From a virus (Duplodnaviria > Caudoviricetes), in IMG/VR virus record IMGVR_UViG_3300028048_000068, positions 72,628-136,627 of that record: DNA of 64,000 bases. One strand, written 5' to 3'. Every line of letters starts with the position of its first letter. The first letter of the stretch is position 1. Under the pieces are notes generated by a model. The model was not told the DNA's origin and ran no database searches. It worked only from the letters and a program-made list of their open reading frames with translations. The position numbers were made by a program, and so were the translations under genes. Positions 1 to 64,000 of the stretch are shown piece after piece.

Positions 1-871
1 AATCACCAGTTAAATATCCGGTTACCCTACGTAATCTTTGAATGTTCTTAGACCCACACTCTGGACATTCGTTATCAATTTCACCTTGCCAACCACAATC
101 AAGACAAGTATCTGCAGGTACGTTCAAAGCAAAATATGGTATATCTTTATCCATTGCATAGTTAACAATTTGTTCTAAAGCTTCAAGATTTTTTAATACA
201 GCACCTTCAAGCTCAACATAAGTAATACAACCGGCGCTTGAATATCCTGTGAGTTCAGATTCAATATCTATCTTATCAAATGGCGAAATTTCTTTCCATA
301 CAGGTACATGCATTGAGTTGGTGAAGTAATCTCTATCACTGATATTTGGAAGCTTTCCAAAGTCTTCTTGGAACTTCTTCATAGCTGTATAACAAAGATT
401 TTCGGCTGGAGTATAGTATACTCCAAAGTTTAATTTATAAGTTTGCTTAAATTCAGCGCACCTATCTTTGAAAAGTTGTTCAATGCGTTTAGCTAATTGC
501 ATACCTTTTTCTGTAGTATGGTCGCAACCAATAAGAATTTGCAGACATTCAGCTAATCCAAGCTGACCAATTACAATTGTACCATGCTTCAGCGCGGAAC
601 GAATACCCTCTTCTGGTATATATCCCTTCATTGTGCCATTTTCATACATAAACTTTGCGGAGGATGGGCTTTGAGAACATATATACTCAAACCTCTCAAG
701 TAACATATCCTTTGCTTCGTGAATTTTCTCATCAAGTAAAACCATAAAGTCTTCAACATTTCCTGCCTCCATAGCCAAAGTTGGCAAAATTATTGTGACA
801 GGGCAAATATTGCCTCTACCATCCTTGAGTTGTCCGAATCCGTTTATGTCGTATCCGTTAGCAGTTCTACA
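1..871 (-). CDS. nrdD: Anaerobic (class III) ribonucleotide reductase, 3' exon (runs off the window edge)
   Basis: Not in the ORF track. The minus strand from 871 reads CRTANGYDINGFGQLKDGRGNICPVTI... and ends ...CPECGSKNIQRLRRVTGYLTGD (Zn site and glycyl-radical loop). It is in frame with the 5' exon after splicing. Confidence 0.95.
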
Positions 872-1701
872 CGTGTTAACCTAATGTTACCATTAGCACT
901 GACTATATGTTCCACCTTTCGGTGGCCTCGCGCTTGGAGTTAGTGCCTATCTCTAACTCTACTCCCTTACACTCATCAGGGATAGTCGATACACCTTATT
1001 CTTCATAATATTCAAATATCCAAGTATTTTTAAACGGAGATTTAATTTGACCGTTTAATCTAGTAGTAATTGAAGTTTTGCCATTCTTGATTCCACATGC
1101 TTGCGCACAAGCTATAACAGTATCAAAAATGTCAATTTCACCAGTTTTAATATTGGTTCGTTTTACTTTTCGTGCCATTGGATTTTTAGCACCAAGTTTT
1201 GTTTGACGAATTTTATCTTTAATAATATTCATTTCTTCTTTAGTTTTAGATTGATAAGTATTACCGCCACATTTAGAAATAGCATCAGTTTCATTATATC
1301 CTTTATTAACCGAGTCATAAAAACGAATCCAATACTGTTCTTTTTTATTTAACTCATCTTGTGTTTCGGCATTATCAATAACTTGAAGTTTAAAACTTTG
1401 TGGGCCATATTTTCTAATGGCTCTAGCGAAATGAGTATCTAATATGTTATTTAAAGCATCATTAATATGCCTGTTAAACCTATATTCTACAGGACGAGTT
1501 GTTTGTCCTATATAAACTTTATTGTTTTGAATATTTGTTATTATATATATTTCTCCAATAATCATTAATAAGTCTCCTTTTTAATGAATATTATGAAGAA
1601 TCTTGGCACGGTCTCATCCACTAGGGACCTAACCGTTAGCCACTATTGTGACACCCGCGGGCGCGGTTCACGAGGTTTTAGATGGGCTATAGTTTACGCT
1701 T
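872..1701 (-). mobile_element. Group I intron (830 nt) in nrdD carrying a GIY-YIG homing endonuclease
   Basis: The exon ends in U (GGT, 1702) and the intron ends in G (872). P1 is GAUGGGU/GCCCAUC with a U.G wobble. P7 is GACUA (981-989) with AUAUAGUC (901-909). Splicing restores STMG|CRT. Confidence 0.93.
996..1565 (-). CDS. Intron-encoded GIY-YIG homing endonuclease with C-terminal NUMOD-type DNA-binding region
   Basis: GEIYIITN...VYIGQT, catalytic R and E, GYN motif; lies inside the intron. Confidence 0.9.
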   Translation of the reverse strand: MIIGEIYIITNIQNNKVYIGQTTRPVEYRFNRHINDALNNILDTHFARAIRKYGPQSFKLQVIDNAETQDELNKKEQYWIRFYDSVNKGYNETDAISKCGGNTYQSKTKEEMNIIKDKIRQTKLGAKNPMARKVKRTNIKTGEIDIFDTVIACAQACGIKNGKTSITTRLNGQIKSPFKNTWIFEYYEE

Positions 1702-2937
1702 ACCCATCGTTGAGAAATATGTGCTAGGGTCGTTGCGGTCATATCCCGCGTTGCCCGACCAATCTACATTGGCATAGTTTGGATATAAGCGTTTTGCTGT
1801 TGATTCAAGAGCAAGTTTATATAAGTCATAATTTGGGGTACCTGGTTTATCATTGACACCTTTCATATATTGGAAGATTCCACAAGGGAAAATTGCCGTT
1901 TTGTGAAGTTTGCCAACTCCTTTGATTGAGCCTTCGAGAAGAGCTTTAATAATCATGCGGCCCTCTGGAAGTGTGCATGTGCCGTAATTAATTGATGTGA
2001 ATGGTAGCTGATTGCCGCTGCGCGATTGAAGGGTATTAAGGTTATGATACATTCCTTCAACTGCTTGAGCGATTTCTTTTTCTGTCATATCCATGGCATA
2101 TTTATATGCTTTAGACTTTATTTTAAAAATATCATCATCAATGGATAACTCTACCATTGTATAATTATTCCAATAAGAAAAATCTTCTTCAATATAGGTA
2201 AGTCCATCTTTAAAATGCTTATAAAAACTTTTTCTTACATATGGAACCATTGTCCAATCAAGATGTGATGCACTTACTCCACCAAATTGTTGAAGCGACT
2301 GAAGCTGGAACAGAACGGCTACTAACTGAAATGCTGTATTAACTGAATTGGCTGGTCTTACATCTGTTTGTCTTGTGTTAAATCCATTGGCAAGTAAATC
2401 ATCAAATGGAACTGTTAAACAGTTATGCATCCCCAGAATATAAGCATCAAGGTCATGAATATAAATCTCATTATTTAAATGATTATTACGAGCCATTTTT
2501 GAAACAAGATTATCAAGTGCATACTGTTTAAAAATAACCGAATCTGCCTCACCTCTGCGGCCGCCGAATGAGTATTCGTCAACATTAGCATTTTGATTCT
2601 GTACGTCGGTTGCGGCTAGCTTAACAGCGACGCGGTCCATCATTTGCGTATTCCACTCACGTTCACGATTTCTGTCTTGTCTATAACGGATATATGCCCT
2701 TGCCACATCTTTACGTTTTGTAGACATAAGTCCGTTTTCAACCAAGTCTTGAATTTCTTCTACTGTTAAAATTTTATTGTTTTCTTTTTCAATAAAAGTA
2801 GCTATATTATTGGCTTTATCTATTGCATAGGTAGAGATTTCTCCATCAATTTGTTCAAAAGCTTTTAATATAGCATTAACGATTTTGTTTTTATTAAATT
2901 CAACTATTCTTCCGTCTCTTTTTTTAATATATTGCAT
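1702..2937 (-). CDS. nrdD: Anaerobic ribonucleotide reductase, 5' exon with ATP cone
   Basis: IKKRDGRIVEFNKNKI ATP cone, IYIHDLD...HNC, LQSRSGNQLPFTSINYG, YPNY; ends STMG at the splice site. Confidence 0.95.
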
Positions 2938-2965
2938 TTATCCCTCCTAAGTAATTAAAAATATA

Positions 2966-3160
2966 TTAAGGATTGATTTTTTCGCCACAATAAATACAAA
3001 CATCATTTTCATATTTGTGTGGACAAATAGACCTAAGATATTCATTATCTTCCATATACTTTTGTACTTCCGGTTGAAGAATGAATATAGATGGGTCTAT
3101 TAATGACTGGATTTTTTGATTGTTGAAATTAATTTTATCTCTAATTTCGTCACCTGTCAT
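2966..3160 (-). CDS. Hypothetical 64-aa protein with C-terminal C-x-H...CxxC putative metal site
   Basis: ORF with GGAGGTG RBS, overlapping the upstream gene; CPHKYENDVCIYCGE. Confidence 0.7.
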   Translation of the reverse strand: MTGDEIRDKINFNNQKIQSLIDPSIFILQPEVQKYMEDNEYLRSICPHKYENDVCIYCGEKINP

Positions 3161-4268
3161 TTCTTACTTCACCTCCACGATATTCATAAAAGTCTTTGAA
3201 TAAATCATAATTATTTTCTCTTACAAAATTAAAAATCTTTTGTATAGACTCTTTCTCTAATATTGGCTCTTTTATGTGATATTGTTTAATGGCGGCATAA
3301 CAGTAGCTATATAGTGTTTCAAAAGGTTCAACCGTATTGAAGAACGCAGACCTTCTTTTAACTACTAAATGCTGTGTATATCTAGCAATTAATTTCATTA
3401 CGTTTTTCCAGTCATCATCAATGAGAGAGTTCTCATTATATATAAGTGGAAAAACGATATGATAACTTCGTAAATTTATGATGTTGCGAAAAATACGTTG
3501 AATACCACCATTGATTAATTCTTCATTAGTGTAGCAGTTGGTTAAGTCAACAGATAGTTGTTGATAAGCCGCTGAAGTTTGCATTACTTCGGTCATTTCT
3601 GGGATATATGACTCATCTATTAAACCCTGGTGAGTTAGAGAGAAATAGGTTCCCATTGGCTGAAGTTCTAACCAAGATATTAAATCTGTTTTATTGTTTA
3701 CGATGACCGGATACTTCATACCTACTCGGCGGCCAAGCGAATTGGATATCCAATCAGTTAGATTATCTTTAATTAGTACTAATGCGCCATCAACATTGTT
3801 TAAATTATAGTCATGAAATATAATTCCAAAGTTGTCGCTGTCATGCCGAAATTGTTTTTCAAAGTCTTTCCAAACAGTACTTCCATCAAGAGAAAGTCTT
3901 ACATGTTCAGCGCGGCGCATTGTACTTAAAGCATTTTTATTGTAACCGTGTGCCAATTTTGGATTTAAACTACCGTATAATGATATATCGGGTTTCATGC
4001 GCTCTATATCTAATGGAAGTGGCTTATATTTATCTCCGTCGAAGGCGCGGCCGCCATATTCGACGTTCGAATATGTAGGTAACTGCGTATATGGATTATA
4101 GAAGTCTTGACGTACAATAAAATGGTTGTATCGGTTAGGGGAATAGCTGGGCGCTAACCCAACTATTTCCCGTTTGCGTTTGTAATAAGAGGATAATTTC
4201 ATTAGTTCCAAATTATAAAAAGGAATTGGATAGTATGGAAGGTCTGCATCATATAATCCATAACTCAT
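3150..4268 (-). CDS. Degenerate homologue of a phage radical-SAM-like family (no CxxxCxxC)
   Basis: The N-terminus GLYDAD...YNLELMKLSSYYK...YGG...LPLDIERMKPDISLY resembles the family N-terminal region as I recall it; the protein has only 2 Cys. Confidence 0.5.
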   Translation of the reverse strand: MSYGLYDADLPYYPIPFYNLELMKLSSYYKRKREIVGLAPSYSPNRYNHFIVRQDFYNPYTQLPTYSNVEYGGRAFDGDKYKPLPLDIERMKPDISLYGSLNPKLAHGYNKNALSTMRRAEHVRLSLDGSTVWKDFEKQFRHDSDNFGIIFHDYNLNNVDGALVLIKDNLTDWISNSLGRRVGMKYPVIVNNKTDLISWLELQPMGTYFSLTHQGLIDESYIPEMTEVMQTSAAYQQLSVDLTNCYTNEELINGGIQRIFRNIINLRSYHIVFPLIYNENSLIDDDWKNVMKLIARYTQHLVVKRRSAFFNTVEPFETLYSYCYAAIKQYHIKEPILEKESIQKIFNFVRENNYDLFKDFYEYRGGEVRNDR

Positions 4269-5089
4269 TGTTTATCCTCCACCGTCCAATAAAAATCTTT
4301 ATAAGGTTTAGAATCATTCAAGCGGCGCTTAATTCCACATAAAATAGTATTATATTGTACTTCTGGGTGAAACTGGTGAAAATATTCAGCGGCTTCTTTA
4401 ATACTGTTAAATGTGTTTATAAGATTATGGTTTAAATCATATTGCTTAGTGATTCTATTTGAGGTTAAACGCTTACGAAAATCACTAGTATGTATATTAT
4501 TACTTTGCATATATCCTTGAATTGTTGCCTCGGTTGTCCCTAAAATGAAACCTACCTCTTTGACTTTATACCCCTCTTTTAAAAGAGGAATTATTTGGGC
4601 TTTATCATAATCATTATACCCTTTTCTAATTGGATAACTTTGCCCTTGAATGCGCCAAGCTAAGCCATAATTTATACGCCCAATTTGCTCCGCAGACAAA
4701 TTAAACTGTTCTCCAATTTGTTTATAAGTTTTATTGGTGGTTTGTAATTGATTAATAATATTTTTATAACGCTGTGGAATAGATAAGTTGGTATAGTGAG
4801 TCTCTGGTTTGTTAATATTATAGCCATAAGGAAGATAAGCATTATATAAATCTATATAATAATCTTCTTTATAAGGTAATTCATCAATTTCACATTCTTC
4901 TAATATAGAAAATTCAAACTTATCTATTCCATATTTACGAATTGCTCGATATAGAGGATAGTTTTTTGTTTTACTATCGCATCTATGTTGGTTCCATCTA
5001 TTTAAAATATGCTTGCTTTGCCCCACATAATTTTTTCCGTTTACAGTGTTGTGTATTAAATAAATACCAGTAATAATAGTAGTATACAT
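4265..5089 (-). CDS. Free-standing GIY-YIG homing endonuclease with HTH/NUMOD1 C-terminus
   Basis: GIYLIHN...YVGQS...RWNQH, GYN; start overlaps the dnaE stop (TAATG). Confidence 0.88.
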   Translation of the reverse strand: MYTTIITGIYLIHNTVNGKNYVGQSKHILNRWNQHRCDSKTKNYPLYRAIRKYGIDKFEFSILEECEIDELPYKEDYYIDLYNAYLPYGYNINKPETHYTNLSIPQRYKNIINQLQTTNKTYKQIGEQFNLSAEQIGRINYGLAWRIQGQSYPIRKGYNDYDKAQIIPLLKEGYKVKEVGFILGTTEATIQGYMQSNNIHTSDFRKRLTSNRITKQYDLNHNLINTFNSIKEAAEYFHQFHPEVQYNTILCGIKRRLNDSKPYKDFYWTVEDKQ

Positions 5090-8000
5090 TATTCCGCCTC
5101 CGCGCGCTCAGAAGTAGTTTCTATTGTTCCGTCCTCTCGTATATAAGTGATTTTTTCTACTAATGAGTATGGAGTTTTGGAGTATTTTTTAGCTAAAAAA
5201 TTCGTTTCGTCTTTTTTAATTCCAGTTACAATTATTTTATTTCCTCGGCTAAAATAACTTTTTTCAACTACTTTTTTAGTACCATCCGCGCGCCGTATAG
5301 ATATTTGCTTGTCATAATGTGTGAATGCATCACCGAATATCTTTACGGTTACTACGCTATCATTTGTTAATAAGGTAACCGTTTTTTTGTTTTTATCTCT
5401 ATCTAACACCGTTCCCGCAATGCGACAAATTTTAAACATCGGAATTCTTCTTCCATCTTTTGAAGGAAAAGTATAGTCAACTATTGGTTCATTAGGTAAT
5501 TTATTGAAACTACTTATTCCATATAAACTATTTTTAAGCTTTTTTAATTCATGGTCGTGGATATAACATGAAATCGAATCCATTTCCCACTGACTTATGT
5601 TACCTAAACAATATTTGTCCCATAAGTCTTGTCTTAATCTATTGTTTACTTTATTTAATAATTCTTCATTGTTTTTTTGAATAAATGGACGAATTATATC
5701 CATTTGCTTTTTATATATTTTATCCCAATCAGTTTGTTTAATTTGAAATATATATTGAGGTTCAGAACTAACCATTAATAAATCCATATCAAAATTATAT
5801 GAGTAAAAGCCTAATGCTATATCATCTAATCCATATGAATTACCAAATTTAAATTTTTTCAAATACTTATTAAAATTGTAAACTCTACATTGTAAATCGT
5901 ATTCTTCTGGAATCAAGCCAAAGTCAATTAACATCTTCATATTTTGAAGTGTAATACGCTTTTTCTTATCTGCAATCAAATCTATATACACATTCATTGC
6001 TTTTATACGGTCGCCGCCATATAATCCATCGAATGCGCCCGACTTAATCAAATTAATCATCTGCGGTTTATTAATTTTAATTTTACTTAAAAAATCTTCA
6101 ATATTCTTATATGGACGATTCTCCATTATTTGCTTTACAATTTCATCGCCTACTTTTGTAATACCACTTAATCCATATACGATACGATTATTATCTATAT
6201 CTGGCGAAAATGTATATTTTGATTGATTTATATCAGTTGCAACAATTGATACGCCCTCATGACTCATTTTTCCAATAGCTGTAGCAATCTTACCATAGTT
6301 TGCACTTTTTGCTGGTTTCTTTTTGGACTTAGATTCAGATATATCGGATTCATCTTCATCATCGTCATCACTGTCTTCAAATACTCCCATTGATAAGTCA
6401 TAAGTGGTTTCCCCAACATCTTCTCTATCTGTTCCTTCGTCATCATCTTCACTTTCTTTTTCTGCGCCACCGCTATCAGAGATAAGACACGCGCAATCCC
6501 ACAAAATCGTTGGATATTTATATGCAAGATTTAATTCCTGTAATCCAATTAACGAATATGCTAATGTATGTGATAGGTTAAATCCATATCCTTTTGACAT
6601 CGCGATTAATACGTTCCATACATAAGTACATAACTTTTCATCTAAACCTTTTTCTTTTATTGTTTTAAAATACTCATCGGTTAACTTATCATATTCTGCT
6701 GGATTCTTTTTCGCAATTGATTTTCTTAACTTATCCGCCCAAGTCAGATTAAATCCACCTAGCTCTGGGAGCTGAACCAATTGCATGAACTGTTCTTGTG
6801 CAATACACAAACCATATGACGTACTCAATACTGGTTCAAGAATTTCTTTAGCTTCGGCGCCGAGTCCATATTTCTTTAACTCATAATCCCAATCGCTTGG
6901 GTGTGCTTTAAAACGCGCAAGCTTATTAACTGGCATTTCTCCACCCTTTTCTGTCGCCATAAGACGAATTGCAGAGTTGAGAATTGCCAAGTCATCTACT
7001 GATGTTGGTTTCATCGCTGCAATTCCGCTTATTCCAGACTGTTTCTCCATTTGGAATAAACTCATTACCTTATGATTCCAACACATCTCCCACATTTCTT
7101 TACTATCTCTTTCGAGATTGTAAATACCAATTATTTTTTCATATGTTTCTTTTAATGTGGCTTCTCTTTCCTCATAACCATATTCACAAATTAAATCAAT
7201 ACAGTTATGAATTTTATCAAGTGCTTCTACTGAAAGAATATCGTATTTAATAAGTCCTGTATCTTCTGCATCATGAAGGTCGAACTGTGTAATAATTTCG
7301 CCTTTTGGCGCACGCATAAGTGCGGTTGACTCTGTAAACGGTTCATCAACAAAAATTACACCACCTGCGTGGATACCGCAACCATTTATAAGTCCTTCGA
7401 TACCCTGCGCGACTCTCCATACCTCTGGATAATTCTCTTCCATTTCAGTTCTAAACTGAACCGATGCGCTCATTCCGTTGTCTGGGTCACCATAGAATGT
7501 TTGTTTGAGAGTTCGAAGCTGTCCTCTATCTGCTTGGATAAATGAAGATAGATATGCAGCTATATCATTGTCAATTCCAAGACCACGACAAGCTGTTTGA
7601 ATTGCCGACTTTGACTTCTCTGTCTTCAAAGTTAATACGTTCGCAACCCTATCTTCTCCATAAATATTACGGAATGACTTCAATACTTCTGCGCGCCGGC
7701 CGCCCTCGATGTCAATATCTACGTCAAGAACCGATACACGCTCTGGATTTAAGAATCTCCAACGCTTTGTCTGACTCTTTTCTCTTAATGGATTTATCTG
7801 TGTAATACCTAACAGATATAATAATATAAATCCTACTCCTGAGCCTCGGCCGCAACCGACGAGAGTTCCTGCATCCCAACACGCATCAATTATGTTTTGA
7901 AGATTTAAAAAATATGCACTCCATCTACTTCCATTTACTTCTGATGAAATCCATGTATCTTCAAGACACGCATTAATTTCATCTAATGTACGTTTATTTT

Positions 8001-9096
8001 GAAATTCATGATATTTACTTATTTTATATATAATTGCTTCTGCTAAACGACGGTCTTCAGAATACTCTGAATTCCAAAAATTCTTTAAAAAAGGAACCCT
8101 TTCTCCCCAATATGTTATGGCCCAATTCCAATCAAACATATTATACGTTTTCCAATTTAATCTTGGAATTTTTAATGGCTTCATTAACGAATAATCTTCA
8201 CACTTATCTCTAATTTCTTCAATTGTCTGATAAGCTGATTGAAGAACTTCTTCACCCATTTCCTTTTCCATATATTCGCGCACTTCTTCATCACTCATAA
8301 GATAGGTTGTTGCATAGAAATCGTCGACCTCTCTATCTCCTTGTTGTGAGTTTAAAAATGCTTTATGAATTGGTCTATCTGCCTTTTTCAAATAATGGGC
8401 ATCATTCGTTATTATATACTTAATTCCTAACTCTGCGCCCAGCTCAACAAGTTTATGATTCACATAAATCTGGTCTTTATTAAACGATGGCTGCATTTCA
8501 AAATAGAAATCGTCTACTCCAAAAATACTCTGCATCTGTTGAATCCATCTTTTGATTAAATCCATCGAAGGCGCGCCAGTATCTCTATTACGGATAAGCT
8601 GAGTCGGAAGGCATCCTCCCAAACATGCCGTACATCCAATTACATGACCTGGATTAGCTCCAATTATATCAATTAAATCTTGATAATAAGTCGGAACTCT
8701 TCTCATTCCACGAGTTACATAACTCTTCATCCATGCACGCGAAGAGACCTCGCGGATTTGTTTATGTCCCTCAAGGTCTTTTGCAAGTAATATGAAATGA
8801 AAATATCTGTCTGTTTCTTTTTTATAATTTTGATTATTTAATCCGTTTCTTACAAGATAAATTTCGTTTCCTCTAATAAGTTTGAAATTCGGATTATTTT
8901 TCTTGATTTTATTATAATATTTTTCTGCACGAATGTGCGATGCGATTGTGTCGTGTTCGGTAATTGCTACTCCACTATGACCCAATTCGATTGCGTAATC
9001 TATAAGACCCTCGACCGTGTTTATGCTATCGCGCAAACGAAAGTTCGAAAAATCTGTGTGATTATGCAGACTTAAAGGGTATCTTAGTCTATCCAT
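5089..9096 (-). CDS. dnaE: DNA polymerase III alpha subunit (family C)
   Basis: PHP motif HNHTDFS, GRGSG, LDVDID, HAGGV, KYDIL, GYGFNLSH, HhH and OB C-terminus; 1335 aa. Confidence 0.96.
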   Translation of the reverse strand: MDRLRYPLSLHNHTDFSNFRLRDSINTVEGLIDYAIELGHSGVAITEHDTIASHIRAEKYYNKIKKNNPNFKLIRGNEIYLVRNGLNNQNYKKETDRYFHFILLAKDLEGHKQIREVSSRAWMKSYVTRGMRRVPTYYQDLIDIIGANPGHVIGCTACLGGCLPTQLIRNRDTGAPSMDLIKRWIQQMQSIFGVDDFYFEMQPSFNKDQIYVNHKLVELGAELGIKYIITNDAHYLKKADRPIHKAFLNSQQGDREVDDFYATTYLMSDEEVREYMEKEMGEEVLQSAYQTIEEIRDKCEDYSLMKPLKIPRLNWKTYNMFDWNWAITYWGERVPFLKNFWNSEYSEDRRLAEAIIYKISKYHEFQNKRTLDEINACLEDTWISSEVNGSRWSAYFLNLQNIIDACWDAGTLVGCGRGSGVGFILLYLLGITQINPLREKSQTKRWRFLNPERVSVLDVDIDIEGGRRAEVLKSFRNIYGEDRVANVLTLKTEKSKSAIQTACRGLGIDNDIAAYLSSFIQADRGQLRTLKQTFYGDPDNGMSASVQFRTEMEENYPEVWRVAQGIEGLINGCGIHAGGVIFVDEPFTESTALMRAPKGEIITQFDLHDAEDTGLIKYDILSVEALDKIHNCIDLICEYGYEEREATLKETYEKIIGIYNLERDSKEMWEMCWNHKVMSLFQMEKQSGISGIAAMKPTSVDDLAILNSAIRLMATEKGGEMPVNKLARFKAHPSDWDYELKKYGLGAEAKEILEPVLSTSYGLCIAQEQFMQLVQLPELGGFNLTWADKLRKSIAKKNPAEYDKLTDEYFKTIKEKGLDEKLCTYVWNVLIAMSKGYGFNLSHTLAYSLIGLQELNLAYKYPTILWDCACLISDSGGAEKESEDDDEGTDREDVGETTYDLSMGVFEDSDDDDEDESDISESKSKKKPAKSANYGKIATAIGKMSHEGVSIVATDINQSKYTFSPDIDNNRIVYGLSGITKVGDEIVKQIMENRPYKNIEDFLSKIKINKPQMINLIKSGAFDGLYGGDRIKAMNVYIDLIADKKKRITLQNMKMLIDFGLIPEEYDLQCRVYNFNKYLKKFKFGNSYGLDDIALGFYSYNFDMDLLMVSSEPQYIFQIKQTDWDKIYKKQMDIIRPFIQKNNEELLNKVNNRLRQDLWDKYCLGNISQWEMDSISCYIHDHELKKLKNSLYGISSFNKLPNEPIVDYTFPSKDGRRIPMFKICRIAGTVLDRDKNKKTVTLLTNDSVVTVKIFGDAFTHYDKQISIRRADGTKKVVEKSYFSRGNKIIVTGIKKDETNFLAKKYSKTPYSLVEKITYIREDGTIETTSERAEAE

Positions 9097-9131
9097 TCAC
9101 ATTTACTCCTTTTCTTTTATTTTATATTATA

Positions 9132-9160
9132 ATTATATCAGATTTTTATTAATTTGTCAA
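9132..9160 (-). promoter_or_regulatory. SigmaA/sigma70 promoter for dnaE
   Basis: TTGACA-N17-TATAAT with TG extended -10. Confidence 0.85.
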
Positions 9161-9334
9161 ATTAAAATAGTCTTTATATAGAAAATATATTTCTAAATCT
9201 TCTTTTGAAGGATAAATCCAGCCATCGTGTATTCCAATACACAAATATCGTAAATTAGTTTTATATTGAGCTGGCATTGGATAAAATCCACCAAATTCAA
9301 TTGTGGGGTATTTCTTTTTAAATAAGTTAAACAT
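9149..9334 (-). CDS. Hypothetical protein
   Basis: 61-aa ORF in a tightly packed minus-strand series. Confidence 0.55.
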   Translation of the reverse strand: MFNLFKKKYPTIEFGGFYPMPAQYKTNLRYLCIGIHDGWIYPSKEDLEIYFLYKDYFNLTN

Positions 9335-9336
9335 AA

Positions 9337-9564
9337 CTAAAATACCTTTGTCATATAATATAATTCTAAATCTTTTTTAAAATTTTCATATTCAAGTTGT
9401 AATTGTTCTATTTTATTCTTCCATTCTTTAGCTTCATCAATTCTACCTTGTCGATAGCCTTCTTCATAAACTTGACGCAGATGATAACCTTCTTCAAAAG
9501 CTTTATGTAAACCATCTGTAATATTATTTTTATCACAAGTTATTATTGCCATAGCTAACCTCAT
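9337..9564 (-). CDS. Hypothetical protein (EEGYRQGR motif, coiled coil)
   Basis: 75-aa ORF, translationally coupled to the upstream gene. Confidence 0.65.
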   Translation of the reverse strand: MRLAMAIITCDKNNITDGLHKAFEEGYHLRQVYEEGYRQGRIDEAKEWKNKIEQLQLEYENFKKDLELYYMTKVF

Positions 9565-9779
9565 TAATCAGTAATTAATTTTTCTCTTAAAGAAAAATTC
9601 ATAGTATGATATTTTTTATATGTCATATAAATATAGAAATATCCAAATAATGCTCCTACCAATGTTGAATATCCTGCATATAATGGTTGTCCTTGACAGC
9701 AAGCTATTACATAGAATTTACAATCGGTTGGTTTGGTCATATTTAACTGTTTCATAATTAATACCCTGCTTGTTGCCAT
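9564..9779 (-). CDS. Hypothetical small protein with a hydrophobic segment (start uncertain)
   Basis: ORF packed between neighbours; LVGALFGYFYIYM segment. Confidence 0.5.
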   Translation of the reverse strand: MATSRVLIMKQLNMTKPTDCKFYVIACCQGQPLYAGYSTLVGALFGYFYIYMTYKKYHTMNFSLREKLITD

Positions 9780-9958
9780 TTACATTTTGGACATTTATAA
9801 GTATATTGTGGTGGATAACTTGTTAAAACCAAACTCATATTTTTATATATAAAATCTCCACAGTTTGGACATTCTATGTCTGTTTTTATCCATGTTTGAT
9901 TGTCATTAAAAAGAAAATGCTCTCTTTGTCTTTCTGCTTGATAATCATACCAGTTCAT
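9758..9958 (-). CDS. Small zinc-ribbon protein
   Basis: CPNCG...CPKCK. Confidence 0.7.
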   Translation of the reverse strand: MNWYDYQAERQREHFLFNDNQTWIKTDIECPNCGDFIYKNMSLVLTSYPPQYTYKCPKCKWQQAGY

Positions 9959-9960
9959 AA

Positions 9961-11727
9961 TTAAAACCCCAATGTTCCATCTTCAATTTGATAATTACTT
10001 ATAAAAATTTGTGGAGTATAATTCCCCATCCACTCATTTAAATTTGCTCTACCAACGACTTCTAATTTTACATCGCCATCATACTTTTCCAATTCTTCAA
10101 TAAATTCTTTCGCATGAAACTTCATATAAGCAATCCCAAACTTGGTAATTTTAACTGTATCTTGGTTCTTGCCCATAATCTGTATATCACGCTTTGTTAT
10201 ATTAATGTCTTTAATATGAATTAAAGGCTCATTATTTTGCTGACCCCAAATATCTTCATGGCTTGCGATATCTACAATTAAATCTTCAATATCTGTATCT
10301 GCAGCGATTCTTTCGAAGTTCACTTCATACCATGACTCACCAAAATCTACATTTTCAAGTTCTTTATTTGCATATTCATGGAAAGCCGCTAAATTCTTAT
10401 CTAAAATACCTATGCCGCACGCATTATCATGGCCCGCAGTAAAGGTGAAATAACCACTATTATCCATGAAGTTCTTAAAAGATGTAAGTTCCGATTCATT
10501 TAAACCCCTGCTTGACCCTTTAATTTCGCCCTCATCATTAAGACGTGCCACTATGGTTGGCTTCTTATACTTCGCGCTCAACTTCATAGCAACAAGTCCA
10601 TTTAACTCCGGTGGAAATTGGTCATCTTCTTCCAACCTAACAAATAATACTTTATTCGAAAGTAAATCGTGTTTTGCAATTTTAATTTCAAGTTCTTCAA
10701 CTGCCTTATCGAGTATGCGATTCTGCTTCGCACGCGCATTTGTACACTCGCGCGCAGATTCAATTGCGACTTCTTCGTAGGTTCCCTTTGCACCACGCTT
10801 ATGAGATTCTACCATTGCATGACCGTCGATAAAGGCTTGAAAACAGCGTTGTTTTTCGTCTTCTGCGCCAGCTCTAATCATCGCATTGATAAGTGGAGTT
10901 ATATAGAAGGCTACGCTAATTGGATTGACTTTGCCGCCCATTGAGAAGGATTGTTTTTCGCATAATGCTTTAAAGAAATAATTTTTGATATTAGCAAGTC
11001 CTGTGTGTACGATATATCTATTCTCAAGCGATAACATCGACATCATATCACTTATCAAACCAAGTGCAGCCAGGTCGATAAATTCATCTGCATAAGAAGT
11101 GCCTTCACACCTATCTACATATCTACAAAACTGCCATGTTACACCCGCGCCGCATAAATCTTTATTTTTATAGTCATCAGACAACTGATTATTAACGATA
11201 ACAGCATGCGATGAGAATTTAGTATCTGGCTCTACTATATGGTGGTCTAGAATAAGAAATTGCGGTATTATTTCATCCTTCTCTCTTGAAGATACTATTT
11301 TTTCCATATATTCATAATCATTACTTCCTGCATCTGGAAGCACTACGTAAGAAGGATAAGTATTAGCTACTTCTTCATATGTATCTGAAAGACCATGACC
11401 TTTTGCATTATGAAGAATTGGTACTATATTTACTTCTTGATTGAATTTACGTAGATATTGTATGAATATGGCGGCCGAGGTAAATCCATCTACATCACTA
11501 TCTACGACGACTGTAATTGTTTCGTCTTTTGAAGCAACTGTCATATTTTTAAACATTGCCCATGCGCGGTCTATATTAGTGAGCCATTTTGGATTTTGCA
11601 GATAGTCATCGTTTGGTACTTCAAGGAAGTATTTAATTTCGTCTTCGCTTAACCCGCGCTCTTTAAGTAACTCAATTGTATAGTTGTTTCTTATGTCTTT
11701 ATTTACAAGTTTAGTCTTCATTCGCAT
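9961..11727 (-). CDS. recJ: RecJ-like ssDNA exonuclease (DHH/DHHA1)
   Basis: DSDVDG, LDHH, DLCGAGV, DLAALGLISDMM, GSSRG, AGHDNACG. Confidence 0.92.
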   Translation of the reverse strand: MRMKTKLVNKDIRNNYTIELLKERGLSEDEIKYFLEVPNDDYLQNPKWLTNIDRAWAMFKNMTVASKDETITVVVDSDVDGFTSAAIFIQYLRKFNQEVNIVPILHNAKGHGLSDTYEEVANTYPSYVVLPDAGSNDYEYMEKIVSSREKDEIIPQFLILDHHIVEPDTKFSSHAVIVNNQLSDDYKNKDLCGAGVTWQFCRYVDRCEGTSYADEFIDLAALGLISDMMSMLSLENRYIVHTGLANIKNYFFKALCEKQSFSMGGKVNPISVAFYITPLINAMIRAGAEDEKQRCFQAFIDGHAMVESHKRGAKGTYEEVAIESARECTNARAKQNRILDKAVEELEIKIAKHDLLSNKVLFVRLEEDDQFPPELNGLVAMKLSAKYKKPTIVARLNDEGEIKGSSRGLNESELTSFKNFMDNSGYFTFTAGHDNACGIGILDKNLAAFHEYANKELENVDFGESWYEVNFERIAADTDIEDLIVDIASHEDIWGQQNNEPLIHIKDINITKRDIQIMGKNQDTVKITKFGIAYMKFHAKEFIEELEKYDGDVKLEVVGRANLNEWMGNYTPQIFISNYQIEDGTLGF

Positions 11728-11923
11728 CTCCTACGTATTGTTTACATTTATTCATCAATAATCCAGACCACACTAGTCCTTGTATGAAACCTTGTTTAAA
11801 TTCTGGATTAGTATATGACATACTAGCTAAAATTTCTTCATATTTTTTTGACCCAATAAAGTCTAAAATGTAAGAAGCATATTCTGTTGTTTTAATATAA
11901 TTGCACATCTTCATTAAAACCAA
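11711..11923 (-). CDS. Hypothetical protein
   Basis: ORF coupled to its neighbours. Confidence 0.55.
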   Translation of the reverse strand: MVLMKMCNYIKTTEYASYILDFIGSKKYEEILASMSYTNPEFKQGFIQGLVWSGLLMNKCKQYVGDANED

Positions 11924-12120
11924 ATCTCCTTATTCATATCGTGTTCTTCCTCATCTGCATTATTAATTATATCTATTAGTACAGATAAATGTTTAAGAAT
12001 AGTTCCTGCTGAACATGCACTTGAAGAATCATCAATAGATTTTATCATATGTCCTAAATTATATTGGATAAGACTAACTATATTTATTAATTGTTCTCTT
12101 TCTTTATTTGTTATCTTCAT
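11914..12120 (-). CDS. Hypothetical protein
   Basis: 68-aa ORF with GAGG RBS. Confidence 0.6.
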   Translation of the reverse strand: MKITNKEREQLINIVSLIQYNLGHMIKSIDDSSSACSAGTILKHLSVLIDIINNADEEEHDMNKEIWF

Positions 12121-12135
12121 TTTATTACCTCATAT

Positions 12136-12441
12136 TTAAATTATTCCTATTTTACGTGCATGTCTTACGTCAAATTTTAAATGATTTTTTGTTTGTATAA
12201 TGTAATCGGCATTGTCTATTAAATAAGCCACTATTTTAAAATTATTATTTAATAATACATCGCATCCAATACGCGTATGGAAATAATTTAACAAATCATT
12301 AATAGAACCACAGCAACTTAATAAATAACTTTCTTTATAACATTCTTCTATTGTTTTTGTGCTAAGAATGGATGATTTTCCATCTCTTGTAAACCATGGA
12401 CCATTTCCTTGTTCATCTTCAAATCTATATACTTCTATCAT
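12136..12441 (-). CDS. Hypothetical phage protein (VYRxED..GxGP N-terminus)
   Basis: 101-aa ORF overlapping the primase stop (ATGA). Confidence 0.65.
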   Translation of the reverse strand: MIEVYRFEDEQGNGPWFTRDGKSSILSTKTIEECYKESYLLSCCGSINDLLNYFHTRIGCDVLLNNNFKIVAYLIDNADYIIQTKNHLKFDVRHARKIGII

Positions 12442-13490
12442 TTTACTCTTACTCTCCTTCTATAAAGCTTCCAAAAGATTTCACTTCCTTTATCCGTCGG
12501 TGAATCTTTCATATCTAACAAGTTTTCTCTATCGTATATAAATGAAAAGTCACAATAGTTCTGATATTTCTTTCCTATTTGCCACAGCTTATTAAAATAG
12601 TCTTCACTACCAAGCAACTCCTCTTTATCAAAACAAATTACGACTTCGCGCGGGTGTGCGGTTTGCATCAACAGTTTTAAAGCGTGTTTATTAAACTGAC
12701 TTCCGCATACTGCGGTCGAGCAGTTCGCAAAATCCCACCCCTCCATTTGGAGTACAGATTTTTCTGCCTCTACCAAGAAACACGTACCCGTTCGCTTTAT
12801 GTTGTCTTTAGTCCAGTTCAATCCATACAGATTCAACGACAATGGATGACTATACCATTTACCTTCAATTTGTACAGGCATATACTTACCCACATTCTCA
12901 ATTTCCCATTCGTTGAGTGCGCGCCCTCGTATTCCAACAAGTTCACCTTTTGGATTATAATGTGGTATTATAATCTTATTTTGTGGTACTGAATAACGTA
13001 TATTAAATTTTTCCATACTCGTTTTAGTAATACCATCGTTTAACCACTCCGGAGGATAAAACTTTGTAAATACATCAATTATTCCATTCGGATATGTCGG
13101 AAGCTCTATACGCTCGGGCGCAGCGTACGTATCTCGTATACGCTGATACCTCTTCGGCGCAAAGCCGTCTGGCCTACGATAATTACTACAATCAAGAATT
13201 ACCTTATATATATCTTGATACCAATCGTAATCATATCCTCTACACTCATAATAATGTTTAAGAAATTTAAAGATTGACATATTACCACACTCTGTATAGC
13301 ATACAAAGAGGTGATTATTTTCATAATAATATAATTTCATAGATGCTTCATCGGCATCTTCATTATGACAAATAGTTGGAAAGATTACATATCCTGGTTT
13401 TTCAATATAATTATCTGCACCAAGTGTTTCCATTAATTGAATTACTTTTTGTGTATCTAATTGCTCAACTATACCTTTATAATCAATCAA
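12438..13490 (-). CDS. DNA primase (Zn finger plus TOPRIM)
   Basis: TICHN...CYTEC Zn finger, IIIPHY...GIRGR, VEAEKS, CFDKE; adjacent to the helicase. Confidence 0.85.
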   Translation of the reverse strand: MIDYKGIVEQLDTQKVIQLMETLGADNYIEKPGYVIFPTICHNEDADEASMKLYYYENNHLFVCYTECGNMSIFKFLKHYYECRGYDYDWYQDIYKVILDCSNYRRPDGFAPKRYQRIRDTYAAPERIELPTYPNGIIDVFTKFYPPEWLNDGITKTSMEKFNIRYSVPQNKIIIPHYNPKGELVGIRGRALNEWEIENVGKYMPVQIEGKWYSHPLSLNLYGLNWTKDNIKRTGTCFLVEAEKSVLQMEGWDFANCSTAVCGSQFNKHALKLLMQTAHPREVVICFDKEELLGSEDYFNKLWQIGKKYQNYCDFSFIYDRENLLDMKDSPTDKGSEIFWKLYRRRVRVK

Positions 13491-15054
13491 TTACTTCACC
13501 TTGATTTAACCTTTCTACTATTACCTTAAAATGTTCATCTTCAGAATCTTCCCAACTTTTAATATTATAATCAGTTCTTGTATAGAAGTCTTCAACTGGG
13601 TCCATTCGTGAATCTGTAATAAATAAATCTCTTTTCTTTAAAGTTCCCAAATTCATATCAGACCAAATTCTTACCTGCGTCCATTCACCACTTCTGACTT
13701 TAAAAATATCAGTTACTAAGTTCGGTTTATTCTCTGGATGATTTTCATACAGCGGCGCGAGAACCTCTAATTCTTCCTTTGTTGGTCTTGCCATAATCGC
13801 ACCATTATCAGCTTTATTAATTGTACTGCGGCCGCCCGCTAATGAACCTTCATTTCTTATATCTTTATTGTCATCACCTTTTGCATTAAGCTGGGTTGAC
13901 GTAAACATAGCCACATCCAACTCAACAGCTAAATCTTTTAGCGCCGTTGCAAACATCAACAATACCTCATCGTTTCTTAACGCAAAACCTTTAAATTCAT
14001 TTAACAATGATGGTCCAATAAATATATAGTCATAAAATACATAACCTATATCATATACAATACAATTTTCTCTCACAATTGTTTTAACTGACTCAATTGT
14101 TGGATTCGGCATTTTAACAAGAATTAAATTATTATATTTTTCCATCAGTGCAATTGCTTGTGTTATTACTCCACGCTCTCTATCAGAAAAATCTGCATAT
14201 TTAAATCTTGTTGCATTTATATCTGTTAAGTAAGCCAAAATCATTGTTCTGACTTCTTTAAATCTTTGCTCTGTTACAATAAATAAAACCTTTTCACAAT
14301 TTCCAACCTGTTCCCATTCACAAGTCGTACTATTATATCTAATCGGATAAGCCAAATAACACGCATCAGCTACCGCATTTCTTGTCTTACCTACACCAGA
14401 TGCGGCCGACCTAATTGTTAAAGTTCCTTTCTTTGCTCCATCAATAACTTGGTTAAAAATTTCTCCCTGTATCGGCATACCAATTTCATACGCCGCGCCA
14501 AGTTCATCGACTAATGTGTTCATTCCTTGAGCTGCAGATTCAACTTCTATTTCATCAGTTGTTTCATATTTGGCTTCAACACCTAATAATTTTTTTCTAA
14601 CTGCATCAGTTATCAGTTTCGGACTTAACATATTAAAAGCCTGGTTAATTTCTTCGGCTTTTGGATTTAATAAATCTTCGCAATAAAATTCGCTTGTATC
14701 AAAACCCTGCTTTTTTAAGTCCTTAAGTAAATTAAACATCTTAAAACGATTATAATAGAAGTCAAAATTATCAACTTCTGATAACTCTATTATATCTTGC
14801 AGATATTCAATTCCATTTTTGTCTTTAAATAATTTTGCCGATACTTGGTCTGGTTCTATAAAATTTTCTATATCTATAGGTTGTATTTTTGTTGCTCCGT
14901 TTCTATACAACCCATTAATTGCCATAAAAATTGACCGCTCGAATCTTGAAGGAAAATCAGTTAGAATGAATGAATATTTATCTATTTCACTCAATAACTG
15001 CGGTTTCTTCATCAAACAGCCGAGTATCTGTTGAGTATCTCGTTTATCTATCAT
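13483..15054 (-). CDS. dnaB: DnaB-like replicative helicase
   Basis: Walker A AASGVGKT, FYDYI, STQLN, KVRSG. Confidence 0.88.
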   Translation of the reverse strand: MIDKRDTQQILGCLMKKPQLLSEIDKYSFILTDFPSRFERSIFMAINGLYRNGATKIQPIDIENFIEPDQVSAKLFKDKNGIEYLQDIIELSEVDNFDFYYNRFKMFNLLKDLKKQGFDTSEFYCEDLLNPKAEEINQAFNMLSPKLITDAVRKKLLGVEAKYETTDEIEVESAAQGMNTLVDELGAAYEIGMPIQGEIFNQVIDGAKKGTLTIRSAASGVGKTRNAVADACYLAYPIRYNSTTCEWEQVGNCEKVLFIVTEQRFKEVRTMILAYLTDINATRFKYADFSDRERGVITQAIALMEKYNNLILVKMPNPTIESVKTIVRENCIVYDIGYVFYDYIFIGPSLLNEFKGFALRNDEVLLMFATALKDLAVELDVAMFTSTQLNAKGDDNKDIRNEGSLAGGRSTINKADNGAIMARPTKEELEVLAPLYENHPENKPNLVTDIFKVRSGEWTQVRIWSDMNLGTLKKRDLFITDSRMDPVEDFYTRTDYNIKSWEDSEDEHFKVIVERLNQGEVID

Positions 15055-15227
15055 TTTCTAACTTTACCCTCTTTATAAAATTCTATATTAAACCACAGCC
15101 ACATAAATTGACATGAATATGTAATACCACCATTTTTGAGTTGACTAATTTCAATGGTCGGAAGAAGATAAATAGATTTATAATAGGTTTTCCAACTAAT
15201 ACCACGTCTTCTATTACGAAAAATCAT
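15051..15227 (-). CDS. Hypothetical 58-aa protein
   Basis: Likely ATG at 15227, just after the upstream stop; overlaps the dnaB start. Confidence 0.5.
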   Translation of the reverse strand: MIFRNRRRGISWKTYYKSIYLLPTIEISQLKNGGITYSCQFMWLWFNIEFYKEGKVRK

Positions 15228-15228
15228 A

Positions 15229-15744
15229 TTATTCCTCGTCCTCCAAATCATCCAACACACTAAAATCAACCTGATGTTTCGTTTTAGGTTTTTTAGTTAC
15301 ACTAACTTTAGTTCTTTCTGCAGCTGCGCGCATCTGACGTTCAATCTCTGCGATTGTTCCAGCAGACTGACGTTCTCGCGCGGCCCAGTACGCACAAGCA
15401 TCACTGTATATAAAAGGAACTATACCAATTCCGCCATGTCCTTTTTCCCAATCACCGTGCTTTATCTCATAAAAATATTTCAATGCAAATAAGATGCCCT
15501 TATTGGTCATCTTCTCTTTTAAAAACTTTTTACGCTGTGCTTCACACACCCAATAATCATACGCAGCTTTGAGGTCGCGCGCGATAAAGTCATAAATTAA
15601 ATCTACATAATCTTCATCATTGTCGGGTTGTGCTTTCTTCCAATTCTTATAACACTGCCTATGGTAATAGTAATTACGCGACGGCATAATCCAATCATCT
15701 TTTTCTTTGTCTATTTCAATATTACAAATCCTACATTTTGCCAT
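15229..15744 (-). CDS. Zn-finger protein upstream of the helicase (possible loader or adaptor)
   Basis: CRIC...HRQC and an acidic tail; first gene of the helicase-primase-recJ operon. The function is inferred from position. Confidence 0.7.
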   Translation of the reverse strand: MAKCRICNIEIDKEKDDWIMPSRNYYYHRQCYKNWKKAQPDNDEDYVDLIYDFIARDLKAAYDYWVCEAQRKKFLKEKMTNKGILFALKYFYEIKHGDWEKGHGGIGIVPFIYSDACAYWAARERQSAGTIAEIERQMRAAAERTKVSVTKKPKTKHQVDFSVLDDLEDEE

Positions 15745-15770
15745 ATCAAAACTCCTTTCTTCTTTATTAT

Positions 15771-15799
15771 ATTATAACACAAAAATGAAAATAAGTCAA
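15771..15799 (-). promoter_or_regulatory. SigmaA promoter
   Basis: TTGACT-N17-TATAAT with TG extension. Confidence 0.8.
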
Positions 15800-15803
15800 A
15801 TTT

Positions 15804-15830
15804 AAAAAGAGTAGGCTTAACCTACTCTTT
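15804..15830 (-). terminator. Intrinsic terminator
   Basis: AAAGAGTAGG/CCTACTCTTT stem with a U tract on the minus strand. Confidence 0.8.
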
Positions 15831-15835
15831 CTAAT

Positions 15836-16804
15836 TTATTTAACCATATCTCTCATTTCAAGTAATACTAAGAAGAAAGGCTCTTTTTGGTCTTCGGTTA
15901 TCTCTGATAACTTAAGTTTTCTACCAAAAATCATTTCAACTTTCTTTAAAACACGCTCTGCATTAGCCGGATCGGCGTTAACTAATTTTGCCCAAATCTG
16001 TTGGGCCTCATCACGTATCTCAGTGAAGCTAAGTTCTTCTTCTACTTTCTTTTCGAGCTTGTCTACTACTGTCGCGCCATCAAGGTCTCTCTGTTTATCA
16101 ATAGCCTCATTAATTGCTTCAACAAGTTCATCATAACCAAGCTTAATCTTTGGCGCAAGATACGGGAATCGACTGCCCGCCATAACGGTTGGAGTCTGTC
16201 TAGTATACAGCCACCTATGGCTATTACCATCTTCATCCCATTCAGTAGCAATATAACCAATAATATCTACTATTTGATTTACTACTTCATAGCAACGCTT
16301 TGGCATCGACGGAGCAAGAATTTCAATCTCACTATCATCAGCAGTCTTTTCTTTTCTTGTCTCAATATGAGAGATAAGAACTAGACCATAGCCAAGCATT
16401 GTTATTTTTCTTAAACAAGTTTCAAACTCTTTTTTAGCCAGAGTCCAACCCTGACCCCAAGGAATATCACGAATTGACTGAACTCCATTCTGGCTGCATA
16501 CAAACTGTTCACACATTTCATACGCAATAGTAGTTGTATCAATTGTAATCGTATCATACATAGCCTGAGCTTCTGGTTTCTCTAATTGCCTTAAAACCTG
16601 ACGAAATTCTGACCACTTATTAATATCAACGGCCTTAATTCCATCAATGGCATTATAGCCTTTCTCAAAAGCAATTAAAAGATTTTTAGGAAACCGGGAA
16701 GCCATAGTAGTCTTCCCGGTTTTAGGCTTACCATATAAAAGTAAATACTTACCTTTTAAATCTCTAGAAATAACCGTAGGCTCAATGGATAAAATATCAA
16801 TCAT
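15836..16804 (-). CDS. AAA_24/Sak4-like P-loop NTPase (recombination or replication)
   Basis: YGKPKTGKTT, ITIDT, LISH, AGSR; next to the SSB. Confidence 0.85.
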   Translation of the reverse strand: MIDILSIEPTVISRDLKGKYLLLYGKPKTGKTTMASRFPKNLLIAFEKGYNAIDGIKAVDINKWSEFRQVLRQLEKPEAQAMYDTITIDTTTIAYEMCEQFVCSQNGVQSIRDIPWGQGWTLAKKEFETCLRKITMLGYGLVLISHIETRKEKTADDSEIEILAPSMPKRCYEVVNQIVDIIGYIATEWDEDGNSHRWLYTRQTPTVMAGSRFPYLAPKIKLGYDELVEAINEAIDKQRDLDGATVVDKLEKKVEEELSFTEIRDEAQQIWAKLVNADPANAERVLKKVEMIFGRKLKLSEITEDQKEPFFLVLLEMRDMVK

Positions 16805-16819
16805 TGAAGCCCACCTCCA

Positions 16820-17737
16820 TTAAAATCCAAGGTCAGCGAATCCATTCTTTGGAGACTGCTGCGGTGCCTGTCTTGTAGCAGCTCTGGACATATCTCTGTC
16901 CTTCTGCTTCTCAAGTCTAATCTTTCTTTCTGCAAGAGCGTTCTGAATCTCTGCATTATCGAAAGCATAATCACCCTCAAGTGGCTCCTGCGAACCGCCA
17001 GTGATGATAAGGTCACTTCTATTAATGGTTCTTGTCTTCTCAATTGGCTCACCAAAGTCAACTTCCTCGATAATTGTCTCAGTTGTTGCAGAGAAATCAA
17101 GTCTACCGTTTGCCTTAACAGTATTACCAACTTCCCAATAAGTAGATACTGCGCTGATTACGCCCTCACTCTGTGCGAACATAGGAACGACATCGACCTT
17201 TCCACCATACTGTGGAATAATTGCGTCAATTCTATATCTACCTGTAGCCTCTCCATTTCTATCAATCTCTTCACTCTTGTTAGCAACTACAAACTCTGCT
17301 GTATAAGTTGCCTCTGGCTTGCACTCAGCCTTGGAAATACGATTGACAAACGAAGCATTAATTCTTGGGAAGGAAATAAGTCTACCGTCTGCACTATAAT
17401 ACTCGTTCATACGAATACTTGCATTAGTAATACGAACTCTATCTGCGCCATCTTCACCATTGTCAGATGCTGCGATACTTACATACTCGTCAGCAATTTT
17501 CTTAATTGACTCATATGCTGGGTTCGGTGTACCCTTATTTGTCAGCTTCGAAGCAAACATGTGAACCGGAATAGCCAGTTCCTTTTCTTCTCCACTAATC
17601 TTCTGAGTAACCTTAACTGTAATCGAACCGCCAATAGATTCTACTGTCTGTCCATTCTTATTAAATGAACCTGGCTTAATATCAATTTCAGCGAGAATTC
17701 CTTCTATCTTTGCCCTGTTTTCTGCTTGTCTTAACAT
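16820..17737 (-). CDS. Single-stranded DNA-binding protein (tandem OB-like)
   Basis: Position beside the Sak4-like gene, beta-rich sequence, flexible tail ending FADLGF. Confidence 0.65.
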   Translation of the reverse strand: MLRQAENRAKIEGILAEIDIKPGSFNKNGQTVESIGGSITVKVTQKISGEEKELAIPVHMFASKLTNKGTPNPAYESIKKIADEYVSIAASDNGEDGADRVRITNASIRMNEYYSADGRLISFPRINASFVNRISKAECKPEATYTAEFVVANKSEEIDRNGEATGRYRIDAIIPQYGGKVDVVPMFAQSEGVISAVSTYWEVGNTVKANGRLDFSATTETIIEEVDFGEPIEKTRTINRSDLIITGGSQEPLEGDYAFDNAEIQNALAERKIRLEKQKDRDMSRAATRQAPQQSPKNGFADLGF

Positions 17738-18360
17738 TTATAATCTCCTAATTTCATATAAGTATAATCTTTATTTAAGTTCTGTTTATTATTACATATC
17801 CTCGAAATTGAGGCAACCGAACAATTTTCATGTTCTGCTGCCTCGGTCATAGAAGAAAATTCTTGTAAAATATGATTAGTTTTTATATCAATTTTTACAA
17901 CTGCTTTCTTGCTATTACCATATTTACCTTTTTGTCTTTGTTGTGGCGTAAGGTCAAAATTTTTTAAGGCTCTTGTAATAGTATGTTTTTCACATCCTAA
18001 TTTTTGAGCTATCTCTTTTTGATTCATACCGGACAAAAATAATGAATAAATAATGTCATAATCATATTTTAAATTACCCTCTCCACCTTGGGTTTCATTA
18101 TATCCATTATAATATGAATTATAATATTTAATCCAATATATTTCTCTTTCAGACACTTCCTCAAGTGAACAGGTTTCAATTTCAGTAATTTTAAAATGAT
18201 TAATACCATATTTACGCATTGCTCGATGAATGGCATAATTACTATGTTGTGTAAAAGCTTCTGATATATGTTTATTATATCTATCGCTAATAGTGGATAC
18301 TGTTTTACCAACATATACATTATTATTTATATCATTAGAAATAAGATAAATGTATGCCAT
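17731..18360 (-). CDS. Free-standing GIY-YIG homing endonuclease
   Basis: YIYLISN...YVGKT...RYNKH, EREIYWI, GYNETQGG, HTH and NUMOD1. Confidence 0.88.
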   Translation of the reverse strand: MAYIYLISNDINNNVYVGKTVSTISDRYNKHISEAFTQHSNYAIHRAMRKYGINHFKITEIETCSLEEVSEREIYWIKYYNSYYNGYNETQGGEGNLKYDYDIIYSLFLSGMNQKEIAQKLGCEKHTITRALKNFDLTPQQRQKGKYGNSKKAVVKIDIKTNHILQEFSSMTEAAEHENCSVASISRICNNKQNLNKDYTYMKLGDYKC

Positions 18361-18385
18361 ATGCCACCTCTTAAGAAATAATAAT

Positions 18386-18406
18386 GGAGGGTTTATTCAA
18401 CCCTCC
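18386..18406 (-). terminator. Stem-loop after the wHTH gene (weak terminator or processing site)
   Basis: GGAGGGTT/AACCCTCC; poor U tract. Confidence 0.45.
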
Positions 18407-18413
18407 TATTTAA

Positions 18414-18665
18414 TTACTCCTCGTCTTCGCTTGGAACAAATACCTTGCCCTCATCTGTCAGTGCTACATAAGTAATCGGCTTATCAGCGCCCTCAACCTC
18501 AACCTTCTCTCTCATAGCGAGGCCCTTCTTTGTGAGGTCTGTTACGTTAGCTCCTACCGAACGCTCTGTTCTATCAAGAGCATTTGCCAGCTCAGGAATC
18601 GAAACCTTTCCACCATTGTTCTTTACATACTCGAATACTTCATTTGACTTTTCTGTAAGCTTCAT
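18414..18665 (-). CDS. Small winged-helix DNA-binding protein
   Basis: VSIPELANALDRTERSVGANVTDLTKKGL...LTDEGK (MarR-like wHTH). Confidence 0.8.
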   Translation of the reverse strand: MKLTEKSNEVFEYVKNNGGKVSIPELANALDRTERSVGANVTDLTKKGLAMREKVEVEGADKPITYVALTDEGKVFVPSEDEE

Positions 18666-18741
18666 AATTTTAAAATCTCCTTGTTTAAATAAATTAATAA
18701 ATGTGTTTTTCTCTGAAAGTTTCTCTCAACTTTCTATAAAT

Positions 18742-18770
18742 ATTATACTAAATTTTTGAATTAAACTCAA
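18742..18770 (-). promoter_or_regulatory. SigmaA promoter
   Basis: TTGAGT-N17-TATAAT. Confidence 0.7.
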
Positions 18771-18786
18771 ATTTTGATTTCTCTAC

Positions 18787-21138
18787 TTACATAACAAGCA
18801 GTCCAATAATTTTTGCGTTTGAAAGTTTCATTGATTTTGTTCCCTGTGCACCCTTTGAAAGAAGATTTATCTCATTTAAATTAATTTTAATTTGTGCATT
18901 GGAAGCCACTACAATGGTTTCTCTTTCATTGTTTATAGGAGCAAAAGCTATTAGTTTATCATCATTATCTTTGAGCGAGTGGATTTTACTTCCTTTTGTT
19001 GCTCTTCCGGTTATTGTAAAATCTTTTGCGGTTGTTCGTTTAATATATCCTTTTTCACTTACGCTTAAAAATTCTTTTGTGTCAGAAGGAATTACCTTTG
19101 CTGATACAAGAACATCGCCATCATTAAGAGTTATACCCTTAACTCCCCTTGCTACTCGTCCTATTGGACGAATATCCTTTGTTTCACACAATACGAACTG
19201 ACCGCGCGCAGTCATCATACCAACTTGTTCATTATCTACAAAAAGAATTGACACTATTTCATCGTTATTATCTAAGTTTAGAGCCTTAACACCGCCTTTG
19301 CGTTTTATGTTATACTCTGAAAGCCTACTTTTCTTTAAAATACCTTTTTTTGTAAAAAAGATTATGTGTTCTTTTTGTTTCTTTTTGTTGAGGAAAACAA
19401 GTTCTTCAATGCGCTCTCCTGCACTTAATTCTACGATGCTTTCAATTGGAATAACTTCTTCAAATTGAAGTTCAGAAGGCATTAAATGGAAGCAGTTTCC
19501 AAGATTCGAGAAAAGAAGAACGGTGTCAATGTTAGTGCCTGAAGCAGTAGCAATTACATATTCTCCCTTACTCATTTTGAATTTATTTCCCACACCTCCG
19601 CGCCGTTGTGAGTAGAGCGTAGAAGTGGTGGTAACATAGATATTGTTTTGGTTCGACAGATTGATAAGTAGCTCTTGTGTTTCTGTCGGTTCTTCATCAT
19701 CTTTTGAGATGTTGAGAATTTGTGTATGGCGCGCATCGCCAAATTTGTTTGCTACATCGCGCCACCCTTTAATGAGTTGAGCATTGAACTCACTTTCATT
19801 GTTAATTATATTATAGATGAATTCTCGTTCTTTTTCAAGTTTTGACTTTTCAGATTTTAACTTTTCGACTTCAAGGTGTGCAAGTCGAGAAAGTTTCATA
19901 TCGAGGATTGCTTTGGTTTGAACTTCATCAAGTGCGTATTCGCTCATCAGACGCTGGCGCGCCACCGATGTAGATTCGGATGTTTTGATGAGGCGGACTA
20001 CATTGTCGATGTCCTCGATTACTTTAAGAAGACCTTCGATTATGTGGAGACGGTCTTCGATTTTTTTGAGGTCAAATTCATAACCTCTTCTATATACCTC
20101 TTTTTCGTGGTCGATGTGCGCTTGAAGCATTTCTTTCCATGTGAATACTTTTGGAAAGCGTCCGTTGTCAAGCATTGTAAAGTTTATTGAATAGTGAGAT
20201 TGAAGTGAAGTATTTTTGAATAGATATTTTAATACCTTGTTTGGATTTGCCTTTTTAGCGAGATAGATTTTAATTAATGGGGTTTTGCCAGTGAGGTCAT
20301 TAAATCTATCAACTCCTGGATTTTCTTCTCCATTGATGATGTCTTCAAGCTCACCACAAATTGTATTTGTATAGACTCCATATGGTATCTCCGTTACTAC
20401 AAAACAGTTTTCTTTTTTATCGTAATCTACTACGCTGCGCAACTTACAAGCAAAACCAGTACCTTTCTTCATTGAGGCTTTTACTTCGTCTTCGTTTAAT
20501 AACACCGCACCCGTTGCAAAATCTGGTGCGATGTATATATCATTGAAATCGCAGTTTGGATTAAGAAGAAGATGTTCGAGTGCCTTATTCATTTCGCAGA
20601 GGTTAAACTGCGGAATCGACGAGGCCATACCAATACCAATTCCCGTACTACCGTTGCAAATACCATAAAAGCCTTTACTTGGTGTAATGGCAGGATAGTG
20701 TTTACTTTCATCTATACCTTCGCGCCATTCTTGAATTGTTTCTTTTTCAATACCTTGGAAGATATATTCGCCCAAAGGGGAAAGTCTGCTTTTGGTATAA
20801 CGGGCAGCAGCGTAGTTGCCACTTGAAATTAATGTACCTGCGTTGCCTTTAACATTGACTAACGGATACCGCATTGCGAATGGCTGGGCCGCCCTCATGA
20901 TAATGCCGAGACATGAAGCGTCACCATGGATGTAGTAGGATTTCATGGCATCTCCAATAGGGCCGGTTGTAGGCTGCGGAGGCTTGTTTGATAGATATTT
21001 ATTTTCATACATACAATATAAGATTTGACGTGCAGATGGTTTGAGGCCATCGCGTACATCGACGAGGGCGCGGTTCTGTAAAACCGCACCACTATATTGT
21101 ATCATTGATTCTTCTATGATTGGTTTTAAATTACTCAT
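18787..21138 (-). CDS. gyrA: DNA gyrase subunit A
   Basis: RDGLKPSARQ, HGD, catalytic AAARYT, GyrA-box QRRGGVG and beta-pinwheel repeats. Confidence 0.9.
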   Translation of the reverse strand: MSNLKPIIEESMIQYSGAVLQNRALVDVRDGLKPSARQILYCMYENKYLSNKPPQPTTGPIGDAMKSYYIHGDASCLGIIMRAAQPFAMRYPLVNVKGNAGTLISSGNYAAARYTKSRLSPLGEYIFQGIEKETIQEWREGIDESKHYPAITPSKGFYGICNGSTGIGIGMASSIPQFNLCEMNKALEHLLLNPNCDFNDIYIAPDFATGAVLLNEDEVKASMKKGTGFACKLRSVVDYDKKENCFVVTEIPYGVYTNTICGELEDIINGEENPGVDRFNDLTGKTPLIKIYLAKKANPNKVLKYLFKNTSLQSHYSINFTMLDNGRFPKVFTWKEMLQAHIDHEKEVYRRGYEFDLKKIEDRLHIIEGLLKVIEDIDNVVRLIKTSESTSVARQRLMSEYALDEVQTKAILDMKLSRLAHLEVEKLKSEKSKLEKEREFIYNIINNESEFNAQLIKGWRDVANKFGDARHTQILNISKDDEEPTETQELLINLSNQNNIYVTTTSTLYSQRRGGVGNKFKMSKGEYVIATASGTNIDTVLLFSNLGNCFHLMPSELQFEEVIPIESIVELSAGERIEELVFLNKKKQKEHIIFFTKKGILKKSRLSEYNIKRKGGVKALNLDNNDEIVSILFVDNEQVGMMTARGQFVLCETKDIRPIGRVARGVKGITLNDGDVLVSAKVIPSDTKEFLSVSEKGYIKRTTAKDFTITGRATKGSKIHSLKDNDDKLIAFAPINNERETIVVASNAQIKINLNEINLLSKGAQGTKSMKLSNAKIIGLLVM

Positions 21139-21259
21139 TTAGCTCTACTCCGAATTTTTCTTTTATTATTTCTATATAATGATATTTCAATCCCATATGT
21201 TCTTCTTCTAATCCATTAAGTAAAAATAGAACAATTTCTAACCATTTTTTATCAGTCAT
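21131..21259 (-). CDS. 42-aa ORF between gyrB and gyrA
   Basis: Not in the ORF track. MTDKKWLEIVLFLLNGLEEEHMGLKYHYIEIIKEKFGVELNE; TAATG-coupled to gyrB and overlapping the gyrA start. Confidence 0.55.
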   Translation of the reverse strand: MTDKKWLEIVLFLLNGLEEEHMGLKYHYIEIIKEKFGVELNE

Positions 21260-23130
21260 TATTCTCTCACCTTACTAAAATCAACCTTTTCCATTATAAA
21301 ATTCTTTCTAGGTTCTACTTCCTCGCCCATTAAATCGTAAAGTAAATCAATCGCTTCATCGTCCCATTCCATTACGTCTAATCTCTGATATTCCGGCGAA
21401 AACATAGAATTTCTTGCTTGTTCTGCTTCGAGCGCACCTAATCCCTTGTTTCTTTGAAGGTGTCCTTTAATTTTGTTTTTCTTTTTGGCTTTTTCTAATT
21501 CTTCATCGGTAAAGTAATAAGTTTCTTTACCTTTGTATTCTTCTATATATAGAGGTGAGCGAAGCCAGCATAGACGTCCTTCTCGTATAAACTCTGGCGC
21601 AAGATATTGTAATGCCGCCATTATAAGCAGGCCGATATGGTAGCCGTCACTATCTGCATCGGTACATATAGCGAGTTTACCGTAACGAAGTTTAGAACTA
21701 TTATACTTACCTGGCACTATATTCATAGCGCTTAGAAGAAGTTTGATTTCTTCGTTGTTGTAAATTTTTTCTTCTGGATTGGAAAGACAGTTGATAATCT
21801 TTCCTCTCAATGCCATAATACCATATCTTGTGTAGTCTCTACCTTGTGCGAGTCCACCAAGAGCGGAATCACCTTCAGCAAGGAGAAGAATTGAGTTTGG
21901 TCCGAGAAACTCTGCATCTTTGAGTTTGTCGGAGGCAAAAACCTTTTTCTTCTGATTCTTTTCAATTTCCTTTGATGCTTCAAGAACTTGCTTGCGCGCC
22001 TTCTCTGCGGCTCGTTCAGCTTTAAGTTCTTTTGTGAGCAATTCTATTATTTGGTCAAATTCATTTGGAAAGCGTCGACTAAAGTCTTCAAGCATTTGAG
22101 TAGTACATCTTTGTGCTAGACCACGAAGTTCTGGATTTGTAATTTTATTCTTGGTCTGACCATCATATATTGGATTTTTTAAATTAACTGAACAAATATA
22201 AACCAAACCTGCGCGCACTACATCGCCAGACCCCAAATCTTTAACTTTCTTTTTGAAGAAGTTGGTTAATGCCGTTTTAATACCCGTAATTGGAGTGCCG
22301 CCATTTTCATTTTCACCACCATTTGAAAAAAGATAAAACTTTTCTCTACCAGTAGTCCAGTTAAGTATAATTTCAATATCAATATCATCTTCGGTAGTCT
22401 GAATATGAATTGGATGTTTATGAATTCGCTTTGGTACCTTTGTATCTGCAAAATCCATAAGACCGTTTTTACTTATATAAGACTTTTTCTCTTTAGTTTC
22501 TGCATTAGTAACAATAAATTCAACACCCTTATTGAAATATGAATACTCTTCTATTATACTACAAATTTCTTCAAAATCAAAATGTATTGGTTCAGCATTA
22601 AAAACGTCCTGGCTTGGTTTGTATATGATGTACGTACCCTGCGCGCGGTCGTTCAAAGGTTTTTTCTGACATGTATCCCATTTAGGGATTCCTTTTTCAA
22701 ACTCCATATACCACTCGGCGCCATCGCGATAACTTGATATTTTAAACCAGTCAGAAGAACAACACGTTGCGGCACTGCCTGTTCCATTGAGTCCACGCGA
22801 CTTGCCGCCGTATGCGTTATCATCAAATTTTGCGCCCGAGTGGTTCTCAGTTAGAAGATTTATCATTACTTCGTTGGAGAAATCATTTGGGCCATGCGGC
22901 ATACCACGACCATAATCGCGACAACTTGCCCAATCTGGACCAATTTCTATTTCTATTTTTGTTGCAGTAGGACAAACTAGCGCCTCATCAGTGGCATTAT
23001 TTACTAACTCTAAAAGCCCCGCAATTACTCCTGTATGGTCTGCGGAGCCGAGATAAATACCGATACGTTTTCGGCAAGCCTCAACGAAGTTTAATTGTTG
23101 AATACTTTTTGCTCCATATAATTCACTCAT
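21259..23130 (-). CDS. gyrB: DNA gyrase / type IIA topoisomerase subunit B
   Basis: GHKL motifs ELVNNATDE, DYGRGMP, HSGAKF; TOPRIM AEGDSA, LRGKIIN, DADSDG; RNKGLG. Confidence 0.93.
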   Translation of the reverse strand: MSELYGAKSIQQLNFVEACRKRIGIYLGSADHTGVIAGLLELVNNATDEALVCPTATKIEIEIGPDWASCRDYGRGMPHGPNDFSNEVMINLLTENHSGAKFDDNAYGGKSRGLNGTGSAATCCSSDWFKISSYRDGAEWYMEFEKGIPKWDTCQKKPLNDRAQGTYIIYKPSQDVFNAEPIHFDFEEICSIIEEYSYFNKGVEFIVTNAETKEKKSYISKNGLMDFADTKVPKRIHKHPIHIQTTEDDIDIEIILNWTTGREKFYLFSNGGENENGGTPITGIKTALTNFFKKKVKDLGSGDVVRAGLVYICSVNLKNPIYDGQTKNKITNPELRGLAQRCTTQMLEDFSRRFPNEFDQIIELLTKELKAERAAEKARKQVLEASKEIEKNQKKKVFASDKLKDAEFLGPNSILLLAEGDSALGGLAQGRDYTRYGIMALRGKIINCLSNPEEKIYNNEEIKLLLSAMNIVPGKYNSSKLRYGKLAICTDADSDGYHIGLLIMAALQYLAPEFIREGRLCWLRSPLYIEEYKGKETYYFTDEELEKAKKKNKIKGHLQRNKGLGALEAEQARNSMFSPEYQRLDVMEWDDEAIDLLYDLMGEEVEPRKNFIMEKVDFSKVRE

Positions 23131-24001
23131 AATATGTATAAATTAATTTCTCCTTTTCATCTAATCTAATGTGCTGATAGGTTTTGCTATGATTTAATCC
23201 ATATCGAATTGCACTTGCTACTTGTTTTACTACCTTACTTCGTGTTAAATCATTGCTAATAAACCATTTTGCACACTCACATAGGTTTTCAAATTGCAAG
23301 TTATAATCTAGTAATATAATATATTTTTGTTGTGGATTTAAATTTATAGGCTTACCTATATCTTCTACATATTGCCAACCATACCCAAGATAGGAAGGTT
23401 TTTTCCCTTTACAAATATTTACAATAGTTGCTCCGTATTTCACATCTCCCATAAAACGACCCGCGTCGGCTATGGAATTAAAGGTATTTAATACTTTTCC
23501 TGTTTGTAAATCTATTTGGTTTACTTTTCTTTTCATTGAATCATGGTCGGTTTGATTTATTTCTTCCCAAGACCTACGTTCGTATCCCATACTTTTAATT
23601 ATATCTGAAATATAAGCCTTATCTGTATTATAATGTTTTGCTGTTTTAGTAAAGCTTCTATTGGCTTCATTTAACCAATAATCTAATACTTCTTCATAAT
23701 TATATTTGGTGCCATTTTTCCCACCATAAGTACAATTATAGCCATTCTCTTTGGTATCATAATAAGCTATCCAATACTTTTCTCTATCGTTTAGTTCATC
23801 GTTTGGTACTTCTTCAATGACTTCCCATTTAGTATTTTCTAAACCGACTTTATTAAGCATACGATAAAGCGGCCAATTACAATATGGCTCTTTTAGTCTG
23901 TCGCGCTTATGGTCAGCCCATCTTTCCTTATATGGACGTACTGTTTGTCCGATATAAGCTAAATTATTTGTTAAATTTGTAATTTTGTATATATATCCCA
24001 T
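23123..24001 (-). CDS. Free-standing GIY-YIG homing endonuclease
   Basis: GYIYKITN...YIGQT...RWADH, REKYWI, GYNCTYGG, NUMOD1. Confidence 0.88.
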   Translation of the reverse strand: MGYIYKITNLTNNLAYIGQTVRPYKERWADHKRDRLKEPYCNWPLYRMLNKVGLENTKWEVIEEVPNDELNDREKYWIAYYDTKENGYNCTYGGKNGTKYNYEEVLDYWLNEANRSFTKTAKHYNTDKAYISDIIKSMGYERRSWEEINQTDHDSMKRKVNQIDLQTGKVLNTFNSIADAGRFMGDVKYGATIVNICKGKKPSYLGYGWQYVEDIGKPINLNPQQKYIILLDYNLQFENLCECAKWFISNDLTRSKVVKQVASAIRYGLNHSKTYQHIRLDEKEKLIYTYYE

Positions 24002-24081
24002 AATTTTTCTCCTTATATTTCTTTCTAAATATAAGTAGAATTATCGTACTTCTACTCTAAAATTTTAGTGTCGGAGTACGA

Positions 24082-24375
24082 TTAAATATCCTCTTTTTCA
24101 ATTAGTATATCATCATCTCTTACATCAATGTCAAAGCCCACAACTTTTGCACCATCAATACTTACTAGAGTTTCAACTCTTGCATCTTTTGATGCAGTGA
24201 ATGTTATTTTCTGTCCACAATAATTGTCAATTGTAATTGTAATTGGATTTTCTTCCATAGTCAAATTTTCTCCATAATCTTTATTTCTTATCCATAAAAC
24301 ATAGCATATACTTATAATACCTATTGCTATTGCTATGTTATTTAGATAATATGATATTAATCCTAGCGTATCCAT
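24082..24375 (-). CDS. Small membrane protein
   Basis: N-terminal TM segment IAIAIGIISICYVLWI. Confidence 0.65.
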   Translation of the reverse strand: MDTLGLISYYLNNIAIAIGIISICYVLWIRNKDYGENLTMEENPITITIDNYCGQKITFTASKDARVETLVSIDGAKVVGFDIDVRDDDILIEKEDI

Positions 24376-24377
24376 AA

Positions 24378-24611
24378 TTAAAACGGTGTGTCCTCATCAA
24401 TTAAATCACCTGCTTGTGCAATCTCCGTACGCACATTTATTTTGTTGAGTGCGCCGGGGTCAACATTTGGCGGTACATACTTATGCGCTGGCCGCCACCT
24501 CCATGCGCCCGCTGACCAAACAAGGAAATATGTCTGGTGAAAAGTATCGTTGTAATCAACCGCAAGGACTGTCTCAATATTACCGTTATCTATTCGTTTT
24601 GCTTTAAACAT
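24378..24611 (-). CDS. Hypothetical protein
   Basis: 77-aa coupled ORF. Confidence 0.7.
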   Translation of the reverse strand: MFKAKRIDNGNIETVLAVDYNDTFHQTYFLVWSAGAWRWRPAHKYVPPNVDPGALNKINVRTEIAQAGDLIDEDTPF

Positions 24612-24789
24612 TGACGTTGCCTTTCTTTATAATTTCAAAATCATCTACATCTAGAATAACTGCCAAACCACCCCAAGAACCGAATAATTGACCAAAATCA
24701 TCTATGGTACGAATTATTCCTTCTTTACCTGTATATTGTGGTTCATCTTTCATATAGTTAATTCTAATTGTATCTCCTACTTCTGGCAT
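24604..24789 (-). CDS. DUF4314-like SH3-fold protein
   Basis: GDTIRINYMKD...GKEG..IDDFGQLFGSWGGLAV. Confidence 0.7.
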   Translation of the reverse strand: MPEVGDTIRINYMKDEPQYTGKEGIIRTIDDFGQLFGSWGGLAVILDVDDFEIIKKGNVNV

Positions 24790-25274
24790 TAATCTATCTC
24801 CTTAAATTTTACTCTATCTGAAAGTTTTCTCGCACATCTATCACAAAATGGACTTATCCAACCTTTAGCAATTTTAGTGGCCGGCCGCCCACAACATATA
24901 CATGTACGGTAAGAAAGTTCTTCATACTTCCAAATTATATCTTGAAGTTCACGATAAATTGACGAAGGCGCGCCCTCATCGTACCAACGAAGACCACCAA
25001 ATTTTTCTTTTACTTGTGCAACACGATAATCGTAAAGATACCCTCCTTTAATTAAAACTTTTCTAATTTCCTCACACATTTGTTTTCCAAACGCTCGTTT
25101 CCATCCATCTGGCATATCATCGAGATAAGTGTATGGATATTCTATTGGCTTATTGGTTTTCCAGTTTCGTATAATAAGGAATGGATAGCGTTTGCAAATT
25201 TGTTTATACTTCATTTTTGTTTGTTTCTTTTTAATTCGTTTATTCATATATACCCCTTTTCTTTCATAGCCCAA
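24789..25274 (-). CDS. Conserved phage protein (QxKEKFGGLR motif plus CxxC...CxxC); start probably near 25247
   Basis: VAQVKEKFGGLRWY...TCICCG...GWISPFCDRC. Confidence 0.75.
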   Translation of the reverse strand: MGYERKGVYMNKRIKKKQTKMKYKQICKRYPFLIIRNWKTNKPIEYPYTYLDDMPDGWKRAFGKQMCEEIRKVLIKGGYLYDYRVAQVKEKFGGLRWYDEGAPSSIYRELQDIIWKYEELSYRTCICCGRPATKIAKGWISPFCDRCARKLSDRVKFKEID

Positions 25275-25516
25275 GAAATATATTCATAATGAGCCTTTAA
25301 ACCATTATATTCTTGTTTCATTTCATCAAGTAGCTTGTCGAAGTATTCTTCGGTGAGACTCCATGTGATTACTTCGCCAGTGGACTTTGATATGAGTTCG
25401 ATATCATACATTGATACACCAACCGAAGTGGTCCAATGAGTTATTTCTCCTACATCATAAAAATCTGTTAAATTAATTGTCATTTTATTCCTTTCATTCT
25501 TGTATAAATAACACAA
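25244..25516 (-). CDS. Hypothetical protein (start uncertain)
   Basis: Packed ORF. Confidence 0.55.
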   Translation of the reverse strand: MCYLYKNERNKMTINLTDFYDVGEITHWTTSVGVSMYDIELISKSTGEVITWSLTEEYFDKLLDEMKQEYNGLKAHYEYISWAMKEKGYI

Positions 25517-25784
25517 AATTATGTTTTAACGTTTCTAAAAAATCAATAAAATCTTTTAATTCTTCATAGGTAGAATTACTATATAAATAAATCAATTTTT
25601 CGTCTGAATTATTTACATCAAAAAACTCTTTAATATCTTCATAACTATAATCTTTATAATTAAATATATAATTACTAAAAAGACATCCTGGTGTACCATC
25701 AATAGTACATCCTAACTCATCTTCTTTTTTCCAATATGAGAACAAACGTCCTTTTCCAACTTTGCCATATACTTTATAAACCAT
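25494..25784 (-). CDS. Hypothetical protein
   Basis: AAGGAG RBS; first gene after a sigmaA promoter. Confidence 0.65.
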   Translation of the reverse strand: MVYKVYGKVGKGRLFSYWKKEDELGCTIDGTPGCLFSNYIFNYKDYSYEDIKEFFDVNNSDEKLIYLYSNSTYEELKDFIDFLETLKHNFVLFIQE

Positions 25785-25812
25785 TTTTATACTCCTTTCT
25801 TATTCTATTATA

Positions 25813-25841
25813 ATTATATCATATTTTAATTAAAAATGCAA
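25813..25841 (-). promoter_or_regulatory. SigmaA promoter
   Basis: TTGCAT-N17-TATAAT with TG extension. Confidence 0.75.
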
Positions 25842-25853
25842 ATTTAGCCAATT

Positions 25854-25884
25854 AAAAAACGGGCTTAATTGCCCGTTATTTTTT
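25854..25884 (-). terminator. Intrinsic terminator
   Basis: AACGGGC/GCCCGTT flanked by A and T tracts. Confidence 0.8.
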
Positions 25885-26185
25885 ATTCACCGCCAACTTT
25901 AGGTTCTTCAGTAGGAGTTGTAGGTGTTGTAGGATTTTCTTTTCCACCTTCTTCTCCGCCTTCTGCCTCTTTAGCTTCTTCTGCCTTAATAAAATCTGCA
26001 TCAGCCTTACTAATAAGTCCTGCTGCATATGCATAATCCCAAATAGATGCATCTTCATCAAGTGCTAAAAATTGACTAAAAATAGCCGGATTTTCTATTC
26101 TTGTAGCAATGGCTTCAAATTGAGCCGCTGCTGGCATTGCTTTTAACCAATCAATTCTTTCTTGGCTTTGCTTACTAATATCCAT
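25883..26185 (-). CDS. Acidic 100-aa protein with a disordered E/G/P/T tail
   Basis: AGGAGG RBS; TTACTTATA motif upstream. Confidence 0.75.
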   Translation of the reverse strand: MDISKQSQERIDWLKAMPAAAQFEAIATRIENPAIFSQFLALDEDASIWDYAYAAGLISKADADFIKAEEAKEAEGGEEGGKENPTTPTTPTEEPKVGGE

Positions 26186-26231
26186 TTAGATACCTCCTTA
26201 TAAATATATCCTATTTATAAGTAAAAAACTT

Positions 26232-27308
26232 CTATTCCCAATTCACTGTTCCGGTGCTCTTCTTTCTTTTCTTCGGAGGCATTTTTGCCCAGATGAGGAA
26301 GTCTCGCGCGCGGGTGGCAGAGACGTAGCACACTTTGGCTTCGTCATCGTTATAGGCGCGGATGTTATAGGAAAGAACGTATTTACTCTCTAACCCCTTT
26401 GCACTATGGACTGTGAGTATTTTAACTGTATTTGCTTTTAATCTGTCTTCAATTTGAGAATTGGTTAATTCTGATTGTTTAAAAGTATCAGTTGGTATTC
26501 CTTTTTTCTCAAATAGCGACTTAAATAATTCTATATCTGCGTTTGTTCTACAAAGTACAAACCAGTCGCCCCATTCTGCGCCCAGGTGATTCGAAGTCAT
26601 TATAAGGGCTTCTACCGCCTCAGATGGCGTGTAGTTACCTTCTAATACGTGCGGCCGCCCATCCGATGTCCTCATTGCAATAGAGCCGTCTTCATAGTTT
26701 GGACCGAGTCGATATAAAAATTTCTTTGCGAAACGTAATATGTCTCCATAGTTGCGGAAATTTTGTTGCATATAGAAGACAGTTACATCATTGTCAAACT
26801 CTTTAGCAATTAAGTAGTCTGGGTCTGCATCACGCCAAGCGAATAGTGTTTGGCGTACGTCATAGAAGTACATATAATTATCTGGGTGTATCATTTCATA
26901 AAACTCAAATTGTAGAGTTGATACATCTTGTGATTCGTCTGATATTAAGTAGGCCACATGTTTAATACATTCTGGGTTCTTTTTAATCTCTTCAAACAAA
27001 TCATCAAATCGTTCTTCGCTTAAAATTTGTGTTGTGTCAATTGCATTTCCTCTCAGTAAATAGTTACAGTATGAATGGATAGTCCCGATAAACAACCCAT
27101 TTGGATAACCCAATCGTTCATACATTACCGAGGCCGCGTTGTTCGTAAAAGTAATAGCAACAATTTCTTCTGGTGGTACACCTTGGTCAAGTAAATATTT
27201 AATCCTGCCAACTAATGTTTGCGTTTTACCCGATGCGGCCGCGCTTGCGACTAATACATGAGGTTTGTCTGTAGTGATAATTTTTTTCTGTATGTTGGTA
27301 AATTCCAT
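26232..27308 (-). CDS. Minimal UvrD/Rep-like SF1 helicase (358 aa)
   Basis: AAASGKT, AITFTN, GTIHSY, DESQD, QNFR, LCRTN, LTVHSAKGLE, YVSATRA. Confidence 0.9.
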   Translation of the reverse strand: MEFTNIQKKIITTDKPHVLVASAAASGKTQTLVGRIKYLLDQGVPPEEIVAITFTNNAASVMYERLGYPNGLFIGTIHSYCNYLLRGNAIDTTQILSEERFDDLFEEIKKNPECIKHVAYLISDESQDVSTLQFEFYEMIHPDNYMYFYDVRQTLFAWRDADPDYLIAKEFDNDVTVFYMQQNFRNYGDILRFAKKFLYRLGPNYEDGSIAMRTSDGRPHVLEGNYTPSEAVEALIMTSNHLGAEWGDWFVLCRTNADIELFKSLFEKKGIPTDTFKQSELTNSQIEDRLKANTVKILTVHSAKGLESKYVLSYNIRAYNDDEAKVCYVSATRARDFLIWAKMPPKKRKKSTGTVNWE

Positions 27309-27323
27309 TTAAACTCCTCGCGG

Positions 27324-28418
27324 TCAACTGTCGTTGCCGCCTTTCAATTTATTTTGCTCACCCCTAATGGTATTAAGCCCATAGTTTTTTGAATCGTAGA
27401 AATCAATGTAATACGATTCTCTTTCACTTAATTTATCTTTCGGAACCTCTTCTAAAAGTTCAAACAAGAAATTCTCACACCCATCGGCCGCCATAGCTCG
27501 ATGCAGTTGAGAAGAAGCCAATGTTCCAACACCGAGTGCTGTTTTGCAGTGTTCGGACCATCTTGTTGAAACGTTCGTGGCCTTTCCAATATATATCTCA
27601 CCTGTTTTAATGCGAGTGATTTTATATATACCGCTGCCTTCAATAGCAACTCGTTTACGAAGTTCTGCTAATGGTTTCTGATAATATGCGCTCCAAATAA
27701 CCTTGTTAATCGCTTCCGGATGTCTAAGCCTCGGCGCGATACTGCGTAAAATCTCAACGTCATTCTTATCTTCTTCGTCAAACTGAATACGATAGAAATC
27801 CTGCTTCATTTCAACTTCTTTTTGTCTACGAATTTCCTCATTAATGGCCGCGCGCTTACTACGTTCTACTTCTAATTCAGCCTTAATTCGGTCAATTTCT
27901 GTTTGCATTCGAACCTTTTGAATGATATAGCTATCAACTTGATTGTTAAAGTCGCTATTTGCTTGAAGTTCTCTTTGTTTAAGCGCTTGCTCAATCTCCG
28001 TACGTCTACGTTGTTCGTACTCTGCGGCCGTGCTATCAATTTCCTTCATCTTGCCTTCTCGATAAAGGTCTAAATCTTGATTGACTTCTATATATCGTTT
28101 TTCTTTTTCTTTTAATTGTGCATTTAACTTATCTAATACACCGTTAATTTGCGCTTTACTAATTTCTAAATCTGAATTCAATTTTATAGACTCAGATTTT
28201 GCTTCTTCGCGCTTTAATTGTATACGATTATCTAATTCATTTGATTCTTTTTTCCACTCTTCTTCAAAGTAGTTTTTTAATTCTTCCTTTTTTAATACCT
28301 CTAAATCATGTTTTTCAAATATAGTTTTTTCTAATATTTTTTGTTTACTTTTAAGCCGTAAAATTAATATAATAATGATAATACTTAAAAGAAGAGGGAT
28401 TAATAAATAATAATTCAT
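27324..28418 (-). CDS. Membrane-anchored coiled-coil protein with C-terminal GIY-YIG nuclease
   Basis: N-terminal TM LLIPLLLSIIIIILIL, about 190-aa coiled coil, then SGIYKIT...YIGKA...RWSEH...ERESYYI...GLN. Confidence 0.85.
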   Translation of the reverse strand: MNYYLLIPLLLSIIIIILILRLKSKQKILEKTIFEKHDLEVLKKEELKNYFEEEWKKESNELDNRIQLKREEAKSESIKLNSDLEISKAQINGVLDKLNAQLKEKEKRYIEVNQDLDLYREGKMKEIDSTAAEYEQRRRTEIEQALKQRELQANSDFNNQVDSYIIQKVRMQTEIDRIKAELEVERSKRAAINEEIRRQKEVEMKQDFYRIQFDEEDKNDVEILRSIAPRLRHPEAINKVIWSAYYQKPLAELRKRVAIEGSGIYKITRIKTGEIYIGKATNVSTRWSEHCKTALGVGTLASSQLHRAMAADGCENFLFELLEEVPKDKLSERESYYIDFYDSKNYGLNTIRGEQNKLKGGNDS

Positions 28419-28469
28419 ATTAATTCCTCTATATATAATATATTTTTTTTGTTTTTCTCTTTCTATTAT

Positions 28470-28499
28470 ATTATAGCAATTTTAGCGTCGGTGTGTCAA
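28470..28499 (-). promoter_or_regulatory. SigmaA promoter for the TM-GIY-YIG/UvrD pair
   Basis: TTGACA-N18-TATAAT with TG extension. Confidence 0.7.
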
Positions 28500-28889
28500 A
28501 TTTTTGTGTTGTTGCCAATCGAGGTCATTTTTCCATTTTGAAGTCGCGCGAAAACGAGGGTTGAATAGGTCGGCCGCAGTATGCAGATTGTCAAGCTCCC
28601 AATAGGGGATTATATAGAGCGGAATATTGTGTGCGAGGCAATAACTTATCTTTCGTCTATCTCGCTCTTGTGCTTGTACGAACTCTGCGCGCGTGCGATA
28701 AAATTTGCGAACAGGTTGATAGTGTTGTTCGCCCTGTACCTCTACGCAACATGGAATCGCTCGGCCGCCGTATATGTAAAAATCAAAACGATAATGACCT
28801 TTTTTCAAATCACTAAATCGTTTCTCTCTTTCAAATTTATATTTACCTTTCTGTAACAAGGCAATAACTTTTTCTTCATATCTACTCAT
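28482..28889 (-). CDS. PD-(D/E)xK nuclease (DUF559/Vsr-like)
   Basis: RFDFY...VEVQGEQHY...QERDRRKISYC; likely ATG at 28889 after GGAGG. Confidence 0.8.
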   Translation of the reverse strand: MSRYEEKVIALLQKGKYKFEREKRFSDLKKGHYRFDFYIYGGRAIPCCVEVQGEQHYQPVRKFYRTRAEFVQAQERDRRKISYCLAHNIPLYIIPYWELDNLHTAADLFNPRFRATSKWKNDLDWQQHKNLTHRR

Positions 28890-28906
28890 ATCCAATCCTC
28901 CACTGC

Positions 28907-28943
28907 TAAAAAGTAGAGTTTTCCCCAATCAACTCCACTTATA
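28907..28943 (+). promoter_or_regulatory. Putative phage late promoter (TAAA-N24-CCACTTATA)
   Basis: The same bipartite motif recurs at 24030-24067(-), 45695-45730, 50069-50106 and 59602-59638. Confidence 0.55.
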
Positions 28944-28989
28944 AACGAAAGGATATGTCCTAGTAAGGATAATAAAACGGAGGTAGTAA

Positions 28990-29457
28990 ATGGATTATAT
29001 TAATACGATTGCTCAATATGGAGCGATTGGTATTCTAATTATCCTTGCTGGGATGATAAAAATACCAAAAATCGAACTTAATCTTTGGAATTGGATTGGG
29101 CGCACTGTAGGTCGCTCTATAAATAAGGAAATGATGGACCAGGTTAACGACTTACAGAGTGAAATTAAAGGAATGAAAACTGAAATTGATACGCTGAAAA
29201 AAGAAGAAGAATTAGAACGTGTGCGTCAAGCCCGTCAGTGTATTCTTCGCTTTAACGATGAAATTCTTTTTGAAAAGCGTCATTCGAAAGAACATTTCGA
29301 TGAAATTTTAGATAATATAGATATTTATGAAGAGTACTGCCGTACTCACGAGGAATACGAGAATAATAAAGCTGTTTTAGCCATCGCAACAATTCGTGAA
29401 GTGTATAAGGATTGTTTAAAAACACACGATTTTTTAACCCACGCGAAGAAAGGCTAG
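28990..29457 (+). CDS. Membrane-anchored coiled-coil protein of a family usually found in Bacillota phage lysis modules
   Basis: N-terminal TM, then R..ILRF.DE...H..EHF...DI..YE.YC..H..Y.NNKA pattern. Confidence 0.75.
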   Translation: MDYINTIAQYGAIGILIILAGMIKIPKIELNLWNWIGRTVGRSINKEMMDQVNDLQSEIKGMKTEIDTLKKEEELERVRQARQCILRFNDEILFEKRHSKEHFDEILDNIDIYEEYCRTHEEYENNKAVLAIATIREVYKDCLKTHDFLTHAKKG

Positions 29458-29482
29458 TAAGTTAATTTAGGAGTAAAAGGAA

Positions 29483-30577
29483 ATGGGAGACTTTTTAGGT
29501 TTTACCTTTGGCGGCGTCCATAGTTCTGACCTGGGAATCACCCGCGTCTCTGGGGGAGACAGATATGAAGAAGAGTTACATCCAGAGATAAAGGACAGAA
29601 CGGCTGAGGTACCGGGATTAAACGGACAATATTATTTTGGAAGTGATTTCGGAGAAAAAACTTTTGATTTAGAAATTGCTTATGACCACTTAACTGAAGA
29701 ACAGTTTAGGAAACTTAGACAAGTTTTTGGGACTAAAGAGATTAAAGCTTTAATCTTTGATGAGCATCCTTATAAAACATATATGGTAAAAATTGGAAGC
29801 CCAATTGAACTTTCTTATATTTGTTTTGATGAACCGAAGAAAGTAGTGGGTGCGCAACGTGATGGAATTAGACGAATTACAAGAACAGAAGAAGAAACAG
29901 TAATTGATGAAGAAACTGGAGAAGAAACTACTCAAACAGTTATTCATCGAGATATAGAACAGGTTACTCCTTATGAAATTCTTGAAGGCACTGAGCGCAT
30001 TTATAAAGGCGAAGGTAAAATTAGTTTTATTGCTTATTTTCCTTTCGCTAAGTCTACTTTTGAGGTTTTACCACAATCAGGGAACAAATATTACGAAGGA
30101 AGTGAAAGTTGGGCCGATTTTAGTGGAATTTTATCAGCAGATGAATATAATCAAAGTCAAATAAATACATATGATAGCGAGACTAGTCAAATGACTATAT
30201 ACAATGGTGGAGATTTACCGGTAGGTTTTCGCTTATATATACCGGCCGCGCTACTGAGTAATAATATTAGTTTAAAATATAAACCAGATACTATAAATAC
30301 TACAGCAGAATTGAATTTAGAATCTTTTACTTTAAAAGAGGGAGAAGAGGGCATATTGATTGACACCACTAGTGAATTAATTGTAGGTGTTTCAGAAGTT
30401 AATGATACTAGTTCGGGAGCTACCTACACTACCTCGGGTAATTTATATAATGGACATATAACTAGTGGTTATTTATTCCACTTTGAACCTAATTTAAATA
30501 GAAGTGACAGGTCAATCTTACAAATTGATAATGGGTCAGAAGATATTAAAATATTCTATGATTACTTATATTTCTAG
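29483..30577 (+). CDS. Distal tail protein (Dit)
   Basis: GFTFGGVHSSDLGI...VPGLNGQYYFG...LIFDEHPYKTYMVK; ends YDYLYF; lies upstream of Tal. Confidence 0.8.
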   Translation: MGDFLGFTFGGVHSSDLGITRVSGGDRYEEELHPEIKDRTAEVPGLNGQYYFGSDFGEKTFDLEIAYDHLTEEQFRKLRQVFGTKEIKALIFDEHPYKTYMVKIGSPIELSYICFDEPKKVVGAQRDGIRRITRTEEETVIDEETGEETTQTVIHRDIEQVTPYEILEGTERIYKGEGKISFIAYFPFAKSTFEVLPQSGNKYYEGSESWADFSGILSADEYNQSQINTYDSETSQMTIYNGGDLPVGFRLYIPAALLSNNISLKYKPDTINTTAELNLESFTLKEGEEGILIDTTSELIVGVSEVNDTSSGATYTTSGNLYNGHITSGYLFHFEPNLNRSDRSILQIDNGSEDIKIFYDYLYF

Positions 30578-30586
30578 GAGGCACAC

Positions 30587-33500
30587 ATGGGTGGGAATCT
30601 AATTAAACCATATGAAATTTCCGTTTGGGAAGACAAACTCACCCAAGACGGTTTTACAGAAAAGAAAATAGCGGTCATCGGCTCAAATACAATGACAGGG
30701 TTTAACAAGGTTTATGACCCTGTTTTTAATAAGAAATCAAATGGAGAAAAGACCTTATCTTTTTCTTTAAAATATAGATACTTTGACCCTTATACTGGTA
30801 ATGAAGGAGTGGTTAATCCATTCGCCGCGCTTCTAGTTAATGAGCGTAAAGTTAAATTACATTATGATAATAAGTGGTATGAGTTTATTATTAAAGAACA
30901 TTCTGAATCAAGTGATGGATTGGAGTGGACTTATAACTGTACCGATGCATTTGTTTTAGAATTATCAAAGAATGGATATAATATCACTTTTGATTCTGAA
31001 TTAAATAACAATCAAGGTACGGCGCGCGAGTTAACAAAAGAAACCTTAAAGAATACGGATTGGCAAGTTGGTACTACTAATATCGGTAGGCAAATGGTGG
31101 CTGAGCCGATTTATAAAGGTACGATTGTTAATGCATTTGCTGCGTTAAATACAGATACAAATTCACTTGAGTCATGTAGTGGTGAGGTATATGTATTTTA
31201 TAGCTATGTAAAAAATAAGAGTGGTAAGTTTGTACAATTTATTAAGCAAGCTGATACATATACAATTGATGATAAGAATGTAATTACTGCTACAAATTAT
31301 CGTATTATAAGAGATAATATTACAGTTACTAATACTGAAATTAAGTCTGGTGATATAACCCTTATTACTCTTAATGGTCTTGAAAATAAGTATCAGGCAA
31401 ATAGATTAGTCTATGGACAGCGCACAACTTATGACCCAGTAATGCAGCGCACTGTAGATTTATTTAAAGCAGATGACAGAGAAATTTACAGATATACTGA
31501 TTATACCTATACAACCTCAAATGTGGTAACCAATTTAATTACCAATGGAGATAATTTCAATGTACTTGAAGATGGTACGTTACAAGGTTGGAATCCATAT
31601 GTAGATTTTACTCCATTAGATGAGGATGATAAAATTGATAAGTTAGAACTAGTTACTCGACCAGAACTTGGTACGGGTAAAGGGTTAGCAGATTTAGTTT
31701 TACTTTCTCAAATTGAAGGATTTTTAAAGGCTTCTTTTAAAGGAGCTTTAACTTCCGATTATAAAAATGCTATTTTTAATAGCGGTATTGAAAATAATAG
31801 TTCAACAATAGAATCAATTTCTAAAGGTCAGAGGTTTGTATTTAGGTGGCGCGCGGGCCATGGAGAGCTGGATACGTTAGAGCCTGAACAAAATTTAGGC
31901 TTAATTGTTGCTAAATATACACAAGATGACCCAAATCCATATAGATATTATTATAAGCATATAGACCCTGATAATATCATAATGAGGTTTGAGGGTACTC
32001 CGATAGAATTAAATAACTATATACGTAACGGCGCGCTAATAACGGGCGAAGACGGAAAACAAACTTATGTAATTGATAGGGTGGCACAAACTCCATCAAC
32101 AAAATATATATATGTAAATAACAATGATAATCAAGAATATGTATGGAATGGACAAAATGGTGAATTTGAGTTAAAATCAAATACCAACTATCTTCCATAT
32201 TATTATTTAACTGCTACCGCAGAAAAAGCAATTAAAAATAGCGATTTAACAGACCCAACTCAAAAATTTGGTATATTTATATATACTAATAGTGGCACTT
32301 CACCCGTATATATACAAGATATTCAATTAACTCGCCTAATTGAAGATGCAGAAGGCAAACCAATTTTAATTGGTAATGTACCTACTGCCACTTCAAATTC
32401 AACAGAGTACTATTATGTTAAGCCTTCGGATGGCACGGCCGCAGAAGACGTAGAAACATATACGTCAATTGATGAATTGGCAGATGAGTTAACGATAGAC
32501 ACCCAAACAATTCAACCAGTTTATAATGAAAATTCAGAAAAGATATTATCAATTAGTGCTTCTCAATCGAATTGTTTCAATATACTTCAAACAATAGCTG
32601 AAACATTTGAATGTTGGGTTGATTTGGTTGTTGGTCATGATAACCGTGGTTATATTACATATACTGATGGTAAGCCTAATAAGTATGTATATTTAAGAGA
32701 ATATGCTGGTAAAGATAATTGGGCTGGCTTTAAATATGGAATTAATTTAGATACTATTGAAAGAACGATTAATTCTGATGAAATTGTAACTAAATTAATT
32801 GTAGACTCTTCACAATCTGAATATGTAGATGAGGGTTATGTATCTATTACAAGCGCGCCTTCTAACCAGAGTGGAGAATCTTATATAGTTAACTTTGACT
32901 ATTATTATAATCAAGGTTTACTTGATAGGGAAACAGTTGAAGCTGATAGATTAGAATTTATTGAAAAAGTTGCAGAAAAGAATCTTCAAATTCAAGAAAA
33001 AGAAAAACAGCGCAGAGATTTAGAGGCTGCGATTACTAGTTTAGGTAGTAATCGAAACGTATTTACTGAACTAATTGAAACTGCACGCGATACTCAAACA
33101 AGAGCGTTAGCGGAATTTGAAGCCTTAACCGGTCAGTCTTATGAAGAATATAGAGAAGAACACACAACTCTTGAAGAAGACGATCAATTAACCGAAGAAG
33201 AAACAGTTTATGATTTACTTGGTGAATTATACACAAGTTCTGCGACGATTAATAATTATTCCGGTATTTTAACTAACGTAGACCAAGAATATTGGGAAAA
33301 GAGAAAACAATTACGTGGTAGTGAAAACTATAATATTAAAATTTGGGTTGACAAAGATGAAAATTTAGTTCGTCATATATTTGTTGAACTTAATGATTAT
33401 TTACCAGATTTTAGTTTTGAAATTGGTGGCTCTACTTATACTTCTACAGTTAGTAAAAAATATTGGGATTTAGAGAAAGACGATACTGAAATTACATTTA

Positions 33501-36097
33501 CTGCGCCAGAGGGTTATACAATCGAAACGGCGCAATATACGATTAATGATAATAAAGTTGCAAAATTTAAAATTACTTCTAATGTTACGGTTGAAGGTGT
33601 TGAAGATGAGATTGAAGACCTTCAAGAGCAAAAAGAAGAAATTGTAAAAGAGTTTAATAACAAATATAGTCGTTATATTCAAGAGGGTACTTGGAATTCA
33701 ACAGATTATATAGATTCTGAACTTTATTATCTTGATGCTTTACAAGTTTCTAATACTTCAGCACAACCAACGGTTTCATATACAATTAATGTAGTCGAAG
33801 TCAGCGAGCTTGAGGGATTAGAATGGTATACATTTGATGCTGGAGATAAGACCTATGTAGAAGATACAGAATTCTTTGGTTGGGCGAACATTGATGGTGT
33901 ACTTACACCCGCGCGCGAAGAAGTAATTGTATCTGAAGTTGAATGGCATTTAGATGAGCCAGACCAAAATGTAATTACTGTCCAAAATTATAAAACACGA
34001 TTTGAAGATTTGTTCCAACGTATTAGCGCGGCGGTTCAAACGGTTCAATATAATGAAGCCACCTATGCTAAAATTAGCAGCCTACTTGATGCTAATGGAA
34101 CAATTAATCAAGATGTACTTCTTGAGTCATTAAATCGAATAAGTGGTCAAAACTATAATCTTACAAGTGATGGTTCTGTTATGATTGACGGAGACAACAT
34201 ACTTGTGCAAAATTTGACCAATCCTGCTAATCGTGTTATAATAAATAGTGAAGGAATTAGAATTTCTTCAGATGGCGGTCAAACATGGAGAACCGCAATT
34301 GATGGTCAAGGAATTAATATTGGTACGGTTTATACTGGTACTTTAAATACCAATAATGTAATTATTGGTAGTGAAGATAACCCAAGTTTTCGTTGGGACA
34401 AATCTGGTATTAGCGCATATAAATCAAATAGTAATACAGGAATTTATGATTTACAAACTTATGTACGCTATGATGAATATGGTTTATATGGTATCAAAGA
34501 AGGGGGCTCTTTTAAAGCTCAGAACTTAGAAGATGTATTAAATAAAGCGCATTTTGCGGTCACTTGGGACGGATTTTTTATTAAAAATTCATATGAAGGT
34601 GGCGGTCGAGTCGAAATTACATCGGATAATGATTTTAGAGTTTTAAAAGCAGGTGGTATAGAAAAAGTTAAGATTGGCGCACTTGAATGGGGCAAAAATG
34701 GAGATATTCCAATTACAAGCCCTGATGCAGAGGGTGCGACTGCGGCTCCAACATTGTATGGTATTCGAATAAAGAATGATGCTGGCACGGAAGTAATGAA
34801 AACTGGTGATGATGGAAACTTAACAATCACTGGTACAATTAATGCAAATGCTGGCGTATTTGATGGTAATGTACAGGTTGGTACCAGCACTCCACATATT
34901 GATATTGATGGCGTTAATGCAGTTATTAAATCTTCGAATTATAATGGAGGCTCAAGTACAAGTGCGACTTATGGTTGGATGATTAATGCTGATGGCGATG
35001 CAGTTTTTAATAATATAACTGCGCGTGGTGCAATTAAAACAGCCGTTTTTGAATATGCAGAAATTCAAGCAGTTGGTGGCATATTCATTTTCAGACCATC
35101 ATCGACTATACGCTCAGCCGCAGTAAATGGAAATAATTTAGTTTTAACTGTAGAAAAACCAGTATTATTTAAAGATGGTCAATGGTGTAAGGTTAGTAAC
35201 TATACTGCTGATGGAGAAGCTGAAAATCCAGATAGTTCAGATATATTATTAAATAATGGATTAACTCATGTCTATCAAGTACAACGAACTCAAGGAAGTA
35301 ACGAAATAACTTTACTTGGCGCGGCCGCGATGGTCGAAGGTCAAAATGCAGTTGTTAGTTCTGCTTCTGAATTGATTGGTGGCGCGCTTGTAGATATGGG
35401 TAATAAAGCAGGCACTTCGAACTATGGAATTGGAATTAATAGTTCTGATAACACAGTTGACTTACCGGCTCGCGCAATTAGTTTATTTGAGACAGTAATT
35501 GATGAAACTAAAGAACCAAAAGTTTCATATAACTATCGTGGTATTTTAGGTACGCTGCCGCATATGACTTCTGGAGTTAATACATCTATCTATCAACACA
35601 TGGAAGGCACCCAAGGTATTTATACCGATAATATGTATATTGGTGATGCTACTCAGTTTATTAGTTTTTATGAAGATACTGATGATTTAGATGGACAAGG
35701 AAATCCGAAAAAGAAGTTAAGAATTAAGGCTAATGAAATAATGTTTGAAGCTGTAGACCCAGAGACACATGAGCCTACAGGTGAATATCATGATGTAAGT
35801 CAAATTGAAGCAGAGGGTGGGCCTGGACCAGCGGGAGAAGATGCGATTAATGTAGTGATTGAATCATCTACTGGTAATATGTTCTATAGAGAAGATGTTA
35901 ATGCAACTTTGACTTGTACAGTTTACAAGGGTTCAACAGATATAACAACTCAAGTTACAAAATTTACTTGGAAAAAGAAAAATAGTGACGGGACTATAGA
36001 TGATGATTGGCAACGATTAGCAGCAGGTCGTTCAATTAATATTGGTCCGAGTGATATAGATTCTAAAGCTATTTTCATTTGTGAAGTAGAATTTTAG
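30587..36097 (+). CDS. Tal / baseplate-hub tail protein with fibre extension (1836 aa)
   Basis: Follows Dit; FKYGINLDTIERT...IVTKL hub motifs, coiled coils, ISSDGGQTWRTAIDGQGIN, Ig-like C-terminus. Confidence 0.8.
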   Translation: MGGNLIKPYEISVWEDKLTQDGFTEKKIAVIGSNTMTGFNKVYDPVFNKKSNGEKTLSFSLKYRYFDPYTGNEGVVNPFAALLVNERKVKLHYDNKWYEFIIKEHSESSDGLEWTYNCTDAFVLELSKNGYNITFDSELNNNQGTARELTKETLKNTDWQVGTTNIGRQMVAEPIYKGTIVNAFAALNTDTNSLESCSGEVYVFYSYVKNKSGKFVQFIKQADTYTIDDKNVITATNYRIIRDNITVTNTEIKSGDITLITLNGLENKYQANRLVYGQRTTYDPVMQRTVDLFKADDREIYRYTDYTYTTSNVVTNLITNGDNFNVLEDGTLQGWNPYVDFTPLDEDDKIDKLELVTRPELGTGKGLADLVLLSQIEGFLKASFKGALTSDYKNAIFNSGIENNSSTIESISKGQRFVFRWRAGHGELDTLEPEQNLGLIVAKYTQDDPNPYRYYYKHIDPDNIIMRFEGTPIELNNYIRNGALITGEDGKQTYVIDRVAQTPSTKYIYVNNNDNQEYVWNGQNGEFELKSNTNYLPYYYLTATAEKAIKNSDLTDPTQKFGIFIYTNSGTSPVYIQDIQLTRLIEDAEGKPILIGNVPTATSNSTEYYYVKPSDGTAAEDVETYTSIDELADELTIDTQTIQPVYNENSEKILSISASQSNCFNILQTIAETFECWVDLVVGHDNRGYITYTDGKPNKYVYLREYAGKDNWAGFKYGINLDTIERTINSDEIVTKLIVDSSQSEYVDEGYVSITSAPSNQSGESYIVNFDYYYNQGLLDRETVEADRLEFIEKVAEKNLQIQEKEKQRRDLEAAITSLGSNRNVFTELIETARDTQTRALAEFEALTGQSYEEYREEHTTLEEDDQLTEEETVYDLLGELYTSSATINNYSGILTNVDQEYWEKRKQLRGSENYNIKIWVDKDENLVRHIFVELNDYLPDFSFEIGGSTYTSTVSKKYWDLEKDDTEITFTAPEGYTIETAQYTINDNKVAKFKITSNVTVEGVEDEIEDLQEQKEEIVKEFNNKYSRYIQEGTWNSTDYIDSELYYLDALQVSNTSAQPTVSYTINVVEVSELEGLEWYTFDAGDKTYVEDTEFFGWANIDGVLTPAREEVIVSEVEWHLDEPDQNVITVQNYKTRFEDLFQRISAAVQTVQYNEATYAKISSLLDANGTINQDVLLESLNRISGQNYNLTSDGSVMIDGDNILVQNLTNPANRVIINSEGIRISSDGGQTWRTAIDGQGINIGTVYTGTLNTNNVIIGSEDNPSFRWDKSGISAYKSNSNTGIYDLQTYVRYDEYGLYGIKEGGSFKAQNLEDVLNKAHFAVTWDGFFIKNSYEGGGRVEITSDNDFRVLKAGGIEKVKIGALEWGKNGDIPITSPDAEGATAAPTLYGIRIKNDAGTEVMKTGDDGNLTITGTINANAGVFDGNVQVGTSTPHIDIDGVNAVIKSSNYNGGSSTSATYGWMINADGDAVFNNITARGAIKTAVFEYAEIQAVGGIFIFRPSSTIRSAAVNGNNLVLTVEKPVLFKDGQWCKVSNYTADGEAENPDSSDILLNNGLTHVYQVQRTQGSNEITLLGAAAMVEGQNAVVSSASELIGGALVDMGNKAGTSNYGIGINSSDNTVDLPARAISLFETVIDETKEPKVSYNYRGILGTLPHMTSGVNTSIYQHMEGTQGIYTDNMYIGDATQFISFYEDTDDLDGQGNPKKKLRIKANEIMFEAVDPETHEPTGEYHDVSQIEAEGGPGPAGEDAINVVIESSTGNMFYREDVNATLTCTVYKGSTDITTQVTKFTWKKKNSDGTIDDDWQRLAAGRSINIGPSDIDSKAIFICEVEF

Positions 36098-36110
36098 GAG
36101 GTAAAGGAGA

Positions 36111-38786
36111 ATGGCAACAAGTTATGGTTCTATAACCATAGTTGATATTACAGATATTGGAGAATTTAGCGTTTATCCTACTGCTAATAATCCTAGAACT
36201 CAAATCTATAGCCCAGACCATACAAGCGGTTCGGGTTATATGCCAGATTGGAGTAGTACGAATTTGCTTATAACACCTGTAGCATATTATGCTAGTCAGA
36301 ATGTTAGTACAACGGCAACTTATACATGGAAAAGACGAGATGGTGCGGGAAATGTAGTAGATTTAACAGCGGATGAAACCGTTATTAATTTTCCAGACAC
36401 ACAACATCCAGGAGTATTGCAGGTTAGTAATAATGTATTAGGTAATAGTACAAGTGGTATTATTTCTTATATCGTGACTGCTCACTATACAGTGGATAAT
36501 GTTCCATTGGAGGCGGTTGGCGAAATAGATTTCTCGTTAACTCGTCAAGGAAGTGTTGCAAAAACAGCCACTATCACGGGAGAAAGTATTTTTAAATATA
36601 ATAGTGCCGGCCAACTATTGCCAGATAATAATAAAACAATTACTTTAAATGGTAAGGTAGCTGGTGTATCAATTACTACTTGGCAGTATAAAAATACTAA
36701 TGGATGGGCTACATATCCAAATAGTACTACGGGTAGTTCTTCATTAGTGGTTAGGCCTACCGATTCTGTGTTTAATAATGATAGTGTAACTATTAGATTA
36801 AATACTAATGACAATACTGTTTATGATTTATTCACAATAACTAAGCTATATGATGGTGTTAAGGGTGATTCGGTTAATTCAGCAGTATTAAGTAATGAAG
36901 ATCAAATGTTACCTGCTGATAAGAACGGTAAAGTGACTTCTTATAGTGGTGCAGAAACGACTTTAACAATTAGAGAAGGAACGCAAGATGTTACGAACAG
37001 TTGGTACATTACAAAAACTTATTCGCCAACTAGTTTAAGTACATTAGATTCTGCTGCCAATGATTACGAAGTTGACTTTACTGGGATAAGTGTTAGTGAT
37101 ACAACTTTTAATAATATAGATACTGCCTATGTATTGTTTGAGTGTCGTAAGACCTCAACTGGTGCTGTGGAATTTAGTAGAAAGTTTTCTCTTGTAAAAG
37201 TGAAAACTGGACAAGACGGAGAAACGCCAACTATTTATAGTCTACAAGTAAGCGCATTGGCAGTTAATACAGAACCGGCAAATGGAGGGGTACATCCAAA
37301 TCCAAACCCAACACAAGTTGTCTTTAATGCTTATCAGCAAACTGGAAATGCCTTACCTACAGCTTATGATGGTAGAATTCAATTTTATATAAATGATAGT
37401 TCTACAATTAGTGTTCCTGTAACAACTAACACTTCTACTAGAATAATTAATTTTACTGATAGTCCTTGGAATGCAGATACTGTTAAAAGTGTTAAGGCAG
37501 TTTTATACGAAGCGGGCGCCAATACTAAACAACTTGATTCTCAAACCGTGGTTATAGTAAACGATGGTTCAAAAGGTACAGATGGTGCTCCTGGTGCCAC
37601 TGGTTTCGGAGCAGTTAATGTTATTATTGGAAATGAAGCAGATGTTATTCCTTGTAATTCTAGTAATCATCCACTGTCTCAATTTACTATTGATATTCCT
37701 TATGAAGGATATCAAGGTACGACTTTAAAAACAACAAGCGTAAACGCACCATCGTTGCCAGCTAGTGACTTTGGTAGAGTAATAGCAGCAGATACCAGTA
37801 CAGCAGGTCATGTTAAATATATGATTAAAACTACAGACACTTTATCTGCAGGTGGCCAAGTAACTCTTACTTTTACAGTGAATTGTAAAGATTATGATGC
37901 CAATGGTGCAGTTATTGATAAAACGGTTTCAATAAGTAAAATTTATACTTGGACACGTAGTTCAGCCGCAGTTAATGGACAAAATGCAATTGTTTTACAA
38001 GTGGCCACTCCAAATGGAACAGTTATTGTAAATGGAGATGGTACATTATACGCACGAGCTATTTTATCAAATGGTGCCGGTGAAGCAAGCGGAGAAACAT
38101 ATACTTGGAGTCAATTTAAAAATGGAGCATATACCCCTATTAGTTCATCTACGACTCCTGGTGTAGAGACAGGGCATTTAAATAGTACAACATGGACCTC
38201 AGGCGATAATGGTAGTGCAGATAATGTTTCTGATTACATTAAGATTACTCCAACAGCAGTTGAAGGATATGCTTCTTTTCAAGTTGTTTCTAACTATAAA
38301 TCAAAATCATATACGCAGTATATTTCGGTAATTGATAAAACCGACCCAGTGCAAGTATCTTTACATTCTACTGTTGGTACACAAATTAAAAATTCACAAG
38401 GGCAAGGATGTGTATATGCTAGAGTAGTTAGGAGTGATAAGGAGTTAGATATAGTACCACAAAATATAGAGGCTGGTACTTCTACTCCAGAATCTGGCAT
38501 GACGAATGGAGATTACTTTGTTTTACTATCTAATGATTCTACGGTTACCAATAGAACTGCTAGGTTATATAAATATAATGGTACTATTTGGGTTGATATA
38601 AATACTATACCAGCAGAGAAACGGGTAGGTAAATATACTTGGACTTTTAGAAATTCAGATAATACTCCAATTACAACTGGAGTGCCTTATCAAGATACTG
38701 TAGATAGGACACAAAATCAATTTATTTATATAGATGCTAGTTTAATAAATCAAAAAATTACAATTGATTGTCAAGTTGAAATTTAA
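36111..38786 (+). CDS. Tail/baseplate protein with Ig-like and short collagen-like segments
   Basis: GSITIVDITD N-terminus, GQDGE and GTDGAPGATG segments, Ser/Thr-rich beta repeats. Confidence 0.75.
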   Translation: MATSYGSITIVDITDIGEFSVYPTANNPRTQIYSPDHTSGSGYMPDWSSTNLLITPVAYYASQNVSTTATYTWKRRDGAGNVVDLTADETVINFPDTQHPGVLQVSNNVLGNSTSGIISYIVTAHYTVDNVPLEAVGEIDFSLTRQGSVAKTATITGESIFKYNSAGQLLPDNNKTITLNGKVAGVSITTWQYKNTNGWATYPNSTTGSSSLVVRPTDSVFNNDSVTIRLNTNDNTVYDLFTITKLYDGVKGDSVNSAVLSNEDQMLPADKNGKVTSYSGAETTLTIREGTQDVTNSWYITKTYSPTSLSTLDSAANDYEVDFTGISVSDTTFNNIDTAYVLFECRKTSTGAVEFSRKFSLVKVKTGQDGETPTIYSLQVSALAVNTEPANGGVHPNPNPTQVVFNAYQQTGNALPTAYDGRIQFYINDSSTISVPVTTNTSTRIINFTDSPWNADTVKSVKAVLYEAGANTKQLDSQTVVIVNDGSKGTDGAPGATGFGAVNVIIGNEADVIPCNSSNHPLSQFTIDIPYEGYQGTTLKTTSVNAPSLPASDFGRVIAADTSTAGHVKYMIKTTDTLSAGGQVTLTFTVNCKDYDANGAVIDKTVSISKIYTWTRSSAAVNGQNAIVLQVATPNGTVIVNGDGTLYARAILSNGAGEASGETYTWSQFKNGAYTPISSSTTPGVETGHLNSTTWTSGDNGSADNVSDYIKITPTAVEGYASFQVVSNYKSKSYTQYISVIDKTDPVQVSLHSTVGTQIKNSQGQGCVYARVVRSDKELDIVPQNIEAGTSTPESGMTNGDYFVLLSNDSTVTNRTARLYKYNGTIWVDINTIPAEKRVGKYTWTFRNSDNTPITTGVPYQDTVDRTQNQFIYIDASLINQKITIDCQVEI

Positions 38787-38790
38787 TTAA

Positions 38791-38827
38791 TCTGTCGCGG
38801 CCGACCTAATCAACGCTCGGCCGCAGA
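38791..38827. repeat. Intergenic GC-rich inverted repeat (GCGGCCGA/TCGGCCGC)
   Basis: tctgtcGCGGCCGA-cctaatcaacgc-TCGGCCGCaga. Confidence 0.75.
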
Positions 38828-38869
38828 GTACATATGACAGGTAAATAGAACTTATAGGGAGAAACATAA

Positions 38870-41800
38870 ATGAGTCAAGTTTCTTACGGAACGATTACTA
38901 TTGTAGATACAAACGACATAGAAAGTATTATAATTGAATATGCTCAAAATCAAAGTAGTTCTGACCCTCCAGAATCTGGTTGGAGTACGACTCGGCCTAC
39001 TTGGAAACAAAATTATTTTATTTGGCAAAGGACGCGTATTCATAAAAGTGGTACAACCGCAGATAAAGATAGCTTTGGTGCAGCAGTTTGTTTAACTGGT
39101 TCAACTGGGGCCACGGGTAGTACAGGTCAAAGTTTATCTACGACTAAAACTCAATATACTCATGTGGCTTCAAATGTAACAATTACTACTAGTAATCATA
39201 CTTCATATAGTTGGACAGATAATGTACCAGAATATGATAGTACTAAGCCCGTATATTGGGGCAGAATTACGAATACATATATAAATCCTGCAAAAACAGA
39301 ATACATAATTTATAAAGATAACGGTCTTACCGAAGCAATAGCCAATTCTGTTGAAGCTAATGCTAATGCATCTGATGCACTTGATAAAGCAAATGAATCC
39401 AATTCAATCGCAACCCATGCAAACGAAAATGCACAGGGCGCCTTATCCATATCCCGCGCGACCCAACAACATTTCTGGTTTAATTCAACAACTTCTGGTT
39501 CAATTGAGGCTGGCGCGTACATAACAGACACTCCAATTGATACGTTTAAAAATGGGAAAAGTGGAGGTTATTTACTTGCTAGGTCCGATGGGTTAGAATT
39601 GGGTCGTGGAACGAATAAGTTTATGACTTTGAGTGCGACTACTTTGAACTTTTATAGACCAGGAACGACTACAATTGATGCAACGTTAGCTTCGAATGGA
39701 TTACAAATTACAAATGGTTCTATTGTTTTGGGAACTACCAGTGGTACTGCGGCGGGAAACGTAACTTTATCTAACGTAGATTTTACTCGCGCTATTAATG
39801 GGATAAGTAGGTCTAATTTAAGATTTGCAATTGGAAAAAATTTTGGTGTTAAAAACGACGGTACTTTATACGGTACTAATGTAGATATAAATGGACGAAT
39901 TACTGCTATTGCTGGTTTAATTGGTGGATGGAATATTGGAACTGATACTAATAAATCTTTATATTATGGTAATCAAGTTCCTGGTGCTACTATAACTAAT
40001 TTAGTTATATCTAAAGGTTCTGTTGAAAATACTAATGCTATAGCAGGGAGTGAATTAAATAAGACTTGGTTTTTAACAGCAGGAAGACAATTTGGCGTTG
40101 ATACCAATGGTATTTTATATGCTAGTGGAGCAAATATACAAGGTAAAATTACAGTTACTTCGGGAAGTAACGTATACACGAAGACAGAGGCTGATGCTGC
40201 TTATGATGCTAAGGGCGCTGCCCAGACCGCAGTCGATGGCATTGAGATTGGCGGGAGGAATTTGTTAATTGGTACGCCAAACTTCCACCTTACAAACGGA
40301 AGCGTATTAGACACAAAGACAAATTTTTTACTATACGTTTGGACGACTCCAGGGAAAACGTATAGCGGATATAAATCAATAATGCCGGCAAAGGTTTATT
40401 CTTCGCCAGGTCATATTACAGAAACATTCGTCGCTCAAAATGACTCGTTATCATATTTTTGTATAAAGCATAACGGCACCAAACACGACTATAACGTTTT
40501 CTTTGATGCGCCAACAGAGGCTGTAAAAGCCGGAGAAACATATACTTTGTCGTTCGATATCGTTGGGGCAAACCCATCTGTAGAAAACGGACTCGACGTT
40601 AAAAACTTTAAACTCGAACGCGGAAACCGAGCCACCGACTGGACACCAGCACCAGAGGATGTTGAGGCCTATACGGACACACAAGTGTCAGCGGCCAAAG
40701 CTGAGATAAAGGTCACTACGGACGGTATATCCACAGAGGTCAGTAAGAAGGTTGGTTCGTCAGAAATCATATCCAAAATTAACCAGTCTGCTGAAGCAAT
40801 AAAAATACAAGCGTCAAAAATTGAAATTGACGGTACTGCTACGTTTAATGCAATAAAATCTAATGTTGAGAATACAGTTAACACCGCCGTAAATGATATT
40901 GAGATTGGTGGGAGGAATTTAGTTGAGAAATCAAATAATGGAAATATATATACATGGATGCAGAATAAGGGAGCATTTACTAAAACTGTAGATGACCTTG
41001 GTGCTACATTTACTATAACTACTTTGCCGGAAGCCAATAGTTGGGGCGCATTTGTGGACAATGGTACAGCTAATGTGGTTGAAAAAATAGAAGCTGGTGC
41101 CGAATATCGAGTGTCATTTGACCTTCGCACAAGTGTTGCTATATCAAATCTTCTTATTGCAGCGAGTGTGAGAAAAACTAATGGCACCGAACCTTTTACA
41201 ACAGGTACTACTATTTCATTAAATACTACAGCTGACACCTGGCATCATATTGTAGCAAGTACTACAGCAGTTGCAACCTTACCTGATGTAGATGATCAAC
41301 GATTATATATTTCGATGCCAAAGTTAAAGGAACAATTGGGCTCGTTCTCTATAAAGAATGTCAAACTAGAAAAAGGTAATAAGGCAACCGATTGGACTCC
41401 GGCGCCAGAAGATATAGAAGTAGATTTAACTAATACGGCCAATGATCTTGAACAAAGAATGTCAGCTACCGAAGGAACGGTATCAACTCTTTCTGGAACT
41501 ATAGATGAACAAAAAGACAATATTGACGATTTAAAAACAAAAACAGATGCTAATTCCAATAATATATCAACTAATGCAAAAGCTATCTCGATGATACAAG
41601 GTGAACAAACAGAAATTCATAATTCTATTTCACAAGTTACTTCTACAACTTATGAACTTGATACTAGAATAGCAGATATAGAGAAAGGGGTAGTTATTGA
41701 TCCAAATGAACCTTCTGTATCTGTAGTGTCACAAAATGGAGCGGTTAAAGTAACAGATGAAAAAGTAATGATTAAAGGAGCCGGTAATACGGTTTCTTGG

Positions 41801-41959
41801 GCCGATGAAGAATCGTTTAATGCAAAAAGATTAGTTTCTTCAGATATTCGTCCAAGATATATAACTTTTGCAAATAATGGTCAGGTAACTACTACCGGTT
41901 CTTTTGCTCTTATTGGACGTAGCAATGGACATATGTCAATAATTAGAACTTTAACATAG
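38870..41959 (+). CDS. Tail fibre / receptor-binding protein with two carbohydrate-binding-like cassettes
   Basis: Two IEIGGRNL...KLE.GN.ATDWTPAPED units, coiled coil, gp58-like ISKINQSAE.IKI.A.KI. Confidence 0.8.
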   Translation: MSQVSYGTITIVDTNDIESIIIEYAQNQSSSDPPESGWSTTRPTWKQNYFIWQRTRIHKSGTTADKDSFGAAVCLTGSTGATGSTGQSLSTTKTQYTHVASNVTITTSNHTSYSWTDNVPEYDSTKPVYWGRITNTYINPAKTEYIIYKDNGLTEAIANSVEANANASDALDKANESNSIATHANENAQGALSISRATQQHFWFNSTTSGSIEAGAYITDTPIDTFKNGKSGGYLLARSDGLELGRGTNKFMTLSATTLNFYRPGTTTIDATLASNGLQITNGSIVLGTTSGTAAGNVTLSNVDFTRAINGISRSNLRFAIGKNFGVKNDGTLYGTNVDINGRITAIAGLIGGWNIGTDTNKSLYYGNQVPGATITNLVISKGSVENTNAIAGSELNKTWFLTAGRQFGVDTNGILYASGANIQGKITVTSGSNVYTKTEADAAYDAKGAAQTAVDGIEIGGRNLLIGTPNFHLTNGSVLDTKTNFLLYVWTTPGKTYSGYKSIMPAKVYSSPGHITETFVAQNDSLSYFCIKHNGTKHDYNVFFDAPTEAVKAGETYTLSFDIVGANPSVENGLDVKNFKLERGNRATDWTPAPEDVEAYTDTQVSAAKAEIKVTTDGISTEVSKKVGSSEIISKINQSAEAIKIQASKIEIDGTATFNAIKSNVENTVNTAVNDIEIGGRNLVEKSNNGNIYTWMQNKGAFTKTVDDLGATFTITTLPEANSWGAFVDNGTANVVEKIEAGAEYRVSFDLRTSVAISNLLIAASVRKTNGTEPFTTGTTISLNTTADTWHHIVASTTAVATLPDVDDQRLYISMPKLKEQLGSFSIKNVKLEKGNKATDWTPAPEDIEVDLTNTANDLEQRMSATEGTVSTLSGTIDEQKDNIDDLKTKTDANSNNISTNAKAISMIQGEQTEIHNSISQVTSTTYELDTRIADIEKGVVIDPNEPSVSVVSQNGAVKVTDEKVMIKGAGNTVSWADEESFNAKRLVSSDIRPRYITFANNGQVTTTGSFALIGRSNGHMSIIRTLT

Positions 41960-41969
41960 GAGGAATAAA

Positions 41970-43397
41970 ATGGCAACAGTTTATGGTGCGTATAACCCAA
42001 CTGGTTGGAAGCCATCTGGCTCTTCTTATTATAAATATTATCAAGCATGGGTAGAGTATTGGATTTCTGCAGAGACGGATACTACTATTAGTTTTTCTGC
42101 CTATATGGGTGTTCATATTAGTTCATCAGTTAATGCTTCTTTTAACGCGAGGTTAGACTTCTCCGATTATGGGGCTGTAGCAACCGCGACCGGAAGTACA
42201 GTATTTGGACAAAGCAATACAGTTACTCTTATTGGTACACATACTTATACTTATCAAAAAGGTGAAACTGCAAGAACTATAGCTACTACGGGATATGTAT
42301 GGTCTTCACAGGGCAAATGGACAGGTGAGTGGGTATCTGCAACTGGTTATGTTACAGTACCAGCGCTTGCTTCTTATGCTATAACATATGACGCAAATGG
42401 TGGTCAAGATGCTCCTGGCAACCAAGTAAAATATCTTAATAAATCAATAACTCTTTCAAGTAGACAACCAACTAGAATAGGATATACGTTTTCAAAATGG
42501 AACACTGCGGCAGATGGAAGTGGAACTGATTACAATCCAGGTGGAACTTATACCGAAAATGCTGCAGCAACATTATATGCTCAGTGGACTAAAAACACTT
42601 ATACAGTTACATATAATGCTAATGGCGGAAGCGGCTCTATGAGCGCTAGTACATTTACATATGATGTTGAGGCTACGCTAAAAACCAATAGTTTTACAAG
42701 AGCTGATTATTTATTTTTAGGCTGGAGTACTACTAATAATGGAGCAGTTGTATATACAAATGGTCAAAAGGTTAAAAATTTAGCTACATCTGGGACAGTC
42801 CCATTATATGCAGTATGGAAAAAACAATTTACTCCTCCAGATTTACAAACACCTAACGCAAGAAGAGCTACCAATGGCATTTATGATGATGATGGTACAG
42901 GGGCAATATTTTCAGTATATTGTACTCCAGCTCGAAAAGAAACGTCACTTGGTAATTTTTCATATATACCAACCACAATTACAGTTAAGTATAAATTATC
43001 TACTGCAGCAGATTCGACATATCAAACACTTAGTAATCCACAAACAATATCTTCGCCGCAAAATGTACCGGCCAATCAGTCAACTTGGACGCTTGCGGAT
43101 TCATCTATTTTAACAGATGAGCAATATACAGTTTTATTCCTTGCAGAAGGTAAAGATAATAATGTTGTAAAAGAAAGTTCTACACTTACAACTATTATAC
43201 CGTTTGCTAAATTTACTGTAGATTTTAATCCAGAAAATAATTCAATAGGAATATTTACCGTCGCTTCTTCAGATGATGATTCTGTGACAATTGCGGGAGA
43301 TGTATTTTTAATACTTAATGATAATGATAGTGGAGGAACTGATGATCGGCTTCTTACTGCTTTTAGAAAACGTGGTTGGACTATTTATAATGATTAA
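41970..43397 (+). CDS. Tail protein with InlB B-repeats (Listeria-Bacteroides repeat)
   Basis: YAITYDANGG...GYTFSKWNT...LYAQW occurs twice. Confidence 0.8.
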   Translation: MATVYGAYNPTGWKPSGSSYYKYYQAWVEYWISAETDTTISFSAYMGVHISSSVNASFNARLDFSDYGAVATATGSTVFGQSNTVTLIGTHTYTYQKGETARTIATTGYVWSSQGKWTGEWVSATGYVTVPALASYAITYDANGGQDAPGNQVKYLNKSITLSSRQPTRIGYTFSKWNTAADGSGTDYNPGGTYTENAAATLYAQWTKNTYTVTYNANGGSGSMSASTFTYDVEATLKTNSFTRADYLFLGWSTTNNGAVVYTNGQKVKNLATSGTVPLYAVWKKQFTPPDLQTPNARRATNGIYDDDGTGAIFSVYCTPARKETSLGNFSYIPTTITVKYKLSTAADSTYQTLSNPQTISSPQNVPANQSTWTLADSSILTDEQYTVLFLAEGKDNNVVKESSTLTTIIPFAKFTVDFNPENNSIGIFTVASSDDDSVTIAGDVFLILNDNDSGGTDDRLLTAFRKRGWTIYND

Positions 43398-43409
43398 AAG
43401 GAGAAAAGT

Positions 43410-43634
43410 ATGTTTTATATAATAGAAACACAAGAAAATGTTGATGGAACTGCTACAATTTTAACATATCAGGAACCAACTAAAAATGGAGCCTTATCTA
43501 AGTGGCATGATGTTTTATATTATGCTGCAATTTCATCAATATATTTACATTCATGTGTAGTTTTAGATAGTTCGCTTAAAACCGTGGCGAGAGAGTCTTA
43601 TATTCACCCAGAAACGGAGATCACAGATGAGTAA
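43410..43634 (+). CDS. Small tail-region protein
   Basis: 74-aa ORF with AGGAG RBS. Confidence 0.7.
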   Translation: MFYIIETQENVDGTATILTYQEPTKNGALSKWHDVLYYAAISSIYLHSCVVLDSSLKTVARESYIHPETEITDE

Positions 43635-43803
43635 AATTAATCTTCAAGAAACACTTATTAATATAGCAGATAGTGTTGATATTATAGGTTATACCACGAC
43701 AGTACCGACTGCAGCTAACACTAATGGCTTAAAAGTTGCATTATTAGATAGTGAACCTGCGACAAAATATGATGGATGGATATATTTGATACAGGAGAGT
43801 TAG
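43627..43803 (+). CDS. 58-aa fibre adaptor-like protein
   Basis: Not in the ORF track. MSKINLQETL...SEPATKYDGWIYLIQES; fills the gap and overlaps the upstream stop. Confidence 0.6.
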   Translation: MSKINLQETLINIADSVDIIGYTTTVPTAANTNGLKVALLDSEPATKYDGWIYLIQES

Positions 43804-43804
43804 T

Positions 43805-44962
43805 ATGAGTTTTAATGTAAGTGGACATAATATATTTGATATTTATGTGGGAAATAGTAAGCTTGACAAGATATTTGTCGGTGAGGATTTGGTGTATTCA
43901 AGTGGGCCGAATTATATGCCTTTATGTTTTGAAATAGCTTCAGCATCAGTGTCTACTGCTCAAATATCTTTTCAACGAGATGAGACTATGGGCGCTGTAG
44001 TTGAGACCTGTAAAAAGTATGATTTATCTTCAATGGTTTCGTTATATCCGTCTTATACAGATCCTTCATGGTTATATTCATTTGATGGAAATACGTGGGT
44101 ACAATATGAAGTAGGTACAAATATAGTTTTAGGGGGAAGTAATAGTAGAAAGGTGTATTTAAAAAGTGCTGTTGATTATACTGCTTCTGAAACCGCACCT
44201 TGGAATCAAGTAAGAGTAGACACAAGCAGTAAATTTTCAACTACATATTATTCTTTTTTAAGATTTTGTTCTGATGCTGCGTTAAATGTTAGTGGCGTCT
44301 GTAATAGTATATTATCTGACCATAATAAAAAATGGAATATAGATCTAAGACGTTGTTTCTTAGGTTTATTCGCTTATGCACCTATTATTAGTGCTCCTGA
44401 ATTACCTGCATTAAGTCTTCATGATTATTCCTATGGTAGTATGTTCTTTAATTGCACATCGCTTACTACACCGCCGATATTACCTGCATTAGATTTAGGT
44501 TCTTATTGCTATTCGGGGATGTTTAGTAATTGCAGTGCGCTTAATTACGCACCTGAATTGCCTGCGCTAAATTTAGCTTCTTATTGTTATAGAGGTATGT
44601 TTGAAGATGCCAAAGTTCTTGTCCCGCCATATTTACCTGCTACAGAACTTGCAGAGCATTGTTACGACTCTATGTTTCGTAAGACTCTTACTAGTAACCC
44701 TGGTAAGTTAACTACAGTTCCTAAACTACTTGCTACTGATAATCTTCCTGCTGGTGCGTATTATGCAATGTTTGAAAGTAATGTAACATCTTCTGAAACA
44801 TCTACAAGTACTTGTCCTTATGCATATCGAATACCATATACCGGTACTGGTACAGCAGATCCTTCTGCAGCTATGGAACCTACAAGTCTTATGTTTGGAG
44901 ATAGTTATCGAACTCCAGCTCTTAATCAAACGTTTTATATAAGTGTTCCTGTTCAGCAATAG
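43805..44962 (+). CDS. BspA/DUF285-like leucine-rich-repeat surface or receptor-binding protein
   Basis: About 5 repeats of P.LPA..L..YCY..MF..C. Confidence 0.75.
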   Translation: MSFNVSGHNIFDIYVGNSKLDKIFVGEDLVYSSGPNYMPLCFEIASASVSTAQISFQRDETMGAVVETCKKYDLSSMVSLYPSYTDPSWLYSFDGNTWVQYEVGTNIVLGGSNSRKVYLKSAVDYTASETAPWNQVRVDTSSKFSTTYYSFLRFCSDAALNVSGVCNSILSDHNKKWNIDLRRCFLGLFAYAPIISAPELPALSLHDYSYGSMFFNCTSLTTPPILPALDLGSYCYSGMFSNCSALNYAPELPALNLASYCYRGMFEDAKVLVPPYLPATELAEHCYDSMFRKTLTSNPGKLTTVPKLLATDNLPAGAYYAMFESNVTSSETSTSTCPYAYRIPYTGTGTADPSAAMEPTSLMFGDSYRTPALNQTFYISVPVQQ

Positions 44963-44970
44963 GAGGTAAT

Positions 44971-45636
44971 ATGGTTATATATTTTAAAAATCAAAAGGCA
45001 TATGAATATAGAACAAATAAGGCGCAAAATGATGCATTTATTGAAGGATGTATAGATGCCGTATATACAGGTAAACGAGATATTGATATAAAGTACGGAA
45101 TTGAAAGTTTATTTCTATCCAAACGTGAAGCCGTATCTGTTGTTTTTCCTATTGAAAGTTCTTTTATTAATTACAGTGATGAACTAGATTTTGATAAAAA
45201 GTATTGTGATTTAAATAATATTCAATATAGATATCAAGATAGAAAAGGCAGTACTGTAATGGCTTTTCAAGGAGATATATATATTTATGATTTAAGATTG
45301 AATAAAGATCATGAACCTTTAATCCACAAATTTATACAAGATGTAATTACATATTTAAAAATTCGTACTGGTAAAGAAGCAGTACTCGATGGTAACGATA
45401 TACTTCTTGATAATAAGAAAATATTTGGTATGGTATTTCAATATTATCCAACAAAATATGGTGATTATAGTTATATGGGAGGCATATTATCTATTAATTC
45501 AGATGCTAATGTGATTGAAAAAGTATGTTATAAGAAATCAGGTAAAATTCCAGGATCATTAATGGAGTATTCGATCACAACAGATGAAATGGTAGAGTGG
45601 CTTCTTAAGTGGTTTCATCAGCATAGTATTCAATAA
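44971..45636 (+). CDS. Lipoate-protein ligase (LplA/LipM)-like protein
   Basis: DRKGSTVMAFQGD (compare RxxGGGxVxHDxG), GNDILLDNKKIFG with conserved KxxG, GILSIN. Confidence 0.65.
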   Translation: MVIYFKNQKAYEYRTNKAQNDAFIEGCIDAVYTGKRDIDIKYGIESLFLSKREAVSVVFPIESSFINYSDELDFDKKYCDLNNIQYRYQDRKGSTVMAFQGDIYIYDLRLNKDHEPLIHKFIQDVITYLKIRTGKEAVLDGNDILLDNKKIFGMVFQYYPTKYGDYSYMGGILSINSDANVIEKVCYKKSGKIPGSLMEYSITTDEMVEWLLKWFHQHSIQ

Positions 45637-45640
45637 AATC

Positions 45641-45666
45641 AAAGACTACATCGTAGTCTTTTTTTT
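45641..45666 (+). terminator. Intrinsic terminator
   Basis: AAAGACTAC/GTAGTCTTT followed by a T run. Confidence 0.85.
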
Positions 45667-45735
45667 ATTGCTTAAATTTTTTAACCTCTTGACTCAAAAA
45701 GTTATAACCTCCTAATCCAAAACCCACTTTCCTTA

Positions 45736-45888
45736 TGAGTAAGGGAGTTCAACCTTCTAAAATAAAAAGTTAAACTTACTAGCCAAACCCCCTTACTCAA
45801 GTTAACCGATAGGCACAAGACTTAACTCTTTGAGCCTAGGGATAAACTAATTTACATAACTTCTCTAGGCTCAACCCTACATAGGAGG
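45736..45888 (+). ncRNA. Candidate structured 5' leader or ncRNA of the 45.9-49.5 kb operon
   Basis: Three abutting stems: 45736-45/45790-99, 45800-05/45822-27 and 45830-42/45862-74. A small CCT/AGG hairpin overlaps the RBS. Confidence 0.5.
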
Positions 45889-45895
45889 TATATAA

Positions 45896-46273
45896 ATGTC
45901 TTACGTCTATTACAACCCAAATCCACTTAAACTATCCGTTGGCGATTGCACAATCCGCGCCATTTCATGCGCATTAAACTTCACATGGGAACAAACTTAC
46001 AACGCACTCGCACGGCAAGGCTTCGAAATGTGTGATATGCCATCGGCTAATAGAGTATGGGGAACTTTTTTGAAGCAACAAGGTTTTAAAAAGTATCAAA
46101 TGCCAGACCTATGTCCAGATTGTTATACAGTTAGAGATTTCTGTTATAATAGTCCCTATGGCACGTTCATTCTCGGAACGGGAGAACACGTAGTATGTGT
46201 CATAGATGGAGATTACTATGACTCTTGGGACTCTGGCAACGAGATACCATTATATTATTTTAAAAGGAGTTAG
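45896..46273 (+). CDS. Small papain-fold (C39-like) cysteine peptidase
   Basis: GDCTIRAISCAL...GEHVVCVIDGDYYDSWDS gives a candidate Cys-His-Asp triad. Confidence 0.6.
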   Translation: MSYVYYNPNPLKLSVGDCTIRAISCALNFTWEQTYNALARQGFEMCDMPSANRVWGTFLKQQGFKKYQMPDLCPDCYTVRDFCYNSPYGTFILGTGEHVVCVIDGDYYDSWDSGNEIPLYYFKRS

Positions 46274-46275
46274 TC

Positions 46276-46707
46276 ATGGCTTACAACAATTATTTTCCAC
46301 AGACGTATACGTCTCCGACTTACACATACGGCGCGACTGCAGCCCCTGTACAGACATGGGCGACACCGGCGCAATCGACAAACCAACAAGTAAATGCAAT
46401 TAATTGGGTACAAGGTGAAGCTGGCGCAAAATCAGTACCCGTGGCGCCAGGTCAAAAGGTTCTGCTTATGGATAGTGAAACCAATGTATTCTATGTCAAA
46501 TCATCTGACGTCTCTGGTATGCCATTACCTCTTCGTATTTTTGAATACAAAGAGGTGTCCAAAGTCGCGTCAGACGAGGTGAACGCTAGCGCGCAGAATA
46601 CGTATGTCACCCACGAAGAGCTTGAGCGTATACTTGCAGATTTAAAAACAAAAGAACAGTCAAAACAAGAGAAGAAGGAGGTAAAGAAAAATGAGTTCAT
46701 TATATAA
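46276..46707 (+). CDS. Conserved hypothetical protein (Y/P/Q-rich N-terminus, beta domain, YVT..E coiled coil)
   Basis: WVQGEAGAKS...LMDSE..FYVKS.D..GMP motif. Confidence 0.8.
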   Translation: MAYNNYFPQTYTSPTYTYGATAAPVQTWATPAQSTNQQVNAINWVQGEAGAKSVPVAPGQKVLLMDSETNVFYVKSSDVSGMPLPLRIFEYKEVSKVASDEVNASAQNTYVTHEELERILADLKTKEQSKQEKKEVKKNEFII

Positions 46708-46894
46708 TGATTTCAATCCAGGACCAATAGGTAATATTGCCAATCTTCTTTCTCAATTTCACCAGTTTAGCTCGACTTTTTCTGGCAATCCAGAAATGCG
46801 AGTAAAACAAATGCTACAAAATGGTCAGATGAGTCAAGAACAATTTAATCAAATAGCTCAAATGGCTAATCAGTTATATCGTTTTATTAAGTAA
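46691..46894 (+). CDS. Small Q/N/M-rich helical protein
   Basis: GNPEMRVKQMLQNGQMSQEQFNQIAQMA. Confidence 0.8.
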   Translation: MSSLYNDFNPGPIGNIANLLSQFHQFSSTFSGNPEMRVKQMLQNGQMSQEQFNQIAQMANQLYRFIK

Positions 46895-46948
46895 TTTAAA
46901 GTCTTGTGTCTATCTCACTAAATTTTTATTTTTAAGGAGGTAGACTAA

Positions 46949-47051
46949 ATGTCACTTACAGATGGTAATGGATTAAGTGCTGCTGATGTTGCAGCAGTAA
47001 CAGGCAACGGCGGTGGCTTCGGCAATGGCTGGGGCGGAGATGGTGCTTGGT
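46949..47051 (+). CDS. Exon 1 of a 268-aa Gly/Trp/Cys-rich membrane coiled-coil protein
   Basis: Not in the ORF track. AAGGAGG RBS, MSLTDGNGLSAADVAAVTGNGGGFGNGWGGDGAW, then the T of a split TGG codon. Confidence 0.85.
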
Positions 47052-47211
47052 AGATAACTGCCAAGGGTAAATCGCGGAATTAAGCGGGAAGGCTGAGATG
47101 CTAATCCGAACCGAAGGTTATAGGTAAAACTATAATCAGGGGCAACGCATAGGTTCTGAAACTCTATATGAGAATATAATGAACCCACGAGGCCGCGATA
47201 GTTTTTAGAAC

Positions 47212-47240
47212 TTGACATTTTAATATAATTATGATATAAT
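47212..47240 (+). promoter_or_regulatory. SigmaA promoter inside the intron for the HNH gene
   Basis: TTGACA-N17-TATAAT with TG extension. Confidence 0.8.
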
Positions 47241-47278
47241 ATAATTAGGAAAATTAGAATGTCAATAAGAGGTACGAT

Positions 47279-47755
47279 ATGAAGAAAGGTAGTTTTTATA
47301 CAATAGATGATTACGAAATTACATACGATGGGCAAGTTATAAATAAACATAATGATTATGTTCTAAAAGGGCGACCTAATTCAAAAGGTTACCTAAGAGT
47401 AAAAATTGGCGGGAAAATGATGTTTATTCATCGACTTGTTGCTGAAAAGTATGTTCCTAATCCAGACAATAAAATGCAAGTTAATCACAAAGATGGTAAT
47501 AAACTAAATAACTCTGCTGATAATCTTGAATGGGTAGATAATCAAGAGAATCGTAATCACGCAGTAAAAGAATTTTTACATTTACAAGGTGAAGATTGTC
47601 CTTATTCTAAATTGAATTGGGAGGCTGTAGATTATATTCGAGCCAATCCAGATCATCTTTTACAAAGAGAGCTTGGCGAAATGTTTGGAGTATCAAGAAC
47701 TACCATCGGTGATATAATTCATTATCGTACTTGGAAACGTAAACCTAAAAACTAA
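47279..47755 (+). CDS. Intron-encoded HNH homing endonuclease (I-HmuI/HNH_3-like plus HTH)
   Basis: GYLRV...IHRLVAEKYVPNP...VNHKDGNKLNNSADNLEW...ENRNHA. Confidence 0.92.
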   Translation: MKKGSFYTIDDYEITYDGQVINKHNDYVLKGRPNSKGYLRVKIGGKMMFIHRLVAEKYVPNPDNKMQVNHKDGNKLNNSADNLEWVDNQENRNHAVKEFLHLQGEDCPYSKLNWEAVDYIRANPDHLLQRELGEMFGVSRTTIGDIIHYRTWKRKPKN

Positions 47756-47828
47756 AAAGATATGCTGAACTTATACGAATAAGAAGTATAAGAAATAAGA
47801 GATAAAAAACTCTTATGATAACAAATTG

Positions 47829-48532
47829 GGTTACTCGTTCTTTTCCTTTTTGCTTTCAATGGCAACTGGGGAAATGGTTGGGGCAACAATGGCGGAAGCA
47901 ACGGCTACGTAGTTTCTGATGTACAAAGAGGTTTCGACCAGAGCGCAATCATGAACGGAATCAGTGGTGTTCAGAGCGCAGTTACAAACGGCTTCGTAGA
48001 CACAGCGGCTGCTCTGTGTAATGGATTCGCTGGCGTAAACGGCGCAATCTCCAATGGCTTCGCACAAGCTGAAATTGCTAACAACGCTCGTCAAATGGCC
48101 AACATGCAACAGGTCTATGGACTTCAGTCTCAATTCGCTGATTGCTGCTGCGAGAACAGACTCGCTTCGGCAGACCTGAAGTACACAATTGCAACGGAAA
48201 ACTGCGCAGATAGAACTGCCCTTTCCGATGGTGTCAGAGACATTCTCACAAACCAGAACAACGGTATTCAAAGAATTCTCGACCAGATGTGCAACGACAA
48301 AATCGACGCCAAGAACGAAAGAATTGCTGACCTTGAGAGACAGCTTACAATGGCTAATCTCGCTGCTTCACAGAGCGCGCAGACAGCTCAAATTCTTGCT
48401 AACAACGATGCACAGACAAACGCTCTGGAGCAATACCTTGCACCAGTTCCACGTCCAGCATATATCGTTCAGAACCCTAATGGATGCGGATGCAACAGCA
48501 TAAATAGCTGTGGATGCGGTTGTGCATTCTAG
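47829..48532 (+). CDS. Exon 2 of the Gly/Trp/Cys-rich membrane coiled-coil protein
   Basis: In frame with track ORF 47951-48532; LLVLFLFAFNGNWGNGWG..., NGF repeats, ADCCCENR, heptads, C-terminal GCGCNSINSCGCGCAF. Confidence 0.88.
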
Positions 48533-48543
48533 GAGGTAGTACT

Positions 48544-48996
48544 ATGGCAGAATATTTAGCTAATGCTACACAACTGGTTGACCTTAATCAGCCAGTAGTA
48601 TTCAGTGCTTCTATTCCGTGTCAGAATGGATATGTAATTCATGAAGACGAAACTGGAATTTTTATTCTACGAGGCGCTACTCCTAATTGCTTTGCAAGAT
48701 ACCAAGTTACTTTTAATGGTAATATTGCTGTACCTGAAGGTGGAACAGTTGGACCGATTGCGGTTTCAATTGCGGTTAATGGCGAAGCTAGAACGACTTC
48801 GCGCGCGATTGTAACGCCGGCCGCGGTAGAAGAGTATAACAATGTAACTTCAACTGCAATTGTAACTGTCCCACGTGGATGCTGCTTCAGTGTTAGCGTC
48901 CGCGCAGTCAGCGGAATTGTCGATGATGCGGCAGGTACCCCTGCGCCGGCAATTAATGTAACCAATTCTAACTTGGTAATCAACAGAATCGCATAG
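48544..48996 (+). CDS. All-beta protein, BclA-C/C1q-TNF-like (inferred)
   Basis: AGGAGG RBS before ATG 48544; pattern Q.V..NQPV.F, G.F.L, Y.V.F.GN, ..NG., N.NL.I.R. Confidence 0.6.
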   Translation: MAEYLANATQLVDLNQPVVFSASIPCQNGYVIHEDETGIFILRGATPNCFARYQVTFNGNIAVPEGGTVGPIAVSIAVNGEARTTSRAIVTPAAVEEYNNVTSTAIVTVPRGCCFSVSVRAVSGIVDDAAGTPAPAINVTNSNLVINRIA

Positions 48997-49007
48997 GAGG
49001 TATATGT

Positions 49008-49520
49008 ATGGAAAAGAAAACAATGGATGCTCTCCGCGCGATGCTTTGTGGAGAGATTGAGGATATTGCAAAGAAAGGCAATTTAACTCATGAGTCGCTG
49101 GATATATTAAAGGACTTAATTGAAACCGAAAAGAATTTAGGTAAAATTGAATACTATGATAAAGAAAAAGAAGAGTCTCAGGCACTTATGATTCCGGGAT
49201 ATAGTCAGAGAAAGTATTATATAGATGCTGACTATCAACCAGGCCAGATGTCATACGCTGGGCCGCGAGGTTCATACAACATGGGCGGAGGCTCATACGG
49301 TATGGGCGGAAACTCATATGGCGGCCGCATGGTTTATGATGTTGATAGAAACTCTTATATGTATATGACTCCGCAATATGACCAATCAATGGCAAGAGGA
49401 TATAGTAGAACAGGGTCGAAGACGGAGATGGTAGAAGAGTTAAAGACTATGATGAATGAGACCACCGATCAGACAGTGAAAACAGCTATTCAAGATGCTA
49501 TTGCTAAAATGAATAAGTAA
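49008..49520 (+). CDS. Helical protein with a central Y/G/S/M low-complexity region
   Basis: GSYNMGGGSYGMGGNSYGGRM between N- and C-terminal helices. Confidence 0.8.
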   Translation: MEKKTMDALRAMLCGEIEDIAKKGNLTHESLDILKDLIETEKNLGKIEYYDKEKEESQALMIPGYSQRKYYIDADYQPGQMSYAGPRGSYNMGGGSYGMGGNSYGGRMVYDVDRNSYMYMTPQYDQSMARGYSRTGSKTEMVEELKTMMNETTDQTVKTAIQDAIAKMNK

Positions 49521-49525
49521 GTTTG

Positions 49526-49554
49526 AAAACGGGTACTATATGTACCCGTTTTTT
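49526..49554 (+). terminator. Intrinsic terminator
   Basis: AAAACGGGTAC/GTACCCGTTTTTT. Confidence 0.85.
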
Positions 49555-49564
49555 GTATACGAAA

Positions 49565-49647
49565 TACGTTGAGAGCGGCCGCTCAATTTCTTGTATAAGT
49601 CAGTTCAACTTGCTCATAAAATAGGTTGACCGCGCGCCCTCAACGTA
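49565..49647. repeat. Intergenic imperfect inverted-repeat element, copy 1
   Basis: TACGTTGAGAGCGGCCGCTCAA ... TTGACCGCGCGCCCTCAACGTA; a related copy is at 63160-63244. Confidence 0.75.
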
Positions 49648-49666
49648 CAACTTCTACGTTCAAAAT

Positions 49667-49695
49667 TTGACTTTGTGTACCTTTTGTTATATACT
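49667..49695 (+). promoter_or_regulatory. SigmaA promoter
   Basis: TTGACT-N17-TATACT. Confidence 0.7.
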
Positions 49696-49761
49696 ATTAA
49701 TAGAGGGTATGCATATCCATGTTAGACTAAAATTAAACTTATACCTACGGAGGACAAGACA

Positions 49762-50013
49762 ATGAAAGTTAAAACTTTTAAAGGACAGTATGAATTAGTC
49801 GAATTTGACCATTACATGGACGCTAATGATGGTGCAATGGTATGCGTACTAGATTTACTTTTACGTACAGACGATTTAGACCATGTAGAAGATGAATTAC
49901 ACGACATCTTCGCGGTAGATACAGACAAACAGTCATATGTATTTTCACACTATGAAATTACTGATTGTTTTATTGATGATAACGGCCTTGTTCGAGTAAT
50001 TTGTGTCAAGTGA
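49762..50013 (+). CDS. Acidic 83-aa moron-like protein
   Basis: Has its own promoter, GGAGG RBS and terminator; Asp-rich. Confidence 0.75.
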   Translation: MKVKTFKGQYELVEFDHYMDANDGAMVCVLDLLLRTDDLDHVEDELHDIFAVDTDKQSYVFSHYEITDCFIDDNGLVRVICVK

Positions 50014-50033
50014 AAATTTAATTTTCGAGATTG

Positions 50034-50059
50034 AGAACGGGCATCGGCTCGTTCTTTTT
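50034..50059 (+). terminator. Intrinsic terminator
   Basis: AGAACGGGC/GCTCGTTCT followed by a T run. Confidence 0.75.
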
Positions 50060-50138
50060 CTTATGTCCTAAAAAGGTAAAGTTAACGCGTCTAATCTCTA
50101 CTTATTAGATAGAGAAATTTTGTGTGAGGTAAACAAAT

Positions 50139-50564
50139 ATGATTATACGTGGAACAACACCATATCATAATTTCATACTTCCAATTTTAGTAGAAGATAT
50201 AAAAGCAATCTATGTAACTTATTTACAGAATGATGAGGTTATTCTCGATAAAAAAATGTTAGAAGGTGAAGAAGAAAGTAGCGACTTTATAATTGCTAAT
50301 TTAAAAGACCTTGAAAATGCTTCAATGGAAGACCTTTCTGAAGAAGAGCGTGAATCTTGCCAATTATCTCTTCACCTTTCTCAAGAAGATACACTTGCTT
50401 TTCACTTCTATCCCGCTGCAAGAAAAAATATCGCAGTAATTCAAATACGTATTCTTACAACTGACGACGAAGCATTTGCTTCAATGCCTATCAATGAACG
50501 TATTTTCGGTGTGCTCCACGATGGGGTAATTCCAGACCAAGAGGAGTCAACAAATGAAGGGTAA
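50139..50564 (+). CDS. Structural adaptor (BppU-N-like)
   Basis: MIIRGTTP...IYVTYLQ...LSQEDTL...IQIR. Confidence 0.6.
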   Translation: MIIRGTTPYHNFILPILVEDIKAIYVTYLQNDEVILDKKMLEGEEESSDFIIANLKDLENASMEDLSEEERESCQLSLHLSQEDTLAFHFYPAARKNIAVIQIRILTTDDEAFASMPINERIFGVLHDGVIPDQEESTNEG

Positions 50565-50748
50565 TAGCGATAGAAGTTTCAAAGTACAATTTAATACTTC
50601 GGGAAACACATATTCAAAAATTAAGTTCAATAGAACGACTAATAACTTCAAACCAAAGGCGGAAGTTACTCCTACCGAGCAAGATATATATTACGATGAA
50701 ATAATATACTACGACGGAGGAGGCGTGCACGGATATGGCGACGATTAA
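50554..50748 (+). CDS. Small structural protein
   Basis: Coupled ORF; IIYYDGGG motif. Confidence 0.65.
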   Translation: MKGNSDRSFKVQFNTSGNTYSKIKFNRTTNNFKPKAEVTPTEQDIYYDEIIYYDGGGVHGYGDD

Positions 50749-51049
50749 AAAGCATGTTAAGGCTATAATTCAACTGCGCCGCGCCACTGAGCCAGAGTGG
50801 ATTGAGGTTAATCCAATCCTGCGCGTAGGCGAACCGGCGCTCTCAACGGATGTTTATAAATTAAAAATCGGCAATGGACATGACCATTGGTCAGATATTC
50901 CTTATTTACTTCAATCTGAATATGAGCAAATTATGGATTTAATAGACTATGGTATGTATAAGGCTGGTAATGGAATTACTTTAGACAATAGAGTAATTGC
51001 ATTGGACGATTTAATTCTTGATTGTGGCACTAGTACCACAAATATATAG
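50735..51049 (+). CDS. Mtd-N / hyaluronidase-N-like fibre attachment domain protein
   Basis: IQLRRAT..EW...NPIL..GEP...KLKIGNG...WSDIPY. Confidence 0.75.
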   Translation: MATIKKHVKAIIQLRRATEPEWIEVNPILRVGEPALSTDVYKLKIGNGHDHWSDIPYLLQSEYEQIMDLIDYGMYKAGNGITLDNRVIALDDLILDCGTSTTNI

Positions 51050-51059
51050 GAGGTGGACT

Positions 51060-51452
51060 ATGAGTGCTACAGTTAATACAAGGATTCAATTAAAAAGAGA
51101 TACTACTCAACATTGGAATGAAGCTATTGGATTTGTTCCTTTGCCTGGTGAAGTTATAGTCTATGAAGACTATGAAACTAAGACTTATGAAGTAGAAGAA
51201 TATGGTGAAATAGTTACAAAAACTGTTAATATACCTAATATAAAAATTGGAACTGGAAATGCTTATGTTCAAGACTTAGCTTTCGTAGATGAAAAAACGC
51301 GTGATATATTAATGGCTCATATACAGAACCACGATATTCACGTAACATTAGCCGAAAAATTATTTTGGAATAATAAAATTAACGTTGATGACGCAGATGA
51401 ACAAATATCTGGCGAGCTAGAAGATGAAACGTTAATTCTTAATAGAAATTAA
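51060..51452 (+). CDS. Second Mtd-N-like protein
   Basis: RIQLKRDT..HW...PLPGE...KIGTG; ATG 51060 follows AGGAGG. Confidence 0.7.
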   Translation: MSATVNTRIQLKRDTTQHWNEAIGFVPLPGEVIVYEDYETKTYEVEEYGEIVTKTVNIPNIKIGTGNAYVQDLAFVDEKTRDILMAHIQNHDIHVTLAEKLFWNNKINVDDADEQISGELEDETLILNRN

Positions 51453-51465
51453 AAGGAGAGATAAC

Positions 51466-52767
51466 ATGGCGGAAATTAGTAAAATAACGTTACCTTCTGG
51501 TAATACCTATGAACTCAAAGACGCGACAGCTCGCCAAATGATTAGCGGCGGTGTTAGTTTTATAGTAGCATGGGATGGTACTGGTACTGCCGTTGCAGCA
51601 AATGTGCCGAAAGGCGTTAATGCTGGTGGTGTTACGGGTACGTTGGAAGCGGCCGATGCTCAGGCGGGCGCATTTTATTTAGTTAAATCAGCATCTACAC
51701 CAAGTTCAGAAACATTAGATATTTATGATGAATATGTAGTTATTGGTTCAACTACAAAAAGTTGGGAAAAAATTGGAGATACTCAACTTAATTTATCTGA
51801 TGTAGTTACTGGAGTTAGTTTAACTAAACAAACTGATGTAGTACTTGGTGAAGCGACTACTTTTACAAATGCTAGTTCATCAGTTTCATTTACTGGTGGA
51901 ACTACTGATAAGGTACTCGGTGAAGCTACAACTTTTTCTGTAAGTAAACCAGCTATTACAGTTACTCCATCAACTACTAATATTAAAGCTACTGCTAGTG
52001 GTGCAGCAGTTGGAGCGAATGGTACAGCAAAAGTAATTACCGGATTTGGTACTCATACAACAGATACTTTTGTTAAGTCAGTTACTGCTGAAACTGGAAA
52101 GAATTTAGTTACGACTACAGTACCTAATGTTACTGGTAATACTACTGTAACAATTCCTAATGTAACTGGAAATACAAATGTTACTATTCCAAATGTGACA
52201 AGTGTGGGTAGTGCTTCTACATGGAATTTTGCGATGGGAAGTGGCGATGCCGCAGAAACTTTAATTATTAGTGGAGCTAATTCAACTGCACCAACTTTAG
52301 GAACAGCTTTAAGTGCTTCAAAAGTAACACTTGGAACTGCGCTTACTGCAACAAATACGACACTTGGTACTGCGAAGACGGTAGCTACAGGAGCTACATC
52401 AACTACTGGTACTGGTGATGCAGTTGTTACTGGAGTTACTGTAGGTGATTCAGCTACAGCTATTACAGCTCTTGGAACTCCTACTACAGCAGATGCATTA
52501 ACAGGAGTTAAGGTTACTACACAACCTACAATTGCACTTGCTACTGGCGCCACAGCTGGTACTGGAGTTATTAGTGTTGCAACTGGAATCAGTTCGGCTA
52601 CTGCTGGAGACCAAACAGTCACAGTTGGTACAAATGATAAGGTTACGGCTGTTACTGGAATTGGAACAGGTACTGCGGCAGCTCAAACGATTACAGTTGG
52701 AACTAATGATAAGGTTACCGTACTTAAGAATACTACAGATGTTAGCGTAACAAAAGGCAACGCATAA
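51466..52767 (+). CDS. Thr/Gly/Ala/Val-rich fibre protein with internal repeats
   Basis: T.PNVT x3, VLGEATTF x2, TVGTNDKVT x2. Confidence 0.75.
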   Translation: MAEISKITLPSGNTYELKDATARQMISGGVSFIVAWDGTGTAVAANVPKGVNAGGVTGTLEAADAQAGAFYLVKSASTPSSETLDIYDEYVVIGSTTKSWEKIGDTQLNLSDVVTGVSLTKQTDVVLGEATTFTNASSSVSFTGGTTDKVLGEATTFSVSKPAITVTPSTTNIKATASGAAVGANGTAKVITGFGTHTTDTFVKSVTAETGKNLVTTTVPNVTGNTTVTIPNVTGNTNVTIPNVTSVGSASTWNFAMGSGDAAETLIISGANSTAPTLGTALSASKVTLGTALTATNTTLGTAKTVATGATSTTGTGDAVVTGVTVGDSATAITALGTPTTADALTGVKVTTQPTIALATGATAGTGVISVATGISSATAGDQTVTVGTNDKVTAVTGIGTGTAAAQTITVGTNDKVTVLKNTTDVSVTKGNA

Positions 52768-52782
52768 TAGGGGGTGATTTAA

Positions 52783-53214
52783 ATGGCAAATATAAGTGCT
52801 ATTAAATTACCTAATGGGACGACATATACATTAAAAGATAACGGGGCTTTGCAACTGACCGGAGGCCAGGTAACTGGCCCCGTTAGTTTTGGTGATTCGG
52901 TTTCTATTGATGAGGCTACCTTAGGAGATTTAGTTGTCAATGGAAGCGCTAGTTTTACGAATGGGATTGCTAATTTTAAATCTGTATCGGTTTCACTTCC
53001 AGTTGCTTCTTGGTCTTCAAATTCACAAACGGTTACTGTTTCGGGGGTTACTGCAACAAATACTGTTGTAGTTTCTCCTGCGCCTGCTTCTTTTGGAGAT
53101 TATAGTACTAGTGTGGTACATTGTACTGCACAGGGAAGTAATTCATTGACTTTTACTTGCAGTGAGGTGCCAGCAGGCGCACTAACAGTTAATGTATTAA
53201 TAATGAATATTTAA
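52783..53214 (+). CDS. Fibre-associated protein
   Basis: N-terminus is paralogous to that of the preceding gene; C-terminal VSLPVASW...QTVTVSGVT domain. Confidence 0.7.
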   Translation: MANISAIKLPNGTTYTLKDNGALQLTGGQVTGPVSFGDSVSIDEATLGDLVVNGSASFTNGIANFKSVSVSLPVASWSSNSQTVTVSGVTATNTVVVSPAPASFGDYSTSVVHCTAQGSNSLTFTCSEVPAGALTVNVLIMNI

Positions 53215-53228
53215 GGAGGTGAGAAGGA

Positions 53229-54749
53229 ATGATATTTAATATGGTCGGTGGTGCCGGCTCTGGAGAATCACTTCTCATCTCTGATACTATAGATGCGAAT
53301 GGGGGTACTATTCGTACTATTACTGGAAAGGTTGTAAAACTACAAACGAAGACAATTACGCCAACAAGTTCTGTTCAGAATGTATTACCTGATACAGGAT
53401 ATGATGGCTTTAGTCAAGTTACAGTTGGGGCGTCGAGTGGCTCAACGATTAATAATCAAAATAAAACAGTTAGTCCGTCTACTTCACAGCAAACTATAAC
53501 GGCAGATTCTGGATATACGGGATTAGGTACGGTCACCGTCAATGCAATGCCAACTATGACGCTTCCAACGTCGGCATCATCTTCTGCTACGTCTGGTTAT
53601 ACTTCCAAAGCTACAATTGGACGTAGTACCGCGGCCCAGTATATAAATATACCACCGGGTTACAATAGTGCCGGTGCATATTATGTAATTAGTGCAGTAG
53701 CTAATGGTTCGGCAACTGGACCGACAAGTTTGAGTGGTTCAAGTGCTACAATTACAACCGGCACTAATACAATCACACTTACCAAAACCGGTGTTACAAC
53801 AACGCCAACTGTCTCTGCTGGTTATGTATCCAGCGCGACGGCATCAACTGCTACGGTGGCGCTCACTGCGTCAGTCACAGTCAATCCAACTCCGACGGCA
53901 TCAGGGGCAACGGTTACAATACCAGCTGGTTATTACAGCGCACAAACAACTAAATCAGTTACATCTGGTAGTGCGACAGCGCCTTCATCAATCAGTGGGA
54001 CGGCCGCGAGTGTAAGTACAGGCACAAATACATTAACACTTACAAAGACAGTTAGTGTAACGCCGACAGTTACTGCAGGCTATGTAAGTAGTGGAACGGC
54101 AGGCAATAGCTCAGTTTCACTTACCGCTTCTGTTACAACCAAAGCGGCAGCTACAATAACTCCTACAACTACAAATCAAACAATTGCGGCTGGTACATAT
54201 CTCACTGGCATCCAAACAATTGCAGGAGATGCTGACCTTGTAGCTGCAAATATAAAGAAAAATGTTAACATTTTCGGAGTTACAGGTAGTTACGAACCAG
54301 ATGATTTTATTGTTACATTAACTCAAGATTCAAATAATAATTGGGTTCCAGATTGTACTTTTGCTGAATTAGCAGCGGCATATAGTAGTGGTAAAAATAT
54401 AAGCTATTATGCTGAGTATCCTGCTGTTGCTACTGGTTCAGGTAGTTATAATGATTTTGATAATGTTATTAGTTATATCGTAATAGAAGATTTTGCAAAT
54501 GGTAATAGTTGGGGAGTTGTTGAAAAATCATATAAATTTAAGTCATCTGGAGTAACCCTAGATTTAACAGATACTTATTATTTAACTGGCACTGCTACAG
54601 CTCAACCATCTAATGTAGTTTCTGGTCAAATTTTCTTTAATGGTAGTGGTTATCAAACTGGTACATTAGACCTTACGGACGTATATATTCGTAGTGCTGC
54701 GCCGACTTCATGGGTTGGTAGCGATGGCGATATATATATTCAAGAATAG
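53229..54749 (+). CDS. Ser/Thr-rich fibre protein
   Basis: KT.TP....Q...D.GY.G...VTV repeats, IP.GY motifs, NIKKNVNIFGVTG. Confidence 0.75.
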   Translation: MIFNMVGGAGSGESLLISDTIDANGGTIRTITGKVVKLQTKTITPTSSVQNVLPDTGYDGFSQVTVGASSGSTINNQNKTVSPSTSQQTITADSGYTGLGTVTVNAMPTMTLPTSASSSATSGYTSKATIGRSTAAQYINIPPGYNSAGAYYVISAVANGSATGPTSLSGSSATITTGTNTITLTKTGVTTTPTVSAGYVSSATASTATVALTASVTVNPTPTASGATVTIPAGYYSAQTTKSVTSGSATAPSSISGTAASVSTGTNTLTLTKTVSVTPTVTAGYVSSGTAGNSSVSLTASVTTKAAATITPTTTNQTIAAGTYLTGIQTIAGDADLVAANIKKNVNIFGVTGSYEPDDFIVTLTQDSNNNWVPDCTFAELAAAYSSGKNISYYAEYPAVATGSGSYNDFDNVISYIVIEDFANGNSWGVVEKSYKFKSSGVTLDLTDTYYLTGTATAQPSNVVSGQIFFNGSGYQTGTLDLTDVYIRSAAPTSWVGSDGDIYIQE

Positions 54750-54759
54750 GAGGTGAGTT

Positions 54760-57153
54760 ATGTCTAAAACAATAAACGTACAAGACACCTATACCTCCAA
54801 TACAGTTAGTTTTGATTCAACGAACTCCAATTATGCTTCTGTAGTAAGTGGTTATCCAATAGAAAATGGTATTGGTGATGGTAGTGGTACATATGCAGGT
54901 TTTGTACTTGCGAATGGTTCTAGTGCCGTCACCAACATATATTATAATTTCAATTGTAGTGGCATACCATCGGGCGCGACGATTACGTCCGTGGCTTGCC
55001 GTGCGAGAGCATCAAGGTCTTCAACAAGCTCAAACTATATTGCAAGTGCATATTTACAATTATGTACTGGTACAACAACCAAGGGTTCTCAAACAAGTGT
55101 TGCTACAACAACCGCGACTTACTTTGATTTAACTCCTGGTACTTGGACGCGCGCTGAACTTCAAAATGCAAAAATTAGATTTAGAGGTACAAGAGGTACT
55201 CGTAGTACTTCTTCAACCTCTTATTCATTAAGATTTTTCGGAGCAGTTTTAACAGTTGAATATACCTATCAAGGTCTTGCATACACAGTTACAGCTACAA
55301 GTTCAGTAACTGGAGTTACAACCGACCCAGTAACACAAGATGTAATTGCTGGTAATGATTGTGAAGTTATAATTAATGCTAATTCACTTGATGATTTAGA
55401 AATTACCGATAATGGTAATGATATTTCATCTTTACTTGTGCGCCACCATGTAAATACTGGTGGTACAATAACACAAGCGCCAGCATCATATACTACATCT
55501 GGTTCTATAAGTGGTACTCGTTATCAAGGTGCAATAGGACATACAGTAGAAAGTCCTGGTACTCAAACAGGTAATGACTATTGTTCATCAAGTGGTTCAA
55601 CCGCGACAATTTATTATCATTTTGATTTTAGTGATATACCAGAGAATGCAACAATTTCTTCTATGAGTGTTCAGGCATATGGACACTTAGAAAATGCATC
55701 GCAATCAAACGAAGTTGCGCGACTAAATACATATTATGGTACTACTGCGAAAGGTACACAGGTATCATTTACTTCAACTTCAAATCGAACAGTAACAATT
55801 ACACCAGGTACATGGACTGCCGCGGAACTACGTAGTGACGCACGAGTTGGTTTCACAATTGGTTACTATGGAGGTCTTGTTACTGGTATTACTTGGTCTG
55901 TTACATATACAGTGCCAAGTAGTGGTAATGATTATTATTATACTTATTCTATAAACGATATTGCCGCTGACCATACAATCTTAATTGAGGAAGCTGGCGC
56001 GTTTGTACCTCCAGAAGAAGACCCAACATATAATTACTATCCAATTACAATTTCTTCAATTAATGCACTTACAAGTCCAGGTAATGGAACGACGCGTGTA
56101 CAAGAAGGTACAAATCAAGTAATTACAATCACTCCAACTGATCCACAACTCACATTAGCTCTTGATAATGGAGTTGATATAACAAATCAATTAGTCGGTG
56201 GAGTACCAACAAATAACTATACAGTTACAACACAAGTTAGTGGCGCAGCTTATGGATTTAATTTAAATAGTTCAACTGGCTATTATGTTTCTACTAATAA
56301 TGGTCAATCTAAATCTGCATCAGTCGCGCGCTTAAATATGGATTTTGAAAGTGATTGTCTTGTAACTATTCAATATATAAACTATGCCGAAGCCTCATAT
56401 GACTATGGTATGTTTGGTAAGTTAGATACATCGGTAGCAACTGATGGATTAACTGCTTCAAGTGGTGGTTCTACCCCATCTGATTCAACTTCTAACTATG
56501 AAATTGCCATGTGTACAAATAGTGCTTCAGCCCAAACAGTATCATACCAAGTACCAGCCGGCGAACACTATATTGACATTAAATATGGTAAAGATGATGC
56601 TTCAGACTCAAATAATGACTCACTTCAATGGAAAGTTTTAAGTGTTGAAGCTACAAGTGCCGGTGGAGAATATACTTATACACTCACCAATGTGACTCAA
56701 AAACACAGTTTAATTTTTATATTTGGTAATGTAGATTATTACTTCATAACTTCAAGCGGTAATGCAAGTAAGTTATTCCCAGATGGACAGGTTGTAAAGC
56801 TTGAGGGGGATTCATATCGTTTAGTCATTGTACCAAATGACCCTGATGCAACGGTTTCATTAGTAGATAATAATGTAAATCGGACAAGTCAATTAGAGTT
56901 TGAAGAAGGTCAAGATAAATATGGTAATAGAGTAGTAAATTATACTTACTCTCTTTCAAATATAACTGCAGCTCATACTATTAATGTTACTTGTTCAAGT
57001 GGTACGGGCGCGAAAATATATATTAAAAGAAATGGTTCTTGGGTTCAGTGTTCAAAGGTTTTCTTGAAAGTGAATGGTTCATGGGTAGAGCAAAGTTCTA
57101 CCACATGGTCTACCTTACTTGACCCAAGTGAAAATTATAGAATTGTCACGTAG
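54760..57153 (+). CDS. Multi-domain beta-sandwich surface or fibre protein
   Basis: Two IYY.F..S.IP..ATI.S...TPGTWT.AEL domains and three Ig-like DNG.D...Y.Y....I...H repeats. Confidence 0.75.
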   Translation: MSKTINVQDTYTSNTVSFDSTNSNYASVVSGYPIENGIGDGSGTYAGFVLANGSSAVTNIYYNFNCSGIPSGATITSVACRARASRSSTSSNYIASAYLQLCTGTTTKGSQTSVATTTATYFDLTPGTWTRAELQNAKIRFRGTRGTRSTSSTSYSLRFFGAVLTVEYTYQGLAYTVTATSSVTGVTTDPVTQDVIAGNDCEVIINANSLDDLEITDNGNDISSLLVRHHVNTGGTITQAPASYTTSGSISGTRYQGAIGHTVESPGTQTGNDYCSSSGSTATIYYHFDFSDIPENATISSMSVQAYGHLENASQSNEVARLNTYYGTTAKGTQVSFTSTSNRTVTITPGTWTAAELRSDARVGFTIGYYGGLVTGITWSVTYTVPSSGNDYYYTYSINDIAADHTILIEEAGAFVPPEEDPTYNYYPITISSINALTSPGNGTTRVQEGTNQVITITPTDPQLTLALDNGVDITNQLVGGVPTNNYTVTTQVSGAAYGFNLNSSTGYYVSTNNGQSKSASVARLNMDFESDCLVTIQYINYAEASYDYGMFGKLDTSVATDGLTASSGGSTPSDSTSNYEIAMCTNSASAQTVSYQVPAGEHYIDIKYGKDDASDSNNDSLQWKVLSVEATSAGGEYTYTLTNVTQKHSLIFIFGNVDYYFITSSGNASKLFPDGQVVKLEGDSYRLVIVPNDPDATVSLVDNNVNRTSQLEFEEGQDKYGNRVVNYTYSLSNITAAHTINVTCSSGTGAKIYIKRNGSWVQCSKVFLKVNGSWVEQSSTTWSTLLDPSENYRIVT

Positions 57154-57166
57154 TGGAGGTGATATT

Positions 57167-58561
57167 TTGGCAATAAGTAAATTAATTTTAAATGGCGAAG
57201 TTCAGATGGATGTCACCTCTGATACTGTTGCGGCAGGTAGTTTATTAAGCGGAAAAACCGCTACTAAAAATGATGGAACTAAAGTAACGGGAACCATAGC
57301 TTCAAAAAGTTCTTCTGATTTAACTGCCAGCGGAGCTACTGTTACCGCGCCGGCTGGATATTATGCAAATGCAGCAAGTAAAGCAGTAGCTACAGCTACG
57401 CATCCAAACCCAAGCGCTTCAATTGCTAGCGCAACCGGAGTTGTAACTGCTTCACATACACAGGGTACTGGTTATGTGACTGGTGGGACAACTACTGGTA
57501 CGCTTAGTTTAACCACTCAAGCAGGCAAAACAGTTACTCCGACCGAGTCGGCGCAAACTGCAGTTGCTTCATATAGGTGGACAACCGGACCAATAAGTGT
57601 TGCGGCGATTAGTTCGACATATGTTGGAAGCGGGATACCAAGGAGGAGTGCAGCTGATTTAAGCATTAATGGTTCTTCGTTCATAACTGTCAGTGGATAT
57701 TATTCTTCTAAAGTGTCAATAGCTATGCCATATGCATATACGGGGGCTTCAATCACTTTTGATTCTTCAACTGGCACCTACGATATTGATCATTATTGTA
57801 CATCAGCAGGTTATAAAGATACGGGACATGCACATATTAATGGCCCAGTTCCAGAACCATGGGTCATCCCATTCGGTACATATTCTATAAGCTCCAATGG
57901 AGCTTATAATATTAGTTCGTATGCGAGTGTAAATGTAAGTTGCGCAGAGGGAGTACCCGTAGACGATATAGCTTTAAGAACTATTAGCGTTAGTGGGGGC
58001 ATACGCGGTAATGCTTCAATGATATCGAGCTATGCGTTTTATGGCTGCTACAGCATTTACAGCGTATCTTTCCCAAATGCTACAAAAATCGGCTTGGGCG
58101 CTTTTGCACACTGCAACCATCTTAGTGAGATGTATTTTCCAGCGGTCACACAAATAATGGCCGAGGCGTTCAATTATTGTTCGAGTCTCCGAACGATCAG
58201 TTTCCAACTAGTTTCTAGTGTTGGCAAATCGGCGTTTGCAAGTTGTAAAATTTTGACAAAGGTCGATCTTCCAGAAGCTTTAGTCATAGCGGACTATGCG
58301 TTTTTAAAATGCTCCTACCTTAATACGGTACGTTTACCAAAAGTTTCTCTAATTAGTTACCTCGCGTTTAGTGGTTGCTCTAGATTAATCAGCGTATATC
58401 TTAATGAAGTTTCACAGGTACCATCGACAGATTATCACGATCCTTTTGATGGAACCAACTTATCATCTTCCGGTCAAATATATGTTCCTGCATCACTTTA
58501 TCAAGATTTTATAGTAGCAACCTACTGGTCTAAATATTCAGCGCAAATGATTTCGGTATAA
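57167..58561 (+). CDS. Fibre protein with C-terminal BspA-type LRR (LRR_5)
   Basis: TTG start after GGAGGTG; I...AF..C..L..V.FP repeats; IYVPASLY..F. Confidence 0.8.
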   Translation: MAISKLILNGEVQMDVTSDTVAAGSLLSGKTATKNDGTKVTGTIASKSSSDLTASGATVTAPAGYYANAASKAVATATHPNPSASIASATGVVTASHTQGTGYVTGGTTTGTLSLTTQAGKTVTPTESAQTAVASYRWTTGPISVAAISSTYVGSGIPRRSAADLSINGSSFITVSGYYSSKVSIAMPYAYTGASITFDSSTGTYDIDHYCTSAGYKDTGHAHINGPVPEPWVIPFGTYSISSNGAYNISSYASVNVSCAEGVPVDDIALRTISVSGGIRGNASMISSYAFYGCYSIYSVSFPNATKIGLGAFAHCNHLSEMYFPAVTQIMAEAFNYCSSLRTISFQLVSSVGKSAFASCKILTKVDLPEALVIADYAFLKCSYLNTVRLPKVSLISYLAFSGCSRLISVYLNEVSQVPSTDYHDPFDGTNLSSSGQIYVPASLYQDFIVATYWSKYSAQMISV

Positions 58562-58571
58562 GGAGCGAACC

Positions 58572-59546
58572 ATGAAATTACAAATTTTAGTTCCTCAATA
58601 TGAGGAAACCGATTCAATAATAAAACCTTTACTCGATAGTATAGCAATTCAACAAAACGTCGATTTCTCTGAAATTGGCGTTATAATAGTAAACGATGGT
58701 TCGGAAGTCTTCTTAACCGAAGACTTCCTTGATTCCTATCCATATCCAATTGAATATTATAAAGAACCTCACGGAGGAGTATCTGCCACACGTCAAGCCG
58801 CGCTAGACCACGCAACGGCGGAATATGTAATGTTCTGTGATGCTGATGATATGTTTTATAATGCATGTGGTCTATGGATTATATTCCGCGAAATGGACAT
58901 TGGAGTATTTGATTCATTAACTTCTGTATTTATTGAAGAAACACGCATACCAGGAACAAATGAAATTACTTATATCAATCGTGAAATGGATTCAACTTTT
59001 GTCCATGGTAAGGTTCATCGTAGACGCTATTTAATCGAGAAAGGAATTAAATGGAATCCAGACCTTACAATTCACGAAGATAGTTTTTTCAACATTCAAT
59101 GCAGTAATTTATCTCAAAATGTAAAGTATTGCCAAACTCCATTTTACTTATGGAAATGGCGCGATGATTCGGTCTGTCGTCATGACCCAAAATATATTTT
59201 AAAAACATATCGCAATATGTTAGATTCAAACTCCGCTCTTATCGAAGAGTTTAAAAAGAAAGGTCGTCCAGACTTATCTAATTTCTACACAGTATTCATG
59301 ATATTTGATGCCTACTATACAATGAATAAGCCAGAATGGATAGACCAAGAAAATCAAGAATACCGCAATGCAACTGAACTTCATTTCGCAAATTATTATC
59401 GCGACCATAAAAAAATATGGGAAAATTTTCCATATCAAGAGAAAGTTAACATGTCTCAAGGTATTCGCGGCCGTTCAATTCAAGAAGGAATGTATATGGA
59501 ATCAATGACTATTGACGAATGGCTTAAACATATAGAACAACTATAA
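58572..59546 (+). CDS. Glycosyltransferase family 2
   Basis: ILVPQY, IIVNDGS, GGVSATRQ, FCDADD (DxD), HED. Confidence 0.92.
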   Translation: MKLQILVPQYEETDSIIKPLLDSIAIQQNVDFSEIGVIIVNDGSEVFLTEDFLDSYPYPIEYYKEPHGGVSATRQAALDHATAEYVMFCDADDMFYNACGLWIIFREMDIGVFDSLTSVFIEETRIPGTNEITYINREMDSTFVHGKVHRRRYLIEKGIKWNPDLTIHEDSFFNIQCSNLSQNVKYCQTPFYLWKWRDDSVCRHDPKYILKTYRNMLDSNSALIEEFKKKGRPDLSNFYTVFMIFDAYYTMNKPEWIDQENQEYRNATELHFANYYRDHKKIWENFPYQEKVNMSQGIRGRSIQEGMYMESMTIDEWLKHIEQL

Positions 59547-59572
59547 GGAGATTATGTCCATTCTATTTAAAT

Positions 59573-59594
59573 AACGGGTGCATACCCGTTTTTT
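59573..59594 (+). terminator. Intrinsic terminator
   Basis: AACGGGT/ACCCGTT followed by a T run. Confidence 0.8.
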
Positions 59595-59680
59595 AATTGT
59601 TCAAATAACGTATTCAACGTCAATAAAATCTACTTATATATATGGGATTTAAATCTATATCAATTTAAGGAGGTAATGAA

Positions 59681-59998
59681 ATGAATAAAGGTACAATTAT
59701 TCGTACAGTTCTGGTAATCGCTACATGCTTTAACACAGCACTTATGGCAACAGACATTGCACAGTTTGGCAACGAAACACTGAATTTAATTTACAGAATT
59801 CTTTCTGTAGTTGCTAACTTTGTAATCGTTTTCTGTGCTACTTATTTCAACAATGATTATAGTGAAGAAGATTGTATTGGTACTGGAGTTACTCGTCAGT
59901 TAAAGGCCGAGAAGAGAGACGACTACATCGGTGATTACTTCTTTGCTAAAGAAGATTTAACTGGCACCGTACAAGACGAGTCTGAAGATAATGAATAA
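59681..59998 (+). CDS. Holin (SPP1-like)
   Basis: KGTIIRTVL...N..L, two TM segments, YFNNDYS; directly upstream of a lysin. Confidence 0.8.
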   Translation: MNKGTIIRTVLVIATCFNTALMATDIAQFGNETLNLIYRILSVVANFVIVFCATYFNNDYSEEDCIGTGVTRQLKAEKRDDYIGDYFFAKEDLTGTVQDESEDNE

Positions 59999-61571
59999 GA
60001 CAATTTATAAACAAGCCGATTCTCGTTGGGGTAGTAAGCCATATCCTGTTAAAAAGTCGTCTTTTGCGGGTAATGGATGCGGTTGTGTTGCTTGCGTTCA
60101 TGTTATTATGGAACAAGAGCAATATAAAAACTATACTCCAGAATCAATTCGTCCATGGATGGTTAAGCAAGGTTTTGCAGTAACCAATCATGGTACTACA
60201 TGGAGTGGTATTCCAGCTACTTTAAAGCATTATGGATATAATAATGTAGTCCATATTGGTATTAAAGACCCAATGAGTAAAGCATGGACTGAATTAAATA
60301 AAGGTAATAGAATTGGTGTCATTTTATTTAAAAGTGGAAGAGGTCCGAATGGAACAGTTTGGACAGCTAGTGGTCATTATGTAGCATTTACAGACTATAA
60401 GGTACAAAATGGTAAACACTATTTCTATACAAAGGATAGTGGTGGAAGAAATCATGATGGTTGGTATACTTATGAGAACTCAATGAGGGGTACAGTATAT
60501 CAAATGTGGATTGTTGAGGCTCCAAAAGCAGCAGCTACGCCTACAACTACGCCTACAAATACGAATACTGCGGCCGAGCCAAAGAAAGATGCTTTAACGG
60601 TTGATGGAAAGTTTGGTCCAAAGTCAATTAAGGCACTTCAAAAAGTTCTTGGCACAACCCAGGATGGAGAAATCAGCGGCCAACTTACAAAGCTGAAAAA
60701 GTATCATGGTGGATTCTCAAGCGGAATTGCCTATGGAAGTGGTGGTAGTAGTGTAGTTAGAGCCCTTCAAAAATATCTTGGCTTAAGTGGTCCAGATGGA
60801 CAGCTTGGTCCAAACACAATAAAGGCTTTACAAAAATATCTTGGAATGAGTGGTCCAGATGGATATTGGGGACCGAATACCTCAAAAGCTGTACAAAGAT
60901 GGCTTAATTCCAAACTTGACGGAAGCTCCTCTTCGTCCACTCCCTCGGTAGCACCGGCGCAGAGTACGTCGGTTAAACTCAAAGGCATGGACATCAGCGA
61001 ATTTCAGAAAAAAATTAGTCAAGCAAATTTTGAAAAAGCTAAAGAAGCAGGTATTGAATTTGTTATATTACGTGTAGGCTATACTGGTAAGGACTCGAAG
61101 AAACCGACAATTGATGCAGTATTCGAAAACAACTATGCTAATGCTATTGCCGCAGGATTACCAGTAGGTATATATTATTATTCACTTGCTACTTCTGACG
61201 CTAAAGCAAAAGAAGAAGCTAATTTCTGTATTGCTCATTTAAAAGGTAAGACAATTACTTATCCAGTTTACATTGATATGGAAGATAAGAACTATCAAGC
61301 TAAAAAATCTAAATCAACTCTTGCATCAGTATGTAATACGTTCTGTAATACGATTGCCGCGGCCGGTTATAAACCTGGTGTATATGCAAGCTTAAGTTGG
61401 TTTAACAACAAAATTGGTTCCATTAGCGCGCCACATAGTAAGTGGGTAGCACAGTATAATGAAACTTGTGATTACAAGGGCGCATATGATATGTGGCAAT
61501 ATAGTTCGAGTGAGTCCGTGCCAGGTATCGCAAGTAGAACCGACGTAAACTGGTGTTATAAAAAATTTTAG
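59991..61571 (+). CDS. Bifunctional endolysin: C39-like peptidase, PG-binding repeats and GH25 muramidase
   Basis: YKQAD.RW...GCG...GHY...KDS; DG..GP.T.KALQ repeats; GMDISEFQ...VYIDMED...WVAQY...WQYSS. Confidence 0.88.
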   Translation: MNKTIYKQADSRWGSKPYPVKKSSFAGNGCGCVACVHVIMEQEQYKNYTPESIRPWMVKQGFAVTNHGTTWSGIPATLKHYGYNNVVHIGIKDPMSKAWTELNKGNRIGVILFKSGRGPNGTVWTASGHYVAFTDYKVQNGKHYFYTKDSGGRNHDGWYTYENSMRGTVYQMWIVEAPKAAATPTTTPTNTNTAAEPKKDALTVDGKFGPKSIKALQKVLGTTQDGEISGQLTKLKKYHGGFSSGIAYGSGGSSVVRALQKYLGLSGPDGQLGPNTIKALQKYLGMSGPDGYWGPNTSKAVQRWLNSKLDGSSSSSTPSVAPAQSTSVKLKGMDISEFQKKISQANFEKAKEAGIEFVILRVGYTGKDSKKPTIDAVFENNYANAIAAGLPVGIYYYSLATSDAKAKEEANFCIAHLKGKTITYPVYIDMEDKNYQAKKSKSTLASVCNTFCNTIAAAGYKPGVYASLSWFNNKIGSISAPHSKWVAQYNETCDYKGAYDMWQYSSSESVPGIASRTDVNWCYKKF

Positions 61572-61580
61572 AGGTTAATT

Positions 61581-62849
61581 ATGGAAAAACTGATTGAATT
61601 ATTAGAACAATTAATTGCTTTATTAATAAAGTATTTTTCAGCAGTTCCATTAGAGCAAACAGAGGAGCCGGCGCCAACTGTAGAGCCGGTTCCATCTGAA
61701 TCTAAAGAACCTACAGTTGAGCCTGAACCAGAACCAACCGTAGAGCCAGAACCAACTCCTGAACCAGTTGTCGAGCCAACCGTAGAGCCAGAGCCCATTA
61801 TTGAGCCAGTTGTTGAAACTAAAACAATTGACGAACTGGCGCAAGAAGTGCTTGATGGAAAATGGGGTAGCGGAGACAAGCGTAAAGCGAATCTTGAAGC
61901 TGCGGGTTACGATTACTATGCTGTACAAGCTAAAGTTAATGAAATACTTACACCCGCGCCAGAGCCATCTGTAGAACCTACACAGCCAGAAGAGCCTGTT
62001 GCGCCGACACCTGTTGCATATACTGGCGCGCTTCCAACGTTGACACTTGTGAAGTCTAATGAAGAAGTTATTAATGATACATGCAAGTGGGCCGCTTGGA
62101 TTGCGGGCGATAATAGATTCCACTATGGATATACAAACAAACATGGAAGTTCTGATTCATCAAAGTGGAGTCCAAACGCTCATCACAATGGTTGTTATTT
62201 CTGTGGTACTAATACAACTAGTGGTGGTTGCTCAAAGAAAGGTATTACAGACTATGAACGTTCATATTGCTGTAATCCGTTTGTCGGTGCTGCTTGGGCG
62301 CATGGCGGATGTGTTCCAAAAGCTTTAAGCTTATGTAGAGATGGAAGTTCTTGGGATTATCATAAGGGAAAAGGCTATGATAATTCAAGCTTATTTACGA
62401 ACCTTGGCAAACCAGCAAAGTCTAAATTAAAGAAGGGCGATGTATGTTGCAATGATAGCCACGTATTCTTATATTTAGGAAATGGTAAGCTGGCTGAAGC
62501 ATCTGGCGGCGATGATAATGTAAGAAATTCGAATAAATGGAACAATTCAATACGTGTTACTGATTTAACTGATAGTAAATATAAAGGAGTTAAACGCGTA
62601 CATAGATTTAACGGTTCTGTAAATACTGAAACTTATATTCGCCACGGAGAAATTAGTAATAGAGTTGCTCAATGGCAAGCATTTCTTGATTGGTGGTTCG
62701 ATGGACAAGTTGGAAGTGCTGATGGTATTTATGGAGATAATACACTTGCATGGACAAAGAAATTTCAAGAAGAACAAATCGGACCTGGTGAAGGTGATGG
62801 AATTATTGGAAACAAGACACTTGAAGCAGCAAAAAATTGTAAAAAATAA
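61581..62849 (+). CDS. Second cell-wall hydrolase: PE-rich linker, CW_7, NlpC/P60-like domain and PG_binding_1
   Basis: TIDELAQEVLDGKWGSG..RK..L..AGYDY..VQ.KVN (CW_7); YCCNPFV...KGDV...HVFLY...EAS; DGIYG.NT...KKFQ...DGIIG. Confidence 0.82.
   Translation: MEKLIELLEQLIALLIKYFSAVPLEQTEEPAPTVEPVPSESKEPTVEPEPEPTVEPEPTPEPVVEPTVEPEPIIEPVVETKTIDELAQEVLDGKWGSGDKRKANLEAAGYDYYAVQAKVNEILTPAPEPSVEPTQPEEPVAPTPVAYTGALPTLTLVKSNEEVINDTCKWAAWIAGDNRFHYGYTNKHGSSDSSKWSPNAHHNGCYFCGTNTTSGGCSKKGITDYERSYCCNPFVGAAWAHGGCVPKALSLCRDGSSWDYHKGKGYDNSSLFTNLGKPAKSKLKKGDVCCNDSHVFLYLGNGKLAEASGGDDNVRNSNKWNNSIRVTDLTDSKYKGVKRVHRFNGSVNTETYIRHGEISNRVAQWQAFLDWWFDGQVGSADGIYGDNTLAWTKKFQEEQIGPGEGDGIIGNKTLEAAKNCKK
61664..61820 (+). repeat. 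Coding Pro/Glu repeat (EPTVEP-type)
   Basis: EPAPTVEPVPSESKEPTVEPEPEPTVEPEPTPEPVVEPTVEPEPIIEPVVE. Confidence 0.8.
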
Positions 62850-62856
62850 GTAATTT

Positions 62857-62887
62857 AAAAACCACTACGTTTCCGTAGTGGTTTTTT
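62857..62887. terminator. Bidirectional terminator between convergent arms
   Basis: AAAAACCACTACG/CGTAGTGGTTTTTT. Confidence 0.88.
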
Positions 62888-62888
62888 A

Positions 62889-63134
62889 TTATTCATCTCC
62901 TATAACGAACCGATTATTAAAACTTTCAAGAAAATCATTCATTACCCACAGTCCTTTTGGCAATCCACCACTGGTACATTCCTCATTTAAATAATCAGTT
63001 AGCGTATTATAACAAGGCCAGCACAAAACAAAATCTCCATCGGGTTCATTCTTTTTAAATGCTTGAATAGAATATGGTTTTTCTCCCTCAACAACTTGTC
63101 CACACCTATCACAACAAAAAAATTTAACTATCAT
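62889..63134 (-). CDS. Small Zn-binding hypothetical protein
   Basis: CDRCG...LCWPC; AAGGAG RBS. Confidence 0.7.
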   Translation of the reverse strand: MIVKFFCCDRCGQVVEGEKPYSIQAFKKNEPDGDFVLCWPCYNTLTDYLNEECTSGGLPKGLWVMNDFLESFNNRFVIGDE

Positions 63135-63159
63135 TTACATTCTCCTTTTGTCGAAGCTA

Positions 63160-63244
63160 TACGTTGAGGCGCGGCCGGTCGTCCTTGTGCGTCCTTTATC
63201 TGTGGCCCTTGCACAGACATAGGCGACCGCGCGCCGACTACGTA
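63160..63244. repeat. Intergenic imperfect inverted-repeat element, copy 2
   Basis: TACGTTGAGGCGCGGCCGGTCG ... CGACCGCGCGCCGACTACGTA. Confidence 0.7.
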
Positions 63245-63447
63245 TCAGCTTCTTCGTAGTCTTCTTCGGTTATCACTAATTTAGTAGTCTTTGGATTTTG
63301 AACCATTATTATAGTCATAGTAAGAGGATTGCTTTCCTCATCTACACAAACTTCTTTAATATTCCATTCTGGATAGGCTACTTCAACAATATCTTTGCCT
63401 TTCCAATTTATTTTATTACAATTTTTATCTGCTTTAAAATGATACAT
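63238..63447 (-). CDS. Hypothetical protein
   Basis: 69-aa ORF with GAGG RBS. Confidence 0.6.
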   Translation of the reverse strand: MYHFKADKNCNKINWKGKDIVEVAYPEWNIKEVCVDEESNPLTMTIIMVQNPKTTKLVITEEDYEEADT

Positions 63448-63456
63448 ATATTACCT

Positions 63457-63660
63457 CTAATTGAAATCTTCCAATTCAACCTGTTCTTTTTCTTCCATTT
63501 CATCGGTCATGACAACTGCGAGTATTCTGTCATCTACTGGCATATCTGTGTTAGAGAGAAAAGTGAGTAAAGCTTTATGAATTACAAAATATTCAGCGAC
63601 GTTGAGTTCGAGTTCGATTGATTTAACTTTATCTTTTTTTGTATATACTTTAGTTTTCAT
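63457..63660 (-). CDS. Hypothetical protein
   Basis: 67-aa ORF with AAGGAG RBS. Confidence 0.65.
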   Translation of the reverse strand: MKTKVYTKKDKVKSIELELNVAEYFVIHKALLTFLSNTDMPVDDRILAVVMTDEMEEKEQVELEDFN

Positions 63661-63765
63661 TTACTCACTCCTTTCAATGCATAAGAATATATATAGTTAC
63701 GACTATATCTATAATTATAGATATTACGAGCACCACCATACAACCAACAAATATTTTTGCAAGCA

Positions 63766-63999
63766 TTACTTGTTCCTTTCTCCGTATGAACAGAAGTCAT
63801 CGGCATCTGTCATTATTGGCTTGTGAGCATCTCCCTTGTTTTGGAGAAAAGTGCATGACCCCCAATAATCTCGGTATTTACATTCTTTGCATCTCACTAT
63901 GTCGATGCTTGGTGCGGAGTCGATAGTCTTGGTTATCTGCGACCAAAATACGGTATTGAAATTCTGCTTCAGCCATTCCACATCTATGTATTTACTCAT
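63766..63999 (-). CDS. Common Bacillota-phage small protein (AP..D.VRCKECK...DDFCSYGER)
   Basis: Characteristic Cys pattern. Confidence 0.75.
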   Translation of the reverse strand: MSKYIDVEWLKQNFNTVFWSQITKTIDSAPSIDIVRCKECKYRDYWGSCTFLQNKGDAHKPIMTDADDFCSYGERNK

Positions 64000-64000
64000 C

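Follow-up and report, generated by a model that had tools for sequence, protein, structure and literature searches.

Short palindromes are normally purged from phage genomes. Among words known to be dispersed in genomes, the uptake sequences (DUS and USS) of Neisseria and Haemophilus are specific 9- to 12-mers that competent bacteria read with a known uptake receptor, and Chi is a single strand-specific word, with Firmicute Chi cores containing GCGG. Known GC-biased gene conversion (gBGC) is regional and independent of an ~7-bp flanking run. The HIP1 element (GCGATCGC) and the alternate HIPs of cyanobacteria comprise one palindrome per genome, with orthologous conservation, a periodicity of 10 to 90 kb, and orphan methyltransferases (PMC4390886; PMC5861425).

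Here, we describe a large clade of uncultured, AT-rich phages from gut and rumen that spend rare codons on tracts made only of G and C, the opposite of palindrome purging. We analyzed a window of 64,000 positions (the whole stretch presented here), the 136.6-kb genome in which it lies, and relatives of that genome. What is new is the unit, a run-length threshold of ~7 bp that survives a full change of vocabulary and that neither unrelated AT-rich phages nor the sampled bacteria show; no published description of such a G/C-run phenomenon was found in the literature searched. Like HIP1, the tracts contain short G/C-rich words that are many-fold overrepresented, occur in genes in every frame as well as in spacers, and are maintained at the DNA level. 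Unlike HIP1, the phage unit is any G/C-only run of at least ~7 bp, palindromy is irrelevant, tract positions appear to turn over, gaps are exponentially distributed, and the phage has no methyltransferase. With DUS and USS, they share dispersal (about one per kb), both orientations, all frames, and a density that is kept while sites turn over, which fits the logic of molecular drive or of bulk recognition; however, the phage element is degenerate and defined by composition. The likeness to Chi is that short G/C-rich words are overrepresented in a phage, but the phage word GCGGCCG has no orientation bias, and the Chi words of Bacillus, Lactococcus, and Staphylococcus are not notably enriched. 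As in gBGC and genome-signature bias, silent sites are pushed weakly toward G/C, genome-wide and independently of position; in contrast, the phage effect is nil outside run contexts.

G/C-only tracts exceed chance, protein, and codon expectations

The window has a G+C content of 36.0%, above the ~33% given in a preliminary description that had drawn attention to G/C-only palindromes. At this composition, a zero-order model predicts ~2.2 copies of each palindromic hexamer and ~0.07 of each octamer. The exact counts agreed with those made earlier by eye: 28 CGGCCG (25 to 30 estimated), 33 GCGCGC (about 30 estimated), and all 8 copies of GCGGCCGC, the first at 2557 to 2564 and the others starting at 4047, 13828, 26651, 27235, 35321, 49321, and 49575. 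Across the whole genome, GCGGCCGC occurs 16 times (versus 2 for a reversed control word), and its 13 genic copies encode AAA (7 copies), GGR (4 copies), or xRPx (2 copies). More generally, G/C-only tracts are dispersed over the entire window (1 to 64000), with 126 runs of at least 7 bp, 68 of at least 8 bp, and 24 of at least 10 bp (zero-order expectations of 31.9, 11.5, and 1.5, respectively). They occur on both gene strands, in every frame, and in spacers. Three runs singled out previously were all recovered: the longest in the window, GCGCGCCGGCCGCCC (15 bp; 7691 to 7705), lies within the DnaE-type polymerase gene; GGCGCGGCCGCG (12 bp; 35318 to 35329) lies within an 1836-amino-acid open reading frame (30587 to 36097) among tail-region genes; and GCCGCGGCCGG (11 bp; 61356 to 61366) lies within the endolysin gene.

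In synonymous shuffles within each window gene (n = 300), the excess persisted for GCGGCCGC (7 observed versus 0.4; z = 11), CGGCCG (24 versus 3.4; z = 12), GCGCGC (31 versus 4.2; z = 14), and G/C-only runs of at least 7 bp (116 versus 41.7; z = 13), and the observed counts were reached in none of the 300 shuffles. Run-length classes in the window behaved similarly under codon-preserving shuffles (z = 11 to 13). Across the whole genome, the excess was kept when third bases were shuffled while preserving dinucleotides (z = 7 to 12) or pentamer contexts (z = 4 to 9). A codon-usage or amino-acid artifact is ruled out by these three shuffle levels. Clustering of Gly, Ala, Arg, and Pro residues was also rejected as the source, since pairs of these residues were not enriched (z = −1.2) and triples were only slightly above controls (ratio of 1.09 versus 0.72 to 0.83), as was general compositional segregation, since A/T runs of at least 12 bp showed no enrichment (z = 1.4). 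The words are indeed built from rare GC-ending Ala, Arg, and Gly codons, as had been proposed, and from Pro codons too, and they occupy all three frames in both orientations. Runs of at least 7 G/C pairs are therefore in excess beyond chance, protein, and codon expectation. The preliminary description was right that the enrichment runs opposite to the palindrome avoidance usual in phages; it persists when amino acids and codons are preserved (within-gene z = 10 to 14), which places it at the DNA level, genome-wide, rather than in protein or codon choice.

The enriched unit is a tract, not a palindrome

The enrichment had been attributed to palindromy. Many G/C words are, however, enriched 3- to 5-fold, and the nonpalindromes GCGGCC, GGCGCG, and CCGCGC are enriched equally. 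Among palindromes, enrichment was weak for GGCGCC, CCGCGG, and GCCGGC, and GGGCCC and CCCGGG did not occur. Within G/C runs, palindromes as a class did not exceed step composition (z = 0.5 to 1.6), and palindromy was rejected as the driver. The enriched unit is an unbroken tract of at least ~7 G/C pairs, in whatever order is permitted.

Spelling is lineage specific. All four lineages examined show enrichment of the pentamers GCGGC and GGCGG. The vocabulary differs between lineages while the run excess is kept: G125 carries GCCCGC 56 times, with CCGG reduced to 12 copies (46 expected), and G126 carries GCCGCC 30 times and no GCGC (28 expected). Missing words correspond to well-known 4-bp restriction sites, namely GCGC, CGCG, and CCGG, and, outside tracts, to GATC, which is depleted ~10-fold in the present phage. 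Restriction-site avoidance (PMC6286503) accounts for such vocabulary holes (GATC, GCGC in G126, and CCGG in G125), but it deletes words and cannot make a positive excess of G/C runs. The tracts are also no by-product of avoiding restriction words that contain A or T, since A/T-containing neighbors of tract words are depleted by only 6 to 16%. On the best reading, GCGGCCGC, CGGCCG, and GCGCGC are the commonest permitted spellings of runs in the present lineage.

The same data bear on whether these three words are HIP1-like marks linked to a methyltransferase and perhaps restored by short-patch repair. Certain spellings do stand out: no tetramer is more overrepresented than GCGC and CGCG, 8-mers with a GCGGCC core occur 3 to 5 times more often than under an order-3 model of runs, and 53 of 54 CGGCCG sites are directly preceded by G or directly followed by C. 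Nevertheless, a single palindrome per genome, as in HIP systems, is not what we see, because several words are enriched, nonpalindromes among them, and the vocabulary varies between sister lineages, one of which keeps its excess of runs while lacking GCGC entirely. Gaps between tracts are aperiodic, although a 137-kb genome is too small for a proper test of 10- to 90-kb periods. The phage genome contains no match to the methyltransferase families PF00145, PF01555, and PF02086 (E ≤ 1); no C5, N4/N6, or Dam-type methyltransferase, Vsr (PF03852), or ThyA-family gene was found in it. The C5 enzyme that the preliminary description had thought worth seeking elsewhere in the genome is thus missing, and phage-encoded methylation, Vsr repair, and ThyA-type base modification were rejected on this basis. 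Uracil-DNA is argued against by the encoded dUTPase. Neighbors expected from deamination are mildly depleted (ratios of 0.94 for GTGC/GCAC and 0.90 for ACGC/GCGT), which, with the absence of PF03852 and of a consistent shift in transition share, argues against a Vsr-type footprint. We consider HIP1-like marks very improbable. Of the earlier interpretation, the genome-wide DNA-level signal stands; HIP1-like palindromic units and the methyltransferase link are not supported.

Silent sites respond to a run-length threshold

At four-fold degenerate sites, the probability of G or C, P(G/C), was flat at ~0.2 until a G or C would complete a run of 6 to 7 letters, beyond which it stepped to ~0.5 to 0.6 and then reached a plateau. 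This rule spans coding and intergenic DNA across the 136.6-kb genome, and the same threshold and plateau were seen in G000, G124, G125, G126, and 32 distant relatives. P(G/C) depends cooperatively on both flanks. Most tract building takes place at synonymous sites, and spacers contribute as well, with 29 intergenic runs of at least 7 bp versus 11.7 expected (z = 6). In codon families flanked by A or T, the next codon had no effect, indicating that the cue is the nucleotide run and not codon rarity.

These observations weigh on a cause in RNA or translation, by which rare-codon clusters or mRNA structure would tune translation or mRNA stability. Runs do employ rare codons, and because a G/C run is the same on either transcribed strand, the symmetry of orientation is compatible with such a cause; yet spacers show a similar excess, every frame is used, and A/T-flanked codon families are blind to the next codon. 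Hairpin pairing between neighboring runs was rejected, as their complementarity was no higher than that of random pairs and their spacing was exponential. The exception is one intergenic family that forms a predicted hairpin, an element of ~85 nucleotides with 5 copies in the genome and compensatory changes in 11 of 31 predicted pairs. Two copies lie in the window on the plus strand, one at 49545 to 49675, whose stem carries the tracts GCGGCCGC and CCGCGCGCCC 47 to 48 nucleotides apart, and one at 63135 to 63270 (GGCGCGGCCGG ... CCGCGCGCCG). An RNA-level cause for the tracts at large seems to us barely credible.

The trait follows a phage clade and is missing from an acquired block

Related IMG/VR contigs with the trait number more than 100, and it was present in all 70 DnaE-bearing relatives tested, down to 46% identity; in these 70, P(G/C) was 0.31 to 0.61 in tract contexts versus 0.14 to 0.38 elsewhere. 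In T4, A511, K, SPbetaL8, and vipetofem, run-length dependence was flat or falling. The tracts are accordingly not a generic property of AT-rich phages (T4, A511, and K lack the dependence), and a DnaE-type polymerase alone is not sufficient, since SPbetaL8 and vipetofem carry one and lack the trait. On the bacterial side, the NotI word and its reversed control were present at ~1:1 in 121 sampled genomes, a comparison limited to one phylum with this word as a proxy only. A metagenome-assembled genome (MAG) with a 71%-identical endolysin had no NotI sites in 1 Mb; the endolysin gave no pointer to the host, its matches being MAG contigs of conflicting taxonomy, and two window genes had no matches to cultured phages by megablast or tblastn.

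What the clade shares is a module of DnaE, topoisomerase II, RecJ, and Sak4, common to deeply divergent uncultured phages with the threshold rule. In the window, this replication-recombination module (5089 to 23130, minus strand), which co-occurs with the trait, encodes a DnaE-type Pol III alpha (5089 to 9096), a RecJ-like exonuclease (9961 to 11727), a primase (12438 to 13490), a DnaB-like helicase (13483 to 15054), a Sak4-like annealase (15836 to 16804), and topoisomerase II subunits (18787 to 23130), all on the minus strand. From this co-occurrence, we infer that the module genes are candidate readers or causes of the tracts.

The exception within the window is a variable, GATC-rich block (41294 to 45636, plus strand), which encodes three proteins, one of them a Listeria-Bacteroides-repeat protein by Pfam. 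The block had been reported to be free of the words, and GCGGCCGC, CGGCCG, and GCGCGC are indeed all at zero there. The block holds a single G/C run of at least 7 bp (0.23 per kb versus 2.10 per kb elsewhere). Of the 21 GATC sites in the window, it contains 11 (2.53 per kb versus 0.17 per kb elsewhere). Its P(G/C) in tract contexts is 0.25 to 0.27, and no homolog was present in the relative G124. This block is horizontally acquired and provides a natural negative control for the tracts.

G/C is gained faster and lost more slowly within runs

Between relatives, tract contexts showed A/T-to-G/C changes at 1.54 times (confidence interval [CI], 1.17 to 1.97) and G/C-to-A/T changes at 0.49 times (CI, 0.37 to 0.64) the rates elsewhere, as estimated from a few hundred sites under a two-state model that ignores among-site heterogeneity. 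For runs of at least 7 bp, the factors were 1.4 to 1.5 and 0.20 to 0.24, respectively, conditioned in addition on unchanged flanks, so that G/C in such runs is lost 4 to 5 times more slowly than elsewhere. Overall, loss in run contexts was slowed 2- to 5-fold and gain accelerated ~1.5-fold. Transitions and transversions both shifted, and the transition share of differences between A/T and G/C did not change consistently. Tract positions turn over between relatives and are barely conserved at saturating divergence (co-occurrence odds ratio of 2.2 versus 1.2). Gaps between tracts fit an exponential distribution, and spacing is random; the lack of a spacing constraint suits neutral drive as well as a function of bulk properties. 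No strand bias was detected for GCGGCCG (33 top versus 36 bottom; 28 sense versus 23 antisense), nor did its orientation switch along genome quarters, and Chi-like words were rejected for want of orientation bias.

These dynamics resemble a bias in fixation more than simple shielding from mutation. Under context-dependent mutation, the replicase, its proofreading, or shielding by a stable duplex would lower mutation of G/C and raise that of A/T within runs until a neutral equilibrium is reached. The clade-wide distribution, the roughly uniform odds ratios across genes, the effect in spacers, and the lack of strand bias agree with this, and the absence of tracts from the acquired block suggests a property that accrues with residence time. 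Immediate neighbors, however, have nearly no effect (P[G/C] is flat to 5 letters), whereas stacking and next-nucleotide effects would act precisely there. If proofreading were weaker at stable termini, both kinds of change should rise, but gain rises and loss falls; a transition share without a consistent drop opposes shielding from deamination, and the trait is missing from SPbetaL8 and vipetofem, both of the DnaE type. Context-dependent mutation is quite unlikely.

A second nonadaptive drive is GC-biased gene conversion or biased mismatch repair, in which co-infecting relatives recombine and A/T-G/C mismatches in G/C-rich heteroduplex are resolved to G/C. Heteroduplex would be provided by the Sak4-like annealase, RecJ-like exonuclease, and RuvC-like resolvase of the clade. 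The two-sided rate shift free of a transition-specific signature agrees with this, as do the random spacing, the positional turnover, the effect in coding and noncoding DNA alike, the presence of recombination genes, and a trait that follows the phage module and not the sampled bacteria. Known bias nevertheless predicts neither a zero effect to 5 letters nor a step at 6 to 7 followed by a plateau, and the genes searched included no base-specific glycosylase, Vsr, or MutS-type gene. Cooperativity over ~7 bp has no precedent known to us, and we regard this drive as unlikely.

A reading based on selection

Given a two-sided, base-blind rate shift with a length threshold, we tentatively favor (at a probability of roughly 45%) weak selection for GC tracts defined by composition, with spelling filtered by restriction avoidance. 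Selection of ~1 to 2 scaled units per site would favor GC-only "clamps." A putative reader may sense a property of the duplex, such as resistance to opening or groove geometry, and the phage's own DNA-handling machinery is a candidate for this role; alternatively, the tracts could form a bulk mark that separates phage DNA from AT-rich host DNA. Restriction avoidance would then set which spellings persist. Against weak selection stand the barely conserved tract positions, the lack of a spacing constraint between tracts, and the fact that other AT-rich phages do without them. A more specific version is possible but somewhat doubtful: a component of the DnaE, topoisomerase II, RecJ, and Sak4 module would recognize runs of ~7 or more G/C pairs in any order by some physical feature of the duplex. 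Dispersed at ~2 per kb, the runs would act as a self mark or as a clamp on the duplex that AT-rich hosts lack, with spelling left free under restriction pressure. The cause may also lie on the host side; the bacterial comparison covered one phylum and the NotI proxy.

If a reader exists, the tracts would be a new type of genome mark, independent of sequence and dependent on composition. If there is none, they would represent an unusually clean, cooperative, context-dependent drive on synonymous sites, which would bear on models of codon usage, k-mer-based host prediction, and tests of selection in phages. In practical terms, sites for the rare cutters NotI, EagI, and BssHII are unexpectedly frequent in such genomes.

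G/C-only runs exceed protein and codon constraints

Unbroken G/C-only stretches (runs) were more frequent in the window than a zero-order model predicts, with 126 versus 32 expected at ≥7 bp, 68 versus 11.5 at ≥8 bp, and 24 versus 1.5 at ≥10 bp. The preliminary description had reported iterated G/C words in this AT-rich genome, and all of its counts and coordinates were exact on recount. To compare, we used within-gene synonymous shuffles, which hold protein sequence and codon usage fixed (300 for the window; the whole genome was also run). In window genes, counts of runs and of the words GCGGCCGC (8 bp), CGGCCG, and GCGCGC gave z values of 11 to 14, and 0 of 300 shuffles matched the observed values. 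The excess persisted under third-base shuffles that also hold every dinucleotide (z of 7 to 12) and under shuffles holding every XY-N-n1n2 pentamer (z of 4 to 9). Among all 4,096 hexamers, the top eleven by z were G/C-only or GCGC-containing words, and GCGC and CGCG ranked first and second among tetramers. Thus, the enrichment withstands amino-acid- and codon-preserving shuffles, under which the preliminary description had allowed that it might vanish.

Spacers carried a ∼2.5-fold run excess (z of 6 against within-segment dinucleotide shuffles), as in coding DNA, and the words were spread over spacers and every reading frame of either strand, with no orientation bias. The enrichment acts at the level of DNA, and readings at the RNA level are very unlikely. 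Gaps between runs were exponentially distributed, and neighboring runs were no more complementary than random pairs.

G/C choice follows run length, not palindromy

P(G/C), the probability of G or C at a four-fold degenerate site, depended cooperatively on G/C on both flanks, rising from 0.21 without G/C neighbors to 0.73 with four or more per side; immediate neighbors by themselves had almost no effect. Expressed by L, the length of run that G/C at the site would create, P(G/C) was flat at 0.21 to 0.27 for L ≤ 5, climbed through 0.35 (L = 6) to 0.53 (L = 7), and thereafter held a plateau of 0.5 to 0.6, placing the threshold near 7 bp. Run lengths were likewise zero order up to 5 bp and beyond that formed a geometric tail (extension probability ∼0.6 versus 0.37). 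A/T runs lacked comparable clustering. Within a single 3,340-amino-acid open reading frame beyond the window (genome 56886 to 66908), the run effect (P(G/C) of 0.28 versus 0.17) was weaker than in replication genes. Gly/Ala/Arg/Pro triples were slightly commoner than in control phages (ratio 1.09 to 1.4 versus 0.72 to 0.85), a hint that the run bias leaks into protein sequence.

The preliminary description took palindromes to be the enriched unit, a view that did not hold. The non-palindromes GCGGCC, GGCGCG, CCGCGC, and CGGCGC were enriched 3.2 to 4.7 times, on par with CGGCCG, GCGCGC, and CGCGCG; GGCGCC, CCGCGG, and GCCGGC reached only about 2 times, and GGGCCC and CCCGGG had zero copies in the window. 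Inside runs, palindromic 4-, 6-, and 8-mers did not exceed the frequencies expected from a Markov chain over G and C (z of 0.5 to 1.6). The exception was 8-mers with a GCGGCC core, 3 to 5 times above this model; G immediately preceded or C immediately followed 53 of the 54 CGGCCG sites.

The signature is clade-wide and its spelling changes

Related contigs were collected from IMG/VR metagenomes (79 via the topoisomerase gene, 80 via DnaE), and nearly all had runs of ≥8 bp at several to ∼14 times expectation. In 70 of 70 DnaE loci of ≥12 kb, with protein identities as low as 46%, P(G/C) was 0.31 to 0.61 at sites with two G/C bases on each side (SS-N-SS) versus 0.14 to 0.38 elsewhere. A complete 135-kb relative (G124) resembled the phage, 16 NotI sites included. 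Other relatives differed in vocabulary. In the 72-kb G125, GCGC and CCGG were depleted and runs were spelled GCCCGC, CGCCCG, and CCGCCC, the non-palindromic GCCCGC/GCGGGC being hyperabundant (56 copies); in the 42-kb G126, GCGC was absent (28 expected) and runs were spelled GCCGCC, CCGCCG, and CGCCGC, with 30 copies of the non-palindromic GCCGCC/GGCGGC. Two further relative contigs (L022 and L023) used GGCC-type words. Since both G125 and G126 retained the length threshold and the excess of runs of ≥7 bp (z of 5.8 and 7.0, respectively) despite this change, the conserved property is the run, defined by composition. Avoidance of short restriction words filters the spelling, which looks like whatever that avoidance leaves available.

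Outside runs, GATC was depleted ∼10-fold (21 versus 151 expected in window genes; 31 versus 304 in genome coding DNA). CTAG (0.63), AGGA/TCCT (0.77), and CAGG/CCTG (0.76) were also depleted window-wide, and GACC/GGTC was enriched (1.29). The variable block at 41294 to 45636, an internal control that had been noted earlier as GATC-rich and poor in G/C words, was confirmed as such (GATC, 2.53/kb versus 0.17/kb; runs, 0.23/kb versus 2.10/kb) and has no homolog in G124; therefore, GATC depletion and G/C runs both accumulate with residence time in the lineage. Elsewhere, the odds ratio of the run effect was roughly uniform over long genes (1.4 to 3 by our arithmetic).

P(G/C) did not rise with run length in T4, Listeria phage A511, or Staphylococcus phage K (50 kb each), nor in SPbetaL8 or vipetofem (60 kb each); in SPbeta it dropped at L = 6 to 7. 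Across 121 genomes sampled from the phylum of one candidate host metagenome-assembled genome (MAG), NotI sites were about as frequent as a reversed control word; genomes with few control-word sites, presumably AT-rich (GC content not given), had at most about ten. A 1-Mb MAG encoding a 71%-identical endolysin had none. Against 117 per Mb in the phage, these counts indicate that the signature is not found in the bacteria searched, with one candidate-host phylum sampled. MAG contig CAMYVW010000006.1, binned as "Tenericutes," carries a full-length endolysin homolog (71% identical), has 30.7% G+C and normal GATC, and lacks the run excess; the contig may come from another phage, or the gene may be host-side, with the lysis module in common.

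A two-sided substitution bias maintains the runs

Relatives had P(G/C) of ∼0.45 to 0.5 at orthologous four-fold sites whose SS-N-SS flanks were conserved, and at saturating divergence the state in the phage predicted that of the relative weakly (Mantel-Haenszel odds ratio of 2.2 versus 1.2 at other sites), with turnover of individual tracts. For run contexts, a two-state model fitted on the six closest relatives gave A/T-to-G/C (W→S) rates 1.54-fold (confidence interval [CI], 1.17 to 1.97), S→W rates 0.49-fold (CI, 0.37 to 0.64), and a total rate 0.74-fold those elsewhere, estimates that rest on a few hundred sites and whose total is biased downward by site heterogeneity. By our arithmetic, a weak fixation bias should give 1.70, 0.52, and 0.80, respectively, if it moves the equilibrium from 0.235 to 0.5; protection only predicts 1.0, 0.31, and 0.47, and drive only 3.25, 1.0, and 1.53. 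In run-length-matched contexts conditioned on unchanged flanks, runs of ≥7 bp gave W→S of 1.4- to 1.5-fold and S→W of 0.20- to 0.24-fold. The enrichment is thus kept up by a two-sided bias. The transition share of W/S differences showed no consistent shift (0.92 versus 0.82, 0.69 versus 0.69, and 0.58 versus 0.69), a pattern that speaks against T:G-specific repair or shielding from deamination.

We tentatively favor, at a probability of roughly 45%, weak selection for G/C-only tracts, which would be read through a property of the duplex. The genome encodes a RecJ-like exonuclease, a Sak4-like annealase, and a RuvC-like resolvase, and biased gene conversion in this pathway is a live but doubtful alternative; context-dependent mutation is also live and less probable still. 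Weak selection is preferred because neither known conversion bias nor nearest-neighbor mutation effects easily yield a base-blind shift together with a length threshold and plateau.

The nearest analogue in behavior is HIP1 (PMC4390886, PMC5861425), and a HIP1-like mark tied to a methyltransferase had been proposed. Three of the four defining features of HIP1 were absent, among them a phage-encoded cognate methyltransferase: no methyltransferase, Vsr, or ThyA-family gene was found in the phage genome. For the fourth, conservation at orthologous positions, the signals were mixed, G/C in runs of ≥7 bp being lost slowly and co-occurrence at saturating divergence being weak. Such a mark is improbable. 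Uptake sequences and Chi sites are, like the runs, dispersed and frame independent but, unlike them, are specific words. Literature searches found no published description of the phenomenon.

Genome content and a hairpin element

The 136,627-bp genome (36.5% G+C), whose bases 72628 to 136627 form the window, encodes a DnaE-type polymerase, primase, DnaB-like helicase, ligase, type II topoisomerase, NrdD/NrdG, and dUTPase. Nucleotide and translated searches with two window genes found no close cultured relative; for DnaE, SPbeta-like phages supplied the nearest homologs, at 36% identity, with Enterococcus phage vipetofem at 31%. Beyond the window, genome 5585 to 6183 (the same positions in genome piece L090) encodes a full-length ROOL RNA (Rfam RF03087, 285 bits, model 1 to 574 of 574), upstream of a region of 25 tRNA genes, the genome's tRNA complement. 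Homing endonuclease genes are numerous; seven or more of the GIY-YIG type and one of the HNH type are interspersed among replication genes (window 996 to 1565, 4265 to 5089, 17731 to 18360, 23123 to 24001, and 27324 to 28418; genome pieces L090, 3543 to 4316, and L093, 9795 to 10499 and 11874 to 12554). Both the NrdD gene (window 1687 to 2937; model positions 2 to 265 of 562 only) and a helicase (window 26232 to 27308) appear split beside a homing endonuclease gene.

One hairpin is an exception to the lack of pairing between runs: a five-copy intergenic element of ∼85 nt (window 49545 to 49675 and 63135 to 63270; L090, 7445 to 7575 and 9605 to 9740; genome piece L091, 6290 to 6425) that folds into a long hairpin, whose stem includes two G/C runs 47 to 48 nt apart. 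The element has TACGT-rich ends, and compensatory substitutions occur in 11 of the 31 predicted base pairs; candidate roles are a terminator, a small RNA, or a protein site.
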